Shown here: piece after piece, positions 1 to 64,000 of the stretch
How positions within the stretch are numbered: position 1 is the stretch's first letter
Layout of the letters: each line of letters opens with the position of its first letter
Assembly: GCA_030390025.1 (NCBI GenBank)
Contig: CM059431.1
Location: 99,636,001-99,700,000 of the forward strand
DNA: 64,000 bases
Direction of reading: 5' to 3'
Source: Squalus acanthias
Taxonomy: Eukaryota
Program-made: the position numbers and the translations under genes
Notes under the pieces: generated by a model
Database searches by the model: none
What the model was told of the DNA's origin: nothing
Seen by the model: the letters and a program-made list of their open reading frames with translations, nothing else

Positions 1-3000
1 ACACCCCGCCTATTACACCCGCCCGTTATACACCCCGCTTATTACACCCGTCCGTTATACACCCCTCCTATTACACCCGCCCGTTATACACCCGCCCGTT
101 ATACCCCCGCCCATTATACACCCGCCCGTTATACACCCGCCCGTTATACACCCGTCGGTTATACACCCCGTCCTTTATACACCCGCCCGTTATACACCCC
201 GCCTATTACACACGCCCGTTATACACACCGCCCATTATACACCCACCCGTTATACACCCCGCCTATTACACCTGCCCGTTATACACACTGCCCATTATAC
301 ACCCGCCCATTATACACCTGCCCGTTATACGCCCCGCCTATTACACCCGCCCATTATACACCCCGCCTATTACACCCGCCCGTTATACACCCCGCCTATT
401 ACACCCGCCTGTTATATACCCCGGCTATTACACCCGCCCGTTATACTCAACGCGCATTATACACCCGCCTGTTATACACCCCGCCTATTACATCTGCCCA
501 TTATACACCCCGTCTGTTACACACCCGCCCGTTATACACCCCGCCCATTACACACCCGACTGTTACACACACGCCCGTTAGACATCCGCCCGTTATACAG
601 CCCGTCTGTTACACCCCAGCCTGTTAGACACCCACCCGTTATACACCCCATCTGTTACACACCAGCCTGTTATGCACCCGCCCGTTATACATCCCGTCTG
701 TTATATACCCACCGTTAGACACCCTGCCCGTTATACACCCGCCCGTTACACACCCCGCCTGTTATACTCCTGCCCGTTACGCAACCGCCCGTTACACACC
801 CGCCCATTACACACCCGTTGTTACACACCCGCCCGTTAGACACCCGCCCGTTACACACCCGGCATTTATACACGACGCCCGTTATACACCCGCCCATTAT
901 ACACCCGCCTGTTATACAACCGCCAGTTATACACGACGCCCGTTATACACCCGCCCATTATACACCCGCTCGTTATACACCCGCCCGTTATACACCCCGA
1001 CGGTTATACATCCACCCGTTATACGCCCCGCCCGTTATACACCCGCCCGTTATACACCCGCCTGTTATACACCCGCCCGTTATACACCCGCCGGTTATAC
1101 ACCCCGTCCTTTATACACCCGCCCGTTATACACCCCGACGGTTATACATCCGCCCGTTATACACCCGCCTGTTACACATCCACCTGTTATACACCCGCCC
1201 GTTACACACTCGCCCGTTATACACCCGCCCGTTACACACCCCACCTGTTATACAACCCGCCCGTTATACCACCTGCCCATTATACACCTGCACATTAAAC
1301 ACCCCGCCTGTTATACAGCCGCCCGTTATACACCCTGCCAATTACACCCGCCCGTTATACACCCCATATTACACCTGCCCGTTACACAGCCCGCCTATTA
1401 TACACCCACCCGTTATATACCCCGCCTATTACACACGCCTGTTATACACCCCGCCTATTACAACTGCCCGTTATACACCCCGCCTATTATACACCCACCC
1501 GTTATACACCCCGCCTATTACACCCATCCGTTATACACACCGCCCATTATACACCCGTCCGTTATACAGCATGCCTATTATACCCGCCCATTATTCACAC
1601 CAGCCATTATACACCCGCCCGTTATACACCCCGCCTATTACACCCGCCCGTTATACACCCCGCCTATTACACCCGCCCGTTATACACCCCGTCTATTACA
1701 CCCGCCCGTTATACACCCCGTCTATTACACCCACCCGTTATACACCCCGCCTATTACACCCGCCCGTTATACACCCTGCCTATTACACCCGCCCGTTATA
1801 CAGACTGCCCATTATACAGCCGCCCGTTATACACCCCGCCTATTACACCCGCCTGTTATACACACCGCCCATTATCCACCTGCCCATTATACACCCCTCC
1901 TATTACACCCACCAGTTATACAACCGCCCGTTATACACCTGCCCGTTATACACCCCGCCTATTACACCCGCCCGTTATACACCCCGCCTATTACACCCGC
2001 CCGTTATACACCCGCCCGTTATACACCCGTCGGTTATACACCCCGTCCTTTATACACCCGCCCGTTATACACCCCGCCTATTACACACGCCCGTTATACA
2101 CACCGCCCATTATACACCCACCCGTTATACACCCCGCCTATTACACCTGCCCGTTATACACACTGCCCATTATACACCCGCCCATTATACACCTGCCCGT
2201 TATACGCCCCGCCTATTACACCCGCCCATTATACACCCCGCCTATTACACCCGCCCGTTATACACCCCGCCTATTACACCCGCCTGTTATATACCCCGGC
2301 TATTACACCCGCCCGTTATACTCAACGCGCATTATACACCCGCCTGTTATACACCCCGCCTATTACATCTGCCCATTATACACCCCGTCTGTTACACACC
2401 CGCCCGTTATACACCCCGCCCATTACACACCCGACTGTTACACACACGCCCGTTAGACATCCCGCCGTTATACAGCCCGTCTGTTACAGACCCCAGCCTG
2501 TTAGACACCCACCCGTTATACACCCCATCTGTTACACACCAGCCTGTTATGCACCCCGCCCGTTATACATCCCGTCTGTATATACCCACCGTTAGACACC
2601 CTGCCCTTATACACCCGCCCGTTACAACACCCCGCCTGTTATACTCCTGCCCGTTACGCAACCGCCCGTTACACACCCGCCCATTACACACCCGTTGTTA
2701 CACACCCGCCCGTTAGACACCCGCCCGTTACACACCGGCATTTATACACGACGCCCGTATACACCCGCCCATTATACACCCCGCCTGTTATACAACCGCC
2801 AGTTTACACGAAGCCCGTTATACACCCGCCCATTATAACACCCGCCCGTTATACACCCGCACCGTTATACACCCCGACCGGTTATACATCCCCCCGTTGT
2901 ACGACCCCCGCCCGTTATACACCCGCCCGTTATACACCCGCCTGTTATACACCCGCCCGTTATACACCGCGGTTATACACCCCGTCCTTTATACACCCGC

Positions 3001-6000
3001 CCGGTATTCACCCCGACGGTTTTATACATCCGCCCGTTATACACCGCGCCTGTTACACATCACCTGTTATACACCGCCGGTTACACACTCGCCCGTTATA
3101 CACCCGCCCGTTACACACCCCACCTGGTTATACAACCCGCCCGTTATACCACCTGCCCATTATACACCTGCACATTAAAACACCCCGCCTGTTATTACAG
3201 CCGCCCGTTATCCACCCTGCAATTACACCCGCCCGTTATACAACCCCTAGTACCCTGCCCTTACACAGCCCGCCTATTATACACCCACCCGTTATATACC
3301 CCGCCTATTACACACGCCTGTTATACACCCCGCCTATTACAACTGCCCGTTATACACCCCGCCTATTATACACCCACCCGTTATACACCCCGCCTATTAC
3401 ACCCATCCGTTATACACACCGCCCATTATACACCCGTCCGTTATACAGCCTGCCTATTATACCCGCCCATTATTCACACCAGCCATTATACACCCGCCCG
3501 TTATACACCCCGCCTATTACACCCGCCCGTTATACACCCCGCCTATTACACCCGCCCGTTATACACCCCGTCTATTACACCCCGCCCGTTATACACCCCG
3601 TCTATTACACCCACCCGTTATACACCCCGCCTATTACACCCGCCCGTTATACACCCTGCCTATTACACCCGCCCGTTATACAGACTGCCCATTATACAGC
3701 CGCCCGTTATACACCCCGCCTATTACACCCGCCTGTTATACACACCGCCCATTATCCACCTGCCCATTATACACCCCTCCTATTACACCCACCAGTTATA
3801 CAACCGCCCGTTATACACCTGCCCGTTATACACCCCGCCTATTACACCCGCCCGTTATACACCCCGCCTATTACACCCGCCCGTTATACACCCGCCCGTT
3901 ATACACCCCGCCTATTACACCCACCCATTATACCCCCCGCCTATTACACCCGCCCGTTATACACCCCGCCTATTACACCCGCCCGTTATACACCCCGCCT
4001 ATTACACCCGTCCTTTATACACCCCGCCGGTTACACACATGCCCGTTATACACACTCCTTATATACACCCACACCCGCCCGTTATACTCCCGCCTGTTAG
4101 ACACCCACCCGTTATACACCCCGGCCGTTATACACCCCGCCTATTACACCCGCCCGTTATACACCCCACCTATTACACCCGCCCGTTAAACACCCGCCTA
4201 TTACACCCGCCCGTTATACACCCGGCTATTACACACGCCCGTTATACACCCCGTCTGTTACACACCCGCCCGTTATACACCCGCCCATTACACACCCCGC
4301 CCATTACACACACCCGACTGTTACACACACGCCCGTTAGACACCCGCCTGTTATACATCCCGTCTGTTATATACCCACTGTTAGACACCCTGCCTGTTAT
4401 ACACCCGCCCGTTACACACCCCGCCCGTTATACACCTACCCGTTACGCAGCCGCCCGTTACACACCCGCCCATTACACACCCGCTGTTACACACCCGCCC
4501 GTGAGACACCCGCCCGTTACATGCCCGGCATTTATACACCAACCTGTTATACTCCCGCCCGTTATAGATGACGCCCGTTATACACCCACCCATTATACAC
4601 CCGCCTGTTATACACCTGCCCATTATACACGACGCCCGTTATACACCCGCCCATTATACACCCGCCCGTTATACACCCGCCCGATATACACCCGCCCATT
4701 ATACACCCGCCCGTTATACACCCGCCCGTTATACACCCGCCAGTTATACACCCCGTCCTTTATACACCCGCCCGTTATACACCCCGACGGTTATAATTCC
4801 GCCCGTTATACACCCGCCTGTTACACATCCACCCGTTATATACCCGCCCGTTACACACCTGCCCGTTATAAACCCCGCCCGTTATACACCCGCCCGTTAT
4901 ACACCCCGCCCGTTATACACCTGCCCGTTACACACCCCACCTGTTATACACCCATGCGTTATACAACCGCCCGTTATACACCCTGCCAATTACACCCGCC
5001 CGTTATACACCCCATATTACACCTGCCCATTACACACCCCGCCTATTATACACCCACCCGTTATACACCCCGCCTATTACACCCGCCCGTTATACACCCG
5101 CCCGTTATACACCCCGCCTATTATACACCCACCCGTTATACACCCCGCCTATTACACCCGCCCGTTATACACACTGGCCATTATACACCCACCCGTTATA
5201 CACCCTGCCTATTACACCCACCCGTTATACACCCTGCCTATTACACCCGCCCGTTATACACCCCGCCTATTACACCCGTCCTTTATACACCCCGCCGGTT
5301 ACACACATGCCCGTTATACACACTCCCTATATACACCCACACCCGCCCGTTATACACCCCGCCCGTTATACACCCCGCCTATTACACCCGCCCGTTATAC
5401 ACCCCACCTATTACACCCGCCCGTTAAACACCCGCCTATTACACCCGCCCGTTATACACCCTGCCTATTACACCCGTCCGTTATACACACCGCCCATTAT
5501 ACACCTGCCCGTTATACACCCGGCTATTACACCCGCCCGTTATACACCCCGTCTGTTACACACCCGCCCGTTATACACCCGCCCATTACACACCCCGCCC
5601 ATTACACACCCGACTGTTACACACACGCCCGTTAGACACCCGCCCGTTATACATCCCGTCTGTTATATACCCACTGTTAGACACCCTGCCTGTTATACAC
5701 CCGCCCGTTACACACCCCTCCGTTATACACCTACCCGTTACGCAGCCGCCCGTTACACACCCGCCCATTACACACCCGCTGTTACACACCCGCCCGTGAG
5801 ACACCCGCCCGTTACATGCCCGGCATTTATACACCAACCTGTTATACTCCCGCCCGTTATAGATGATGCCCGTTATACACCCACCCATTATACACGCGCC
5901 TGTTATACACCCGCCCATTATACACGACGCCCGTTATACACCCGCCCATTATACACCCGCCCGTTATACACCCGCCCGATATACACCCGCCCATTATACA

Positions 6001-9000
6001 CCCGCCCGTTATACACCCGCCAGTTATACACCCCGTCCTTTATACACCCGCCCGTTATACACACCGACGGTTATAATTCCGCCCGTTATACACCCGCCTG
6101 TTACACATCCACCCGTTATATACCCGCCCGTTACACACCTGCCCGTTATACACCCCGCCCATTATACACCCGCCCGTTATACACCCCGCCCGTTATACAC
6201 CCGGCCTATTACACCCGCCCGTTATACACAGCGCCCATTGTACACCCGCCCGTTATAAACCCTGCCTATTACACCCGCCCGTTATACACCCCGCCTATTA
6301 CACCCACCCGTTATACACCCCACCTATTACACCCGTCCTTTATACACCCCGCCGGTTACACACATGCCCGTTATACACACTCCCTATATACACCCACACC
6401 CGCCCGTTATACACCTGTCTGTTAGACACCCACCCGTTATACACCCCGCCCGTTATACACCCCGCCTATTACACCCGCCCGTTATACACCCCACCTATTA
6501 CACCCGCCCGTTAAACACCCGCCTATTACACCCGCCCGTTATACACCCCACCTATTACACCCGCCCGTTATACACCCGGCTATTACACCCGCCCATTATA
6601 CACCCCGTCTGTTACACACCCGCCCGTTATACACCCGCCCATTACACACCCCGCCCATTACACACCCGACTGTTACACACACGCCCGTTAGACACCCGCC
6701 CGTTATACATCCCGTCTGTTATATACCCACTGTTAGACACCCTGCCTGTTATACACCCGCCCGTTACACACCCCGCCCATTATACACCTACCCGTTACGC
6801 AGCCGCCCGTTACACACCCGCCCATTACACACCCACTGTTACACACCCGCCCGTTAGACACCCCGCCCGTTACATGCCCGGCATTTATACACCCGCCTGT
6901 TATACACCCGCCCGTTATAGATGACCGCCCGTTATACACCCACCCATTATACACCCGCCTGTTATACACCCGCCCGTTATACACGACGCCCGTTATACAC
7001 CCCGCCCATTATACATCCCGCCCGTTATACACCCGCCCGATATACACCCGCCCTTATACACCCGCCCGTTATACACCCGCCCGTTATACACCCCGCCAGT
7101 TATACACCCCGTCCTTTATACACCCGCCCGTTATACACCCCGCCCGGTTATACATCCCGCCCGTTATAAACCCCGCCCTGTTACACCTCCCCCGTTATAC
7201 ACCCGCCCGTTACACACCCGCCCGTTATACACCCCGCCCGTTATACACCCGCCCGTTATACACCCCGCCCGTTATACACACCGCCCATTATACACCCACC
7301 CGTTATACACCCCACCTATTACACCCGCCCGTTATACACCCGCCTATTACACCCATCCGTTATACACACCGCCCATTATACACCTGCCCGTTATACACCC
7401 GGCTATTACACCCGCCCATTATACACCCCACATGTTACACACACGCCCGTTAGACACCCGCCCGTTATACACCCTGTCTGTTACACACCAGCCTGTACAC
7501 ACCCCGCCCGCTAAACACCTGCCCGTTACACACCCGCCCGTTACACACCCGCCCATTACACACCCGCTGTTACTCACCCGCCCGTTAGACACCCGCCCGT
7601 TACACACCAACCTGTTATACATCCCCGCCCGTTATAGATGACGCCCGTTATACACCCGCCCATTATACACCCGCCTGTTATACACCCGCCCATTATACAC
7701 GACGCCCGTTATACACCCGCCCATTAAACACCCGCCCGTTATACACCCGCCCGATATACACCCGCCCATTATACACCCGCCTGTTATACAGCCGCCCGTT
7801 ATACACCCGCCCGTTATACAACCCACCCGTTATACACCCTGCCCATTATACACCTGCACATTAAACACCCCGCCTGTTATACAGCCGCCCGTTATACATC
7901 CTGCCAATTACACCCGCCCGTTATACACCCCCTATTACACCTGTCCGTTACACACCCTGCCTATTATACACCCGTCCGTTATACACCCCGCCTATTACAC
8001 CCGTCCGTTATACACCCCGCCTATTACACCCGCCCGTTATACACCCCACCTATTACACCCGCCCGTTAAACACCCGCCTATTACACCCGCCCGTTATACA
8101 CCCCACCTATTACACCCGCCCGTTATACACCCGGCTATTACACCCGCCCGTTATACACCCCGTCTGTTACACACCCGCCCGTTATACACCCGCCCATTAC
8201 ACACCCCGCCCATTACACACCCGACTGTTACACACACGCCCGTTAGACACCCGCCCGTTATACATCCCGTCTGTTATATACCCACTGTTAGACACCCTGC
8301 CTGTTATACACCCGCCCGTTACACACCCCGCCCATTATACACCTACCCGTTACGCAGCCGCCCGTTACACACCCGCCCATTACACACCCACTGTTACACA
8401 CCCGCCCGTTAGACACCCGCCCGTTACATGCCCGGCATTTATACACCCGCCTGTTATACACCCGCCCGTTATAGATGACGCCCGTTATACACCCACCCAT
8501 TATACACCCGCCTGTTATACACCCGCCCATTATACACGACGCCCGTTATACACCCGCCCATTATACATCCGCCCGTTATACACCCGCCCGATATACACCC
8601 GCCCATTATACACCCGCCCGTTATACACCCGCCCGTTATACACCCGCCAGTTATACACCCCGTCCTTTATACACCCGCCCGTTATACACCCCGACGGTTA
8701 TACATCCGCCCGTTATAAACCCGCCTGTTACACATCCACCCGTTATATACCCGCCCGTTACACACCCGCCCGTTATACACCCCGCCCGTTATACACCCGC
8801 CCGTTATACACCCCGCCCGTTATACACACCGCCCATTATACACCCACCCGTTATACACCCCACCTATTACACCCGCCCGTTATACACCCGCCTATTACAC
8901 CCATCCGTTATACACACCGCCCATTATACACCTGCCCGTTATACACCCGGCTATTACAGCCGCCCATTATACACCCCACATGTTACACACACGCCCGTTA

Positions 9001-12000
9001 GACACCCGCCCGTTATACACCCTGTCTGTTACACACCAGCCTGTTACACACCCCGCCCGCTAAACACCTGCCCGTTACACACCCGCCCGTTACACACCCG
9101 CCCATTACACACCCGCTGTTACTCACCCGCCCGTTAGACACCCGCCCGTTACACACCAACCTGTTATACATCCCCGCCCGTTATAGATGACGCCCGTTAT
9201 ACACCCGCCCATTATACACCCGCCTGTTATACACCCGCCCATTATACACGACGCCCGTTATACACCCGCCCATTAAACACCCGCCCGTTATACACCCGCC
9301 CGATATACACCCGCCCATTATACACCCGCCTGTTATACAGCCGCCCGTTATACACCCGCCCGTTATACAACCCACCCGTTATACACCCTGCCCATTATAC
9401 ACCTGCACATTAAACACCCCGCCTGTTATACAGCCGCCCGTTATACATCCTGCCAATTACACCCGCCCGTTATACACCCCCTATTACACCTGTCCGTTAC
9501 ACACCCTGCCTATTATACACCCGTCCGTTATACACCCCGCCTATTACACCCGCCCGTTATACACCCCGGCTATTATACACCCACCCGTTATACACCCCGC
9601 CTATTACACCCGCCCGTTGTACACCCGCCCGTTATACACCTGCCCATTATACACCCGTCGGTTATACACCCCGTCCTTTATACACCCGCCCGTTATACAC
9701 CCGCCCATTATACACCCGTCGGTTATACACCCCGTCCTTTATACACCCGCCCGTTATACACCCCGACGGTTATACATCCACCCATTATACACCCACCCGT
9801 TACACACCCGCCCGTTATACACCGGCCCATTATACACCCCGCCCATTATACACCTACCCGTTACACACCCCACCCGTTATACACCCACGCGTTATACACC
9901 CCGCCCGTTATACACCCTGCCCATTATACACATGCCTGTTACACACCCTGTCAGTTATACACCCGCCCGTTATACACCCGCCCGTTACAAACCTGCCCGT
10001 TACACACCCCGCCCGTTACAAACCTGCCCGTTACACACCCCGCCCGTTACACACACGCCCGTTATACACCCGCCCGTTACACACCCCGCCCGTTATACAC
10101 CCACCCGTTATACACCCGCCCGTTATACACCCTGCCCGTTATACTCCCCGCCCGTTTTACACACTCCCATTATACACCCACCCGTTATATACCCGCCCGT
10201 TATACACCCGCCCGTTACACACCCGCCTGTTACACACCCGCCGGTTACACACCCGCCCGTTATACACCCCGCCCGTTACACACCCGCCCGTTATACACCC
10301 GCCCGTATACAGCCGCCCATTATACACCCCGCCCGTTACACACCCGCCCGTTACACAACCCGCCCGTTATACACCCGCCCGTTATACAGCCGCCCATTAT
10401 ACACCCCGCCCATTACACACCCGCCCGTTATACAACCTGCCCGTTACACACCCGCCCGTTATACACCCGCCCGTTACACACCCGCTCGTTATACACACGC
10501 CCGTTACACACCCCGCCCGTTATACACCCGCCCGTTATACACCCGCCCGTTATACATCCGCCCGTTATACACCCACCTGTTATACACCCGCCCGTTATAC
10601 ACCCCGCCCATTATATACCCGCCCGTTATACACCCGCCCATTATACACCCACCCATTATACACCCCGCCCGTTATACACCCGCCCGTTATACACCCGCCC
10701 GTTATACACCCGCCCGTTATACACCAGCCCGTTATACACCCCGCCCGTTATACACCCCGCCCGTTATACACCCGCCCGTTATACACCCGCCCGTTATACA
10801 GCCGCCCATTATACACCCGCCCATTATACACCAGCCCGTTATACACCCCGCCCGTTATACACCCCGCCCGTTATACACCCGCCCATTATACACCCCGCCC
10901 ATTATACACCCGCCCATTATACACCAGCCCGTTATACACACACCCGTTATACACGCCGCCCATTGTACACCCGCCCGTTATACACCCCACCCGTTATACA
11001 CCCGCCCGTTATACACCCGCCCGTTATACACCCGCCTGTTATACACCCGCCTGTTATACACCCGCCCGTTATACACCAGACCGTTATACACCCGCCCGTT
11101 ATACACCCACCCGTTATACACCCACCCGTTATACACCCGCCCATTATACACCAGCCCGTTATACACCCGCCCGTTATACACCCACCCGTTATACACCCGC
11201 CCATTATACACCAGACCGTTATACACCCTGCCCGTTATACACCCCGCCCGTTATACACCCCGCCCGTTATACACCCGCCCGTTATACACCCGCCCGTTAT
11301 ACACCCGCCCATTATACACCCCGCCCGTTATACACCCGCCCGTTATACACCCGCCCATTATACACCCGCCCATTATACACCCCGCCCGTTATACACCCGC
11401 CCATTATACACCCACCCGTTATACACCCGCCCGTTATACACCCGCCCATTATACACCCGCCCATTATACACCCCGCCCGTTATACACCAGACCATTATGC
11501 ACCAGACCGTTATACACCCGCCCATTATACACCCGCCCGTTATACACCCTCCCGTTATACACCCGCCCATTATACACCCGCCCATTATACACCAGACCGT
11601 TATACACCCTCCCGTTATACACCCGCCCATTATACACCCGCCCATTATACACCCCGCCCATTATACAACCCGCCCGTTATACACCAGACCGTTATACACC
11701 TACCCGTTACACACCACACCCGTTATACACCCACGCGTTATACACCCCGCCCGTTATACACCCTGCCCATTATATACCTGCCCGTTACACACCCCGCCCG
11801 TTATACACATGCCTGTTACACACCCCGCCCGTTACACACACGCCCGTTATACACCCGCCCGTTACACACCCCGCCCGTTATACACCCACCCGTTATACAC
11901 CCGCCCGTTATACACCCTGCCCGTTATACTCCCCGCCCGTTTTACACACTCCCATTATACACCCACCCGTTATATACCCGCCCGTTATACACCCGCCCGT

Positions 12001-13797
12001 TACACACCCGCCTGTTACACACCCGCCGGTTACACACCCGCCCGTTATACACCCCGCCCGTTACACACCCGCCCGTTATACACCCGCCCGTTATACAGCC
12101 GCCCATTATACACCCCGCCCGTTACACACCCGCCCGTTATACAACCCGCCCGTTATACACCCGCCCGTTATACAGCCGCCCATTATACACCCCGCCCGTT
12201 ACACACCCGCCCGTTATACAACCTGCCCGTTACACACCCGCCCGTTATACACCCGCCCGTTACACACCCGCTCGTTATACACACGCCCGTTACACACCCC
12301 GCCCGTTATACACCCGCCCGTTATACACCCGCCCGTTATACATCCACCCGTTATACACCCACCCGTTATACACCGCCGTTATACACCCGCCCGTTATACA
12401 ACCCGCCCGTTATACACCCGCCCATTATACACCCACCCATTATACACCCCGCCCGTTATACACCCGCCCGTTATACACCCGCCGTTATACACCAGCCCGT
12501 TATACACCCCGCCCGTTATACACCCCGCCCGTTATACACCCGCCCGTTATACACCCGCCCGTTATACACCCGCCCATTATACACCCCGCCCATTATACAC
12601 CCGCCCATTATACACCAGCCCGTTATACACCACACCCGTTATACACCCCGCCATTGTACACCCGCCGTTATACACCCCACCCGTTATACACCCGCCCGTT
12701 ATACACCCGCCCGTTATACACCCGCCCGTTATACACCCGCCCGTTATACACCCGCCCGTTATACACCCGCCCGTTATACACCAGACCGTTATACACCCGC
12801 CCGTTATACACCCGCCCGTTATACACCCAGCCCGTTATACACCCGCCCAGTTATACACCAGCCCGTTATACACCCGCCCGTTATACACCCGCCCATTATA
12901 CACCAGACCGTTATACACCCCGCCCGTTATACACCCGCCCGTTATACACCCGCCCGTTATACACCCGCCCGTTATACACCCGCCCGTTATACACCCGCCC
13001 GTTATACACCCCCCATTATACACCCCGCCCGATATACACCCGCCCGTTATACACCCGCCCGTTATACACCCGCCCATTATACACCCCGCCAGTTATACAC
13101 CCGCCCATTATACACCCCCCCGTTATACACCCGCCCGTTATACACCCGCCCATTATACACCCGCCCATTATACACCCCGCCCGTTATACACCCAGCCCAT
13201 TATACACCAGCCCGTTATACACCCCGCCCGTTATACACCCCTCCCGTTATACACCCGCCCATTATACACCCGCCCATTATACACCAGACCGTTATACACC
13301 CTCCCGTTATACACCCGCCCATTATACACCCGCCCATTATACACCCCGCCCATTATACACCCCGCCCGTTATACACCAGACCGTTATACACCCGCCCATT
13401 ATACACCCCGCCCGTTATACACCCACCCATTATACACCCGCCCATTATACACCCGCCCATTATACACCCGCCCATTATACACCCACCCGTTATACACCCG
13501 CCCGTTATACACCCCGCCCGTTATACACCCGCCCATTATACACCAGCCCGTTATACACCCACCCGTTATACACCCGCCCGTTATACACCCCGCCCGTTAT
13601 ACACCCGCCCGTTATACACCCGCCCATTATACACCCCGCCCGTTATACACCAGACCATTATACACCCCACCCGTTATACACCCGCCCATTATACACCCCG
13701 CCCGTTATACACCAGACCATTATACACCCCGCCCGTTATACACCAGACCATTATACACCCCGCCCGTTATACACCAGACCATTATACACACACCCGT
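1..13797. repeat. C-rich tandem satellite, monomer about ACACCC(C)GCCCGTTAT (15-16 bp, with 13-14 bp CCTATTAC variants); runs off the left edge
   Basis: Continuous array of roughly 900 monomers with CpG-decay variants (CCCATT, CCTGTT, CCCACCC). All long Pro/His/Thr/Tyr-rich ORFs here are repeat artefacts. Confidence 0.98.
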
Positions 13798-13859
13798 TAA
13801 TTTTAAGTGACTTAATTGGAAATGAATATGAGTCAGTTTTTGAATGGGCTTCCAATCTG

Positions 13860-14560
13860 CTACGGCCTTTATTGAGTTCCTGCCAAAGTCGAAGTTCTTC
13901 CTCATGTTGTTGGTGATTATGCTGTATCTTGCATTTCTTGGTGTTAAATTTAATTTTCTCTTTTTCTTGGCAGTTACATAACCAATCTAAATCCTTCTGT
14001 AAATCCTTCACTGCATAATCTGTCTTTTCTGTTCTCCCAATGGAATGGTTAACCAATTGGATGGGCTTACATTTGCTTTCTGTATCCAAGTCATTTGTAT
14101 AATTTAGAACTAAGGGCAGTGGGAGCACTGACCCCTGCCTGCCTCGAATCAGCATTTCTCCCTGAACTGACATCATTCTCAGGAGTATTCTTCGCTTCCT
14201 AATTTTCTAGCCGGTTTCTTATCCAGTCTTGCATTCCGTGGGTTCTAATGAAAGGATTCGACACAAAACATTAACTAACTTGCAGGTGCTGATGGTTCTG
14301 CTCTTCATTTCCAGCAATTTCTATTTTTATTCTGAAGTTCTACCCTAGATTCCTGCGGCTAGTCGTTTAATTTGAAGTCTTTCGTGTGGAACTTTTTCAA
14401 AAGCTATCTGAAAGCCGAAGTAAACAATAACATAAGGAATTCCACTGTCTATTTTATCTTAATCATCCTCAAAAGAGGTTTTGTCAGCCTGGACCTTCGT
14501 CCTATAAATCCAAGTTGGCCACTTTCTATTGTTATTGCCAAATAGGTATTCCTCCAACCT
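13860..14560 (-). mobile_element. Old, highly decayed CR1-type LINE RT fragment
   Basis: Minus-strand remnants VYFGFQIAFEKVPHERL, QGSVL, NDLD and LQKDLDWL...KFNTKKCKI. Confidence 0.75.
14242..14335 (+). mobile_element. Degenerate Penelope-type terminal-repeat fragment inside the old CR1
   Basis: gttctaatgaaaggattcgacacaaaacattaact...tttccagcaatttctatttttattc is a decayed version of the repeat at 14935-15040. Confidence 0.5.
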
Positions 14561-14570
14561 ACCCCTAACC

Positions 14571-14750
14571 CCGCACAGCACAGGAGGAGGCCATTCGGCC
14601 CATCTTTGAAAGAACTCTCCAATTAGTCCCACTCCCTGCTCTTTCCCCGTAGCCCTGAAAGATTTTCCTCTATAAGTATTTATCCAATTACCTTTTGAAA
14701 GTTACTGTTTGAATCTGCTTCCCTTTCAGACAGTGAATTCCGGATCATAT
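14571..14750 (-). mobile_element. CR1 3'-end fragment
   Basis: cacagcacaggaggaggccattcggcccatc...ctctccaattagtccc, as in the copies at 29714, 47690 and 52985. Confidence 0.8.
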
Positions 14751-14934
14751 TTTCCTTTACTTTATCCAGTATTAATGTCAAGCAGATGGGTCAGATTTCC
14801 CAACTTTTTTTTAAATATAGGCATTATTTTGCTTGCTTCCCGTCCTACAGAAGTTTATCAATGATTCCTTATTGGTGGTCGGAACCCAACAAAGTTCCCC
14901 TGAAGGTTATGTCACCTTGTTGTCTCCTAAGTAA

Positions 14935-14973
14935 GAGTTCTGACGAAGGGTCATCGGCCTGAAATGTTAACTC
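14935..14973 (+). ncRNA. Minimal type-I hammerhead ribozyme motif in a Penelope-type repeat (repeat runs to about 15040)
   Basis: Stem I GAGTT/AACTC, core CTGACGA, stem II GGGTC-atc-GGCCT, then GAAA-TG-TT (GAAACGTT with a CpG transition). Confidence 0.65.
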
Positions 14974-15251
14974 GGTTTCTCTCTCCACAGACGCTGCCTG
15001 ACCTGCTGAGTGTTTCCAGCATTTTCTGATTTTATTTCAAAGTTCCCCTTTGGTCCCTTGAGGACCACAGGACAGAAGAAATCTCACCCAGGGGCTTTGT
15101 TAACCTTAAGATTATCAAATACTTCTGCTACACTGGCTTCAAAATCCTCTAAGGTCTTGCATTACAAAAAATGGATAGCAGATCATTTTAGAAACTATTA
15201 ACTTAGCACTTCAACTATTTTAACTTAAACTTCCTCATCAATTGAACTTTC

Positions 15252-17038
15252 GGAGTTTGAAATTCATCTCCCCACCGGCACTCCCTGGCGCCATGAAATG
15301 GCGATAAAATGGCGGCCGCCGCTCTTTCACCAGCTGGTGGCGGGTCCCGCCGACAGTGCGCCGCCATATTTGTCTCCCCCTTTGCGCTGCCGGTAACTGG
15401 CGGCGCCCTGGAAAAAATAATGGCGGCGTGGTGATGTCAAACGGCGTGCAACGCCGACTTAATGTCACCAACGCGAACTTCAACCCGAGCACTCAATTCA
15501 GCGTTGGGTCCCACGCACGCCAGGTTAACCTGTCGTGCAAACAGGCTGACAGTGGTGATGGCTGCAGCTCTGAAAGGGACACACGCATCATTCAGGTAAG
15601 TTTGAATTTAAGGGTTTGGACTTTTTTTTTAATTTTATTGAACTGGTGGCTGGCTGCAATAGATGTGAAAAGTTTCTTAAGTGTGTAGGGAGTGCTGCTG
15701 GACGCTTGCAAGGGCTCAGATGGTAAATGAAGACCTTTGAGAAGACAGAACATGCTGCGAATACTCAGCAGGTCACGCAACATCCGTGGAGGGAAAAACA
15801 GAGTTCACGTCTCAGGTGGAGATGCTGCCTGACCAACTGAGTATTTCCAGCATTTTATGCTGTCATTTCACATTTACAGCATCCGCTAGCAGAGGGAAGA
15901 GGAAGACGCAGAAGAGGAGGAATCAGACGGAAGGATGCATCCCAGGCAGCCCCTTTGTGGCCGGGATATCCGGGATGGAATCATCCGTCTGCAGTCCCAT
16001 TGGCTGGGCAGGCTGCATTTCTTGGGTGTGTGAAATGAGGAAAGCACAAGGGTGGAGTTGTGGTGAGGGGAGGGTGGGAAGGCAAGAGGTGCATGCGAGA
16101 AGCAGGATAACGTATGAGGATACCAGCATCTTTTATCCTTTCAGCCCCGCCGCTGGCCAAGGGCTCAACCATGCCACCGCCAAGAATGGCCAGCACCGCC
16201 TCATCCAAGGGGGTGAGGTGAGTCTCAGAATGGGAGGTGTGCCTCGTGATTGGTGCAGATTGTTCATAGGTGAGTGATTGGTGGTTGTGCATTGAGAAGT
16301 GTGTGAGGCTCGTGGTGCAGTTGGTGGGAGACGGCTTTTGAAGGTGCATTCACCATCCTTGACCAGTGGTCTGAGGTCATGAAGCTTCTTTGGGCACTGG
16401 AGCCAGGTGGTGGGGTGACACTGCTGGCAGTGACAGCCTTGGTAATGTACTCCCACATCGTTCTTTCTGGAGGTCCTCCTGGCCCCTGTGGGTAGAGGAC
16501 CGCTCTTGCAGTGTTGACCCTCTGCACAAAGCTGGAGTGCTGCATGCGAGACCCTCGGTGCCCCTTCCCTGGCTTGCTGAGCCATTTGTGTTAGTGCTGA
16601 GGCAGTTTTCCCATTTGTTGAGGTTAGGAAGGTAATTCAGCTTTAACAGCTCAATATTCACATTTGGAACTTCTTTTAAATATTGAATATTTCTTAAAAG
16701 GCAGAAAGGGCTGAAAAATGTATTGATTCACTGCATTTTATTCTGTATTGGCTCAGTGTGCATGGCCCCTTTAATTCTCAGACCTCTTCATTGCCCACAA
16801 TTCCCTGCGAGCTCCACAGCTTCACTCCCATTGGCTGTGGGAAGCTCCAATCGCCGGACCCGGATCCTCCAGCAAGGCCCCCAGGACGGCGTTACACGGA
16901 AGGTGAGCGCTGCGCCACCTACCTCCATGCCCCCCAGACCAATTTCACTCGCTTAGCGTTGCGGCCATTTCCAGCGGCCGTTAACTGCAGTTGCCAGTAA
17001 CACTGCCGACTTTGCTGGCCAACACAATTTTTTCCCCC
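15252..17038 (+). mobile_element. Non-autonomous Harbinger/PIF derivative, copy 1
   Basis: Right end aattttttccccc. Contains an acidic transposase C-terminal tail (+, about 15890-15990), a convergent Myb/SANT remnant and a Penelope-type inverted insert. Body is homologous to 35578-37330. Left boundary approximate. Confidence 0.75.
15995..16585 (-). pseudogene. Harbinger Myb/SANT-like DNA-binding gene remnant, intron-containing
   Basis: Frameshifted pieces MAQQAREGAPRVS..AVLYPQG..WEYITKAVTASSV..TWLQCPKKLHDL, then HLTPLDEAVLAILG..ERIKDAG|gtatcc. Confidence 0.7.
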
Positions 17039-17066
17039 ATTGACTCTTTTAAAGTTATGATATCTA

Positions 17067-17770
17067 GGGGGAGAAATTCACTATTGTCCCATCTGAGGAG
17101 CTAATTTTTAAAAGTTTGAAAAGTTAGCACCAGGCGATAACGATTTCAAACTTTTGAAAAATTCACCGTTTGCGCTCCAAGAAGGACGTGGAGCGTAAAT
17201 CAATCACTCCACTTCCTTCTTGGAGCCAATCGGCAGCAGGCGGGGCGGAGACTTCAGCAGCGTTGCACACTGGGCCGTGCAGCGCCGCCGCATTCAAAGG
17301 CTCCTTCACTCCCTTAAAGGGAAAGGCCATCGCTGCAGGCTGTGCAATACCTGGACCACCCAAGGCAGCTGCGATCCCACGCGATCAGCCCGGCACTCAA
17401 GCAAAGAGCAGGGTTGATCGATCGCGGGCAGGAACCCGCAAAAAAAACTGGTACAGGAAAGGTAATTTTTTTTTCCACTTACCTCGGCCACCTGGCCTTT
17501 AATCATCGCCCCCGAGCGGCCGGCCGCCCGGTGCGCGCCTCCTGCAGCTGTCGGTGTTTTCGACCGGCGCTGCTGCAGGAGGCAGAAATCAATTTCAGGT
17601 CCGGGGTGATGCGCACGGCGACGACGTCACGATCTCCGGGCGAAGGAGAGCGGGGCGCAACGCTGTAGCGCAGCCGCAAAACTCCCACCCAATTTAGTGG
17701 GAGTTGATGTCAGCGCCACGCCCGGTCGCAAAGCCCCATGGGAGGCGCAAAGGCACCCAATTTCGCCCCC
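17067..17770 (-). mobile_element. Harbinger-type MITE
   Basis: TIRs gggggagaaatt / aatttcgccccc. Its right end is the reverse complement of the terminal module at 30565 and 38557 (tttgcgcctccc...gatcgtgacgtc). Confidence 0.8.
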
Positions 17771-18004
17771 AAAGAGCGTTTTCGCCTTGTATTTAACATT
17801 TTGTCCGATATTAGGGATGTCTTGCACCACAACTACCTCATTAGCACGTTAACAAATTTCTACATTCCTCCCAAGCTTGTCTTTCCCCCGATAATGCTAC
17901 ACATACTTTGTTTATCTTTCTTATTCCCATTTCAAGTTCCCTTATTTTGCTGACACCACCTTTTCCACAGGGGTCTGTCTCCTCCCTCAGTAACTCCTAG
18001 TTGA

Positions 18005-19396
18005 AAGGTTAAACATTAAGAAAATGATGCTTAACGTTGATGAAAAAAACTGCAGCCTTAGCATTTAGATGATGGGTAGAAACCATTGCTTGATGTGGTT
18101 TCAGACATCCGATGAACCCCTCACTTCGACTTGTTTCTTGGCCCATTAATCTGGATGTACTCCGATTGCAGTGATCTGTGTCGTAAAGTGTAAGGGAACA
18201 CTGAGGCCAGCTAGGCTTCTATTCCCTGGAATATAGAAAATTAAGGGGTGATCTAATTGAGGTGTCTAAGATGATTAAAGGAGTTGATAGTGTAGAGAGA
18301 GAGAAACTATTTCTCTGGTGGGGGGAGTCCAGAACAAGGGGCGTAACCTTAAAATCAGAGTCAGGCTGTTCAGGAGAGGAGTTGGGAAGCACTTCTCCAC
18401 ACAAAGGGTGGTAGAATTGTGGAACTCTCTCCCACATAAAGCAGCAGATGCATTTTGGCAGAAGGAACAGGGAGAGGCAATAAACACTTAATGACAGTTT
18501 TAAAGAGTGTGCAGGGACAGAGGGACCTGGGAGTTAATGTGCATAGGTCACTGAAGGTGGCGGGACATATTGAGAGTGTGGTTAGCAAAGCATATGAGAT
18601 CTTGGGCTTCATAAATAGAGGTATTGCGTACAAAAGTAGAGAAGTTATGCTGAACCTTTATAAAGCGCTGGTTAGGCCACAACTGGAGTATTGCATCCAG
18701 TTCTGGTCACCACACTTTAGGAAGGATGTGAAGGCCCTTGAGAGGGTGCAGAGGAGATTTACCAGAATGGTTCTGGGGCTGGGGGATCTTAGCTACAAGG
18801 ACAGGTTGGAGAAGCTGGATTTGTTTTCATTAGAGCAAAGGAGGTTGAGTGGTGATTTGATAGAGGTGTACAAGATTATTACGGGTTTGGATAGGCTAGA
18901 CAGGGAAAGGTTGTTCCCACTAGTTGATGGTACAAGGACTAGGGGACACAGATTTAAGGTTTTGGGCAAGAGATACAGGGGGGATGTGAGGAAAAACTTT
19001 TTTACGCAGCGAGTGATGAGGACCTGGAACTCGCTGCCGACGGAAGTGGTGGAAGCGGAGACACTCAATGTTTTCAAGGGGAGACTGGATAGGCACTTGA
19101 GGGAAATAAACTTGCAGGGCTACGGGGATAGAGCGGGGGAATGGGACTGACTGGATTGCTCTACAGAGAGCCAGCACGGACTCGATGGGCCGAATGGCCC
19201 CCTTTTGTGCCTTTATGACTTAGGACTCTATGACAGCTCAATTAATAATTTTAAATCTGAGAGCGATAGATTTTTGCTAGAGAGGTGTGTAAAAGGATAT
19301 GGAGCCAAGGCGGGTGGATGGAGTTAAGATGCAGATCAGCCACAATTTCATTGAATGGCTCGAGGGGCTGAATGACCTCCTCCTGTTCCTGTGTTA
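18005..19396 (+). mobile_element. Older CR1 3' fragment hosting a nested CR1
   Basis: CR1 3' sequence at 18215-18451 resumes at about 19233 and is collinear with the copy at 46815-47190. The 5' 200 bp is only weakly CR1-like. Possible TSD CTAGTTGA. Confidence 0.65.
18452..19232 (+). mobile_element. Younger 5'-truncated CR1 LINE
   Basis: ORF 18455-19150 with RDLGV, LYKALVRPQLEYCIQFWSP, RTRGH and FFTQRV..WNSLP, followed by a tctatgac-type tail. Confidence 0.92.
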
Positions 19397-20111
19397 CTAG
19401 TTGACTCCTAAGTAGGAGTTACTGTTTTCAATTGCGCTTTGCGTGGCAACTGCAGTCAAGGGGCGCACTGTCATTCAGACCCTACTTGTTTAAATTGGTA
19501 GTCAACCATTATTTAAAAATATTTACCTGTTTGTTAAAAAGTGAGCTTACCCTTGACTGTGAAGCCAAGCTGGGCTGTGAAGATAGAGCATTGATGAATT
19601 GATGCTGTGGAAGTGTTTCAAACAGCGGGTTCAACTTGCAACTTGCTCAGTTGCACAGTCAGCCAATATGCTGCCTGGTGCAGGTTGAAAACTTTACTTT
19701 GAGTTGTCTGCATTGCTCAGCAGGTGATTTGACCTTGCACACTCTATACAGTGCTCTGAATGTTAACATTAAACACAACAAACATAGGAACATGTGGTTT
19801 ACACAGTTTTGCCACACTGGACTTAGAAGAGAATATATTGGTTGTAGGAACAGTATGCATTTGGTTGCTCAAGATAGTTTGGCAACAATCCTTGAGGTCC
19901 AATTAGTTTGTAGAAAATCAAGATACGTGGAGAGGGATGTTGCCGGGTTGGAGTGTTACTTTTGTGGGACTTTGTGTTATTAGCTTGTGGGCCCCATTTT
20001 GAATTAATTCTTACCTTTTGGGAGGGGTGATCTGGATCATGTGGGCTTCATAAATGGGATCCTGGCACATCCAGAGATCCAGGTGTCCCCTACTGAGTTC
20101 CACATTGGAAT

Positions 20112-20180
20112 ATAGGAACAGGAGGAGGCCATTCAGCCCCTCGAGCCTGTTCCGCCATTCAATGAGATCATGGCTGATTC
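20112..20180 (-). mobile_element. CR1 3'-UTR fragment
   Basis: aggaacaggaggaggccattcagcccctcgagcctgttccgccattcaatgagatcatggctgat. Confidence 0.7.
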
Positions 20181-21304
20181 GTCCTCACTGCTCAATAAAA
20201 TCATTGGAGTCTTAAATCAAGTCTAAAAACCCAAGATCATTGGCATTACACTTAAAGGCTGGACCAATATCGGTTACAGTCTAATCGAAACTCATGATTG
20301 CCACAGGCTTTTTTCACTACTTAAAGGGGAGGTTCATTGATGCTGCAGCACCTCGTTCTCAGCATTGTTGGCTGCGCAGCTGCTTCAACCACCATAAGAA
20401 GAAGGACAAGGAGAAGGAGCACTTATTTACAAATCCTCATGGCTGATCGCCGCCCCAGGGAGAGAGCCCGCAGGTTTTTCCATGAAGCTTTGGAGGCATT
20501 GGTTTTAGTGCTGGAGAGAAGGTGGGCAGTCCTGTACTCACAAACTGGCAGGAGGTCCTCGCCACAAGTCTGCCGCACTATGTAGAGGGAGGTGGCACAC
20601 CACATCACGGACTGCCCATCTGGAAGCCCGATTGTCCGGCTGCCTCCTCCCTCCCTCCTGTTCCTCGTCTTCTTCCTCCTCGTCTTTGTCCTCCTCCCTC
20701 TACACACATGTTCCCATCTTTCTCGCTGCCCACGCTGCCTATGCTCCCTCTGCTGTACATCCTGGAGGGCGAGGTGACATGCCAGTACAGCCCCCATTAA
20801 TCTTACCAAGTGTTGCAATTTGAATCTTTGAAGAACAAATGTAGCTACTTTGTACTTGCCATAAGACTCCTGATACAAAAGAACCTTGAAATTACTCAAT
20901 GAAACTGTTGCATTAGCTGAAACTAACAAAAAGCCACTGAAACCGCACTAACCTGACAAGTGCGAGTGATTACTGATGATCTCTTTAAATAACATCCCTG
21001 CAGCCGGCTTCCTGGTGCTGCACACCAGCTCTCCCTGTCGGTGTTTACTGCAGGCAAAGCAAAGGTAAGTGGCTAAAAGCAATTTGGGAAATCGGGTGTT
21101 CATTGAGCGTTGCACACTCACTGACGTCACGATCTCCCTGGCGTTGAGGTTCCCGGCGATAGCTGTTGCCGGCAGCACTACGGGGGGTCCCGATTTGATG
21201 TGTGGTGCTGGATTCGCCTTGCCCTGTCGGTACTGGTCTCAATGCTGTATTAGCGGCATCTACTGACGCTAACGGGCGGCGCTAAGGGGAAAAATTTTTC
21301 CCCC
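20181..21304 (-). mobile_element. Harbinger-derived non-autonomous element (left boundary uncertain)
   Basis: Terminus aaaaatttttccccc with the shared terminal module. Myb/SANT N-terminus on + from 20439 (MADRRPRERARRFFHEALEALV..ERRWAVLY) converges on a basic MGAVL.. segment on -. Confidence 0.62.
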
Positions 21305-21969
21305 ATACTCTTCCCTTGATCTATACGCAACGTGGTTTAGCGGAAATCAGTGTGCAGAGACCTTAGTCCATTAGCATGTAATTTACATTGCTTATCCCTC
21401 TTCAGGTGCGGTTTGGTGTAGACACCATAGCGGCCTTAGAGAGTGTTGAGGTGCAGAATGGGCAAGAAAGGATTAATGCTGTAGGGTTTTTTAAGTCTCT
21501 CTTTGCTCTTTAAGGTAATCCAGAGGTAAGGATCAACCAAGGCGTTAAACTTTTCTAACAATATTGACATTAAAACACGACTGTTGTACAAAGAGAGATA
21601 CTTACAACTTTAGTCAGTAGTACAACTCGAGACTCACAGTGAGACCGAGGGGTTAATTCTCTTCACATCTTGGTATTCTTCCTTGAACTTACTAAAATAA
21701 CTGGTTTTATAGCGTTCTGCTCCTGGCAAAACAGATTTCCACTCAATTTCCCCTTCTCGCTGACGCAAAATCAGTTTGTTAATGTGTGTTATAGTTTCTC
21801 ACAGTCTCTCCAAGGCCAAGCTTGGCAGCTTTCTCATGTTTAATCTCTCTTTTAACTCCACGAAAGTACATGGCCTCAGTTAGCCCTCTGAACAGACAAT
21901 AATAATCTCCTTATCAAACTTGGTCAATCTTCCCACTATTCCCTCTTACAACAGTTCTGTATTCTCTTA

Positions 21970-22445
21970 TAGAATTACACAGAATGTACAACACAGAAAC
22001 AGGCCATTCGGCCCAACTGGTCCGTGCCGGTGTTTCTGCTCCACACGAGCCTCCTCCCACCCCTCTTCATCTCACCCTATCAGCATATCCTTCTATTCCT
22101 TTCTCCCTCATGTGTTTATCTAGTTTCCCCTGAAATGTATCGATTCTATTCACCTCAACCACTCCCTGTGGTAGCGAGTTCCACATTCTCACCACTCTCT
22201 GGGTAAAGAAGTCTCTCCTGAATTCCCTATTGGATTTATTAGTGACTATCTTATATTTATGGCCCCTAGTTCTGGTCTTCTCCGCAAGTGGAAACACCTT
22301 CTCTGTGTCTACCCTATCGAACCCTTTCATAATTTTAAAGACCTCTATCAGGTCGCCCCTCAGCCTTCTCTTTTCTAGAGAAAAGAGCCCCAGCCTGTTC
22401 AGTCTTTCTGATAGTTATAACCTCTCAGTTCCGATATCATACTTG
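21970..22445 (-). mobile_element. CR1 3' fragment
   Basis: MKGFDRVDTEKVFPL..RTRGHKYK..FFTQRVVRMWNSLP. Confidence 0.9.
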
Positions 22446-22804
22446 TAATTTTTTTTTACAAATATTGGTCTGGAAATTCCACAAAATATCCTTTGTTGTT
22501 AATACTTGTAACCAATTTCTGCTCTTTTCGCAACTAATCCAGGATTTCCAGCCCATCCTTTTCATTTTCTTTAAAACTGGCATTGAAAATCCATATTGGA
22601 AAGTCCAAACTCCTTCAGTGCCCATTAAACCTTGGACCCATTTTTAAGACATTATTTGGGAGAAGATAGAGAAAAATCAGCCCGTATAAAATTTACGTCT
22701 TGAAGTCGATTCTGTTATTTAAAAATATATATAAGCAGATATATGTGAAGCTGTGGATGAGACGGAGCCCAGTCCTCTATTGTACTGTCTACTGACATTC
22801 AGGA

Positions 22805-23624
22805 CAACAACAACAACTTGTATTTATATAGCACCTTTAAAGTAGTAAAACGTCCCAAGGCGCTTCACAGGAGTAATTTGACACCGAGCCACATAAGGAG
22901 TATTAGGGCAGGTTGGTCAAAGAGGCAGGTTTTAAGGAGTGTTTTAAAGGAGAAGAGAGAGGCGGAGAGGCGGAGAGGTTTAGGGAGGGAATTCCAGAGC
23001 TTAGGGCCTAGGCAACAGAAGGCACAACTACCAATGGTTGAGCGAATATAATGAGGGATGCGCAAGAGGGCAGAATTAGAGGAGTGCAGATATCTCGGGG
23101 GGTTGTGGGGCTGAAGGAAATTACAGAGATAGGGAGGGGCGAGGCCATGGAGGGATTTGAAAACAAGGATGAGAATTTTGAAATCGAGGCGCTGCTTAAC
23201 CGGGAGCCAATGTAGGTCTGCGAGCACAGGGGGTGATGGGCGAACGGGACTTGGTGCGAGTTAGGACACGGGCAGCTGAGTTTTGGATGACCTCAAGTTT
23301 ACGTAGGGTGGAATGTGGGAGGCCAGCCAGGAGTGCGTTGGAATAGTCAAGTCTAGAGGTAACAAAGGCATAGATGAGGGTTTCAGCAGCGGATGAGCTG
23401 AGGCAAGGGCGGAGACGGGCGATGTTACGGAGGTTGAAATAGGCGGTCTTAGTTATGCTGTGGATATGTGGTCGGAAGCTCATTTCAGGGTCAAATATGA
23501 CACCAAGGTTGCGAACAGTGTGGTTCAGCCTCAGACAGATGTTAGGGAGAAGGATGGAGTCAGTGGCTAGGGAACGGAGTTTGTGGCGGGACCGAAAACA
23601 ATGGCTTCGGTCTTCCCAATATTT
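22805..23624 (-). mobile_element. L2-type LINE 3' fragment
   Basis: [31 protein letters not shown] and [15 protein letters not shown], with a (TTG)n tail. Confidence 0.9.
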
Positions 23625-24919
23625 CTGCGTGAAATGGCTAATACTAAGCTGACTGGAACCCTTCCACCTCCTTGATAACACACCCAGCACAGTGTTCTCT
23701 TTCCTACGCGGCAGTAACTGAATGAGTCGTGCCATTTTGAATTGAGTTATTTCACTGTAAAAAGACATTTAACCGTGCCTCAGTGCTATGTTATATTTGG
23801 ATTTTCTCCATGTCTTTTATATTGGTGACTTTTGCGTCTAAACTTAAATCAGCTCTGGCTCTCTCATGGGCATGAATACCCCATAAAAATATCCAGATCT
23901 GATCCAAGCTGACATCGTAGGTTGATTCCTGGGATGAGAGTGTTGAGAGGGCTGTCCTATGAAGGTAGAGAGGCGCAGAATTCTTAAAATGTATTCAGGA
24001 GAACTTTTTTCATCAGTATATAGCAAGCCCAACAAGAGAGGGGGAGCCGTTGTGGACTTGGTTTTAGGGAATGAAGCTGGGCTGGTGGAAGGGGTATCAG
24101 TGGGAGAGCTTTTTGGCGGTAGTGAGCATACTTCAGTTAGATTTAGCATAGTTATGGAAATGGACAAAGGTAGACCAGGGGAAAAAGTTCTCAATTGGGG
24201 AAAGGCTAATTTTACTAAGCTGAGATGTGATTTCGTAAAAGTGGACTGGAAACAGCTACTTGAAGGTAAATCAGTGTCAGAGCAGTGGGAGGTGTTCAAT
24301 GAGGAGACAGTGAGGGTTCAGAGCAAATTTGCTCCCACAAAGAAAAAGGGTGGGACTCCCAAATCTAGAGCCCCTGGATGTCAAGGGGTAGGCAGGGTAG
24401 GATAAGACAAAAAAGGGAAGCTTATGTCAGATACCGAGTGCTAAATACTGCAGAAAGCCTAGAGGAGTATAGAAAGTGCAGGGGTGAAATTAAGAAGGAA
24501 ATTAGGAAAGCAAAGAGAGGGCATGAAAAATATTGGCAAGTAACATCAAGGAAAACCCAAAGATGTTTTAGAAATACATAAAGAGCAAGAGGATAACGAA
24601 AGCAAGTAGGGCCTATAAGAGACCAAAAAGGTAACCTGTGTGTGGAGGCGGAAGACGTGGGTATGGTTCTTCATGAATACTTTGTGCCTGTTTTCACAAA
24701 AGAGAGGGATGATGCAGACATTGTAGTTAAGGAGGAGTGTGAAATATTAGATGAGATAAACATATTGAGAGAGGAAATATTAAAGGATTTAACATCATTG
24801 AAAGTAGATAAATCGGCAGGCTCAGATGAAATGTATCCCAGACTGTTAAGAGAGGCAAGGGATGAAATAGCAGAGGCTCTGACCATCATTTTCCAATCCT
24901 CTCTGGCTACAGGTGTGGT

Positions 24920-24998
24920 CAAAATTGAGAGGTCGCACAACACCAGGTTATAGTCCAACAGTTTTATTTGAAATCACAAGCTTTCGGAGCTATCGATC
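24920..24998 (-). mobile_element. Penelope-type terminal-repeat fragment with the 3' half of a hammerhead
   Basis: Reverse complement reads gctccGAAAGCTTgtgatttcaaataaaactgttggactataacctggtgttgtg. It interrupts the CR1 at ggtgtggt|gccagag. Confidence 0.55.
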
Positions 24999-26405
24999 GC
25001 CAGAGGTGCCAGAGGACTGGAGGACTGCTAATGTGGTACCCTTGTTTAAAAAGGGAGAAAGGGATAGACCGAGTAATTACAGGCCAGTCAGCCTAACCTT
25101 GCTGGTGGGCAAATTATTGGAAAAAATTCTGAGGGACATTATTAATCGTCATTTGGAAAGGCACAGATTAATCAAGGACAGTCAGCATGGATTTGTTATG
25201 GAAAGTCGTATCTGACTAACTTGATTGAATTTTTTGAGGAGGTAACAAGGAGGGCCAATGAGATTAGTATGTTTGATGTAGTCTACATGGATTTTAGCAA
25301 GGCTTTTGACAAGGTCCCACATGGCAGACTAGTCAGAAAAGTAAAAGCCCATGGGATCCAAGGCAAAGTGGCAAGTTGGATCCAGAATTAGCTCAGAGGC
25401 AGGAAACAAAGGGTAATGGTCGAAGGGTGTTTTTGTGACTGGAAGGCTGTTTCCAGTGGGGTTCCGCAGGGCTCAGTACTGGGTCCCTTGCTTTTTGTGG
25501 TATATATCGATGATTTAGACTTCAATGTAGGGGTATGATTAAGAAGTTTGCAGATGATACAAAAATTGTCCGTGTCTTTGATAGTGAGGAAGAAAGCTGT
25601 AGACTGCAGGAAGATATCAATGGACTGGTCAGGTGGGCAGAACAGTGCCAAATGGAATTCAATCCAGAGAAGTGTGAGGTAATATATTTGGGGAGGGCTA
25701 ACAAGGCAAGGGAATACACAATAAATGGTAGGACACTGAGACATACAGAGGATCAGAGGGACCTTGGAGTGCATGTCCACAGATCTCTGAAGGTAGCAGG
25801 ACAGGTAGATAAGGTGGTTAAGAAGGCATATGGGACTCTTGCCTTTATTAGCCAAGGCATAGAATATAAGAGCAGGGAGGTTATGCTAGAACTTATTAAA
25901 AAACTAGTTAGGCCACAGCTAGAGCACTGCGTACAGTTCTGGTCACCACGGGGGCGATTTTCTGACGCTGGAGGAGGCGGGTTTGGAGGCAGGAAAGGCG
26001 GGAAAATCAGAAACAATGAGGGCGGGTTCGGAACCCGCCTCCAACCCGCCTCCAATCCTCCACCGCGGGATTTTGCCAGTGCCGGATTTGGAGGTCGGGA
26101 AACAGTTCCGCCTCCAGCTGGCCATAGTGTTAGTTAACATGATTAAATGCTCGTTAAGGACCTCTCTAAGCCTATTTTGAGAGGCCCTGGCGGGTTGACT
26201 CATGGGTGGCCTCCTCACAGCTGCAGGTCCAACAATATATCGTTTATTTCATCAAGGATTACTTGCAGGTGCCAGACCTTGGGTTTAATAGGTCTCTGAG
26301 CACTTTTAGAAGGCCTTCCGAAGTCGGAGGTGCTGCAGCTTGAATCTATCAACTGTGGGACCTCCTTGGAAGACCCTCTCCCCGCTTGCAATGAGCGCTT
26401 CCCCA

Positions 26406-27851
26406 ATGGAGGCATCTGCAAGCAGCATGGGAACCATTCGTTTTCTTTCTCCATGGACCTCAGATGAGGATGAGGACCATCCACGGCAGCAGCAGAACCA
26501 GGCAGCTCAGGAGCAACACCAGCAGGAGCCCCAACCTCCTGCTTAGGAGCAACAGCAGCAGGAGCCCCAACCTCCTGCTTAGGAGCAACAGCAGCAGGAG
26601 CCCCAACCTCCTGCTTAGGAGCAACAGCAGCAGGAGCCCCAACCTCCTGCTTAGGAGCAACAGCAGCAGGAGCCCCAACCTCCTGCTTAGGAGCAACACC
26701 AGCAGGAGCCCCAACCTCCTGCTCAGCCACCTGATGCTGCACAGGGCAGAAGGCACCAGCGCATCGAGGCACCTCGCCGCAGAAGATACCCCCGACAGAG
26801 GGTTTACAGACAGAGGATGAGCTATCTCAACATGAGTGAGCAGCAGTGCCAAAGGAGGCTGAGACTTTCGCGAGAGGTTGTCCGAGAGATCTGCGGCCTG
26901 CTGCAGCAAGACCTGGTGCCCAGAGGAACAGGGTGGACACCCCTTACCAGTGGCTGTCAAAGTCACCACCGCACTCAACTTCTTTGCCTCAGGCTCCTTC
27001 CAGGGATCATCAGCGGCATCTCCCAGTCGGCCGCCCACAGTTGCATCACACATGTTACTGATGCCCTTTTTGCTAAGGCCCACAATTACATCCAGTTCAC
27101 AAGGGATCAAGCAAGTATAACCGCTGTTTGGTTGGCTTTGCAAATATGGCAGGCATGCCAATGGTGCAGGGCATCATAGACTGCACACATGTGGCCCTTA
27201 GGGCACCCCATCACAACCCAGCTATCTTTGTCAACCGAAAGGGCTTCCACTCCCTCAACGTTCAGCTGGTGTGTAACCACAAGAAGGAGTTCTTGCATGT
27301 TTGCGCCAAGTTCTGTGGAAGTTGCCATGACTCTTTCATCCTGCTGCACTCTAGTGTTCCTCCGCTTTTCAATCCACCAAACCAACTTAACGGATGGCTC
27401 CTTGATGAAAAAGCTACCCCCTGAAGAAGTTGCTAATGACGCCGATCAGGAGGCCAGCTAACGAGGCTGAAGAGCGCTACAACGCCAGCCACACTTCGAC
27501 CAGGTCCATCATAGAGCAAACCATTGGGTTGTTGAAGATGCGCTTCCGTTGCCTTGACCAATCAGGTGGAGCCCTGCAGTATACACCATACAGGGTCTCC
27601 AGAATGGTTGTGGTCTGCTGTACACTGCACAACATCACACAGCGTCGTGGCTTGCCGCTTCCTGATGAGCAGATGAGGATCAGGAGGAGGAGGAGGAGGA
27701 GGAGGATCTGGAGGAGGAGGAGGAGCAGGAGCAGGAGGAGAAGCAGGAGGAGGTCAGAGCGCCGGTGTATCGACCAGCGGCAGCGGCAGCACGCGAGCAC
27801 ATGGCTGCCCGGGATGCAAGGGATGAACTTATCATGGCCAGATTTGCATAG
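26406..27851 (+). pseudogene. Harbinger (HARBI1-like) DDE transposase pseudogene
   Basis: [80 protein letters not shown] and CCTLHN, with several frameshifts and stops. Confidence 0.92.
26511..26726 (+). repeat. 36-bp minisatellite, 6 copies, in the transposase N-terminus
   Basis: GAGCAACA(C/G)CAGCAGGAGCCCCAACCTCCTGCT(T/C)AG x6. Confidence 0.95.
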
Positions 27852-28089
27852 GTTGCCCAAGTTGGCACATGTCCTTGGCTCCATCCTAGGACATCATTGA
27901 CAATGGACATGACTCTCTGGCCTCCTTTCACTCAGGCCACCAACCTGACAATGCAAGTGTGGCGGAGGCCGCAATGTGGAGCTGCCTAAGGCGAAAGAAC
28001 AGATGGCATAACGCCAACATTCTGGCTTCAAATCATTTTAATGCTTTCCAACAGGGATGGTATTTCATCAATACACAGAAACAGTCTCC

Positions 28090-28278
28090 CAATCTGTACA
28101 CAGATCTGGAGGTTATATCCCTTGCCAGCTGTACCCTCACAGCCTTGGTTTCTTTGGCAGGCCTCTTCCTCCCAGATGAGTGGAAGAGCACCTCCCTGCT
28201 AGCTGTCACCCCCTCAAACAACATTTGCAGCACCTCATCTGAGAGCCTCGGGGAGGCTCTTGCCTTGGAATTGGACAT
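28090..28278 (-). pseudogene. Harbinger Myb/SANT-like gene, N-terminal remnant
   Basis: MSNSKARASPRLSDEVLQMLFEGVTASREVLFHSSGRKRP..QLARDITSRSV. Confidence 0.72.
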
Positions 28279-29090
28279 AGGTTTCTCAAAATATGTTGCA
28301 GGTGGTGCAGGAGAAGCAGAAATACTGTGGAAGGAGCCAAGGGAGCAAGAAGCCATAAAATCAGGCAGGAAAAGTGCTGTCAACAGAGGCGAGTTTCAGT
28401 CCCAAAACATTAATTGAGCAAGGGCATCCCACACCTCTGAAATCAAGTGGAAAATCATGGGAAAAATCGCAAAATTTTGAAAACTATCAGTGGAGGCGAG
28501 TTTCAAACCCACCCAAACTGAAACCCGCCTCCATCTCACCTCCAGTGAGAAAATCGCCCCCACATTACAGGAAAGATGCGATTGCACTAGAGAGGGTATA
28601 AAGGAGATTTACGAGGATGTTGCCGGGACTGGAGAATTTTAGATATAGGGAAAGATTGGATAGGCTGGGGTTGTTTTCTTTGGAGCAGAGGAGGCTGAGG
28701 GGAGACCTGATTGAGGTGTATAATATTATGAGGGGCCTAGATAGAATGGATAGGAAGCACCTATTTCCCTTAGCAAAGAGGTCAATAACTGGGGGCATAG
28801 ATTTAAAGTAATTGGTAGAAGGATTAGTGGGGAGTTGAGGAGAATTTCTTTCACCCAGAGGGTGGTGGGGGTCCAAAACTCACTGTCTGAAAGGGTGGTA
28901 GAGGCAGAAACCCTCATCGCATTTAAAAAGTACTTGGATGTGCACTTGAAGTGCCGTCACCCACAGGACTACGGACCAAGAGCTGGAAAGTGGGATTAGG
29001 CTGGATGGTGCTCTTTCTCGGCCGACACAGACACGATGGGCCGAATAACCTCCTTCTGTGCCATAAACTTCTATGATTCTTTGATTCTAT

Positions 29091-29530
29091 GAGGAGAGAT
29101 TGAGTAGAATGGGCCTATATTCCCTGGAGTTTAGAAGAATGTGAGGTGATCTAATTGAAACGTATAAAATTTTTAGAGGGCTTGACAGGGTAGATGCTGA
29201 AAGGCTGTTTCCCCCTGGCTGGAGAGTCTAGAACTAAGGGGCATAGTCTCAGGATAAGGGGTCGGCCAATTAAGACTGAGATGAGGAGAAATTTCTTCTC
29301 TCAGAGGGTGGTGAATTTTTGGAATTCTCTACCCCAGAGGGCTGTGGAGGCTCAGTCGTTGAGTATATTCAAGACAGAGATCAATAGATTTTTGGACTCT
29401 AGGGGAATCGAGGAATATGGGGAGCGGGCGGGAAAGTGGAGTTGAGGTCGAAGATCAGCCAGGATCTTATTGAATGGCGGAACAGGTTCGAGGGGCCGAA
29501 TGGCCGACTCCTGCTCCTATTTCTTATGAT
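29091..29530 (+). mobile_element. CR1 3' fragment
   Basis: FPLAGESRTKGHSL..FFSQRVVNFWNSLPQ plus 3' UTR. Confidence 0.9.
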
Positions 29531-29713
29531 CTTATAAATGATATCCATGCACAGTTTACTAGCTTTGTTGCAAATATGGAGGGACAGTGTGCACTTCAAA
29601 GCCACCTCAGTGTTACGCCCTCTGCCAGGCACCGAGCGGAGGGGATAATGAGTAAAGAACCAGTGTCATTCTGGGTTAAAGCACCAACAAAGAGTTCATG
29701 GGGACATAAAGCA

Positions 29714-30097
29714 TCATACAGCACAGAGGGAGGCCATTCGGCCCATCCTGCCTGTGCTGACTCTTTGAAAGAGCTCTCCAATTGTCCCACTCCCCCCGCT
29801 CTTTCCCAGAGCCCTGCACATTTTTCTTTTCCAGTATTTTTCCAATTCCCTTTTGAAAGTTATTATTGAATCTGCTTCCACCCTTTCAGGCAGCGCATTC
29901 CAGATCACAACAACTCACTGCGTAAAAACATTTCTCCTCATCTCCCCTCTGGTTCTTTTGCCAGTTACCTTCATTCTGTGTCCTCTGGTTACCGACCCTC
30001 CTGCCACTGGGAACAGTTTCTCCTTATCTACTCTATCAAAACCCTTTCTAATTTTGAACAGCTCTAGTAAATCTTCCCATAACCTTCGCTGCTCTAA
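29714..30097 (-). mobile_element. CR1 3' fragment
   Basis: IWNALPERVEADSIITFKRELEKY plus 3' UTR. Confidence 0.88.
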
Positions 30098-30384
30098 TGT
30101 CTCAGCTTTTTAATTTCCCTCATTACTGTGAATTACAGCGTATTTCAGAGCAGGGAAGCCAGTGATAGAAGCCAGCCATTCAAAGTCAAAATGTTAATAT
30201 GATAAATTCAGACAATGTGACTTAATTTGCAGTCGTATATTTTTATTTCAGGGGTGTCAGAATCCCTTTAGCCGTTATAAATTGTTATTTCGAACACCAG
30301 CAGATCTCCGGTGGGATTGCTCATGGTAAAGTCAAATCTTACGCTGTTGTTGCAATGACAGGAGGGTCATACCGTGTCATTGAA

Positions 30385-30564
30385 AGAAAGAAATCAGGAA
30401 CTTGCATTTCTATAGCGCCTTTCACGATTTCAGGACGTCCCAAAGCTCTTTATAGCCAATGAAGTACTTTTAAAGTATAGTCACTGTTGTAATGTAGGAA
30501 ACGCAGCAGACAATTTGCGCACAGCAAGCTCCCACAAACAGCATTGTGACAGTGACCAGATAAT
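30385..30564 (-). mobile_element. Deu-type SINE, 3' part
   Basis: Same sequence as the 3' half of the SINE at 33866-34252, with an L2-like tail. Confidence 0.8.
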
Positions 30565-31385
30565 ATTGGGCTCCTTTGCACCTCCCGTTAGCGCCTCCGA
30601 GGGGCGCTAACGGGGCGCAAAAGGGTTTACGACCGGGCGCGGCGATATCAACGCCTCCCGCTAAATTCGACAGTAGTTTTGCGATGGCGGTAAGACATTG
30701 CGCCGAGATCTCCTGCGCCCGGAGATCGTGATGTCATTGCCAGATCTATTCCAGCCACCACATCAAGCTTGCGGCTGGCTGCTGGGAGACAAGGGTTATC
30801 CGCTCTCCACCTGGCTCATGACTCCCCTCCGCAACCCCAACACTCCTGACCAGCACTCATATAATGAGAGCCAGGTTGCCACCAGGAACATCATTTAGCA
30901 AACCATTGGAGTGCTCAAGCAACGGTTCCGCTGCCTTGACCGCTCAGGAGGAGCCCTCCAGTACTCGGCTGAGCGGGTGTCACTTCGTCATCTGCTGCAT
31001 GCTGCACAACTTGGCCATCATGAGGGCCCAGCCATTGCCACCAGGCACAGCCGCACCTCCTCAGGAAGAGGAGCAGGATGAGGAGGAGGAGGATGAGGAG
31101 GAGGAGGAGGAGCAAGAGGAACAGGAGGATGAACAGCAGTGACGGAGGAGGCAGCCACTGAATCGGCATTCTGCAAGGTTGGTCCGTGACTGTCTCATCA
31201 GACTTCGTTTCCAGTGACTTCGAGTCCTCGTTCCGGTTGCTGAGCACGTCGCCGTTATTCCATCACTTTGTGATTCCATACCACACCCTAGAACTGAGAC
31301 ATGAGACACAGCATCAAATCTGCAACATTCCAGTGATAAATTTATCAACATTCAGTAAACACATATATACAACAACAATATTAAC
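30565..31385 (+). mobile_element. Harbinger fragment: terminal module fused to the transposase C-terminal part (30741-31217)
   Basis: [54 protein letters not shown], an acidic tail and LIRLRFQ*. Confidence 0.88.
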
Positions 31386-31388
31386 TAA

Positions 31389-32500
31389 TCACCAATTAAA
31401 TATTGGAAAGACCGAAGCCATTGTTTTCGGTCCCACATCGTTACCTCTGGTGTCCCCCAAAGGATCTATCCTTGGCCCCTCCTATTTCTATCTACATGTT
31501 GCCCCTTGGCGACATCATCCGAAAACACAGCGTCAGTTTCCACTTGTACGCTGACAACACCCAGCTCTGCCTCACCACCACCTCTCTCGACCCCTCCACG
31601 GTCTCTAAATTGTCAGACTACTTGTCTGACATCCAGTTCTGGATGAGCAGAAATTTTTTCCAATTAAATATTGGGAAGACCGAAGCCATTGTTTTCGACC
31701 CCCGCCACAAACTCCGTTCCTTAGCCATTGACTCCATCCCTCTCCCTAACATCTGTCTGTGGCTGAACCACACTGTTTGCAGCCTTGGTGTCATATTTGA
31801 CCCTGAAATGAGCTTCCAACCACATATCCGCAGCATAACTAAGACCGCCTACTTCCACCTCTGTAACATCGCCCGTCTCCGCCCTTGCCTCAGCTCATCT
31901 GCTGCTGAAACCCTCATCTATGCCTTTGTTACCTCTAGACTCGACTATTCCAATACACTCCTGACTGGCCTCCCACATTCTACCCTACGCAAACTTGAGG
32001 TCATCCAAAACTCGGCTCCCCGTGTCCTAACTTGCACCAAGTCCCGTTTGCCCATCACCCCAGTGCTCGCTGACCTACATTGGCACCCGGTTAAGCAACG
32101 CCTCATTTTCAAAATTCTCATCCTTGTTTTCAAATCACTCCATGGTCTCGCCCCTCCCTATCTCTGTAATCTCCTTCAGCCCCACAACCCCCCCCCCCGA
32201 GATATCTGCACTCCTCCAATTCTGCCCTCTTGAGCATCCCTGATTATAATCACTCCACCATTGGCGGCCGTGCCTTCTGCTGCCTAGCTCTGGAATTCCC
32301 TCCCTAAACCTCTCCACCTCTCTTTCCTCCTTTAAGACGCTCCTTAAAACCTACCTCTTTGACCAAGCTTTTGCTCACCTGCCCTAATTTCTCCTTATGT
32401 GGCTCAGTGTCAAGTTTTTTGTCTTTTAATACTCCTGTGAAGCACCTTGGGACGTTTTACTACTTTAAAGGTGCTATATAAATGCAATTTGTTGTTGTTG
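31389..32500 (+). mobile_element. L2-type LINE 3' fragment
   Basis: ORF 31403-32233 with HLYADNTQL, LNIGKTE, SRLDYSN and LHWHPV, plus a (TTG)n tail. 31391-31435 duplicates 31661-31700. Confidence 0.9.
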
Positions 32501-32615
32501 TACTGGGAGTGTCAGGCTAGAGTTTTGAGCTCAAGTCTCTGGAGTGGGACTTGAACCCACAACTGTTCTAGACTCAGCAGGTGAGCATGCTGCCCACTGA
32601 GCCACAGCTGACACA
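32501..32615 (-). mobile_element. tRNA-derived head of a Deu-type SINE
   Basis: Minus strand has A box TGGCTCAGTGG and B box GGTTCAAGTCC, then cactccagagacttgagc as in the 33866 copy. Confidence 0.75.
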
Positions 32616-32689
32616 ACTGATGCCAATCGATTTTGGAGGGAAGCTCGCTTAAAAACTTCTGGCTGCAAGTCATTCTACTCGCTGAAAGT

Positions 32690-32862
32690 AAAGGAAAGAC
32701 TCCATTTCTATAGCGCCTTTCACCACCTCAGGACGTCCCAAAGCGCTTTACAGCCAGTGAAGTACTTTTGAAGTGTAGTCACTGTCGTAATGTAGGAAAC
32801 ACGGCAGCCAATTTGCGCACAGCAAGCTCCCACAAACAGCAACATTTACAGTGACCAGATTA
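32690..32862 (-). mobile_element. Deu-type SINE, 3' part
   Basis: Matches the other copies (caggacgtcccaaagcgctttacagcc...gcacagcaagctcccacaaacagc). Confidence 0.8.
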
Positions 32863-33021
32863 ATACCGCACCCACCAAAAACTGACCCAGATCTATCATC
32901 GGCCCCTGATTGTCGGTTTCAGGCTGGAGGTTGGCTCTGCGGGTCGGAAGCCACCGGCATTTGACGGTAGTTTTGCTTCTTTAATAAAGGTCGATGTTTG
33001 CGTGTGCACTGATACTTCTTG

Positions 33022-33226
33022 AAAAAAATTCATTCTCGGGGTGTGGGCGAAGCTGGCAAGGCCGGCATTTATTGCCCGTCCCCAGTTGCCCTAAAAAGTG
33101 GTTTTGATACAACTGAGTGGATCACTCGACCACTTCAGAGGGGGGTTAAGAGTCAACCACATTGGTGTGGGATTGGAGTCACATGTAGGCCCAGACCGGG
33201 TAAGGACGGCAGGTTTCCTTCCCTAA
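33022..33226 (-). mobile_element. Fragment of the tRNA-headed SINE/LINE family at 57-62 kb
   Basis: Reverse complement of ggaaacctgccgtccttacc...gggcaataaatgccggcc. Confidence 0.75.
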
Positions 33227-33865
33227 TAACTGATATAAAAAAAATTCATTTGTTTATGGTAGCATTAAAATGGAAAAAAAAGGATTGCATTTTAAAACGC
33301 TTGTGTTATGATCTGGTTCTCGTGTTCCTCTGTTTACCAGTAATCCTAAATGCCTTAAGTTGGACTGTTTCCTGTTCAGTAGATTTTCTAAAATAATTGA
33401 TATGCTTGCCTGTCATTGATTTAGTGCAATTTCTTTGTTTTAAATGAAAACATAATGTACAAAGTGTTTTTCAAAGAGGATTTTGGACTTTGCATTTGCA
33501 ATCGTGAATGGATTTGATTGTTATAGAACTCCACTGTTACTCTTGTATATCAAATTATCCAGACAGAGTTAAAAAGATACCTCAAGGCAAAAGAAAATGA
33601 GTTCTTGCCTTTTCACATTGTGACTTTCATGCTTCGACTGAAGAAAATAACTTTGCCCTCAAATAGAAAATAGCTTCTTTCGTCTTTTAATGAATAAAAC
33701 ATTGTTCATTAAAGCACATTTTAATCATGCTTAAGATGTGGGCTGCACTTTGGTACATTCGTTCTGAAGAGTTGCATCTAGCCCCGGGTTCGATGCTCAT
33801 AAATCAATGTCCAGGTACTTTACTTGAACTATAAAATTATGAATATTAGAATCAGTTTGCCATAA

Positions 33866-34252
33866 GAAAGAAAGAACTTGCATTTATATAGCGCCTTTCA
33901 CGGACGTCCCAAAGCGCTTTACAGCCAATGAAATACTTCTGAAGTGTCGTCACTGTTGTAATGTAGGAAACGTGGCAGACAATTTGTGCACAGCAAGCTC
34001 CCACAAACAGCAATGTGATAATGACCAGATAGTGGTGTTGGGTTGAGGGATAAATATTGGCCAGGACAACGGGGAAAACTTCCCTGCTCTTCTTCAAAAT
34101 AGTGTCCTTGGGATCTTTTACGCCCACCTGAGGGGGCAGACGGGGCCTCAGTTTAACGTCTCATCCGAAAGACGGCACCTCCAACAGTGCAGCCCTCCCT
34201 CTGTACCGCACTGGGAGTGTCAGCCTAGATTATGGGCTCAAGTCTCTGGAGT
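33866..34252 (-). mobile_element. Deu-domain SINE (AmnSINE1/SacSINE1-like)
   Basis: Minus strand gtgccgtctttcggatgagacgttaaactgaggccccgtctg...aaagatccc...gtcctggccaatatttatccctcaacc is recognisable as the Deu core. L2-like 3' tail. Confidence 0.8.
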
Positions 34253-34494
34253 GCGATGAAGATGTAATCTTCAGATATATAGTTTCATATCGATGCTTGA
34301 GACAAGTCCTGACAGTTCATGTTTATTTACTGTCCAAAGTTAATCCTTGTCTTTGACACTTTCATGTTATATAACTAGTGTGCTTTTTTTATATAGCTTG
34401 GCTGTTCCCAAACAGTAGGGTAAAATGCACTTGTAAATGTTGAGGTAAAGGGAATGGGTAACACAATTCCAATTTTAATTTATCCTTGGTTAGA

Positions 34495-35076
34495 ATTTCT
34501 AGGCTTGACTATTCCAACGCACTCCTGGCTGGCCTCCCACCTTGCACCCTACATAAACTTGAGGTCACCCAAAACTCGGCTGCCCGTGTCCTAACTCGCA
34601 CCCAGTCCCGTTCACCCATCACCCCTGTGCTCACTGACCTACATTGGCTCCCGGTTAAGCAGCCTCTCGATTTCAAAATTCTCATCCTTGTTTTCAAATC
34701 CCTCCATGGCCTCGCCTCTCCCTATCTCTGTAATCTCCTCCAGCCCCACAACCCCCCGTGATATCTGCGCTCCTCTAATTCTGCCCTCTTGAGCATCCCT
34801 GATTATAATCGCTCAACTTTTGGTGGCCGTGCCTTCTGTTGCCTGGGCCATAAGCTCTGGAATTCCCTCCCTAAACCTCTCCGCCTCGCTACCTCTCTTT
34901 CCTCCTTTAAGACGCTCCTTAAAACCTACCTCTTTGAGCAAGCTTTTGGTCACCTGCCCTAATTTCTCCTTATGTGGCTCAGTGTCAAATTTTTTGTCTT
35001 TTAATACTCCTGTGCAGCGCCTTGGGATGTTTTACTACGTTAAAGGCGCTATATAAATACAAGTTGTTGTTGTTGT
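34495..35076 (+). mobile_element. L2-type LINE 3' fragment
   Basis: [20 protein letters not shown] with a (TTG)n tail. Confidence 0.9.
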
Positions 35077-35577
35077 AGAATTTGCTGAACGGATCATCCT
35101 GCGTCACAGAAAGGTTCAACGAAGAACACTCACGACCTAGAATGCTTTCTGCTTTCTTCATCCAGCTTTGTTCATTTATTACAGCGTGGCACCAGAATAT
35201 TATTTTAAAAAGTCAAATTCAACTGTAGCCGCAAAATGCTTGATGTTTTGTGACAAGTGTTAATTTAGTTCACACTGTTCCATGTACTCTCGCATCCTGT
35301 GTGTAGCATTTTAATTTTTGCAAAGCCCGGAAAGGGTCTGGAGAATTAATCGCACGACACTGTGTGGGTGGGATGACAGTAAACGCTTCAGTCAAAGACT
35401 TACTGAATATAATTTGCTAGATGTTGGGTTGTAAGAAAAATAAAAGAGTGGTAATTTTATATAAAAATGAATTTGGAAAGTCCAACATTATAAACCGATA
35501 GCGCACAGCAATTGAACAGCAGTCAGTACATCCTTATGGAGAAGCGACTGTGCACCAAACCCAACTTCTAAAGTCAT

Positions 35578-37789
35578 AGGCCCAGAAATTGGGCTTCGTA
35601 CTGCCACGAGTTACCGCCGCAATCTTGGAAAAAAATGGCGTCCGCCGCTCTAACGCCCATCTCTGGCGCGGGACTCGGCAGCTGCCATTTTGGTGAGGGC
35701 CTCAGTGGCCCTGGACATGCAAATATGGAGAGCGTGACGTCACGCTCTGCGAACTTCGACCCTAGCGCTGAGTTTAGCGCTGGGTCCTAAGCTCGCTCTG
35801 AAAAGCGAGCGTGCAGCAGGCTGACAGAGACGCTGTCAGCACTTCTTAAAGGGGCACACACATCTTTCAGGTAAATTTGCATTTAAGCTTTTGGACTGGA
35901 TTTTTTTAGATTTTATTGAAGTGGTGGATGCTTGCAAGGCCTCAGATGGTAAAGGAAGGCCTTTGAGAAGACAGAAAATGCTGGAAGTACTCAGCAGGTC
36001 AGGCAGCATCTGTGGAGAGAGAAACAGAGTTCATGTCTCAGGTCGAGATGCTGCCTGACCTGCTGAGTATTTCCAGCATTTTATGCTTTTATTTCAGAGT
36101 TACAGCATCTGCTCGCAGAGGGATGAGGAAGACTCAGAAGAGGAGGATGCAGAAGGAAGGATGCAACCCAGACAGCCCCTTTCTGGCTGGGATATCCAGG
36201 ATGGAATCATCCACCTGTGGTACCAGTGACCACAACCCAAATTCCACTTTCAACATTTGTCCCACACTTTACCTTCCCTCTGTTACTGACCATCACAGTG
36301 TCCTCTTGGCCACAATGCTGAAATAAAAGCCACCACAAACCAAATTTTCCAATCCAACTTTATACATCTATCCATCCAATATGACATCAAGAAATCAACT
36401 CATCACCCTTATGTATTCTCTTAGTAATTGTCTTGTGTGTGCCTTTGCCGATCCTACTGCTGTCACGCAGTGTGACCCCAGTGGCTGCAGCATGGCTGGT
36501 GGAAGGCTGCTGACTTTCAGTGGGGGGTCACTGCAAATCGCCTTGCTGGTCAACCTTGAGGAGCTGGTGGCTGGGAGTGTGAAATCGAGTGACGGTGTTT
36601 CTTCTTCTTCACTCTCCTCTCCCTCTTCTTGGTCAATCACTGGCTGGGCAGGCTGCATTTCTTGGGTGTGTGAAATGAGGAAGGCACAAGGGTGGAGTTG
36701 GGGAGGGCGGGAAAGCAAGAGGTGCATGTGAGAAGGAGGATAACATATGAGGATACCAGCATCTTGTATCCTTTCAGCCCTGCCGCTGGCCAAGGGCTCA
36801 GCCATGCCCCTGCCAAGAATGGCCAGCACCATCTCCTCCAAGGGGGTGAGGTGAAGCTAGGACTGGGAGGTGTGCCTCATGATTGGTACAGATTGTTGGT
36901 GGGTGAGTGAATGGGGGGGGGGGGGGGGGGGAGAGTCGTGCAGGGAGCAGTATGTGAGGCTAGTGGTGCAGTTGGTAGGAGGCTGTTTTTGAAGATGCAG
37001 TCACTGACCTTGACCACTGGCCTGAGGTCATGAAGCTTCTTTGGGCACTGGAGCCAGGTGGTGGGGGCAACACTGCTGGCAGTGACATCCTTGGTGTTCT
37101 TTCCGGAGCCTGGCCCCTGTGGGTAGAGGACCTCTCTTGCAGTGTTGACACCCTGCACAAAGCTGGAGTGCTGCTTGCGAGAGCCTGGCTGCCCCTTCCC
37201 TGGCTTGCTGAGCCATTTGTGTTAGTGCTGAAGCAATTTTCCCGTTTTTTTAGGTGCGGAAGGTAATTAAACTTTAAGAGCTGAAGACTCCCATTTGGGA
37301 ATTCCTTTTAATGTTAATTTTTTTCAGAAGGCAGTTGATCTCTAAGGGCTAAAAACTGCCTATTTTTAAATGACGTTTATTTTTTTCATTTCAGGAGGCA
37401 GTTCCCCTTTCAGGGACCTTACTGCTTTCTGAAATGATGGTCTTGCTTTAAGAGCAGGTCTCTCCAGGCCGAGATTTAAGGCTGCAATGAGATGGGAGTG
37501 GCTGGCCAGCAAGATGGCCCCTCTCCTTTAAGAACTGGCCGGCGCCAGTCTGTCTGGTTTCCATGGTTACGGACATCGCCTGAGCTTCGGTAGCATTCTG
37601 AGGTAGTGCCTCGCTCCCCGACGTTAACACCTTAAGAGAGGTGTGTAGCGCCTGATTTAACACTCAAATCACCTCCAGGGACGATAGAGGCGAATTTTGC
37701 AGTCGGAGGTGATAATTAGCGTCGGGCGCTAAACTTTGCGCCCAGCCGATATTAGCGCCCCGAAATGGGCGATACCCAATTTTTCCCTC
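35578..37789 (+). mobile_element. Non-autonomous Harbinger derivative, copy 2
   Basis: Ends ggcccagaaattggg / cccaatttttccctc. Transposase tail EEDSEEEDAEGRMQPRQPLS..IIHLWYQ* (+), Myb remnant (-), and a Penelope hairpin at 35975-36082. Confidence 0.8.
36420..37216 (-). pseudogene. Harbinger Myb/SANT-like gene remnant with apparent introns
   Basis: MAQQAREGAARLS..GVNTAREVLYPQG..TWLQCPKKLHDLRPVVK|gtcagt; LEEMVLAILG..ERIQDAG|gtatcc; QEMQPAQP..EEEETPSLDFTLPATSS. Confidence 0.72.
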
Positions 37790-38359
37790 AATGTCTTTTG
37801 GTACTTTTAGACATTGTTAGGTAACTTTTAGGCCATTTCTCCAACAATGCCAGTTCTTGAAATGGCTCGGGTTATTTATCAATGGGAAAGCTCTGAGCTC
37901 AAAGACCAGATAGGCTGAGGTAGACCTCGCACAGAGTGAAGTGTTAGTGAATGCACATTGGGTGTTAAATGTTCACCTGATTGGAGCAATTGCATTGAAC
38001 CATGGACTTCCTTGCCATTGTCATAGATTAATATTGCAGTCCTTTGTGATCGGGCTGCTTGCTTGCTCAATTCTACAAAGGTCGTCTCAGACCACCTTGG
38101 CACAGATCTAAGATTCAAACCCAGCCTAGGACAGTGAGTTTGATTGACTGTTGTCTCTGCGGCCTGTGAGAAGGATGCTGGATTGGCTGTAATCCTCCTT
38201 GAGCGATAGTTTGGTGGCTGGGGTCTGCAGTGAGAGGTATAGGAGCAGGAGTCGGCCATTCGGCCCCTCGAGCCTGCTCCGCCATTCAATAAGATCATGG
38301 CTGATCTTCGACCTCAACTCCACTTTCCCGCCTGATCCCCGTATCTCTCGATTCCCCTA

Positions 38360-38545
38360 GGACTAGAAATTCGTCTCGGGCAGTGGCACAAGACGGGCGC
38401 TATCGGATCAGCCGCCCGTTATACTCAGCGTCAGATGTTCAATTCCACTCCAGTCAATGGAACTAAATACCAGGCGTTGCGTATAACGGGCGGCCGAACT
38501 GCTAGCGCCCGTTTTGCACCACCGCCCGAGACGAATTTCTAGGCC
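38360..38545. mobile_element. 186-bp palindromic MITE (Harbinger/Tourist-like)
   Basis: TIR gg(a/c)ctagaaattcgtctcgggc, pairing for about 65 bp. TSD CTA/TTA (one mismatch). Confidence 0.88.
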
Positions 38546-38556
38546 TTAGAGTCCAA

Positions 38557-39444
38557 GGGGGGAAAAATTCGGTTGCTTTGCGCCTCCCGTTAGCACCCTA
38601 AGAGGGCGCTAATGGGGCGCAAAGCAACTAGCGCCCGGGCGCGGCGATGATTGTGCCGCTCGCGAAATTGACCAGACATTTTGCGGCGGCACTAAACACT
38701 ACCGCCACGATCTCCTGCGCCGGCAGATCGTGACGTCAGTCGAGCGTGCAACGCCCCTGTAGCACCCCGGACCGGATATTGAGTGGCTCCCCCTGCCTTA
38801 CCGCCTGCCGCTAGCAACGACAGGTTGAGGGGAGCGTTTTGCAGTCGGGAAGGGACGGGGGAGCGCTATTTAAAGGCGACTGCTTCCTGCCTTTTATTGT
38901 TGGCGACATTTTTGCACCACGCATTCTGAGAGAGAGAGACTTCTGGAGAGATTCAACTCTGTGTTGAGGAGTTTTGGGTACTGAGCAACACTTTGCAGGT
39001 TCATTTTGATTTGATCTTCCTTGCATCGATTTAGAAGAGACAATGAGGGCTGCACTCTGAGCTCTTTCCCTGGGCCTCTCCATTGTTCTTTCCAGCAGAT
39101 TTGATGTACAGGTCTCTCCAGGCCGAGATTCAAGGCTGCAATGAGCAGGGTGTGGATGGAGAGCAAGATCGACCCTCCCCTTTAAGAACTGGCCGGCGCC
39201 AGAGTGTCTGTGTTCCATTGCTGACTGACATCACATGAGCTTCGCCAGCGCTCTGAGGTAGCGCCTCGCTCCTCGGCGTTAGCACCTTAAGAGAGGTGTG
39301 TAGCACCTGATTTAGCGCTCCAATCACCTCCAGGGGCGATAGAAGCCAAGTTTGCAGTCGGAGGCGATAATTAGCGCCAGGCGCTAAACTTTGCGCCCGG
39401 CCGATAATTGCTCCCCAAACGGGGCGGTACCGAATTTCTCCCCC
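38557..39444 (+). mobile_element. Harbinger-type MITE
   Basis: TIRs gggggaaaaattcggt / accgaatttctccccc and TSD CAA. Left module matches 30565; right module matches 37455-37789. Confidence 0.88.
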
Positions 39445-39985
39445 CAAAAATCTATCGATCTCAGTCTTGAATATACTCAATGACTGAGCCTCCACAACCC
39501 TTTGGGGTAGAGAATTCCTAAGATTCACCACCCTCTGAGTGAAGAAATTCCTCCTCATCTCAGTCCTAAATGGCCGGCCCCTTATTCTGAGACTGTGACC
39601 CCTGGTTCTAGACTCTCCAGCCAGGGGGAAACATCCTCCCTGCATCTACCCTGTCAAACCCCTTCAGAATCCTCTGTGTTTCAATGAGATGATATTGGGC
39701 CTCATCTGCTTAGTTTGTGAGCTACTTTCAGCTTTCTAGTCAACAGCAGGGTTCTGTGTTTAAGATTGTGGTGTCCAGCACGGATTTTAGGCCAGTCTGA
39801 ATCTGCAGCAAGTTCAAAGCATAAGGAGAGATCTTCGGTTTTAAGCTCTACTGGTCGAGAGCAAGTGAATAGCTTCTTTATTATTTCATATATCAAGGAG
39901 GGCAGTGAACTGTTATATATTCGATACTTTTCATTCACCTGCTTTATTTAAATAAGCTCATCTGATGGTTCAGAGCCCAAATCTC

Positions 39986-40305
39986 GAAATAGTTTCATGG
40001 GATCTTTTGTATCCACTTGAGGGGGCAGACGGGGCCTCGGCACTATTTTGAAGAAGAGCAGGGGGAGTTCTCCCCGGTGTCCCGGGGCCAATATTTATCC
40101 CTCAACGAACACCTAAAAAACAGATGATTTGGTCATTATCAAATAGCTGTTTGTGGAACCTTGCTGTGCGCAAATTGGCTGCCGTGTTTCCCACATTACA
40201 ACAGTGACTGCACTTCAAAAAGTACTTCATTGGCTGTAAAGCGCTTTGGGACGTCCTGAGGTCGTGAAATATGCTGTAGAAATGTAAGAAGATCTTTCTT
40301 TCTTT
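39986..40305 (+). mobile_element. Deu-type SINE with an inverted 5' segment (39986-40040)
   Basis: The first 55 bp are the reverse complement of the Deu-core segment that normally precedes cactattttgaagaagagc. Confidence 0.8.
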
Positions 40306-40741
40306 CTAACTGCTTTTATAAGAATTCCTTTCACCATAAGCAGTGATTAGGAAAGTACCACTGAGACAGAAAATAGGAAATTTAAGATCTCCCACCAGTC
40401 AATTTAAAGCTACAAGTTCAGAGCTGATACTCTACTGATAATTAAAGCATTCAATTGACTGTTTGTTCTGCAGGAAGGATACAATAATCAGACAACAATA
40501 ACAAAGGCTGTTTTACACACACATTAGCTAAGGAGTTAGGCAGTTATTGTTTTCTGGAAATGGGGGAAGAGACTCTGAATTTGGAATACAGAGGAAAATC
40601 CAGCTATGGTACAAAATCTGTCTAACTCTACTCTTCTGCAAAGGTGCTGCAGGGCAGATTTGGAACAGCAGTCGGTCAATTTAGTGATCAGCCCAAAATG
40701 ATGCTGGGAAGTGGCTCTGCCCAAAATGTACAGAGTGTCTA

Positions 40742-40836
40742 TTTTTTTTAAATTTGTTTATGGGATGTGGGCGTCGCTGGCAAGGCCAGCATTTATTGCC
40801 CATCTAATAGCCCTTGAGAAGGTGGTGGTGAGCCAC
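40742..40836 (-). mobile_element. 3' tail of the tRNA-headed SINE/LINE family
   Basis: gggatgtgggcgtcgctggcaaggccagcatttattgccc...cttgagaaggtggtggtgagcc. Confidence 0.8.
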
Positions 40837-40911
40837 TGTGTCAGCCAATGTTTTGTAGGAGGGGCGGGACTTTCGGCAGGACTCACAGCAAACACTCTAT
40901 TTTACAGCAAA

Positions 40912-41630
40912 CAGAGTCTATTTAAACAGCGCACTACAGCAAACAGTCTACAGAGTCTATTTAAACAGCGCACTACAGCAAACAGTCTACAGAGTCTATT
41001 TAAACAGCACACTACAGCAAACAGTCTACAGAGCCTATTTAAACAGCGCACTACAGCAAACAGTCTACAGAGTCTATTTAAACAGCGCACTACAGCAAAC
41101 AGTCTACAGAGTCTATTTAAACAGCGCACTACAGCAAACAGTCTACAGAGTCTATTTAAACAGCACACTACAGCAAACAGTCTACAGAGCCTATTTAAAC
41201 AGCGCACTACAGCAAACAGTCTACAGAGTCTATTTAAACAGCGTACTACAGCAAACAGTCTACAGAGTCTATTTAAACAGCGCACTACAGCAAACCGTCT
41301 ACAGAGCCTATTTAAACAGCGCACAACAGCAAACAGTCTACAGAGTCTATTTAAACAGCGCACTACAGCAAACAGTCTACAGAGTCTATTTAAACAGCGC
41401 ACAACAGCAAACAGTCTACAGAGTCTATTTAAACAGCGCACTACAGCAAACAGTCTACAGAGCCTATTTAAACAGCGCACAACAGCAAACAGTCTACAGA
41501 GTCTATTTAAACAGCGCACTACAGCAAACAGTCTACAGAGTCTATGTAAACAGCACACTACAGCAAACAGTCTACAGAGCCTATTTAAACAGCGCACTAC
41601 AGCAAACAGTCTACAGAGTCTATTTAAGCA
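40912..41630. repeat. 39-bp minisatellite, about 18 copies
   Basis: CAGAGTCTATTTAAACAGCGCACTACAGCAAACAGTCTA, head-to-tail and very homogeneous. Confidence 0.97.
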
Positions 41631-42404
41631 GTGTCTCTACAAACTACAGCAAACAGAACTCATCACCAAAACTACAGCAAAGTCTCCTGATAAAAGCAGG
41701 ACTATTTCTCCAGCTAAGTGCAGTGAGCAGAGGATAGTTGCAGAATACAAAATCTGTGCGTAAAATCGATCCCAATCACTTACAGCAGCGTGGTCTCCGG
41801 GTGTGACTGACGGGGAAATTGCCCAATCATCTCTGTTCTGGCCGGGACTTGCGGTATCACTCTGCGCAGCCCAAGGTTTAAGGGAGCAATAGACAAAAGA
41901 AACAGTCGGATTTGTTTGGCATTAAGCATTACTCTGCCTAATTATTTAAATCGCAATTAAATAAATTATTAAATTAGTAAAAAGTTAATGCTCTGACGAG
42001 ATTAATAGGAGCAACAAAAAAACCATCTGGCACTGTCTTCTTTTGGAAAACCTTGACAAGGTGCGAACAGATTTTAAAGTGATTTAGTTTTTCTCCTCCC
42101 CTCCTCTCCCAAAAAATAGGTGATGATGGAAAGCAATTATTGGTAATAGCAATATCTTGAAGGCTATAGACTTCGCCCCAGCTGTGAATTATGTGTGATG
42201 TGGCAGAGTACCAAGGCAGATAGCATTTTTGTATTTGGCACTTTTTCCCTTGTTGAAACTGATTTAACACTTAGCAAAATAAAATTCTGCGAAACTTGCT
42301 GTATTAAATGTAAATCTTTATAAAAGAAAGTTCAGGTCCTCTAAAACTTTATATGGATGTAAATGGTTTGTTTAAACTATCCGGTTAAACCCCAAATTTT
42401 GTAT

Positions 42405-42580
42405 TATCTGGTCATTTATCTCATTGCTGTTTGTGGGAGCTTGCTGTGCGCAAATTGGCTGCTGCGTTTCCCACATTACAACAGTGACTACACTTCAAAT
42501 AGTACTTCATTGGCTGTAAAGCACTTTGGGACATCCTGAAAACATGAAAGGTGCTGTAGAAATGCAAGTTCTTTCTTTCT
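42405..42580 (+). mobile_element. Deu-type SINE, 3' part
   Basis: atctggtcatttatctcattgctgtttgtgggagcttgctgtgcgcaaattggct...gcaagttctttctttc. Confidence 0.8.
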
Positions 42581-42774
42581 AATCGTTGTCATATCTGAAG
42601 TTCCAATTTTTCCAGCTAGCTTTGTCCCTGAAATTGTGCAGCAGGATACGAATGTACAAACATTTAACGTGTTTGTGGGAAATTTCCTACTCTGGTATTT
42701 CAAGGCAGAATTAACCAATAATTATTTTAAACCGTTTATGCCTGTATTAAAATAGCAGAGAGAGAAATGTGAGA

Positions 42775-43277
42775 TGAGCATGGTGCAGAGGAGATTCACC
42801 AGGATGTTACCTGGGCTGGAGCGCTTCAGCTATGAAGAGAGACTGGACAGGCTGGGGTTGTTTTCCTTAGAGCAGAGAAGGCTGAGGGGGGAACCTGATT
42901 GAGGTGCACAAAATTATGAGGGGCATAGATAGGGTAGATAGAAAGGAACTTTTCCCCTTAGTAGAAGGGTCAATAACCAGGGGGCATAGTTTCAAGGTAA
43001 GGGGCAGGAGGTTTAGAGGGGATTTGAGGAAAAACTTTTTCACCCAGAGGGTGGTTGGAATCTGGAACTCACTGCCTGAAAGGGTGGTAGAGGCAGGAAC
43101 CCTCACAACATTCAAGAAGCATTTAGATGAGCACTTGAAACACCATAGCATACAAGGCTACGGACCAAGTGCTGGAAACTGGGATTAGAATAGATAGGGC
43201 TTGATGGCCAGCGTGGACACGATGGGCCGAAGGCCTCTTTCTGTGCTGTATAAATCTATGACTCTATGACTCTATGT
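42775..43277 (+). mobile_element. CR1 3' fragment
   Basis: KIMRGIDRVD..TRGHSFK..FFTQRVVGIWNSLP with a (TCTATGAC)n tail. Confidence 0.9.
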
Positions 43278-43337
43278 TAAATGTTTGTATGTAATTATTC
43301 TAGTGCATCACCTTGCACCCTTTGTTAACTTGAATGA

Positions 43338-43824
43338 ATCCAAAACTCTGCTGCCCGTGTCCTAACTCGCACCAAGTCCCGTTCGCCCGTCACCCCCTGT
43401 GCTCGCTGACCTACACTGGCTCCCGGTCTGGCAATGCCTTGATTTTAAAATTCTCATCCTTGTGTTCAAACCCTCCATAGCTTCACCCCTCCCTATCTCC
43501 GTGACCTCCTCTAGCCCCACAACCCTCCACAAGCTCTGCGCTCCTCCAATTCTGGCCTCTTGCGTGCATCCCCAATTTTAATCGCTCCACCATTGGCGGC
43601 CGTGCCTTCAGCTGCCCAGGTCCCAAGCTCTGGAATTCGCTCCCTAAACCTCTCCGCCTCTCTCTCCTCCTTTAAGAGACTCCTTAAAACCGACCTCTTT
43701 CGTCTGTGCTAATATCTCCTTATGTGGCTCGGAGTCAAATTCTGTCTGATAATCGCTCCTGTGAAGCGCCTTGGGACGTTGTACTATGTTAAAGGCGCTA
43801 TATAAATGCAAGTTGTTGTTGTTG
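43338..43824 (+). mobile_element. L2-type LINE 3' fragment
   Basis: LADLHWLPV..DFKIL with a (TTG)n tail. Confidence 0.88.
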
Positions 43825-43964
43825 CAACTTCAAGGCTCTGTGACTATTTCTGCAGGCTTCCAAATGTTTGGTGGATTTTAACATATTGACTTGACGGGGT
43901 ATAATCATGGACATTAATGAAAATCTTAGGTCCGGAACTCTGATTTAGATTTTTGGCATATTAG

Positions 43965-44603
43965 AATTATACAGAATTATATAGAATCTACAGCCGAGAA
44001 ACAGGCCATTCGGCCCAACCAGTCTATCCCCACAACCCTCCACACGAGCTTCCTCCCACCCCTCTTCATCTCACCCTATCCGCATAACCTTCTCCCTCAT
44101 GTGTTTATGTCTTCTTCTTAGGCAGTCCCTCGGAACCGAGGATGACTTGCTTCCACACTAAAAATGAGTTCTCATGTGACTGATGAGTCCAATGCGGGAC
44201 CTACAGTCTCTGTCACAGGTGGGGCCAGACGGTGGTTGAAGGGGCGAGTGGGTGGGGTGCTTGGGTTGACATGCGCTCCTTCCGCTGTTTGCGCTTGGCT
44301 TCCGCTTGCTCCCGGCGAAGAGACTCGAGGTGTTCGGCGCCTCCCCGATGCTTCTCCTCCACTTTGTGCGGTCTTGGGCCAGGGATTCCCAGGTGTCGGT
44401 GGGGATGTTGCACCTTTTTCAAGGAGGCTTTGAGGGTGCCCTTGAAGCGTTTCCTCTGCCCACCTGGGGCTCTCCTGCCGTGTCGGAGCTCCGAGTAGAG
44501 CGCTTGTTTTGGGAAAAACAAGCATTTATGTAGCTTTCCCTTAAATACATCTTTGCTATTCGCCTCAACTACTCCCTGTGGTAGCCAGTTCCACATTCTC
44601 ACC
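43965..44603 (-). mobile_element. CR1 3' fragment interrupted by an RTE LINE
   Basis: Collinear with 21970-22200 once 44111-44524 is removed. Confidence 0.8.
44111..44524 (-). mobile_element. RTE-clade LINE 3' fragment
   Basis: PKQALYSELRHGRRAPGGQRKRFKGTLKASLKK, a decayed C-terminal Cys/His motif, a (GAA)n tail and TSD TTTATGT (44104-44110 / 44525-44531). Confidence 0.85.
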
Positions 44604-45134
44604 AGAAGGTTGTAATGATCAGTGATGTTTATTTGACAGATAGATGTTGGTTGTTTCTGACAGCAGTCCCTGGACGTTTGATTTTGGTCAATAAATGACA
44701 TTTCTACAATACTTGGGTGACTCATTTCAGTCCCTATCTCTCTGAGCCCCAGTGACAGAAGGCAGGCTCTTTATCTCGCTAAGCTCTTGCTAACCGCAGA
44801 CTGATTCCATTTTTTACAGACTCTTGTTTCAGATGTTTTGCTTAAAAGGTCATCAATCACTGTTAATCCTGTCCTGCGAAAAAAAGATTGCGTACAAGTA
44901 CTGGACCCATTGCTGTCTCCCCGAAGCAATGTTAATTACCTGAGAAATGTCAAGATGTGACCAAAGCCAGTCAGACTGAAATTGCCACTAGAACTTTCCA
45001 TTCAGCCCATGTAGATCTTTTGCAAAAATATTGTATTTCTCACGACTGTACTTTTTTAAGGCCTAGGTAAGATATTGCATGCCACTTGATTTTCCTGCCT
45101 TGCAAATGAATGGAAGGAAAGAATAGTATTCTTT

Positions 45135-45592
45135 ACTAGAACGGTACCAGGGATGAGGGAGTTCAGTTGCATGGAGAGACTGGGGTTGTTCTCCTTAGAG
45201 CAGAGAAGGTTCAGGGGAGATTCAATAGAGGTGTTCAAAATTAGAAAGGGTTTTGATAGAGTAAATAAGGAGAAACTGTTTCCAGTGGCAGAAGGGTCGG
45301 TAACCAGAGGACACAGATTGAAGATAATTGGCCAAAGAGCAGATAGGAGATTAACAGAATTTTTTTTTACGCAGCGAATTGTTGTGATCTGGAATGCGCT
45401 GCCTGAAAGGGCAGTGGAAGCAGATTCAATAGTAACTTTCAAAAGGGAATTGGATAAATTCTTGAAAAGGAAAAATGGGCAGGGCTATAGGGAAAGAGCA
45501 GGGGGAGTGGGACGAATTGGAGAGCTCTTTCAAAGAGCCGGCACAGGCACGATGGGTCGAATGGCCTCCTCCTGTGCTGTGCGATTCTGTGA
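45135..45592 (+). mobile_element. CR1 3' fragment
   Basis: [33 protein letters not shown]. Confidence 0.9.
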
Positions 45593-46814
45593 AAATATGA
45601 AAGGTTCTTTAGGGGAGGCATGGTCCTCCATTTCAGATTGTTCTTTCTGCACTCTGCCCAGGCAATGCGTAACACTCAACGAGTAATGACGAAAATCGAC
45701 CCCCAGCTGATCATGACACCGTGACATTTTAACATTGCAAGCATGTTTTTGGCGACTTTTGATCTCAGCCCTTTGCATATTGATGGGCACAGTTGGAAAT
45801 ATCTGCCGATAACTTTCAGTCAAAGTCATCTTCTTTTAAATGCAAACTTGTTTGAAATCCCTCGTATCGCGTTGCAGCAAAGGCTAGTTTCCTCACTCTT
45901 TGATAAACTAAAAACAGACAAAGCAGATGATGAAATTTAATACAGAATCTCAAGTATGTTATGGAATTAGTAACTCAGAATTGATGATGTTACAAGCAAC
46001 GTGAAACGCATATTGTTCTTGGGAATGCCATCTTACTTGGAATTGTTACCATATCATGTAATTGTACAGAAATATAACTGTTGGCACCTGTATGAATGTA
46101 TAATTATTCCATCAATATGCAATGACAGCGTTAATTTTTTCCATTCAGTTTAGCTCTTCTCTGTGCTATCTGAAGCATTTATTCCTGTTAACTTTACTGT
46201 GATGGCACAGATCTATTGCTTTGTAACCTCCTCATGAGCTGCGTAGATCTTGATAAGCGAGATACACCGGGATATTGTCATGCGATTATTATACTTGGCC
46301 CTGATGCATTTGTAAAAAGGAAATATATATTTATAAATATACTAGTCACCGGCTCAGGGGTAAGGGCTCCATCTTAGAGCTTGCAGTGTAGGTAGGTGTC
46401 TGGTTCCATCCCTGGGTTGTAGTGCTAGATGATTATGCACTATAATTTAGTTTTGGAGATAACGCCTACAGAAGCAGTCAGTTTCACAGCAGTGTTAAGG
46501 TTTTCCTGCCCAGCTGTGCTCACCCACTTCAGCACTAAGCACATCATGATTATGGTCTGCAGGATCAAAACCCCTTGTAATTGTTCAGGCTTCAAGAAAT
46601 GATCCTATGAGGGAATCAAAATGTAAAGTAGGGTTATTTATAGTTCCAAGCCATGTGACATCTCCCTCCTTTGGACTTAGATTTCTGACTTAGATTCGCC
46701 ATCTTTCAATCGACATTATCATTAAAAGGGGAAATGCTCTGTTGCTAAGATAGTTCAGCAATCAGACGATTATTACAAAGATGGGTTTCATATATTTCAG
46801 AATCAAATTGCATT

Positions 46815-47190
46815 TTGATTGAAGTTTTCAGGATATTAAGGGGAACAGATAGGGTCGATAGAGAGAAACTATTTCCGCTGGTTGGGGATTCTAGGACTAG
46901 GGGACATAGTCTAAAAATTAGAGCCAGACCTTTCAGGAGTGAAATTAGGAAACACTTCTACACACAAAGGGTGGTAGAAGTTTGGAACTCTCTTCCACAA
47001 ATGGCAATTGATGCTAGATCAATTGTTAATTTTAGACCTGAGATTGGTAGATTTTTGTTAACCAAAGGTATTAAGGGATATGGGCCAAGGTGGGTATATG
47101 GAGTTAGGTCACAGATCAGCCATGATCTCACTGAATGGCGGAACAGGCTCGAGGGGCTCAATGGCCTCCTCCTGTCCCTATGTTCCTATA
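46815..47190 (+). mobile_element. CR1 3' fragment
   Basis: IEVFRIL..SRTRGHSLK..FYTQRVVEVWNSLP. Confidence 0.88.
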
Positions 47191-47689
47191 ATTTGTCAAG
47201 ATTCTTAAATGATAACCATCAGGAACACAAGTTGATGCTTCAAGGATTACCTTCGCTCCAGGATTGTTTTATCCTCCAGAAAATTATTTAATGTTCTGGA
47301 CCTTTTTTGAAGTATATTTTTAAAGAATTGTCCATTAAACCCAAATGCCTACCTTATGCCTGGGGCTTATAAAAGAGTCACAGATACACTTGTGTCATCA
47401 TTAAACAAGAAGCAAACCATGCTGTATTAATCAAAGTTGACATTTTTAGCGATAATGTTGTTGTAGTGTGAACATGATTAAGTAGAACAGATATGATGGT
47501 GAGTCGTAGCAAAGCATTCTTCATTCGGTGATTTGAATACCTATCTATATCGTTCCAATTTGTAGTGTTCATTTAATCAGTTCCAGGGGTTGAAGAATTC
47601 ATCCATGAATCCACGTTTCTGAGTAGATGCAGATAGCTAAGGCCAAAGATCAAGAAATCTAGTAACAAACGCCCCGTTCACAATTCTAA

Positions 47690-48012
47690 TATCACAGAAT
47701 CACACAGCACAGAAGGAGGCCATTCGGCCCATCGTGCCTGTGCCGGCTCTTTGAATGAGCTCTCCAATTAGTCCCACTCCCCCCTGCTCTTTCCCCAGAG
47801 CCCTGTGAATTTTTCCCCTTCAAGTATTTATCCAATTCCCCTTTTGAAAGTTACTATTGAATCTGCTTCAGGCAGCGCATTCCGCATACATTTTGTTTCC
47901 TCATTTCCCCTCTGGCTCTTTTGCCAATTACCTTCAATCTGTGTCCTCTGGTTATCGACCCTCCTGCCACTGGAAACAGTTTCTGCTTATTTACTCTATC
48001 AAAACCCTTCAT
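47690..48012 (-). mobile_element. CR1 3' fragment
   Basis: Same 3' UTR as the copies at 29714 and 52985. Confidence 0.85.
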
Positions 48013-48431
48013 ATAGTAAAATCAGAAATAGAACTATAATTTAAACACGCAACTTGTAAATTAATTTTATTGATGAGAGACAGTTACACAAACATTTGGT
48101 GAATTTCTAATCCTTTGTGATCCGGAGTTAGAGGAGCCACAGCTTTACTACGGTGATGTTGGCTGCAGAAGCAATAATATTACTTTTGGACTATTTCTCT
48201 GCCAGGTAAAGACAGATTTTTTTTTAAAGCATGTAAACCTTTTTAATTAAGAGTAGCTTAAGGTTCATAATACATAGCTACCATTCTGAGATTTAATGCA
48301 GGTAGACTGAGGGTGAGGGACAGTGACTGGTAGCTGTTCACCCTTCCCCGCTCAACCCCAGAGAAAAAAAACTTTGAGTTGCACGGGTAAATAAATTGAC
48401 GATTTCTCAAACAGATGGCAGTACACTTATT

Positions 48432-49200
48432 GATCTAGAATTTGCTGGAGAAGGGAATCTCGTGGTGTGCCCCGTTAGTTAGGCTTCTTCCTCCACCCTT
48501 CAGCTCAAAATTCTTTTTGGCCCTCTATCTCGCTGGCAGTGCGAGCTGATAACGGCGCGGCGAGGGCAACGGGGCATCTGGGACCTCGGTGAACGATGGG
48601 ACCAACAGTCTATCTCCTTAACCCATGAGATTAAAGGATCAAGAAAGAAACAGAGGAACGACAGAGAAGGAAATCGGGTGAATTAGAGTCAAATCAGGTA
48701 CAGAAAGAGAAATAATGAGAGGGAAAGAAAGATTGGATTAAGAGAGAGAAAGAAAAGACAGAAAGTAAAAGTAAGAAAAAATTAAAAGGTTTAAAATTTT
48801 AAAAATCTCTAAGAACTATTTACTACCTGCAGGAATGAGATTCCACAGTTTCAATTGTTCCCTTTCTGGGCCAGAGAGGTTGAGTGGCATTGCAGGATCA
48901 TAAATCTCCTCATTAAAAGGGTCCTAATGCTGTTAAGTACCAGCCCTAACTTTCCGCGGTGAGTTTAATGGGTAATTAATGTGCAAATGCAGCAATTTCC
49001 TGAAACTCGTGGGGAGGTTGAGGGCGAGCTGCCGTTTTCGCGAGGCTAACAGGCGGAGCGGCGCAAATCGTCCGGCAACTCGTGGCGATTCGCAACTCAC
49101 GGGGGATTCACTTCCTCGTCACAAGTTGCCGGACGATTCGCACGTCAATAACGGCGAGCGCCATTAAACCCAGCGCTATTCTGGCAGCAGATTCTGGTCC
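48432..49200. mobile_element. MITE with 3-bp TSD (Harbinger-like)
   Basis: Imperfect TIRs gatctagaatttgctg / cagcagattctggtcc, TSD ATT, CpG-rich ends and a purine-rich core. Confidence 0.72.
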
Positions 49201-49774
49201 ATTGTTGCATCTAATGTGGCACCAAAGACAAGGTGGGAGGAGACAGGATCCCTCAGTGTAATCCAATTTTTCTAAATTTAAAAAAATATACGTTTTTTTA
49301 ATGTACCACAAGATGTGAACAAGGTCAAATAAAACTTTTAAAAAGGTAATTCTAATCTCGCTACTCTTTTAAAACAGTCCAATTTCAACGGTGGAACTCG
49401 TGCTGGGTTCTAGATTCGAGGAACTGCGATGTGTCCTTTATTGAATTTCTTTTCTTCCTCAGAATCCTTTAATTCTGATCTCTTCTTCTCTGTCCCTTTG
49501 GACATAAAATGTGTGATATTAAAACCCAGTGATTCACTTTGATTGGGACCTCTTGCAGACTAGAAATTACTTTAATTAAAAATCTACCTTTTAGCCGGAG
49601 GAGCTACGGACATTCTTGTGAAATTCCTTCAATGCCATTATAAGATATATTGGGGAAAAGGTAAAAATGGGGATGTTACAATTCTCAGGCTGCTTAATTC
49701 TAATGATAAGTTTGCAAGTAGGAATGATTGGTCAATAACAAGGTTTTTTTGGCTTTGAAAATCCACAGCCCTTC

Positions 49775-50372
49775 TGATGTTATGTTAGACTTGTATAGAA
49801 CCTTGGTTAGACCACACTCGGAGCACTGTGCACAGTTCTGGTCTCCATGTTACATAAAAGGATATAGAGGCACTGGAGAAAGTGCAAAAAAGATTTACAA
49901 GGATGATACCAGAACTGAGAGGCTATAACTATCAGGAAAGATTGAACAGGCTGGGGCTCTTCTCTCCAGGAAAGAAAAGATTAAGGGGTGACCTAATAGA
50001 GGTCTTTAAAATTCTGAAGGGGTTCGATAGGGTAGACATAGAAAAAATGTTTCCACTTGTGGGGGGATGGGTGAGGAGACCAAAATTAGATAAGAGAGTC
50101 ACCAATAAATCCAATTGGGAATTCAGTAGAAATTTCTTTACCCAGAGAGTGGTGAGAATGTGGAACTCGCTACCACAGGGAGTGGTTGAGGCGAATAGCA
50201 AAGATGCATTTAAGGGGAAGCTGGATAAACACATGAGGGAGAAAGGAATAGAAGGATATGTTGATAGGGTGAGATGGAGAGGGGTGGGAGGAGGCTGGTG
50301 TGGAGCAGAAACACCGGCACGGACCAGTTGGCCTGTTTCTGTGCTGGAGATTCCGTGTAATTCTCTGTAATA
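49775..50372 (+). mobile_element. CR1 3' fragment
   Basis: LYRTLVRPHSEHCAQFWSP..RLGLFS..FFTQRVVRMWNSLP. Confidence 0.9.
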
Positions 50373-50818
50373 CACTCTTGTAACTCCAGCGGGAGTGTGA
50401 GGGAAATGTCTCAAACTCGATTGGGACCCCACCTTCCCCGGAGCCTCTGTCCAGCCTTGCGGTCAAGCAGTTGCTTCTGCTCCAAGCTGAGCTATTGATG
50501 CGGGGATGGGCGTGGACGGGGATTTGGGGGACAGCGTTACACCTGGCAGCAGTGGGTCCCTGAACAAAAGGGGTACCTCTTTAAAATAAAAAAATGATTT
50601 CCACGTGCAACTGAAAGTCTTTCCTGCGTGTTGGGGGAAGGGGCTGGCCGGGAAGTGTTCTGGCACTACCCCAGAACTACCGCAGTCATGCCTCATGTTA
50701 TTGCCTGTGGGGGAAGGAGGTGTCCTAAATGTGTCCTTGAGACCTGGGCACCTGTCATTAGATGCGAATCAAGGGTTCTCCCCCACTGACCCTGTGAGCC
50801 TTGGAGCCAGTGGGGCAG

Positions 50819-51287
50819 TCCCAGCACCCACACCAGGTCCCAGCACCCACACCAGGTCCCAGCACCCACACCAGGTCCCAGCACACACACCAGGCCCCAG
50901 CACACACACCAGGTCCCAGCACCCACACCAGGTCCCAGCACTCACACCAGGTCCCAGCACCCACACCAGGTCCCAGCACACACACCAGGTCCCAGCACAC
51001 ACACCAGGTCCCAGCACACACACCAGGTCCCAGCACCCACACCAGGTCCCAGCACACACACCAGGTCCCAGCACCCACATCAGGTCCCAGCACCCACACC
51101 AGGTCCCAGCACACACACCAGGTCCCAGCACCCACACCAAGTCCCAGCACCCACACCAGGTCCCAGCACACACACCAGGTCCCAGCACACACACCAGGTC
51201 CCAGCACACACACCAGGTCCCAGCACCCACACCAGGTCCCAGCACACACACCAGGTTCCAGCACACACACCAGGTCCCAGCACACAC
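50819..51287. repeat. 19-bp minisatellite, about 25 copies
   Basis: CCAGGTCCCAGCAC(A/C)CACA in tandem. Confidence 0.97.
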
Positions 51288-51304
51288 TCCATGGAATTTC
51301 CGCT

Positions 51305-51540
51305 CCAACAACAACAATAACAACAACTTGTATTTATATAGCGCCTTTAACGTAGTAAAACGTCCCAAGGCACTGCACAGGAGTATTTTAAGGGAAAAAA
51401 ACTTGACACCAAACCACATAAGGATAAATTAGGGCAGGTGACCAAAAGCTTGGTCAAAGAGGTAGATTTTAAGGAGCGTCTTAAAGGAAGAGAGAGAGGT
51501 AGCGAGGTGGAGAGGTTTAGACAGGGAATACCAGAGCTTA
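51305..51540 (-). mobile_element. L2-type 3' end
   Basis: (CAA)n tail followed by cttgtatttatatagcgcctttaacgtagtaaaacgtcccaagg. Confidence 0.85.
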
Positions 51541-51765
51541 GAGTTGTTGTGATCTGGAATGCGCTGCCTGAAAGGGTGGTGGAAGCAGATTCAATAATAA
51601 CTTTCAAAAGGGAATTGGATATAAACTTGAAAAGGAGAAATTTGCAGGGCTCCGGGGAAAGAGCAGGGGGGAGTAGGACTAATTGGAGAGCTCTTTCAAA
51701 GAGCTGGCGCAGGCACGATGGGCCAAATGGCCTCCTCCTGTGCTGTACAATTGGTTCTGTGAATA
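51541..51765 (+). mobile_element. CR1 3' fragment
   Basis: RVVVIWNALPERVVEADSIITFKRELD plus 3' UTR. Confidence 0.85.
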
Positions 51766-52112
51766 GAAGGCTATTGTTCCTTTTGTTGGGCAGGTTCCAG
51801 GGTAATTTTAATTTAAAACCCTCTTTATATTCTGCGGTGGGATTTATTTGATGTTGTAAAACTGTTTTATCAAGCACTTTAAAAGACAGATAAATTAATT
51901 CGTTTGGAAGTTCTTTAACAAATAACATATAACTTTGTTCTTCTTGGAATTACAATTGCGTAGATTAAAACAATTTAGTTTAGAGAACAGCGTTGAGCAA
52001 TGATGTAAAATTTTGGTTGGACCCCAATTCTAATGCATTCATAAATTTATTGAATATAGTAAGAATTGCACAGATAAATGGGCTTTACAACCCAGTTTAC
52101 TTGTTGCATCAT

Positions 52113-52877
52113 TGGCCCTGAAATTTGCCTCTCCGGCTTGCTGCGGGGGTAAGGATCGCGCGCGCACTTACCTACCGCACCTGCCGTTGACCTCTGGGCC
52201 CACGGGAACTTCAGCTCCTGGGCCTGCTCCAAGTGCCGGCGCGCAGTGCTTGCGTGTCCCAGGGGCGCAGTTAGTGCAATGCTTCCTCTGGGATCACGTG
52301 GGCCATGGAGAGCCAATGGCAGCAGACCATCTTTCATTCATAGCTTTGACAGGAAGACCTGTCAAATCTATGAATTGAAATCGGCCCCAAAAGAACAGCT
52401 AAACTTAAAATATTTTTTTTTAAAACCATCACATTTATAAAATAACTATAAGTTAAATAAATTAACTACTTTAAACAAAAATTAAAATTTTTGAAAAAAT
52501 TAAAAAACTTTTTAACAGTGCTAAAAATAAACTTACCTTTCTTTAAAGTATCTAAAAAAGATAAACCTGTTGAAATTTTTTTTTAGTTATAATTAATGAA
52601 CCACTTACCTTGTTGAAAACGGGTCCTGCGCCTCCTTTTTAAACGCGCAGGTTCTTCAATACTTACCCTCCCGTAGAAACCTGAAAAAAACCTTAAGTAT
52701 GCTGCGTGCGCGCAGCCTCTAGCGCGCACGCGGTTCACCTCTGAACCGCTCCCTTCACAAGACCGGAAGTTCCGGTTTCCCGCACATGCGCAGTGCATGC
52801 AGGAAACCAGCACTTCAGGACGCCTTGCGGGTGAGTACACGATGCGTACTCACCCGGCAAGGGCCGAATTTTTGGCC
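52113..52877 (+). mobile_element. Harbinger-like MITE (same family as 55648-56685)
   Basis: Ends ggccctgaaatt / aatttttggcc and TSD CAT. Shares gggatcacgtgggccatgg and ctaaaaataaacttaccttt with the 55648 element. Confidence 0.8.
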
Positions 52878-52984
52878 CATTATCTCTACGTCATTCTTAC
52901 AACATTGATGCTTCTGACATCCTGCCTGGTCCAGCCCACGCACATTGCAGGAGCCTGCCCAACAAGAGGAACAATAGTCTCCTA

Positions 52985-53482
52985 TTCATAGAATCAATTG
53001 TACAGCACAGGAGGAGGCCATTCGGCCCATCATGCCTGTGCCAGCTCTTTGAAAGAGCTCTCCAATTAGTCCCACTACCCCCTGCTCTTTCCCCACAGCC
53101 CTGCAAATTTTTCCTTTTCAAGTTTATATCCAATTCCCTTTTGAAAGTTACTATTGAATCTGCTTCCACCGCCCTTTCAAGCAGCGCATTCCAGATCACG
53201 ACAACTCGCTGCGTAAAAAACATTCTCCTCATCTCCCCTCTGGTTCTTTTGCCAATGAACTTCAATCTGTGTCCTCTGGTTACCGACCCACCTGCCACTG
53301 GAAACAGTTTCTCCTTATTTACTCGATCAAAACCCTTTCATAATTTTGAACACCTCTATTAAATCTCCCCTTAACCTTCTCTGCTTTAAGGAGGACAACC
53401 CAGCTTCTCCTCCAGTCTCTCCACGTAACTGAAGTCTCTCATCCCTGGCACCATTCTAATAAATCTCCTTCTGTACCCTCTC
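52985..53482 (-). mobile_element. CR1 3' fragment
   Basis: SVTRGHRLKFIGKR..FFTQRVVVIWNALL. Confidence 0.9.
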
Positions 53483-53716
53483 CAAAGCCTTGGCATCCTC
53501 ATTGGTGATGGGTAGGGGTGAGAACAGCATTGCGTATCTCAATGTAATTGGCAGCAGAACAAGTGTCTAGTACAAAGAATTCTCAAATTCAGCATTAATT
53601 ATCACTAATTCCGTGACTTTTCCTTTGAGAAGAATTTAAGGGTTATTGTGGAAATGCAAATATCACACTGGTGCAGCGAGAGCAATTCTCAACTCGAACT
53701 TTCGACTGTTTTGCAG

Positions 53717-53827
53717 ATTCCCAGCTCAAGGGCATAGTGACCAGGTTATATTGCAGGCAAGGCTTCTACTTGCAAATGAACCCTGATGGAGCTGTCGATG
53801 GAACAAAAGATGACAGCACTAATTCCA
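53717..53827 (+). CDS. FGF14: FGF14 internal coding exon (equivalent to exon 2, phase 1-1, 111 bp)
   Basis: Acceptor ctgttttgcag| and donor |gtaagt. Translates (D)[36 protein letters not shown](T), which matches my recollection of human FGF14 [38 protein letters not shown] better than FGF11/12/13. Too short for the ORF track. Confidence 0.93.
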
Positions 53828-53853
53828 GTAAGTGTTGACTATATTCAAATCTC

Positions 53854-54280
53854 ACAGTGACTACATTTTAAAAGTGCTTCATTGCTTGTAAAGCGCTTTG
53901 GGACGTCCTGAGGCTGTGAAAGGCGCTGTAGAAATTCAAATACTTCTTTCTTTTTTTGTTTTTAATTTGAAACGTTAACGCAAGGGCCCCATCTGCCCCC
54001 TCGGGTGGACGTAAAAGATCCCATGGCCACTATTTTGAAGAAGAGCAGGGGGAGTTCTCCCCGGTGTCCTGGCCAATATTTATCCCTCAACCAGCACCTA
54101 AAAGCAGATGATCTGGTCATTACCACATTGCTGTTTGGGGGAGCTTGCTGTGCGCAAATTGGCTACCGCGTTTCCCACATTACAACAGTGACTACGCTTC
54201 AAAAGTACTTCATTGGCTGTAAAGCGCTTTGGGACGTCCTGAGGTCATGAAAGGCTCTATAGAAATGCAAGTCTTTCTTT
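53854..54280 (+). mobile_element. Two tandem Deu-type SINE fragments (53854-53950 and 53970-54280)
   Basis: Deu core (ggacgtaaaagatcccatggc..gtcctggccaatatttatccctc) and duplicated L2-like tails. Confidence 0.8.
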
Positions 54281-54649
54281 ATTTTGAACTGTTCCTCGTT
54301 ATGATGCATGAAGGGATTACTGAGGATATTTTAGAACGTCCTACTGGAATGAAGAGCTCCTTTTGGTTATTCTTTAATCGCTGTGCTGTTACATTTTGGT
54401 TTACAAGAGGTAACTTAATGCTAAATCTTAAAATGATGAAATTATTTAAATAGTTTAAAATGAACAGAAAACTATTACACATTTTGTTTTGCAGTTGCTT
54501 GTCCAGGTCTCTAAGTTCTGAACATTGAAACACGCAATAGTTGAATTTTGGTGCACTTATAATTCTCTTATAAAGATTATTGTGGCCATGCAAAACAAGC
54601 ACTGCAGTGAAAACACCTTCATTCAATTTGGATATTGGAGTTAGAGACT

Positions 54650-55029
54650 TTAAATTTCTCATCCTTGTGTTCAAATCCCTCCATGGCCTCGCCCCCTCCC
54701 TACCTCTGTAATCTCCTCCAGCCCCGCAACCCTCCAATTCTGGCCTCTTGTTCATCCCTGATTTTCATCGCTCCACCAATGGCGGCCGTGCCTTCAGCTG
54801 CCTGGGCCCTAAGCTCCGGAATTCCCTCCTTAAACCTCTCCGCCTCTCTACCTGCCTCTCCTCCTTTAAGACGCTCCTTAAAACCTATCTCTTTGACCAA
54901 GCTTTTGGTCACCTGCGCTACTATCTCCTTAAGTTGCTTGGTGTCAAATTTTGGTTGATAATCGCTCCTGTGAAGCGCCTTGGGACGTTTTATTATATTA
55001 AAGGTGCTATATAAATGCAAGTTGTTGTT
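54650..55029 (+). mobile_element. L2-type LINE 3' fragment
   Basis: Matches the copies at 34495 and 43338, with a (TTG)n tail. Confidence 0.85.
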
Positions 55030-55195
55030 TCATGATCAGTTTTACAGCGTTCTTTGAACAGTACTCATTGTGATAGTTTCTTTACATTTTTCATTGCATA
55101 TGTTATTGGTTTCGCTTGTGGTACATTTTATTACTTTGAAGCCCCTATTTTCCATTCATGCCTTGTTGGCAGTTGCTACCTCCACAGTTCTGAAG

Positions 55196-55540
55196 ATGGA
55201 AATCCCATTGGGATTACTCCTCTACTTACTGATTATAGAGGAGAATGTGAGGAGGCATGAGAGAGAGAGAGGTGTGTTTACACCAGAGGTGGTCTTGCTG
55301 CGTGCAAACCTTACCCAACCGTCCAGGTACGGAAGCCAAGGTGCACCCACATGGACACGTCTGAGGAGGTCTGCCTTCGTTACCTCTGACTCACTCGTGA
55401 AGCAGTCACAAAAATATGACAAACCTTGAGAACAGGGACAGCTCTACAAGAGGCTGTAAAGGCAACTGCTGCCTTGAACTTCTATGCACCCGGTTTCGTC
55501 TAGGCAATAGCAAGGGGATATCAGCAAAATTTCATAAACA
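55196..55540 (+). pseudogene. Old Harbinger transposase N-terminal remnant
   Basis: KPYP..PRCTHMDTSEEVCLRYL*LTREAVTKI..GTALQEAVKATAALNFYAPG parallels 26780-27010. Confidence 0.65.
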
Positions 55541-55647
55541 ACAGACCACCAATACAGGTAATGAAAGTGGAATGTGACGAACATGTTAGTCCCGGCAATC
55601 AAAGCATCTTGAGAAAGAAGAAAATTGCGTCAGGAGTCAGACTTGAT

Positions 55648-56685
55648 GGGCCATATTTTCCGATCGGAGGCTTCCTGCGTGCGGAGGCCTCCGATCTGGA
55701 AAAAAATCTGCGGACTTACCTGAGGGCTCCCGAGGTCCGGACACTTCCGCTCCTGGGCCTCTCCAACTCCAAGTGCGCAGGGCCCAGGTATCCCAGAGGC
55801 GCATGTGGTTCGCAAGCGTCCCTGGGATCACGTGGGCCATGGGGAGCCAATAGCAGAAGGGAATAAGAACATAAGAACATAAGAAATAGGAGCAGGAGTA
55901 GGCCAATTGGCCCCTCGAGCCTGCTCCGCCATTCAATAAGATCATGGCTGATCTGATCCTAACCGCCAATCTACTCTCACAGAACCATCTCCTGAACCTA
56001 ACAGAATTGGACACATGAAATAGGAGCAAGATCAGGCTACACGGCCCCTGGGCCCGCTACGCTACCCACAGGGCCATGACCGATCCGAACCTAGACACAT
56101 GTCCAAATTCCTGCCCGCTCCCCGTAACCCTTAATTCCCTTTACTTCTAGGATAGACCTGTCAAATATATGAATGGAGATCACCCCAAAAACACTGTAAA
56201 ACATTAAATACATTTTTTTTTAAAAATCATATTTTTAAAATTAGTTGAAATTACAATAAATTAAATATTTTAAACAAAAATTTAATTTTTTGAAAAAAAT
56301 AATTAAAGTTTATTACGGGGCTAAAAATAAACTTACCTTTTTTAAAGTATTTTAAAATTATAAATGAGTGAAATTTTTTTAATTGTTTTTTACTTTTTTT
56401 CAAATCTTATGCTGGTAAAAGCAGGCCTTACGCAGGATTTTACCAGGCGTAAGATTTCTAAAGGTTTTCAGCGGGCGGAGGTTCTGCAGAAAGCGGAACT
56501 CTCCCTCCCCCCCCGCAAAGGCCCTTCTCCAGGGCAGCCGGAGGATCTGTCAAGAGCATTCTTGACAGATCCAAAATGCCAGTTTTCAGCGCCTGCGCAG
56601 TGCATGCCTGAAACCGGCATTTCCGATGTCCCTACGGGTGTGTACACAGCGCGTACCCACCCGTAGGGATCGGAAAATACGGCCC
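55648..56685 (+). mobile_element. Harbinger-like MITE with a nested CR1 3' end (about 55865-56150, -)
   Basis: 18-bp TIRs gggcc(a/g)tattttccgatc and TSD GAT. The nested piece starts with (taagaaca)n aggagcaggagtaggcc. Confidence 0.88.
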
Positions 56686-57071
56686 GATATCTTTGCCCCA
56701 CCCAATGTCTTGTCAGGCAGCTTCCTCCTCTCCCTGATGCCAGCAGGTTCTCTACAGCTGGTAAGGACAAGGGTTTTTTTTCTTTACTTATTCATTGTCA
56801 GGATGTGGCCATCCCTGGCAAGGCCAAGCTGTAATCCCCTGAGACAGTGGTGGTGGTGGTGGGCCTTTCTCTTGAACCGCTGCAGTCTGTGCGGTTAAAG
56901 TATTCCTTCTGGTGGCTTTCATACAACTCGGCCATTTCAGGGGGCGCTTAAGAATCAACCACAGAGGCCCAGACCGGTTAAGGACGGCAGGCTTCCTTCC
57001 CTAAAGGAATTAGTGAACCAGTTGGGCTTTTACAGCAATCTGACAGCTTCATGGTCAGTTTTACTGATGAC

Positions 57072-57191
57072 CAGCCTTCCCGTTAAGCTGTACGGCCACG
57101 CCGCGCCCTGAAGGTCCTGCACAGCTGGTGAGCCAGCTTTTAAATAGAAAAAGGAGGCCATGTGGGCCAAAAAAAATTAGAGGGAACATCG
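57072..57191. mobile_element. Short hAT-like MITE
   Basis: Degenerate TIRs cagccttcccgttaa / ttagagggaacatcg and an imperfect 8-bp TSD ctgatgac/ctaatcac. Confidence 0.55.
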
Positions 57192-57244
57192 CTAATCACA
57201 GATCTTATTTGCAGACTTTTTAAACTGAATCCAAATTGTCAAAC

Positions 57245-57652
57245 GGTAGCATAGTGGTGATGCCACTGGGCTAGTAATCCCGTAGGCCTGGACTAATGAT
57301 CCAGAGACATGAGTTCAAATCCCACCACGCCAGCTGGGGAATTTAAATTCAGTTAATTAAATAAATCTGGAATAAAAATCTAGTAATGGTGAGCATGAAA
57401 CTACCGGATTGTTGTAAAAACCCATCTGGTTCACTAATGTCCTTTAGGGAAGGAAATCTGCCGTCCTTACCCAGTCTGGCCGATATGTGACTCCAGACCC
57501 ACAGCAATGTGGTTGACTCTTAACTGCCCTCTGAAATGGCCCAGCGAGTTACTCAGTTGTATTCACCAGCACCTTCTCGAGGGCGACTGGGGACGGGCAA
57601 TAAATGCCGGCCTCGCCAGCGACGCCCACATCCCGTGAATGAATTTTTAAAA
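57245..57652 (+). mobile_element. Near full-length tRNA-headed SINE (head and tail of the LINE at 58497)
   Basis: A box TAGCATAGTGG (57247) and B box GTTCAAATC (57313). Body matches 58497-58813; tail matches 62167-62245. Confidence 0.88.
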
Positions 57653-58112
57653 ACAGCCACGATGGGTTTTGAGCTCATGTCTCTGGATTAAATAGTCCAG
57701 GCCTCTGGATTGCTCATCTAGTAACATAACCACTACACTACCGTGCCCAGAAAATTGCACTCATATCTTCCAAAAAATTTCTATTACAGTACCACGGTCA
57801 ACAGAAAAAAAGCTAATTTCACACACAGATTTGCTGGAATGATTTTCGGAGTTCTGTGTGACCCCAGTGTGGGAGCAGATGTGTCATGTTTTGGTACAAT
57901 AATACCCGGGAATGAAGACTGCAATGAGAGCAAATACATTTAATTCTGAAGTTTATTTTTAGTTGTTTCTCAGAAGCGATTGATTGACAGCTCGTTGCGT
58001 TTTGTGTTGTAACCGTGTGATGGTCCCTTTGGGCAGGAGGCAGATCACAGATAAGAAAGAAACAATCTGCTTTCCTGATAAACAGTTCAATACCCAGTGA
58101 CAAAAATTGTGT

Positions 58113-58484
58113 TCTCTCACACTCACACTCACTCACACTCACACTCACACACTGACACTCACACTCACACTCACTCACTCACACACTCATACACAAACAC
58201 ACTCACTCACTCTCACACTCACACACAGACACACTCACACTCACACACAGACACACACACACTCACACTCTCTCACATTCACTCACACTCACACAGACAC
58301 ACACTCACTCACACTCACACACAGACATACACTCACTCACTCACACACTCACTCACACACAGACACACACTCACTCATTCTCTCACTCACACACTCTCTC
58401 GCACTCACACACACAGACACACTCTCGCACACTCATACTTTCTTGCACTCACACACACTCTCGCACTCACACACTCTCGCGCAC
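58113..58484. repeat. Degenerate (CA)/(CACT) microsatellite
   Basis: Low-complexity cacactca tract. Confidence 0.95.
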
Positions 58485-58496
58485 GGGAACGTTAAG

Positions 58497-61400
58497 TAGA
58501 GTAGTGGTGATGTCACTGGACTAGTAATCCAGAGGCCTGGACTAATGATCCAGAGACGTGAGTTCAAATCCCACCGCGGCAGCTGGGGAATTTAAATTCA
58601 GTTAATTAAATAATCTGGAATAAAAAGCTAGTATCAGTAATGGTGACCATGAAACTATTGGATTGTTGTAAAAACCCATCTGGTTCACTGATGCCCTTTA
58701 GGAAAGGAAATCTGCTGTCCTTACCTGGTCTGACCTATATGTGACTCCAGACCCACAGCAATGTGGTTGACTCTTATCTGCTCTCTGAAATGGCCGAGCG
58801 AGTCACTCAGTTGTAACAAACTGCTACGAAACACAATAATAAGAATGAAACCGGACAGACCACCCGGCATCGACCTCGGCTATGGACATGGCAATAGCAC
58901 ACCCAGCCCAGTCCTTCTCACAAACATCTGGGGACTTGTGCCAATAATTGGGAGAGCTGTCCCACAGACTAGTCAAAGCAACAGCCTGACATAGTCACAC
59001 TCACACTCACAGAATCATACCTTTCAGCCAAACTCCTCCATCACCATCCCTGGGTATGTCATGTCCCGCCGGCAGGACAGACCCACCAGGGGTGGTGGCA
59101 CAGTGGTATACAGTCGGGAAGGAGTGGCCCTGGGAGTCCTCAACATTGACTCCGGATCTCATGGCTTCAGGTCAAGCATGGGCAAGGAAACCTCCTGTTG
59201 ATTACCACCTACCACAGCTGATGAATCAGTACTCCTCCATCTTGAACACCACTTGGAAGAAGCACTGAGAGTAGCAAGGGCACAGAATGTACTCTGGGTG
59301 GGGGACTTCAATGTCCATCACCAAGAGTGGCTCAGTAGCACCACAGCTGGCCGAGTCCTAAAGGTCATAGCTGCCAGTCTGAGCCTGCGACAGGTGGTGA
59401 GAGAACCAACACGAGGGAAAAACCTACCTGACCTCGTCCTCACCAATCTACCTGTCGCAGATGCATCTGTCCATGACAGTATTGGTAGCAGTGACCACCG
59501 CACAGTCATTGTGGAGACGAAGTCCTGTCTGGACACCCTCCATTGTGTTGTGTGGCACTACCACCGTGCTAAATGGGATAGATTCAGAACAGATCTAGCA
59601 GCTCAAAACTGGGCATCCATGAGGCACTGTGGGGCAGCAGCAGAATTGTATTCCACCACAATCTGTAACCTTATGGCCCGGCATATCCCTCACTCTACCA
59701 TTACCATCAAGCCAGGGGACCAACCCTGGTTCAATAAGGAGTGTAGAAGAGCATGCCAGGAGCACCACCAGGCGTACCTAAAAATGCGGTGAAAACCTGG
59801 GGAAGCTGCAACACAGGACTACATGCATGCTAAAAAGCGGAAGCAGCATGCTATAGACAGGGCTAAGTGATCCCACAATCAACGGATCAGATCAAAGATC
59901 TGCAGTCCTGTCGTGAATGGTGGTGGACCATTAAACAACTAACGGGAGGAGGAGGCTCCATGAATATCCCCATCCTCAGTGATGGTGGAGCCCAGCATGT
60001 GAGTTTTTTTTTAATTCGCTTATGGGATCTGGGCGTCGCTGGCAAGGCCAGCATTTATTGCCCATCCCTAGTTGCCCTTGAGAAGGTGGTGGTGAGCCGC
60101 TTTCTTGAACTGCTGCAGTCCGTGTGGTGAAGGTACTCCCACAGTGCTGTTAGGGAGGGAGTTCCAGGATTTTGACCCAGCGACGATGAAGGATCAGCGA
60201 TATATTTCTAAGCCAGGATGTTGTGTGACTTGGAGGGGAACTTGGAGGTGGTGGTGTTCCCATGCGCCTGCTGCCCTTGTCCTTCTAGGTGGAAGAGGTC
60301 ACAGGTTTGGGAGGTGCTGCCAAAGAAGCCTTGGCGAGTTGCTGCACTGCATCTTGTAGATGGTACACACTGCAGCCACGGTGCGCCCGTGGTGGAGGGA
60401 GTGAATGTTTAAGGTGGTGGATGGGGTGCGAATCAAACGGGCTACTTTGTCCTGGATGGTGTCGAGCTTCTTGAGTGTTGTTGGAGCTGCACTCATCCAG
60501 GCAAGTGGAGAGTATTCCATCACACTCCTTAATTGTGCTTTGTAGATGGTGAAAAGGCTTTGGGGAGTCAGGAGGTGAGACACTCGCCGCAGAATACCCA
60601 GCCTCTGACCTGCTCTTGTTGCCACAGTATTTCTGTGGCTGGTCATTAAGTTTCTGGTCAATGGTGACCCCCCAGGATATTGATGGTGGGGGATTCAGTG
60701 GTGGTAATGCCGTTGAATGTCAAAGGACAGTAGTTAGATGCTCGCTTGTTGGAGATAGTCATTGCCTGGCACCTCTGTGGTGCGAATGTTACCTGCCACT
60801 TATCAGCCCAAGCCTGAACATCATCTAGGTCTTGTTGCACGTGGGAAGCTGCATCACAGGACTACATGCATGCTAAAAAGCTGAAGCAGCATTCTATAGA
60901 CAGGGCTAAGCGATCCCACAATCAACGATCAGATCAAAGCTCTGCAGTCCTGCCACATTCAGTCGTGAATGGTGGTGGACCATTAAACAACTAACGGGAG
61001 GAGGAGGCTCCATGAATATCCCCATCCTCAATGATGACGGAGCCCAGCATGTGAGTGCAAACGACAAGGCTGAAGCGTTTGCAACCATCTTCAGCCAGAA
61101 GTGCCGAGGGGATGATCCCTATCGGCCTACTCCCAAGGTCCCCACCATCACAGAAGCCAGTCTTCAGCCAATTCGACTCACTCCACTTGTTATCAAGAAA
61201 TGGCTGAGCACACTGGATACAGCAAAGGCTATGAGCCCTGACAATATCCCAGCTATCGTGCTGAAGACTTGTGCTCCAGACCTAGCCGCGCCTCTAGCCA
61301 AGCTGTTCCAGTACAGCTACAACACTGGCATCTATCCGACAATGTGGAAAACTGCCCAGGTATGTCTTGTCCACAAAAAGCAGGACAAATCCAATCCGGC

Positions 61401-62250
61401 CAATTACTGTCCCATCAGTCTACTCTCAATCATCAGCAAAGTGATGGAAGGTGTCATTGACAGTGCTATCAAGCGGCACTTACTCACCAATAACCTGCTC
61501 ACCGATGCCCAGTTTGGGTTCCGGCAGGACCACTCAGCTCCAGATCTCATTACAGCCTTGGTCCAAACATGGACAAAGGAGCTGAATTCCAGAGGTGAGG
61601 TGAGAGTGACTGCCCTTGTAATCAAGACAGCATTTGACCGAGTGTGGCATCAAGGAGCCCTAGTAAAACTGAAGTCAATGGGAATCTGGGGGAAAACTCT
61701 CCATGGGCTGGAGTCATACCTAGCACAAAGGAATATGGTTGTGGTGGTTGTAGGTCAATCATCACAGCCCCAGGACATCGCTGCAGGAGTTCCTCAGGGC
61801 AGTGTCCTAGGCCCAACCATCTTCAGCTGCTTCATCAATGACCGTCCCTCCAACATAAGGTCAGAAATGGGGATGTTCACTGATGATTGCACAGTGTTCA
61901 GCGCCATTCACAACTCCTCAGATACCGAAGCAGTCCATGGCCCGCCCCTCCCAAACCCGCGGCCTCTCCCACCTGGAAGGACAAGGGCAGCAGGCACATG
62001 GGAACACCATCACCTCTAAGTTCCCCTCCAAGTCACACACCATCCTGAGTTAGAAGTATATCGCCGATCCTTCATCGTCGCTGGGTCAAAATCCTGGAAC
62101 TCCCTCCCTAACAGCACTGTGGGAGCACCTTCACCACACGGACTGCAGCGGTTCAAGAAGGCGGCTCACCACCACCTTCTCAAGGGGCAACTAGGGATGG
62201 GCAATAAATGCTGGCCTTGCCAGCGACCCCCACATCCCATAAACAAATTA
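58497..62250 (+). mobile_element. tRNA-headed APE-RT non-LTR retrotransposon (CR1-group-like); composite of two copies
   Basis: SINE-like head, then APE (TNIWGL, QQPDIV..TESYL, DRPTRGGG, VGDFNVHH, DLVLTN, SDH) and RT (NYCPISLLS, QFGFR, AFDRVWH, GVPQGSVLGP, FTDD). Tail gggcaataaatgctggcc. Confidence 0.88.
60004..61944 (-). mobile_element. Second copy of the same LINE, nested, with a 5' inversion
   Basis: 60004-60842 is the 3' part on - (QQDLDDVQAWADKWQVTF through the tail). 60843-61944 is the adjoining upstream RT part on +. Confidence 0.7.
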
Positions 62251-62256
62251 AACAAA

Positions 62257-64000
62257 ACTCAGACACACACACTCACACACACACTCACACACACTCTCGC
62301 ACTCAGACACACACACTCGCACTCACACACACACTCACACACTCTCTTGCACTCAGACACACACACTTGCACGCACACTCACACACACTCGCACTCACCA
62401 CACACACACTCACACTCACACACACTCGCACTCACACACACATTCACACACACTCGCACTCACACACACACTCGCACTCTCACACACACTCACACACACT
62501 CACACACACTCGCACTCTCACACACACTCTCTCGCACTCACACACACTCACATGCACACTCGCACTCTCACACACTCGCACTCACACACACTCGCACTCA
62601 CACACACACTCGCACTCACACACACACTCTCTCGCACTCACACACACACTCACATGCACACTCACACACACTCGCACTCACACACACACACACACACTCA
62701 CACTCACACTCACACACACTCTGACACACACTCACACACACTCGCACTCGCTCACACACTCACACACACTCGCACTCAGACACACACTCGCACACACTCA
62801 CACACACACACACACTCACACACACTCGCACTCAGACACACACTCGCATGCACACTCACACTCTCTCGCACTCGCACACACTCACACACACTTGCACTCA
62901 GACACACACTCGCACGCACACTCATACACACTCACACACTCTCTCGTACTCACACACTCTCTCGCACTCAGACACACTCGCATTCGCACACACTCGCACG
63001 CACACTCACGCACACACACTCTCGCATTCACACACTCGCACTCAACACTCTCTCGCACTCACACACTCTCGCACTCACACACTCTCTCGCACTCACACAC
63101 TCTCTCGCACTCGCGCACACACTCGCACACACATTCACACTCGCATTCACACTCGCACACACACTCGCACTCAACACTCTCTTGCACTCACACACTCTCT
63201 CGCACTCACACACTCTCTCGCACTCACACACACGCTCACACACTCTCGCATTCAGACACATGTTCACACACTCTCGCACTCACTCTCGCACTCAGACACA
63301 CGCTCACACACTCTCGCACTCACACACACTCGCACTCAGACACACGCTCACACACTCTCGCATTCAGACACACGCTCACACACTCTCGCACTCACACATG
63401 CTCGCACTCAGACACACTCGCACTCACTCTCGCACTCAGAAACACGCTCACACACTCTCACTCACACACTCTCGCACTCAGACACACTCGCACTCAGACA
63501 CACACTCACACACACTCGCACTCACACTCTCGCACTCACTCTCTCGCACTCAGACACACGCTCACACACACTCGCACTCACATTCTCGCACTCACACACT
63601 CTCGCACTCAGACACACGCTCACACACTCTCGCACTCAGACACACGCTCACACACTCTCGCACTCACACTCTCGCACTCAGACACACGCTCACACACTCT
63701 CGCACTCACTCTCGCACTCAGACTCACGCTCACACACTCTCGCACTCACTCTCGCACTCAGACTCACGCGTACACACTCTCGCTCTCACTCTCGCACTCA
63801 CACACTCTCGCACTCACACACTCTCGCACTCACTCTCGCACTCAGACACACGCTCACACACTGTTGCACTCAGACACACTCGCACTCAGACACACTCGCA
63901 CTCAGACACACTCGCACTCAGACACACGCTCACACACTCTCGCACTCACACACTCTCTCGCACTCAGACACACGCTCACACACTTTCGCACTCACACTCT
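62257..64000. repeat. CA-rich low-complexity tandem repeat (cacacactctcgcactca / cagacacacgctca units); runs off the right edge
   Basis: Continuous simple-sequence tract. Confidence 0.95.

Follow-up and report, generated by a model that had tools for sequence, protein, structure and literature searches.

The 64-kb window analyzed here, by which we mean the whole stretch of DNA under study, begins inside a 15-bp satellite, and the question raised by this locus is where such a long array of short units came from. The first-pass annotation had proposed that the array is a runaway amplification of a motif carried by Harbinger-type MITEs. Our analysis bears this out: unit homology, together with the position and polarity of a 97-base MITE remnant at the array edge, identifies the array as an amplification of the inner-arm motif of the MITE family at 38360-38545. 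We further conclude, with a probability of roughly 85%, that the array grew in place from the inner-arm motif of an old Harbinger-type MITE copy, whose remnant still lies alongside. The features are collected in Table 1.

Table 1. Features of the satellite locus and of the elements in the same window.
Feature	Positions	Strand	Remarks
Tandem array	1..13800	+	15-bp unit, consensus TACACCCGCCCGTTA; left end beyond window
Lone array unit plus the MITE family's next 8 letters	6215..6235	+	one case
Decayed remnant of parent MITE: centre, right arm, most of terminal repeat	13802..13898	+	about MITE positions 84-181 of 186
Decayed two-ORF Harbinger-type element	25950..28561	+	different family; DDE_Tnp_4 pieces on +, Myb/SANT-like remnant on -
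Palindromic MITE, full length, 186 bp	38360..38545	.	same high-copy family as the array's parent; younger copy
Source of 15-bp unit	38412..38426	+	14/15 identical; 15/15 given the A allele at 38425
Mirror copy of motif, right arm	38481..38494	-	CpG beside motif kept in this arm
Other-family element with G-run terminal repeats and CAA direct repeat	38557..39444	.	11 bases from MITE

Within the window, TRF reports 912 copies of 15 bp over positions 14-13799. As the array crosses the left window edge, its length is a lower bound, at least 13.8 kb. Unit lengths among 892 pieces include 15 bases (451), 16 (276), and 13 (100), and kilobase-scale duplications inside the array appear as block offsets near 1.55, 1.79, and 1.88 kb. 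CpG transitions stand at 14.2% in the 445 15-mers of the array, against 1.5% at the other sites of these 15-mers. Units closest to the right junction are the most uniform, with 1.0-1.2 edits, versus 2.1-2.6 further left. The previously suggested figure of about 900 sites is too high, as 304-466 units keep a core motif (in 1-13800, CCGCCCG occurs 321 times, CCGCCCGTTA 304 times, and CCGTTA 466 times).

The full-length MITE copy is short and non-coding, with no ORF of >=120 aa across it in the ORF list of the window; it has terminal inverted repeats and folds as a single hairpin (-66.5 kcal/mol, z -12.3, 0/200 shuffles). It sits within a SINE-like repeat's tail between CTA and TTA, a candidate for the 3-bp target duplication of PIF/Harbinger elements whose letters agree at two of three positions, and the flank consensus leaves a 3-base centre. 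As annotated, 38411-38424 reads GCCGCCCGTTATAC, and the exact reverse complement occupies 38481-38494; CAGCCGCCCGTTATAC does occur verbatim in the array, seven times, first at 1316. The unit is homologous to part of the element at 14-15 of 15 positions, as expected of MITE-derived satellites. In 400 simulations of the sequence outside the array (50 kb), no exact 13-mer of the cyclic unit arose, and the MITE match is therefore beyond chance. That the likeness is one of chance between GC-rich motifs has a negligible probability, given this result and the independent match of the 97-base flank (0/2,482 and 0/3,000 controls), which refutes it for the MITE link. Chance likeness does apply to three sites, near 21270, 30585, and 38587, that had been read as further copies of the satellite motif. 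The letters are there (TAACGGGCGGC at 21270; CCCGTTA at 30584 and 38586, with its reverse at 30608), but they are flanked by TTAGCRCC, a motif of another family, all 11 of whose matches outside the array fall in terminal modules of other, G-run-ended elements. Site 21270 matches the unit over 10 bases only, as happens in 29% of 150 simulations.

The right junction of the array, earlier described as only weakly like the MITE centre, actually aligns with the element over 97 bases, through the terminal repeat, and is the MITE remnant that the first-pass annotation had hoped for at an array end. The two are identical in 62/96 columns on the minus strand and 53/81 on the plus strand. The alignment scores 54; 2,482 control windows averaged 20 and reached 38 at most, none of 3,000 shuffles equalled that score, and among 1,610 window queries, scores above 38 are restricted to those overlapping the MITE. 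A two-arm nhmmer profile recovers the remnant with an E value of 2e-4 without the last units and 6e-8 with them, and matches nowhere else outside the array in the 64-kb window. The remnant is collinear with the MITE, has the expected polarity, and begins at the last array unit. About 19-20 bases between motif and centre are missing or overwritten at the junction, and the remnant shows no recognisable counterpart of the terminal repeat's last 5 bases (13899-13903). At nine displayed positions where the majority in read run X1 differs from the window copy, compared by eye, the remnant agrees with the majority at five, the window copy at two, and neither at two. A blastn search (word size 7) with 13790-14300 as query found nothing in the window. 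The remnant is detectable only by transition-tolerant alignment or profile, so an exact terminal-repeat search at the left end of the array would probably fail too. The composite array-plus-element structure is present on the right side, the left end, where any left arm and matching target duplication would lie, being beyond the window.

Family letters and contig counts were drawn from 4 of 17 read runs, with X6-X14, a small share, left out. In these four runs, from organisms A, H, and I, each run has 2,228-2,718 contigs that map to the MITE; sequencing depth does not equal copy number. Behind 38545, 195-260 loose ends agree at 0.38-0.39 (about 0.4), which indicates unrelated flanks. The MITE is a high-copy dispersed family present in three organisms. 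Its target flanks, taken from the loose ends of the four runs at low agreement, read AAAGAC, a 3-base centre, and GT(C/G)TTT, a palindromic preference resembling the target consensus AAACACCWGGTCTTT of zebrafish Harbinger3_DR, as given in the available passages citing Sinzelle et al. 2008 (PMC3016246, PMC2836001, PMC9710019, PMC9392472). A short motif is repeated near both ends: each arm holds three copies of CCGCCCG in the family letters, just one of the three also carrying TAACGG, and three exact copies remain in the window copy. At 38425, the majority letter is G (54-78%); the satellite has A there, the allele produced by CpG decay (17-42%). At 38410, the majority is again G (81% of depth in X1, 63-87% across the four runs), so that the A there is the window copy's own CpG decay. 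The reported 16-base "CAG" match to the array does not survive this comparison, the array variant being found in 7 of about 890 units. We also considered the "CAG" variant as an ancestral relic and rejected it; G at that place occurs in 15 of 445 15-mers, below several other transversions. Depth-weighted A at 38425 is 41-42% in organism A versus 17-21% in H and I, at similar contig counts, a hint at most that satellite contigs contribute in organism A. A short sister form, with a joint from 38424 to 38481, occurs in all four runs, with one contig each. In the letters displayed for X5, its inner arms read like 1.4 satellite units, and the array contains its two extensions 9 and 41 times. Of the 40 letter rows (of 243), 15 joints (of 84), and 24 loose ends (of 794) displayed, none is a MITE arm that continues as a 15-bp array.

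The direction of descent is probably from MITE to satellite, because the family majority keeps a CpG that the unit has lost. It is very improbable that, instead, the satellite is the older of the two and the MITE captured a single unit of it in both arms. A capture of this kind has been proposed for miDNA4 in Xenopus, in the available text of PMC12628747, and the satellite-like sister form is common to three organisms. Against this stand the CpG retained by the MITE majority, the core present three times per arm within a perfect palindrome, and an array that occupies the expected place of the left inner arm.

The unit matches the family motif at 14-15 of 15 positions, whereas the flank is only about 65% identical to the window copy; the binomial chance of such preservation is 0.01-0.17 at 35-20% divergence. 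The better-preserved unit fits consensus lag, though selection or birth at a younger copy would fit as well. We consider it quite unlikely that the satellite, though MITE derived, was born at a younger copy or at the short sister form and was joined to the old remnant through the shared motif, by ectopic recombination or conversion. The well-kept unit, the bases absent at the junction, and the satellite-like inner arms of the sister form speak for such joining. However, the remnant has the long-form centre and begins at the last array unit with its polarity exactly as expected, and the units by the junction vary least, so that turnover can account for their youth.

For growth in place, the reading we prefer, an old copy of the 186-bp palindromic, Harbinger-type MITE would have inserted at the array locus, and a stretch of 15-16 bp in its left inner arm would then have been duplicated, probably by slippage in this hairpin-prone element at a 4-base repeat, CGCC, whose copies lie 16 bases apart in the family letters. 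Further slippage and unequal exchange probably amplified the duplicated piece to 13.8 kb or more, and next to the growing array the centre and right arm, still single copy, decayed. Against this reading count the view of one array end only, the unmatched last 5 bases of the remnant, the better preservation of the unit than of the flank, the lack of a MITE arm leading into a 15-bp array in the rows displayed, and the absence of the MITE centre from every array unit within 1-13800. We infer that the array grew without a function. The lone unit at 6215-6235 is possibly a relic of the 16-bp first duplication, a single case for which chance is also feasible.

The locus adds a new, well-preserved case to a process already known, as MITE- or Harbinger-derived satellites have been published (Xstir, miDNA4, and VaccSat7). 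According to the accessible part of PMC7290377, a near-terminal part of the non-autonomous Harbinger elements HARB-N1_VCo as well as HARB-N7_VMa was multiplied in VaccSat7 of Vaccinium. The present array resembles it in the multiplied near-terminal Harbinger piece, the units there being still inside the element. VaccSat7 is a plant case with 3-5 units inside elements, as that portion describes it, whereas here, in a vertebrate-type genome, a 15-bp unit is repeated about 900 times next to the decayed half of its parent. In Xenopus, internal MITE sequence became tandem arrays in Xstir, from the Xmix MITE, and in miDNA4 (available sections of the reviews PMC12628747 and PMC9659126). Those sections likewise describe a composite of MITE plus array and terminal repeats that decay while the array grows. 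The MITE families differ, miDNA4 being Tc1/mariner, with proposed repeat capture. Unlike in those cases, as far as they are covered there, the satellite here repeats a short motif from an arm that is fully palindromic, and its direction of origin is readable from a CpG. Among open papers, we found none on MITE-derived satellites for the source lineage. The locus is a clean case of a long satellite whose parent, direction of descent, and unit limits are legible in the sequence. Should the same motif edge have seeded a second satellite in a related species, the family would be a natural setting in which to ask why certain element positions yield satellites.

By analogy, the motif may well be the MITE family's site for its Myb-like protein. 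The two-protein system of Harbinger3_DR includes a Myb-like protein that binds the element ends (PMC9710019, in the part available). Binding is established there for a 9-bp motif, and the MITE here resembles that element in its flank consensus, as compared with AAACACCWGGTCTTT. We see little probability that the array is a landing pad or decoy kept for binding the family's Myb-like protein or a domesticated MSANTD-type factor, a proposal compatible with the MITE origin. It would suit the three CCGCCCG copies per arm, the repeated end motif that every other family in the window has of its own, the subterminal binding of the Harbinger3_DR protein (PMC9710019, same part), and the newest array part being nearest to the motif in sequence. 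Weighing against it, the Myb-like ORFs of the window are broken, about one-third of units keep CCGCCCG (321 of about 890), the strong decay of CpG sites suggests that the unit is methylated in the germline, no Harbinger insertion interrupts the 13.8 kb of array inside the window, and the unit does not resemble the target consensus of the family. Similarly slim is the prospect that the motif is both a putative Myb-like binding site and a reused satellite birthplace, with the host refreshing motif-perfect, CpG-containing units as a sink for Harbinger Myb-like or MSANTD proteins. If binding were true, the locus would test whether transposon binding sites can be amplified into sinks; without it, the array is ordinary repeat evolution. 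The closest precedent for a decoy, a protein-binding motif at high copy, is in Brassicaceae, where MITEs amplified E2F sites bound in vivo by a host factor, with regulatory relevance doubted in review (PMC5950925 and PMC7329337, both as partly available); the motif here, by comparison, is a candidate binding site. One 40-bp go-back joint (38455-38494) was observed in the MITE family, and in the reading of a reused birthplace the putative 40-bp tandem of related organisms would start at the same motif edge as the 15-bp array.

The appeal to the c-Myb consensus is weak. c-Myb reads DNA through paired R2R3 repeats, and YAACKG occurs 71 times outside the array in the 64-kb window. The second-ORF remnant in the window looks like a single Myb_DNA-bind_5/MADF type, a lead only (28036-28278; nearest Atlas clusters Myb_DNA-bind_5, MADF, and Myb_DNA-bind_4, cosine 0.83-0.85), and TAACGG accompanies one CCGCCCG copy per arm. 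Pfam gave no match for the window's Myb-like remnants in 4 references, nor in a further 4. The stretch 37006-37221 looks Myb-like by eye, and the Atlas returned no usable match for it.

The element at 25950-28561 has its own end motif, AACCCGCCTCC, and a terminal repeat that differs from the MITE's. The element at 38557-39444, of another family, is not the source of the satellite; its terminal module is common to ends near 21300, 30562-30736, and 17770. The runner-up control window in the remnant search, with a score of 38, lies at about 33000. Neither the MITE's terminal repeat nor a pattern of two satellite units had any match in metagenomes (0 each), which says little about an animal genome. 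The terminal repeat pattern GG[GC]C.[AT]GAAATT is common to the MITE and to ends at 35579 and 52114.

We conclude that the 15-bp satellite at the left of the window most probably (roughly 85%) grew in place within a copy of the MITE, the 186-bp palindromic Harbinger-type element present at 38360-38545 (the window copy); a MITE origin of any kind is very probable. The first-pass annotation had proposed the array as an amplified motif of this element, with motif coordinates that were all correct, and the proposal is upheld by a 13-base match beyond chance together with a MITE remnant at the junction. Outside the array, the cyclic unit has exact matches of at least 10 bases at three places only: 13 bases in either arm of the MITE, and 10 bases at 21270. 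No simulation of 400 reached 13 bases; 10 bases were reached in 29% of 150 simulations and lie within chance. With A at 38425, the 15 bases at 38412-38426 reproduce the satellite unit exactly, in rotated form; the array contains that unit 210 times. At 38425 the family has mostly G (54 to 78%), then A (17 to 42%; contigs of four runs, among the letter rows listed), and the matching CpG is still present in the right arm of the window copy. CpG decay yields CpA. Most MITE copies have CpG and the satellite CpA, from which we infer that the MITE carries the ancestral form and the satellite the derived one. An earlier extension to a 16-base "CAG" match falls away, as the family has mostly G at 38410 (63 to 87% of depth) and the A is the window copy's own CpG decay.

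The right junction, previously described as only weakly like the MITE centre, is the rest of a MITE, and the remnant sought at an array end is present at the right end (13802-13898). With the array excluded, this piece aligns to MITE positions 84-181 on one strand (62 of 96 columns identical) and to 99-181 on the other (53 of 81). It scores 54, against a mean of 20.1 (sd 3.4, maximum 38) for 2,482 other windows and a maximum of 36 for 3,000 shuffles; in the reverse control, only MITE-overlapping queries among 1,610 from the window score above 38. A two-arm profile search gave no other match outside the array, the remnant reaching E 2e-4, or 6e-8 with the last units; plain blastn of the junction sequence against the window did not detect it. 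At nine shown positions the window copy departs from the majority in run X1; there the remnant, by eye, agrees with the majority at five, with the window copy at two and with neither at two. The array is followed by the centre, then the right arm, then the terminal repeat, and its units run in the direction of the MITE left inner arm. About 19 to 20 bases are missing between motif and centre, and the terminal repeat's last 5 bases are unrecognisable.

Split at TTA, the array gives 892 pieces (15 bases, n=451; 16, n=276; 13, n=100). Units carry 2.1 to 2.6 edits from consensus in the first 10 kb and 1.0 to 1.2 in the last 3.8 kb; those adjoining the remnant are least divergent and were therefore amplified last. 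Kilobase-scale duplications have block offsets near 1.55, 1.79 and 1.88 kb. Among 445 15-mers, CpG transitions reach 14.2% versus 1.5% at other sites; such an excess is a mark of germline methylation. CGCC recurs at a 16-base spacing (38413 and 38429; family letters, among rows listed), and slippage at this repeat in the hairpin-forming MITE could plausibly have produced the first duplication. The unit at 6215-6235 reads like such a product, a single case whose likeness two substitutions could produce. Positions 2400-2950 show many single-base indels relative to the array duplicate 1.88 kb away (odd-length units in the third kilobase, 10 of 63), which could reflect long-read consensus error.

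The MITE folds as a single long hairpin and lies within a SINE-like repeat's tail. It is flanked by CTA and TTA, which agree at two of three bases as a possible target duplication. A second, different cut-and-paste element is inserted 11 bases away in the same tail (both within 38239-39690). Our survey drew its contigs from four of the 17 runs listed and covered 40 of 243 letter rows, 15 of 84 joints and 24 of 794 loose ends. Per run, 2,228 to 2,718 contigs from organisms A, H and I match the MITE, mostly at less than 90% and with unrelated flanks. The flank consensus among the loose ends listed, AAAGAC, 3 bases, GT(C/G)TTT, is close to the Harbinger3_DR target AAACACCWGGTCTTT reported in PMC3016246, a Harbinger-like target preference. 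Judged by sequence, the MITE probably is, and behaves like, a nonautonomous Harbinger element. The satellite is a further example of an established MITE-to-satellite origin, known from Xenopus Xstir and miDNA4 (described in PMC12628747 and PMC9659126; table of PMC6947457); VaccSat7 is described as arising from the terminal part of nonautonomous Harbinger elements (PMC7290377). Our literature search, mostly of open papers and by listings, found no shark MITE-derived satellite and no satellite from transposase-binding repeats.

A c-Myb site is read by paired Myb repeats. The earlier reading of the motif as such a site fits poorly: the remnant of the second ORF in the window resembles domains of the Myb_DNA-bind_5/MADF type (cosine 0.85, a lead only), and each MITE arm repeats the core CCGCCCG three times, with TAACGG in only one of the copies (family letters, among rows listed). 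A Pfam search of the Myb-like remnants in the window gave no match. The "about 900 sites" shrink to 321 units retaining CCGCCCG and 466 with CCGTTA. By analogy, the motif may be a binding site for the family's Myb-like protein. That the array serves as a decoy, for which the nearest precedent is E2F sites amplified by MITEs (as presented in PMC5950925 and PMC7329337), we consider improbable. The one point in favour of a decoy is that the unit resembles the family motif more closely than the flank does (binomial chance 0.01 to 0.17). A consensus that lags behind in so large an array, or an origin at a younger copy, explains this without selection. Binding is known only from Harbinger3_DR, where the site is a subterminal motif of 9 bp (PMC9710019).

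The occurrences at 21270, 30585 and 38587, taken earlier for the same motif, belong to another family with end motif TTAGCRCC (11 of 11 matches in terminal modules). The two-ORF element has its own end motif, AACCCGCCTCC, and each family seems to carry a distinct one containing CGCC.

Features of the window
Feature	Position	Details
Satellite array	14-13799	912 copies of 15-bp period; starts left of window
Decayed two-ORF Harbinger-type element	25950-28561	DDE_Tnp_4 E 7e-14, 3e-14; inside CR1-like LINE piece
AACCCGCCTCC doubled in tandem	26032, 26043	
36-bp repeat	26505-26723	6 copies, front part of transposase
TTAGCRCC-hairpin-rich terminal modules in common	17060-17775, ~21100-21304, 30562-30741, 38557-39444, 35579-37790	
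Paired elements	15250-17035, 35579-37790	75-83% alike; broken Myb-like-looking frames
Related elements	52114-52878, 55649-56686	inverted ends, internal hairpins, terminal repeat similar to MITE's; SINE-like piece within second
LINE remnant	59202-62019	open 369-codon reverse-transcriptase frame, RVT_1 E 1.5e-23; broken by inverted piece (60075-60317 mirrors 61944-62186)
Further tandem repeats	40911-41631, 50818-51291, 58116-58476, 62263-63997	types among the four: 39 bp x 18.5 (95% matches), 19 bp x 24.9 (95%), two CA-rich simple

Relatives offer hints of similar events. Run X15 has, among the joints listed, one jumping back 40 bases (38494 to 38455, depth 255), with related rows in X15 and X16 among those listed; the count for that 40-base joint is 0 in X1 and X5. 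Depth peaks at 38457-38484 (41,000 to 64,000 in X15, 24,000 to 37,000 in X16, against about 10,000 and 5,000 for the left terminal part), contig depth not being copy number. These signals suggest that organisms H and I have a 40-bp tandem of their own from this MITE family (38455-38494), with its end at the motif edge shared by the 15-bp unit. A short sister form of the MITE, joined at 38424-38481, occurs in all four runs, in one contig each, perhaps from one shared locus; in X5, 22 bases replace 56. The inner arms of this form resemble 1.4 units of the satellite.

Follow-up and report, generated by a model that had tools for sequence, protein, structure and literature searches.

In the 64-kb window, by which we mean the whole stretch of DNA that was analysed, a tRNA-like head, a SINE body and a coding LINE follow one another on the plus strand inside satellite DNA. 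The left flank (58113–58480) is a CA/CTC-rich satellite with periods of 6–44 in TRF, and the right flank (62263–63997) is a satellite of the same kind. The tRNA-like head (58490–58582), with a 22-nt insert in its variable region, scores 27.6 bits (E = 0.0018) with the Rfam tRNA model, just below the gathering score of 29, and the sole tRNA-like call of ARAGORN in the whole 64 kb is 58511–58583. Motif scanning located an A-box-like motif (58497–58507) and a B-box-like motif (58561–58571) at tRNA-like spacing, as in SINE2 heads, with 2 and 1 mismatches to the consensus motifs, which agrees with the type-2 promoter that a preliminary description of this DNA had placed at the start of the element. 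The SINE body (58583–58815) ends in ...TTGTA as SINE copies do, and 58502–58815 is 90.5% identical to a canonical SINE copy of the window (57252–57561). Head and body together (58490–58815) correspond to the SINE-like stretch of about 320 bp noted earlier ahead of the endonuclease. The joint between this head-body and the LINE is 58815/58816; no SINE copy matches beyond 58815, and a LINE-specific leader of 29 nt (58816–58844) leads to the start codon. Because only these 29 nt separate the joint from the ATG at 58845, there is no ORF1, and the earlier remark that no room is left for one was right.

The LINE has a single ORF in which an apurinic-type endonuclease at the N-terminus precedes the reverse transcriptase, as in APE-type LINEs of the CR1/L2/jockey-like group, and in our best explanation it is a composite LINE that would belong to this group. 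The 5' part of the ORF (58845–60003, plus strand) comprises start codon, endonuclease and linker, about aa 1–396 of a 956-aa relative (P0001), as judged from ORFs, Pfam, tblastn with P0001 and a second relative (P0003), and the N-termini of relatives. The start codon at 58845 shares the reading frame of the endonuclease and lies 23 codons ahead of the conserved LTNI.GL, as in P0001, P0003 and P0011. This part is disrupted by stops and frameshifts near 58992, 59199 and 59790. Pfam detects Exo_endo_phos_2 in 59202–59789 (E = 2.3e-11) and RVT_1 in 60910–62016 (E = 1.5e-23). The middle part (60843–61940, plus strand), which opens with the right copy of a duplication described below, encodes the reverse transcriptase (aa ~343–691); 60898–61935 matches aa 343–691 of the relative at 44% identity in tblastn. 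The last ~307 nt (61944–62258, plus strand), delimited by ORFs and alignment, run from the ORF into an 85-nt tail shared with the SINE (62166–62250) and close with an A-rich, LINE-type end that has no T4. In total, aa 24–945 of P0001 are covered in three colinear pieces by tblastn.

The relatives of this LINE are distant. In a large protein collection the best match is 45% identical and unnamed, with no close copy; of the 120 listed proteins, two from a single source carry the name "RNA-directed DNA polymerase from mobile element jockey". With an alignment of 16 relatives we fetched 80 relative loci, animal LINEs whose contigs had been binned into MAGs; the relatives sit on contigs of 3.0–3.7 kb and have 90–500 nt ahead of the ORF. 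P0011 alone as query gave no match against genome contigs, and the search of viral contigs with the relatives' alignment gave only one marginal match of 61 aa. The head was found at the ORF start in none of the 80 distant relatives, so it is not a feature of the clade. ARAGORN called a tRNA in 1 of the 80 loci (L079), 1.9 kb from a truncated match, and a loose A/B-box scan of the relatives gave 16 matches in 838,092 nt, one of which (L061) is just ahead of an ORF start, about the chance level.

Between the 5' and middle parts of the ORF lies an inverted, 5'-truncated LINE 3' piece (60004–60842, minus strand), which by tblastn and alignment contains aa ~692–945, the tail and A9 (T9 at 60004–60012). 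Here tblastn reads aa 692–945 from 60849 down to 60083, and the piece is 92.7% identical to 61944–62257 in inverse orientation. It is bracketed by a direct duplication of ~200 bp, with the left copy at 59800–60003 and the right copy at 60843–61056 (both plus strand; 91% identity over 214–215 columns). At 61941–61943 (plus strand), alignment and tblastn place a deletion joint, where ~525 nt of RT C-terminal coding sequence are lost from the resident copy (still present at 60318–60842 in the inverted piece), and the break coincides, to within a few nt, with the LINE position at which the inverted piece starts. A second, 5'-truncated LINE would later have inserted inversely at 60003/60004 with a target duplication of ~200 bp, and the matching segment of the resident copy may then have been deleted from the inner edge of the new inverted repeat. 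Twin priming was considered as the source of the inversion and rejected, because what is inverted is the very 3' end of a LINE, complete with an A9 tail, rather than a segment from further upstream.

The head-body also occurs in short non-coding dispersed copies of ~400 bp with a LINE-derived tail, and the contig depth of the head is very high in the four public runs described below. Aligned SINE copy A (57246–57654, plus strand) has head, body and an 85-nt LINE-derived tail that ends in T5 (57644–57648), copy B (56790–57078, minus strand) is 5'-truncated and passes from its body end into ~150 nt of the LINE 3' end, and a third copy lies at 33038–33226 (minus strand). In copy A, copy B and the copy at 33226 the body ends in ...TTGTA before LINE-derived sequence of different lengths, and the joint of the composite is at this same position, where, in the two SINE subfamilies of the window, 85 nt or ~150 nt of LINE 3' end begin. 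In the alignment, the 85-nt tail of the SINE is missing at the composite joint. At the other end, 62166–62249 is 84.5% identical to 57563–57645 of copy A. SINE-type tails are found at 57563–57654 and 33038–33102, and LINE-type tails at the end of the composite, at 60004–60101 and at 40742–40837. Since the SINE copies end in T5 or T7 while none of the three LINE-type tails has any T4, the composite lacks a terminator of its own. CR1 and L2 characteristically finish in a short tandem repeat at the very 3' end; the three LINE-type 3' ends close in an A-rich run, and no tandem motif was seen in them. Both ends are thus common to SINE and LINE. Taking away from the composite the stretch between ...TTGTA and the last 85 nt (~150 nt in the second subfamily) leaves the SINE.

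We consider it probable, at roughly 60%, that 58481/58490–62258 is a single retrotransposed unit, now dead, namely a compact (~2.9 kb) single-ORF APE-RT LINE headed by the head-body of its partner SINE. The left end of the unit is near the usual 5' end of the SINE, as indicated by the alignment of the head and by a loose-end consensus of low agreement upstream of 58502 (run X16), and the right end is a LINE-type tail with satellite directly behind it and no SINE tail. The junction words of the flanks (from 58480 and 62257) have 7 exact matches in the satellite array and 29 with at most one mismatch, which is a weak test for an empty site because the satellite is so simple. For the same low-complexity satellite on both flanks, no clear target-site duplication could be called. 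The reading as one unit rests on these points together: both flanks are one satellite, the flank words fit a single empty site, and the ends match a SINE 5' end and a LINE 3' end. By the logic of target-primed reverse transcription, a SINE without its tail cannot insert alone (Kojima 2018, PMC5786205). No second copy of the LINE 5' region exists within the 64-kb window.

The preliminary description had raised the question of whether the junction between head and ORF recurs. We compared the contigs of 4 of 24 listed public runs (three organisms) with the stretch at 85% likeness, and 53,900, 112,884, 94,044 and 2,535 contigs matched, respectively. Seven nt into the LINE, at 58822, the contigs add up to depths of 174,066, 375,238, 65,958 and 1,837, and at 58857 to depths of 613,926, 429,605, 258,276 and 913. 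A variant at 58822 occurs in 109, 125, 122 and 40 contigs with 44–59 letters to the contig end, and a variant at 58800 in 114, 124, 126 and 38 contigs with 42–63 letters to the contig end, letters that in both cases may include unaligned ones. No break at 58815/58816 is among the loose ends (24 of 5,774) and joints (15 of 1,458) listed, while the private indels of this copy (58880/58910, 58944, 59157 and 59531) are among them, with 33–230 contigs each. In five organisms (A–E), 45–65% of the words sampled from 58560–59300 are present. No RNA data set is among those listed for the stretch, though X16 may be one. Exact-pattern scans of metagenome contigs with the joint and with the LINE leader gave 0 matches each, and a protein search with the 86-aa frame that spans the joint found nothing. 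From depth and variants, we infer that the head/LINE joint is multi-copy; it is not a count of copies, because the figures come from the best-supported records and letters near contig ends may be unaligned. Contigs of four runs from three organisms cover the joint deeply, so attachment of the head in this copy only, which the earlier account had named as fatal to its idea, is not what was found. As the depth at 58822 is only 26–87% of that taken at 58857 for comparison, some LINE copies may have another 5' end. On this basis the composite is read as a dead member of a multi-copy family of SINE-headed LINEs, which was later struck by an inverted LINE insertion and a deletion.

On the sense strand, no run of four or more T (T4+) occurs in 58497–60003 (1507 nt) or in 60843–62250 (1408 nt), with 13 A4+ runs, and the single T4 of the inverted 3' piece is an A4 at 60552–60555; both counts bear out what had been read by eye. 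The stretch 23945–29090, offered earlier for comparison, does have many T4+ runs (24 counted, with 9 in its RT-coding part, 24372–25942), but it is not one ordinary CR1, as it holds a DDE_Tnp_4 transposase fragment (27077–27897). Among controls, dinucleotide shuffles of the composite expect 1.23 T4+ (P(0) = 0.26), codon permutation at its own codon usage expects 1.91 (P(0) = 0.09), and uniform synonymous usage expects 4.07 (P(0) = 0.007), the only control that makes zero unusual. Compared with codon-shuffled controls, as had been proposed, zero is not unusual at the element's own codon usage. The depletion of TT is strand-specific, with rho(TT) of 0.52–0.78 against rho(AA) of 0.85–1.01, and T3+ runs number 6 against 36–46 for A, C and G. 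In the 3' 830 nt, rho(TT) is 0.98 and one sense-strand T4 is present (60552–60555). The median for the 35 near-full-length relatives is 5.45 T4/kb (45 of the 80 loci were dropped as partial), and a head-less relative (L003; T = 0.20) has 1 T4 in 2,748 nt. None of the 40 common family variants listed, of 189, makes a T4, and among the listed variants the T of the composite is replaced at 14 places and T is gained at 7; if anything, the family would be more T-poor than this copy. The proposed selection against Pol III terminators is not upheld, since zero T4 is within chance for such a T-poor and TT-poor composition and L003 is similar.

One explanation is an autonomous LINE that is transcribed by Pol III from the tRNA-type internal promoter and kept free of T4 by selection. 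The unit has internal A and B boxes and begins at the SINE 5' end, as if transcription started at the +1 of the head in every cycle, and the zero T4 in 2,915 nt against the median of its relatives, the strand bias of TT, the family variants and the control with uniform synonymous usage all point the same way. However, the other two controls give ordinary probabilities, the head-less L003 is equally T-poor, the 3' 830 nt have normal TT and a sense T4, and a T4+ terminator, as in the SINE T5/T7, is absent from the end of the unit. With 8 upstream ATGs in its 355 nt (6.4 expected), the leader is poorly suited to ribosome scanning, and RNA made by Pol III would be uncapped. SINEs, moreover, are described as unable to encode protein (Kojima 2018, PMC5786205). 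We regard this explanation as unlikely, and it is doubtful that Pol III would make the full-length composite RNA. A different possibility is that dead-end chimeras recur, with the reverse transcriptase at the 5' end of the LINE RNA switching each time to a head-body RNA, and that composites do not propagate. The fixed ...TTGTA followed by LINE sequence of 85 nt, ~150 nt or full length resembles a small RNA with an invariant 3' end that is joined to variable LINE parts, and a leader rich in upstream ATGs and a missing terminator suit a by-product. Human Alu/L1 chimeras (n = 113) are 88.5% sense (Law & Burns, bioRxiv 10.1101/2025.02.02.635956), and template switching is an accepted source of new SINE heads and tails (PMC5729268; Kojima 2018, PMC5786205). 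The donor, however, must be a head-body RNA without tail, whereas normal SINE RNA would leave its 85-nt tail in the joint; the depth just inside the joint, relative to that 35 nt further in, is far above a rare by-product; and no joint from 58815 to an internal LINE position is among the 15 of 1,458 joints listed. We regard recurrent dead-end products as unlikely as well.

It is very improbable that the LINE prefers SINE copies as target, by a nick at the body/tail boundary or by priming on the homologous SINE tail, and that the head is old target DNA. The tail of the LINE RNA is homologous to the SINE tail DNA (85 nt) and could guide priming, but no SINE tail lies behind the LINE 3' end, where satellite resumes at once, and the terminal motif of the composite is LINE-type and not SINE-type. 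Besides, the head starts at the satellite boundary, so a prior SINE would be needed exactly there, minus exactly its tail. Chance adjacency, local rearrangement or an assembly error at one locus seems hardly credible: the locus does contain an inverted piece, a duplication and a deletion, and assemblies are fragile in satellite such as surrounds it, but the joint coincides with the SINE body/tail boundary and has high depth in the contigs of four independent runs from three organisms. With one satellite array around it, a SINE-like start, a LINE-type tail, a joint at the body boundary and joint depth in four runs, the head is no chance neighbour, and the single retrotransposed unit is the reading that we keep.

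Several known systems are close to this unit. The elasmobranch HE1 SINE and HER1 LINE are a stringent partner pair with a common 3' tail. The SINE of the window resembles such pairs in its tRNA-derived head, its body and a tail from the last 85 nt of the LINE, in keeping with the principle of stringent partnership (Kojima 2018, PMC5786205), and the length of its copies fits the 402-bp consensus of HE1, a tRNA-derived SINE of elasmobranchs (PMC2911107). Unlike the described pairs, which have only the 3' end in common, the LINE here also bears the SINE head and body at its 5' end. Bipartite non-autonomous derivatives share both LINE ends (ingi/RIME, L1Tc/NARTc, RTE, Vingi and SINEs built on them; Kojima 2018, PMC5786205), and here as in the ingi/RIME type the short element is the long one minus its interior, and its 5' and 3' parts recur at the two ends of the coding element. 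Unlike RTE and Vingi, the only groups for which Kojima 2018 (PMC5786205) reports a shared 5' part, our LINE is CR1/L2/jockey-like. In those families the shared 5' part is described there as a LINE UTR thought to be Pol II-transcribed, with a small-RNA head only on the short element, whereas here the tRNA-like head is on the coding element itself.

Chimeras made in a single retrotransposition event offer another comparison, and U6/L1 chimeric insertions were reportedly described by Doucet et al. Like U6/L1 and Alu/L1 chimeras, the unit has a sense Pol III-type RNA at the LINE 5' end. Those are rare single events with a whole small RNA (full-length Alu) and a mostly 5'-truncated L1; in our unit a SINE without its tail precedes a full-length LINE, and the joint seems to be multi-copy (depths of 1,837–375,238; 38–126 contigs per run), so that neither a whole small RNA nor a joint unique to one locus is seen. 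It has been speculated that such chimeras supply new LINE 5' UTRs (Law & Burns, bioRxiv 10.1101/2025.02.02.635956). TguSINE1/PittSINE is a de novo SINE birth by template switch between CR1-tailed RNA and tRNA (Suh et al. 2017, PMC5729268); there, too, a CR1-group RT joins to LINE sequence a tRNA-type head that brings a Pol III promoter, but the product is a short non-coding SINE and here it is a coding LINE. The literature searched, a scope without subscription journals, Repbase and Dfam, contained no LINE with a tRNA-derived head.

From these comparisons a possible origin can be proposed. The head-body would act as a self-contained module that has been linked to three different lengths of LINE 3' sequence, most likely because the LINE reverse transcriptase switched template onto it. 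A ribozyme at the joint does not appear among the three Rfam matches in 58400–59200 (E up to 1), and nowhere in the window does a match reach its gathering score. The 5' leader of the composite would be the entire tRNA-derived head plus body, ~330 nt in all, of the LINE's own partner SINE, standing in place of the 5' UTR of 90–500 nt in relatives as a portable promoter and leader. The version with the whole LINE behind the head-body would itself be multi-copy, and the head-bearing RNA may be a transposition intermediate of the LINE lineage. In its boldest form, argued from sequence and rather improbable in our view, a vertebrate LINE lineage took the SINE head-body as its 5' end and propagates with it, its coding RNA comes from a Pol III-type promoter, and the SINE is the internally deleted form.

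SINE and LINE partners are usually taught to share the 3' tail only, and both the origin of SINE bodies and the transcription of compact LINEs without long 5' UTR after each jump are open questions (Kojima 2018, PMC5786205). A coding LINE with the head-body of its partner SINE would bear on both, as a tangible link between the two types of element, and it would extend the relations by a shared 5' part past RTE and Vingi. Even as by-products, the composites would still show the head-body as a separate module that has been attached to various lengths of LINE sequence. The composite would also offer a testable case of promoter capture by a LINE, and a way to ask in nature whether a translatable RNA of 3 kb can come from Pol III. 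If true, a Pol III-headed lineage would be the first autonomous retrotransposon dependent on a Pol III promoter and a "missing link" to the head-body-tail SINEs.

A 3.8-kb block (~58481-62258) breaks a CA/CTC-rich satellite, which is called by TRF as one array at 58113-63997, and a tRNA-like sequence lies at the start of this block. The head (58490-58582, + strand) matches the Rfam tRNA model at 27.6 bits (E=0.0018; the gathering score is 29) with a 22-nt insert in the variable region, and the sole ARAGORN call within the 64-kb window is at 58511-58583. A-box-like and B-box-like motifs were located on the + strand at 58497 and 58561 by a motif scan against the consensus sequences. The region 58502-58815 shares 90.5% identity with a ~400 bp SINE located 1.2 kb upstream (copy A; 57246-57654), and the similarity ends at 58816. 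An ATG at 58845, 29 nt past this joint, opens a + strand frame that leads to two Pfam domains, the endonuclease Exo_endo_phos_2 (E=2.3e-11) and the reverse transcriptase RVT_1 (E=1.5e-23). Thus Rfam, ARAGORN, the SINE identity and Pfam confirm the preliminary description of a tRNA-like head and SINE body placed directly before an endonuclease ORF, and the 29 nt between joint and ATG bear out its remark that ORF1 is absent.

Each relative in a large protein collection is one protein of about 950 aa that starts 0-28 residues ahead of the same LTN..GL motif, which makes the ATG at 58845 credible as the start and the LINE 5'-complete. Relatives on 3.0-3.7 kb contigs are likewise without ORF1. The 355-nt leader contains 8 ATGs (6.4 expected), of which one shares the reading frame of the ORF and runs into it without a stop. 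The frame of the LINE start codon contains an ATG at 58761, in the SINE body, and stays open over 37 codons upstream of the start, which could be chance. At the other end, the ORF extends into the final 85 nt of the element, a tail common to the SINE (62166-62249 corresponds to 57563-57645; 84.5% identity). SINE copies end with GAATGAA and then T5 or T7, resembling a Pol III terminator (T5 at 57644-57648; 3' end of the - strand copy at 33038-33226), whereas LINE-type tails end A-rich without T4 (62240-62258, 60004-60030 and 40742-40760; 3 of 3, including that of the composite), so a 3' end can be assigned to SINE or LINE by its tail type. Other decayed LINE 3' fragments lie at 18458-19111, 23274-23507 (- strand), 31784-32305 and 34483-34932; they weakly match (24-31% identity) the C-terminal region of this type of LINE protein.

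The composite copy is dead. Using tblastn with P0001, a 956-aa relative, three LINE pieces were mapped: 58962-60004 (+; residues 24-396), 60898-61935 (+; residues 343-691) and 60849 down to 60083 (-; residues 692-945), and the ORF is additionally interrupted by stops and frameshifts. The inverted piece (60004-60842) carries its own A9 tail, visible as T9 at 60004, and is flanked by a direct duplication of ~200 bp (59800-60003 and 60843-61056; 91% identity). In our reading, another, 5'-truncated member of the family inserted here later in the opposite orientation and produced a long target duplication. Twin priming does not fit as the cause of the inversion, since what is inverted is the very 3' end of the element, complete with an A tail. 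The segment missing from the resident copy is exactly the one retained in the inverted piece, the deletion (61940-61944) begins no more than a few bases from the inner end of that piece, and two inversely oriented copies of the last 307 nt remain (92.7% identity). Such a large inverted repeat may have triggered the deletion in the resident copy, which would explain the coincidence of the edges.

The block looks like a single insertion in one satellite. Words spanning its flanks (left end 58480 joined to right start 62257) occur 7 times exactly and 29 times with one mismatch, and the median for the array's own words is 11.5, though the array is very simple and this makes the test weak. On the left the block starts at the 5' end of the SINE; on the right a LINE-type tail closes it, and no SINE-like sequence follows. 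Both ends are thus as in one unit, and a tail-less SINE fragment cannot retrotranspose alone, which argues that the head is part of the element. Moreover, the body of the composite ends in TTGTA, the same position at which the body ends in three SINE copies (copy A, the copy at 33226, and the 5'-truncated copy B at 56790-57078, - strand). This position is followed by the last 85 nt of the LINE in copy A and the copy at 33226, and by about 150 nt in copy B. With a common body end and differing LINE lengths, the head-body acts like a module whose 3' end is constant and to which LINE 3' segments of three different lengths, the whole LINE among them, are attached.

Public sequencing runs also cover the joint, at high depth. 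The coded organisms A-E contain 45-65% of sampled 31-mers from 58560-59300, and 4 of the 24 listed runs (X1, X6, X7 and X16) were aligned to 58490-60003 at 85% likeness, with 53,900, 112,884, 94,044 and 2,535 contigs aligned, respectively. In the same order, the summed depth is 107,434, 554,481, 207,962 and 5,356 at 58800; 174,066, 375,238, 65,958 and 1,837 at 58822; and 613,926, 429,605, 258,276 and 913 at 58857, with no step across the joint in the four runs. In X1, X6 and X7, the depth at 58822 reaches just 26-87% of the value at 58857, and a second kind of LINE 5' end may exist. A variant at 58800 (15 nt into the body) occurs in 114, 124, 126 and 38 contigs (42-63 letters to the contig end), and one at 58822 (7 nt into the LINE) in 109, 125, 122 and 40 (44-59 letters). 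Private indels of the composite copy show up among the listed loose ends and joints (33-230 contigs each), and none of the best 24 of 5,774 loose ends and 15 of 1,458 joints lies at 58815/58816. Multiple copies of the joint very probably exist in at least three organisms, as indicated by depth and variant contigs rather than counted copies. The recurrence of the head-ORF junction, named earlier as a check, is supported by this high-depth cover without a break among the ends and joints listed.

From the above, the head-LINE linkage is real, and it is probably a family trait. We favor the reading that head-bearing composites are a propagating LINE family (probability about 0.6). Chimeras could instead form recurrently as dead ends, which we consider possible but rather unlikely, since neither the absence of the SINE tail from the joint nor the depth across it is easily reconciled with them. 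That the LINE targets SINE copies is improbable, because the terminal motif of the composite is LINE-type and no SINE tail lies behind the LINE. An artefact or chance association is the least likely of all, and hardly credible.

The SINE probably belongs to the elasmobranch HE1 family, and the LINE would then be its partner, HER1. HE1 is described as a 402-bp tRNA-derived SINE of elasmobranchs (PMC2911107). Described SINE/LINE partner pairs have the 3' tail only in common, while both ends are common in ingi/RIME, L1Tc/NARTc, and RTE and Vingi derivatives (Kojima 2018, PMC5786205). In that paper, LINE 5' parts in SINEs are given for RTE and Vingi only, bipartite elements are considered Pol II-transcribed, and SINEs are said to be unable to encode protein. 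Unlike those cases, the shared 5' part of the composite includes a tRNA-like head, on a coding CR1/L2/jockey-like LINE. Distant relatives are without such a head at the ORF start: ARAGORN called a tRNA in 1 of 80 loci, away from the ORF start, and an A/B-box scan of these loci gave chance level. In searches of the open-access literature, no paper describing a LINE that carries a tRNA-derived head was listed; an earlier description in subscription papers, Repbase or Dfam is possible. In addition, 563 stretches encoding animal-type APE-RT LINEs sit on bacterial or archaeal MAG contigs (e.g. L005-L019; Thiodiazotropha, Sedimenticola and Endozoicomonas symbiont bins), which are almost certainly host DNA carried into bins.

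The T4 count reported earlier is right: there is no T4+ in 2,915 nt against 13 A4+, and one T4 (60552-60555) on the sense strand of the inverted 3' piece. The absence follows from a strand-specific TT shortage, with rho(TT) of 0.52 and 0.78 in the two LINE parts and 0.66 in the head (rho(AA) 0.85-1.13), and 6 T3+ runs against 46 for A, 45 for C and 36 for G; the 3' 830 nt show no TT depletion (0.98). Expected T4+ is 1.23 under dinucleotide-preserving shuffles (P(0)=0.26), 1.91 when synonymous codons are permuted within 652 codons (P(0)=0.09), and 4.07 under uniform synonymous usage (P(0)=0.007). Zero T4 is unremarkable once the composition of the element is kept, and the proposed selection against T4 is not upheld by the composition- and codon-matched nulls. 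Among near-full-length relatives (35 of 80 loci; the other 45 were dropped as partial), the median density is 5.45 T4/kb, with rho(TT) of 1.01. The compact relative L003 (91-2838 of a 3,099-nt contig), in which no tRNA-like head was detected, is as T-poor as the composite (T 0.20) with 1 T4 in 2,748 nt, which makes it a helpful comparison for the idea of terminator avoidance. Among the 40 common family variants listed (of 189), none would create a T4, and T stands in the composite but not as the family's common letter at 14 places (the reverse at 7), so T-poverty is a family trait. The comparator taken as an ordinary CR1 (23945-29090) also holds a PIF/Harbinger-type DDE_Tnp_4 transposase fragment (27077-27897; E=1.8e-13 and 2.8e-14), but the RT-coding part of this LINE, 1.6 kb, still has 9 T4. 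A low-complexity repeat-coding stretch (26215-26826) adjoins the transposase fragment, and the + strand of 1-23000 is very C-rich (C 35.8% versus G 16.2%; 1,437 C3+ and 246 C4+ runs).

Pol III transcription combined with terminator avoidance is a possible reading that the statistics do not support. The T5 or T7 of SINEs versus LINE-type tails without T4, and the 8 ATGs in the leader, speak against Pol III adaptation, and full Pol III dependence of the family is doubtful. For the complete head to be retained over retrotransposition cycles, transcription must start at its first base. The strongest argument for Pol III is that a type-2 internal promoter would achieve this; a downstream-acting Pol II promoter would achieve it too.

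For the propagating family, we suggest that reverse-transcriptase template switching joined the head-body to the LINE. This is an accepted route to new SINE heads and tails (Suh 2017, PMC5729268; Kojima 2018, PMC5786205), and it is likewise accepted for chimeras of Alu/L1 and U6/L1 type (Law & Burns preprint, bioRxiv 10.1101/2025.02.02.635956). The composite would then have propagated, with the head-body replacing the 90-500 nt 5' UTR of its relatives and acting as a promoter that travels with the element.

Follow-up and report, generated by a model that had tools for sequence, protein, structure and literature searches.

Judged from aligned copies in the genome of Squalus acanthias, a genuine family of retrotransposons about 3.3 kb long consists of a tRNA-derived head, a SINE body of about 230 nt, an open reading frame (ORF) of 973 codons and a short tail common to a SINE of 400 nt, and could be the first LINE coding for protein that RNA polymerase III (Pol III) transcribes. 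Transcription of a coding LINE by Pol III from a SINE-type promoter would be the best reading, and confidence in it is evenly divided. The junction of head and ORF is inherited, LINE and SINE have a common 5' end, the ancestral ORF was intact, and the depletion of T-runs is specific to the family. Unusual in itself is that the LINE 5' UTR, by alignment, equals the whole front end of the SINE and the SINE equals the LINE minus its interior, an arrangement which was not found in the literature searched.

The window is a stretch of 64,000 nucleotides (contig CM059431.1, positions 99,636,001 to 99,700,000, forward strand). The preliminary description had treated 58497-62250 as a single element, which was not borne out, as 58484-62257 comprises parts of two copies. 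The features are as follows, with the evidence in brackets.

57245-57645, plus strand: sibling SINE copy with the same head and body, followed by the terminal 95-115 nt of the LINE tail (own-genome search, alignment)
58120-58480, no strand: CACT/CA-rich simple-repeat array on the left flank, resuming at 62260-64000 (direct reading)
58484-58583, plus strand: tRNA-derived head, with which the family begins at its 5' end (ARAGORN, Rfam, alignments of other copies)
58584-58815, plus strand: SINE body, common to the sibling SINE (SINE alignment and junction rows)
58816-60003, plus strand: part A, 1.2 kb from the 5' end of the LINE ORF, with endonuclease domain and linker (tblastn, Pfam)
60004-60842, minus strand: part B, 839 nt from the 3' end of a second copy, whose poly(A) appears as poly(T) at 60004-60013 (tblastn)
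60843-61943, plus strand: part C, inverted 5' segment of the second copy, reverse-transcriptase region, RVT_1 (tblastn, Pfam)
61944-62257, plus strand: part D, 3' tail of the plus-strand copy, with the GAAT/A-rich terminus common to the SINE (alignment with 8 full-length copies)

In coordinates of the majority sequence (majority columns of the aligned copies), head, body and part A (58484-60003) correspond to 1-1594, part B to 2482-3321 (with the C-terminal part of the reverse transcriptase on the minus strand by tblastn), part C to 1381-2482 and part D to 3008-3315. Parts A and C overlap by 213 nt in family coordinates, with an identity of 91%. The head, body and part A are read together with part D as one plus-strand copy lacking about 1.4 kb, and parts B and C as one minus-strand copy with a 5' inversion, taken to be of the twin-priming type because part C ends at coordinate 2482, exactly where part B begins. 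In the window copy the endonuclease frame contains a TAA at 58814-58816, the ATG at 58845-58847 is in frame through a 14-bp deletion, and an ATG of the SINE body at 58761-58763 is in the same frame as the latter.

A first search of the genome with a probe from the 5' part of the ORF gave 2590 candidates. The head-ORF junction, whose recurrence in independent copies had been put forward as a check on the preliminary description, was spanned by all 39 non-self matches to a junction probe. In a sample of 29 non-self copies picked with ORF-only sequence, and hence unbiased for the presence of the head, 23 crossed the identical junction and went on upstream into the SINE body. Of these, ten extended to the start of the head, with the same 5' end as the sibling SINE, whereas the other 13 broke off at scattered points within head or body, the pattern to be expected of reverse transcripts truncated at the 5' end. 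The junction sequence was base-identical in 33 of the 34 displayed rows. The alignments of other copies began at positions equivalent to 58482-58513 of the window, with unrelated DNA upstream, and the 5' terminus of the LINE copies coincided with that of 14 fetched sibling SINE copies. All eight full-length copies (about 3.25 kb) aligned from head to tail with identities of 88-92% and had unrelated flanks; the dispersed copies as a whole ended alike at the 3' side, were truncated to different degrees at the 5' side and lay in unrelated flanking DNA, and the family tree was star-like, with 3.0-3.5% divergence from the majority sequence. On these alignments, the junction is to be regarded as inherited by a dispersed family and not as a chance insertion.

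The sibling SINE at 57245-57645 matches 58496-58815 with an identity of 90% and then switches to the LINE tail. Its own-genome search yielded 5103 first-look candidates, of which 40 were scored (identities of 85-93%). With 400 nt it is short (below about 700 nt) and non-coding, whereas the 3.25-kb LINE exceeds that size and has the 973-codon frame. Only one or two diagnostic sites distinguish the SINE heads from the LINE heads, and 13 SINE copies cluster apart from 29 LINE heads. The SINE body is presumably of the V-SINE/HE1 type.

Regarding coding capacity, the majority columns contain one open frame of 973 codons at coordinates 324-3242 and no ORF1; the endonuclease match begins less than about 80 nt from the junction, in agreement with the earlier remark that the SINE-like body runs directly into the endonuclease and leaves no space for an ORF1. 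Pfam matches were found on a 372-aa open piece of one copy, L063 (Exo_endo_phos_2, E 3.7e-13; Exo_endo_phos, E 8e-08), and on the family ORF (RVT_1, E 3.6e-33 and 1.6e-26), which identifies the family, by domain content, as a LINE with an apurinic-type endonuclease and a reverse transcriptase in one ancestral frame. The nearest relatives in the protein search had identities of at most 43% and uninformative names. In most copies the 973-codon frame opens directly after the junction TAA, and the first in-frame ATG is codon 286.

Both boxes of a type-2 Pol III promoter, which had been placed at 58497 and 58562, are present in the window head: an A box, TAGAGTAGTGG, at 58497-58507 with one mismatch to TRGCNNAGTGG, and a B box, GTTCAAATC, at 58562-58570. 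Most family copies read TAGCGTAGTGG at the A box. ARAGORN reported a tRNA-like gene at 58511-58583 of the window head, and the Rfam tRNA model scored 27.6 bits there, under its gathering score of 29. Among the other full-length copies, ARAGORN made no tRNA call (0/8) and Rfam gave one match (1/8, 24.7 bits), so the tRNA likeness of heads beyond the window copy is weak. As both programs were mostly blank on the other copies, box patterns were scored there in their place. The A-box/B-box pattern was found at the head of five of the eight full-length copies; the control LINE contigs contained three matches in 279 kb, none of them upstream of an ORF. Among the 29 head-bearing rows, several of which start up to 35 nt inside the element, the best match to TRGCNNAGTGG had 0 mismatches in 9, 1 in 6, 2 in 4 and 3 in 10, and the B box was one mismatch off in 21. 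Among the points against the Pol III reading are the poor tRNA according to the covariance model and the lack of an ATG near the start of the frame in most copies.

Runs of T stop Pol III. Counting upheld what had been read by eye, namely that 58497-60003 and 60843-62250 contain no sense-strand run of four or more T (T4+): 0 T4+ and 6 runs of three or more (T3+) were present in 2915 nt, where base composition predicts 4.2 and 20.4, respectively. The single T4 ascribed to the inverted piece was also found (one on the sense strand, AAAA at 60552 on the plus strand), as was the wealth of such runs in 23945-29090 (24 T4+). At the family level the majority columns keep 0 sense-strand T4+, and runs of three or more number 7 for T, 47 for A, 38 for G and 52 for C. 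Six of the eight full-length copies lacked T4+ and the other two had one each; across 58 copies (116.8 kb) there were 21 T4+ (0.18 per kb), 42 copies having none.

Of the refuting conditions named in the preliminary description, the two at sequence level both turned out in favour of its reading: the head recurs in independent copies, and the family sequence lacks sense-strand T4. In the proposed comparison of T4 counts with codon-shuffled controls and other LINE families, the other LINEs proved far richer in T4+. Synonymous-codon shuffles of the majority ORF predicted 1.8 T4+ against 0 observed, with a P of 0.12. For T3+ the same shuffles predicted 11.2 against 5 observed (P 0.0015), and the runs of A, G and C matched the shuffle expectation. 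In dinucleotide-preserving shuffles the absence of T4 had a P of 0.09-0.40 per copy. Taken alone, the absence of T4 is weak against shuffles; the strong signal is that of the T3+ runs together with the comparison with other LINEs. Same-genome control LINE ORFs of equal T content (T = 0.20-0.21) had 5-6 T4+ (1.8-2.7 per kb) and 18-27 T3+, at or above expectation, and 47 distant LINE ORF stretches had a median of 7.3 T4+ per kb, with a lowest observed/expected ratio for T3+ of 0.60. The calculated ratio for the family was 0.31-0.35, and its depletion was more extreme than that of all 53 control LINE stretches (53/53). Statistically the depletion counts as one ancestral sequence, because the whole family derives from about one burst.

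The controls taken from L086-L088 comprise the nested parts only; these loci had been considered as relatives with a different 3' half and were rejected as such, being copies of the family that harbour a younger LINE in frame. A Pfam scan of 95 other ORFs for further control LINEs returned only two small pieces, which were left out of the controls. No headless sister family was found by which the depletion could be placed after acquisition of the head. One diverged relative (76-81% identity) had 1 T4+ in 1.46 kb and is uninformative, and among 80 metagenome LINE contigs none was close to the family (at most 47% amino acid identity) and none had the head pattern upstream of its ORF.

In the proposed mechanism the head would be a type-2 internal Pol III promoter, and the full-length LINE copies would start at the first nucleotide of the SINE because the head acts as that promoter. 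The 3.3-kb unit would have been purged of sense-strand T-runs, allowing Pol III to read through to the tail, and the tail would be recognised by the LINE reverse transcriptase, likewise for the SINE. We infer that the template RNA is a product of Pol III and that the protein was supplied by the element itself. A stricter form, in which the LINE would be fully autonomous and dependent on Pol III only, is unlikely: one uncapped 3.3-kb RNA with a 5'-triphosphate would serve as messenger and template, the SINE body would be a cap-independent leader, ribosomes would reach the frame by frameshift, or by re-initiation from a short overlapping ORF, and not through a conventional AUG, and the SINE would be an internally deleted form.

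The most serious alternative, considered rather unlikely, is an element transcribed by RNA polymerase II (Pol II) which captured the 5' module of a SINE as its 5' UTR by template switch or insertion, Pol II starting at the same nucleotide or close to it, perhaps with help from TFIIIC on the head, and the low number of T-runs having another cause. The available text of a review calls replacement of LINE 5' UTRs and promoters frequent and the characterised LINE promoters Pol II promoters (PMC2881922), which would favour it, as would the intact ancestral ORF, for whose translation a capped mRNA is the simple account, and an AATAAA about 45 nt ahead of the 3' end. It would, however, demand that Pol II start where the SINE itself begins; 111-131 nt from the 5' end there are three hexamers of the poly(A)-signal type, and T3+ and T4+ runs were lost to a degree unseen in the control stretches, those of equal T content included. 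We know of no reason so far why a Pol II LINE should shed such runs.

Distinctly unlikely, on present alignments, is a division of labour in which the LINE resembles a giant SINE: the full-length Pol III RNA would be template only, and protein would come from a capped Pol II mRNA starting just upstream of the junction ATG, made from these copies or from a different LINE that has this tail. The evidence for Pol III given above applies equally to this model, and the problem of translating an uncapped RNA is removed. The 5' ends of four of the 29 copies (six with the pair L032/L044) lie at positions equivalent to 58811-58843, a distance of 2-34 nt from the ATG at 58845 on its upstream side (5-34 nt in the count of four), and the DNA beyond them is unrelated; about two would be expected there by arithmetic if 5' ends were even over 58548-58843. 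These could mark a second start of Pol II type, a point against the main reading. In the tree, however, they are scattered among the head-bearing copies and could simply be truncated, none of the 29 copies displays an alternative 5' UTR, and cis-preference would favour copying of the mRNA, yet head-bearing copies dominate. Hardly credible is a non-replicating unit whose junction was remade repeatedly, by site-specific LINE insertion into SINE copies or by template switching from LINE RNA to SINE RNA, since the small number of diagnostic sites separating the two kinds of head would suit it, whereas the identity of the junction, the scattered truncations, the separate clustering of SINE and LINE heads and the lack of the rest of the SINE after the 3' end (0/8 full-length copies) largely refute it.

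HE1 and HER1 of sharks and rays were reportedly described by Ogiwara et al. (1999, 2002). Like the family here, the V-SINE HE1 and its partner LINE HER1 are described as combining a head derived from a tRNA with a conserved body and with a 3' tail common to the SINE and a CR1-like LINE (PMC3747384, PMC4824008); in those descriptions, through which alone HE1/HER1 are compared, the tail alone is shared, whereas here the LINE 5' end is SINE head plus body, and identity with the present family is possible. Replacement of 5' UTR and promoter in CR1 subfamilies and L1 likewise places a new 5' module, inherited by a subfamily, on a conserved ORF, but the modules described in the available text are Pol II promoters (PMC2881922), whereas here the module is predicted to be a whole Pol III unit of a SINE, and the loss of T-runs goes with it. 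In non-autonomous LINEs of bipartite structure and in SINE bodies that stem from the 5' parts of LINEs (Kojima 2018, PMC5786205), SINE and LINE also share 5' and 3' sequence and the SINE is the long element minus its interior; the portions available of that source, unlike the present case, limit such sharing to the RTE and Vingi clades, assume Pol II for the long partner and mention no LINE with a small-RNA head. TRIMp3 elements (Cassandra, Helenus, Ajax) carry a small-RNA-derived Pol III promoter on a non-SINE retroelement, as is proposed here, but are short, non-coding LTR retrotransposons and not coding LINEs; according to the available text, the poor processivity of Pol III obliges their autonomous partners to rely on Pol II (Kojima 2024, PMC10886601). 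R2 and R1 resemble the family, under the Pol III reading, in that a LINE RNA not made by Pol II is translated without a normal cap, and differ from it, as far as described, in Pol I co-transcription from the host rRNA gene, site specificity and the lack of an internal promoter (PMC2881922). No description of such an element was found in the literature searched; a supplementary, Repbase or Dfam consensus could already show the head.

As presented in the available parts of two reviews, LINEs use Pol II and SINEs Pol III, the latter being regarded as too poorly processive for autonomous elements (PMC10886601, PMC2881922). This view counts against the Pol III reading. A coding LINE that begins precisely with a SINE promoter and has shed Pol III terminators would challenge this division. 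If the Pol III reading is true, one composite element joins the origin of SINE and LINE, by which an idea attributed to Okada and Hamada (as cited in PMC5786205) becomes testable, the conserved SINE body gains a possible use, and the translation of an uncapped retrotransposon RNA becomes a concrete question.

The ORF was broken in all eight full-length copies examined, so the family looks extinct in this genome. No RNA data set was listed as carrying 58440-60003. Contigs from four runs of four organisms cover 30 of 30 bins of 58440-60003, the junction bin included; their RNA origin is a guess, and contigs cannot show starts. Among the shared non-CpG variants (n=26), 12 were synonymous and 14 were not, and 13 of the 26 fell on third codon positions, a weak sign of purifying selection.

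The preliminary description had placed a single element at 58497-62250. Mapping onto family coordinates (columns of the majority-letter sequence, with letters taken per column from 58 family rows) showed 58484-62257 to be a nest of two copies, surrounded by a CACT/CA-rich simple-repeat array.

Features in the window (positions, strand where assigned, description)
57245-57645, copy of the sibling SINE, 400 nt, 1.2 kb upstream of the LINE element
58484-60003, plus strand, part A, family coordinates 1-1594
60004-60842, inverted, part B, family coordinates 2482-3321, poly(A) appearing as poly(T) at 60004
60843-61943, plus strand, part C, family coordinates 1381-2482
61944-62257, plus strand, part D, family coordinates 3008-3315
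58816, start of the endonuclease/reverse-transcriptase frame, preceded by the SINE body (about 230 nt after the head)

The family coordinates of parts A and C overlap by 213 nt, where the identity is only 91%, which fits two separate copies. Parts A and D are taken to be remnants of one head-bearing plus-strand copy lacking about 1.4 kb. Taken on the minus strand, C and then B show the layout that would be expected from twin priming and is known from L1, with the inverted segment's outer end and the first position of the sense segment both falling on coordinate 2482. A tRNA-like gene was called by ARAGORN in the window head at 58511-58583, and the head scored 27.6 bits against the Rfam tRNA model, under the gathering score of 29; the positions first proposed for the A box (58497, one mismatch in the window copy) and the B box (58562) were confirmed. 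Very long CA/CACT-type simple-repeat arrays occupy 1-14300 and 58080-64000; in each of the three plus-strand frames they produce spurious ORFs 500-1500 codons long.

Up to window-equivalent 58815 the SINE at 57245-57645 has the head and body of the LINE, after which come the final 95-115 nt of the LINE's tail; this confirms 58815|58816 as a true boundary between modules, as had been suspected. The 5' ends of the eight full-length LINE copies, GGG(A/T)ACGGTAGC, are the same as those of 14 SINE copies. Thirteen SINE copies group apart from 29 LINE heads, with just one or two diagnostic sites. The usual 3' end among copies is GAAT(A)n; GAAT with a run of at least five T precedes the A-run in the sibling SINE (57630-57650) and in two (loci L064 and L066) of nine aligned LINE 3' ends (the eight full-length copies and the window copy).

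Searched in the window's 3.7-Gb genome, a junction probe (58700-58930), biased towards junction-bearing copies, gave 6448 first-look candidates, and 39 of 39 non-self scored matches crossed the junction. An ORF-only probe (58930-59330), chosen to avoid that bias, gave 2590 candidates, of which 40 matches were scored, representing 29 non-self loci. Ten of these loci reach the head start (58483-58513), 13 end at scattered positions within the head or body (58548-58789) and six begin at 58811-58843. Upstream DNA is unrelated in four of the six; the other two, on different contigs, are duplicates of one rearranged locus in which body sequence persists upstream, about 750 nt of other DNA separating this fragment of the body from the LINE, which starts at window-equivalent 58838; they look like a segmental duplicate. 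Of 34 displayed rows, 33 have exactly the same junction sequence, which, together with the ORF-only probe, establishes a dispersed family in which the junction recurs in independent copies. Along their whole length, about 3.25 kb from head to tail, the eight full-length copies align at 88-92% identity, with unrelated 5' and 3' flanks. In a tree of 50 copies the branching is star-like (divergence from the majority 3.0-3.5%), and junction-start copies are scattered among head-bearing ones. A diverged relative (76-81% identity, similar tail) at 1744-3190 of locus L018 is possibly an older sister lineage.

Frames are broken in all eight full-length copies. The majority sequence has a single open frame of 973 codons (324-3242), which begins directly after the junction TAA and ends about 60 nt before the 3' end, so that there is indeed no space for a normal ORF1. 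Its first in-frame ATG is codon 286. A short frame (199-495, with ATGs at window-equivalent 58761 and 58845) overlaps its start and in most copies does not share the endonuclease's frame; a 14-bp deletion between AGTC repeats, carried by the window copy and by about 6 of 34 rows, joins the two frames. Synonymous changes account for 12 of the 26 shared non-CpG variants, and third codon positions for 13, a distribution hinting that master copies may have been under coding constraint. Three further copies (L086, L087 and L088) are broken by a younger LINE that chances to continue the frame, so that chimeric frames stay open for 627-971 codons. The same nest occurs in L086 and L088, which are likely duplicates of one locus.

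The reported lack of sense-strand T4 holds for the window parts (0 T4+ in 2915 nt, 4.2 expected from composition; 6 T3+ vs 20.4) and extends to the majority columns (T 19.5%), which hold 0 T4+ and seven T3+ runs (3.9 and 19.8 expected) vs 47 of A, 38 of G and 52 of C. When synonymous codons of the majority ORF were shuffled, the deficit stood for T3+ (5 vs 11.2, P 0.0015) but not for T4+ (0 vs 1.8, P 0.12), and A, G and C runs matched expectation; for single copies against dinucleotide shuffles, T4 absence was not significant (P 0.09-0.40). The 58 copies (116.8 kb) contain 21 T4+ (0.18 per kb), with none in 42. Three other LINE ORFs of the same genome, all with T at 0.20-0.21 and two of them with a common N-terminus, contain 6, 5 and 6 T4+ and 27, 24 and 18 T3+, at or above expectation; the younger LINE in L086-L088 has 3-7 T4+ in 0.6-1 kb, and 47 stretches of distant LINE ORFs on metagenome contigs have a median of 7.3 T4+ per kb (range 0-17) and a median T3+ observed/expected of 1.09 (minimum 0.60). 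The family ratio, 0.31-0.35, is lower than every control, a depletion which, the family being one burst, is in effect that of one ancestral sequence.

The RNAs that underwent reverse transcription began with the first base of the SINE itself, and the unit is depleted of Pol III terminators more strongly than any of the other LINEs examined. The simplest account, to which we give an even chance, is that the head would have been the promoter and Pol III would have made the template RNA. That LINEs are Pol II units is stated as a rule in the parts consulted of Kojima 2024 (PMC10886601) and Han 2010 (PMC2881922), the latter also describing frequent promoter replacement and R2 as an exception. An element transcribed by Pol II that captured a SINE as its leader is conceivable, if on the unlikely side. 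Quite doubtful is a division of labour, in which Pol III would supply the template and a capped mRNA would start close to the junction, between 2 and 34 nt before the ATG at 58845. Recurrent chimeras are very improbable; repeated LINE nesting in SINE copies was rejected because a SINE remainder follows none of the eight LINE tails. A LINE with a small-RNA head was not found in the literature searched (a Repbase or Dfam entry may exist), and the consulted part of Kojima 2018 (PMC5786205) reports RTE and Vingi as the only clades in which LINE 5' parts are common to SINEs.

The stretch 23945-29090, initially called an ordinary CR1, has the many T4+ runs ascribed to it (24), and its reverse-transcriptase similarity is confined to about 24372-25942; since it also contains a DDE_Tnp_4 (PIF/Harbinger-type) transposase ORF (27409-27897), it is a mixture of elements. 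An RVT_1 search of the genome gave 418,424 first-look candidates, some matches lying in open frames of 1107-1307 codons. In several cases two matches on the same contig are about 7.2 kb from each other (for example C4:122058965/122066134, C11:65379635/65386806 and C4:50968271/50975461), a spacing which suggests young elements duplicated in tandem.
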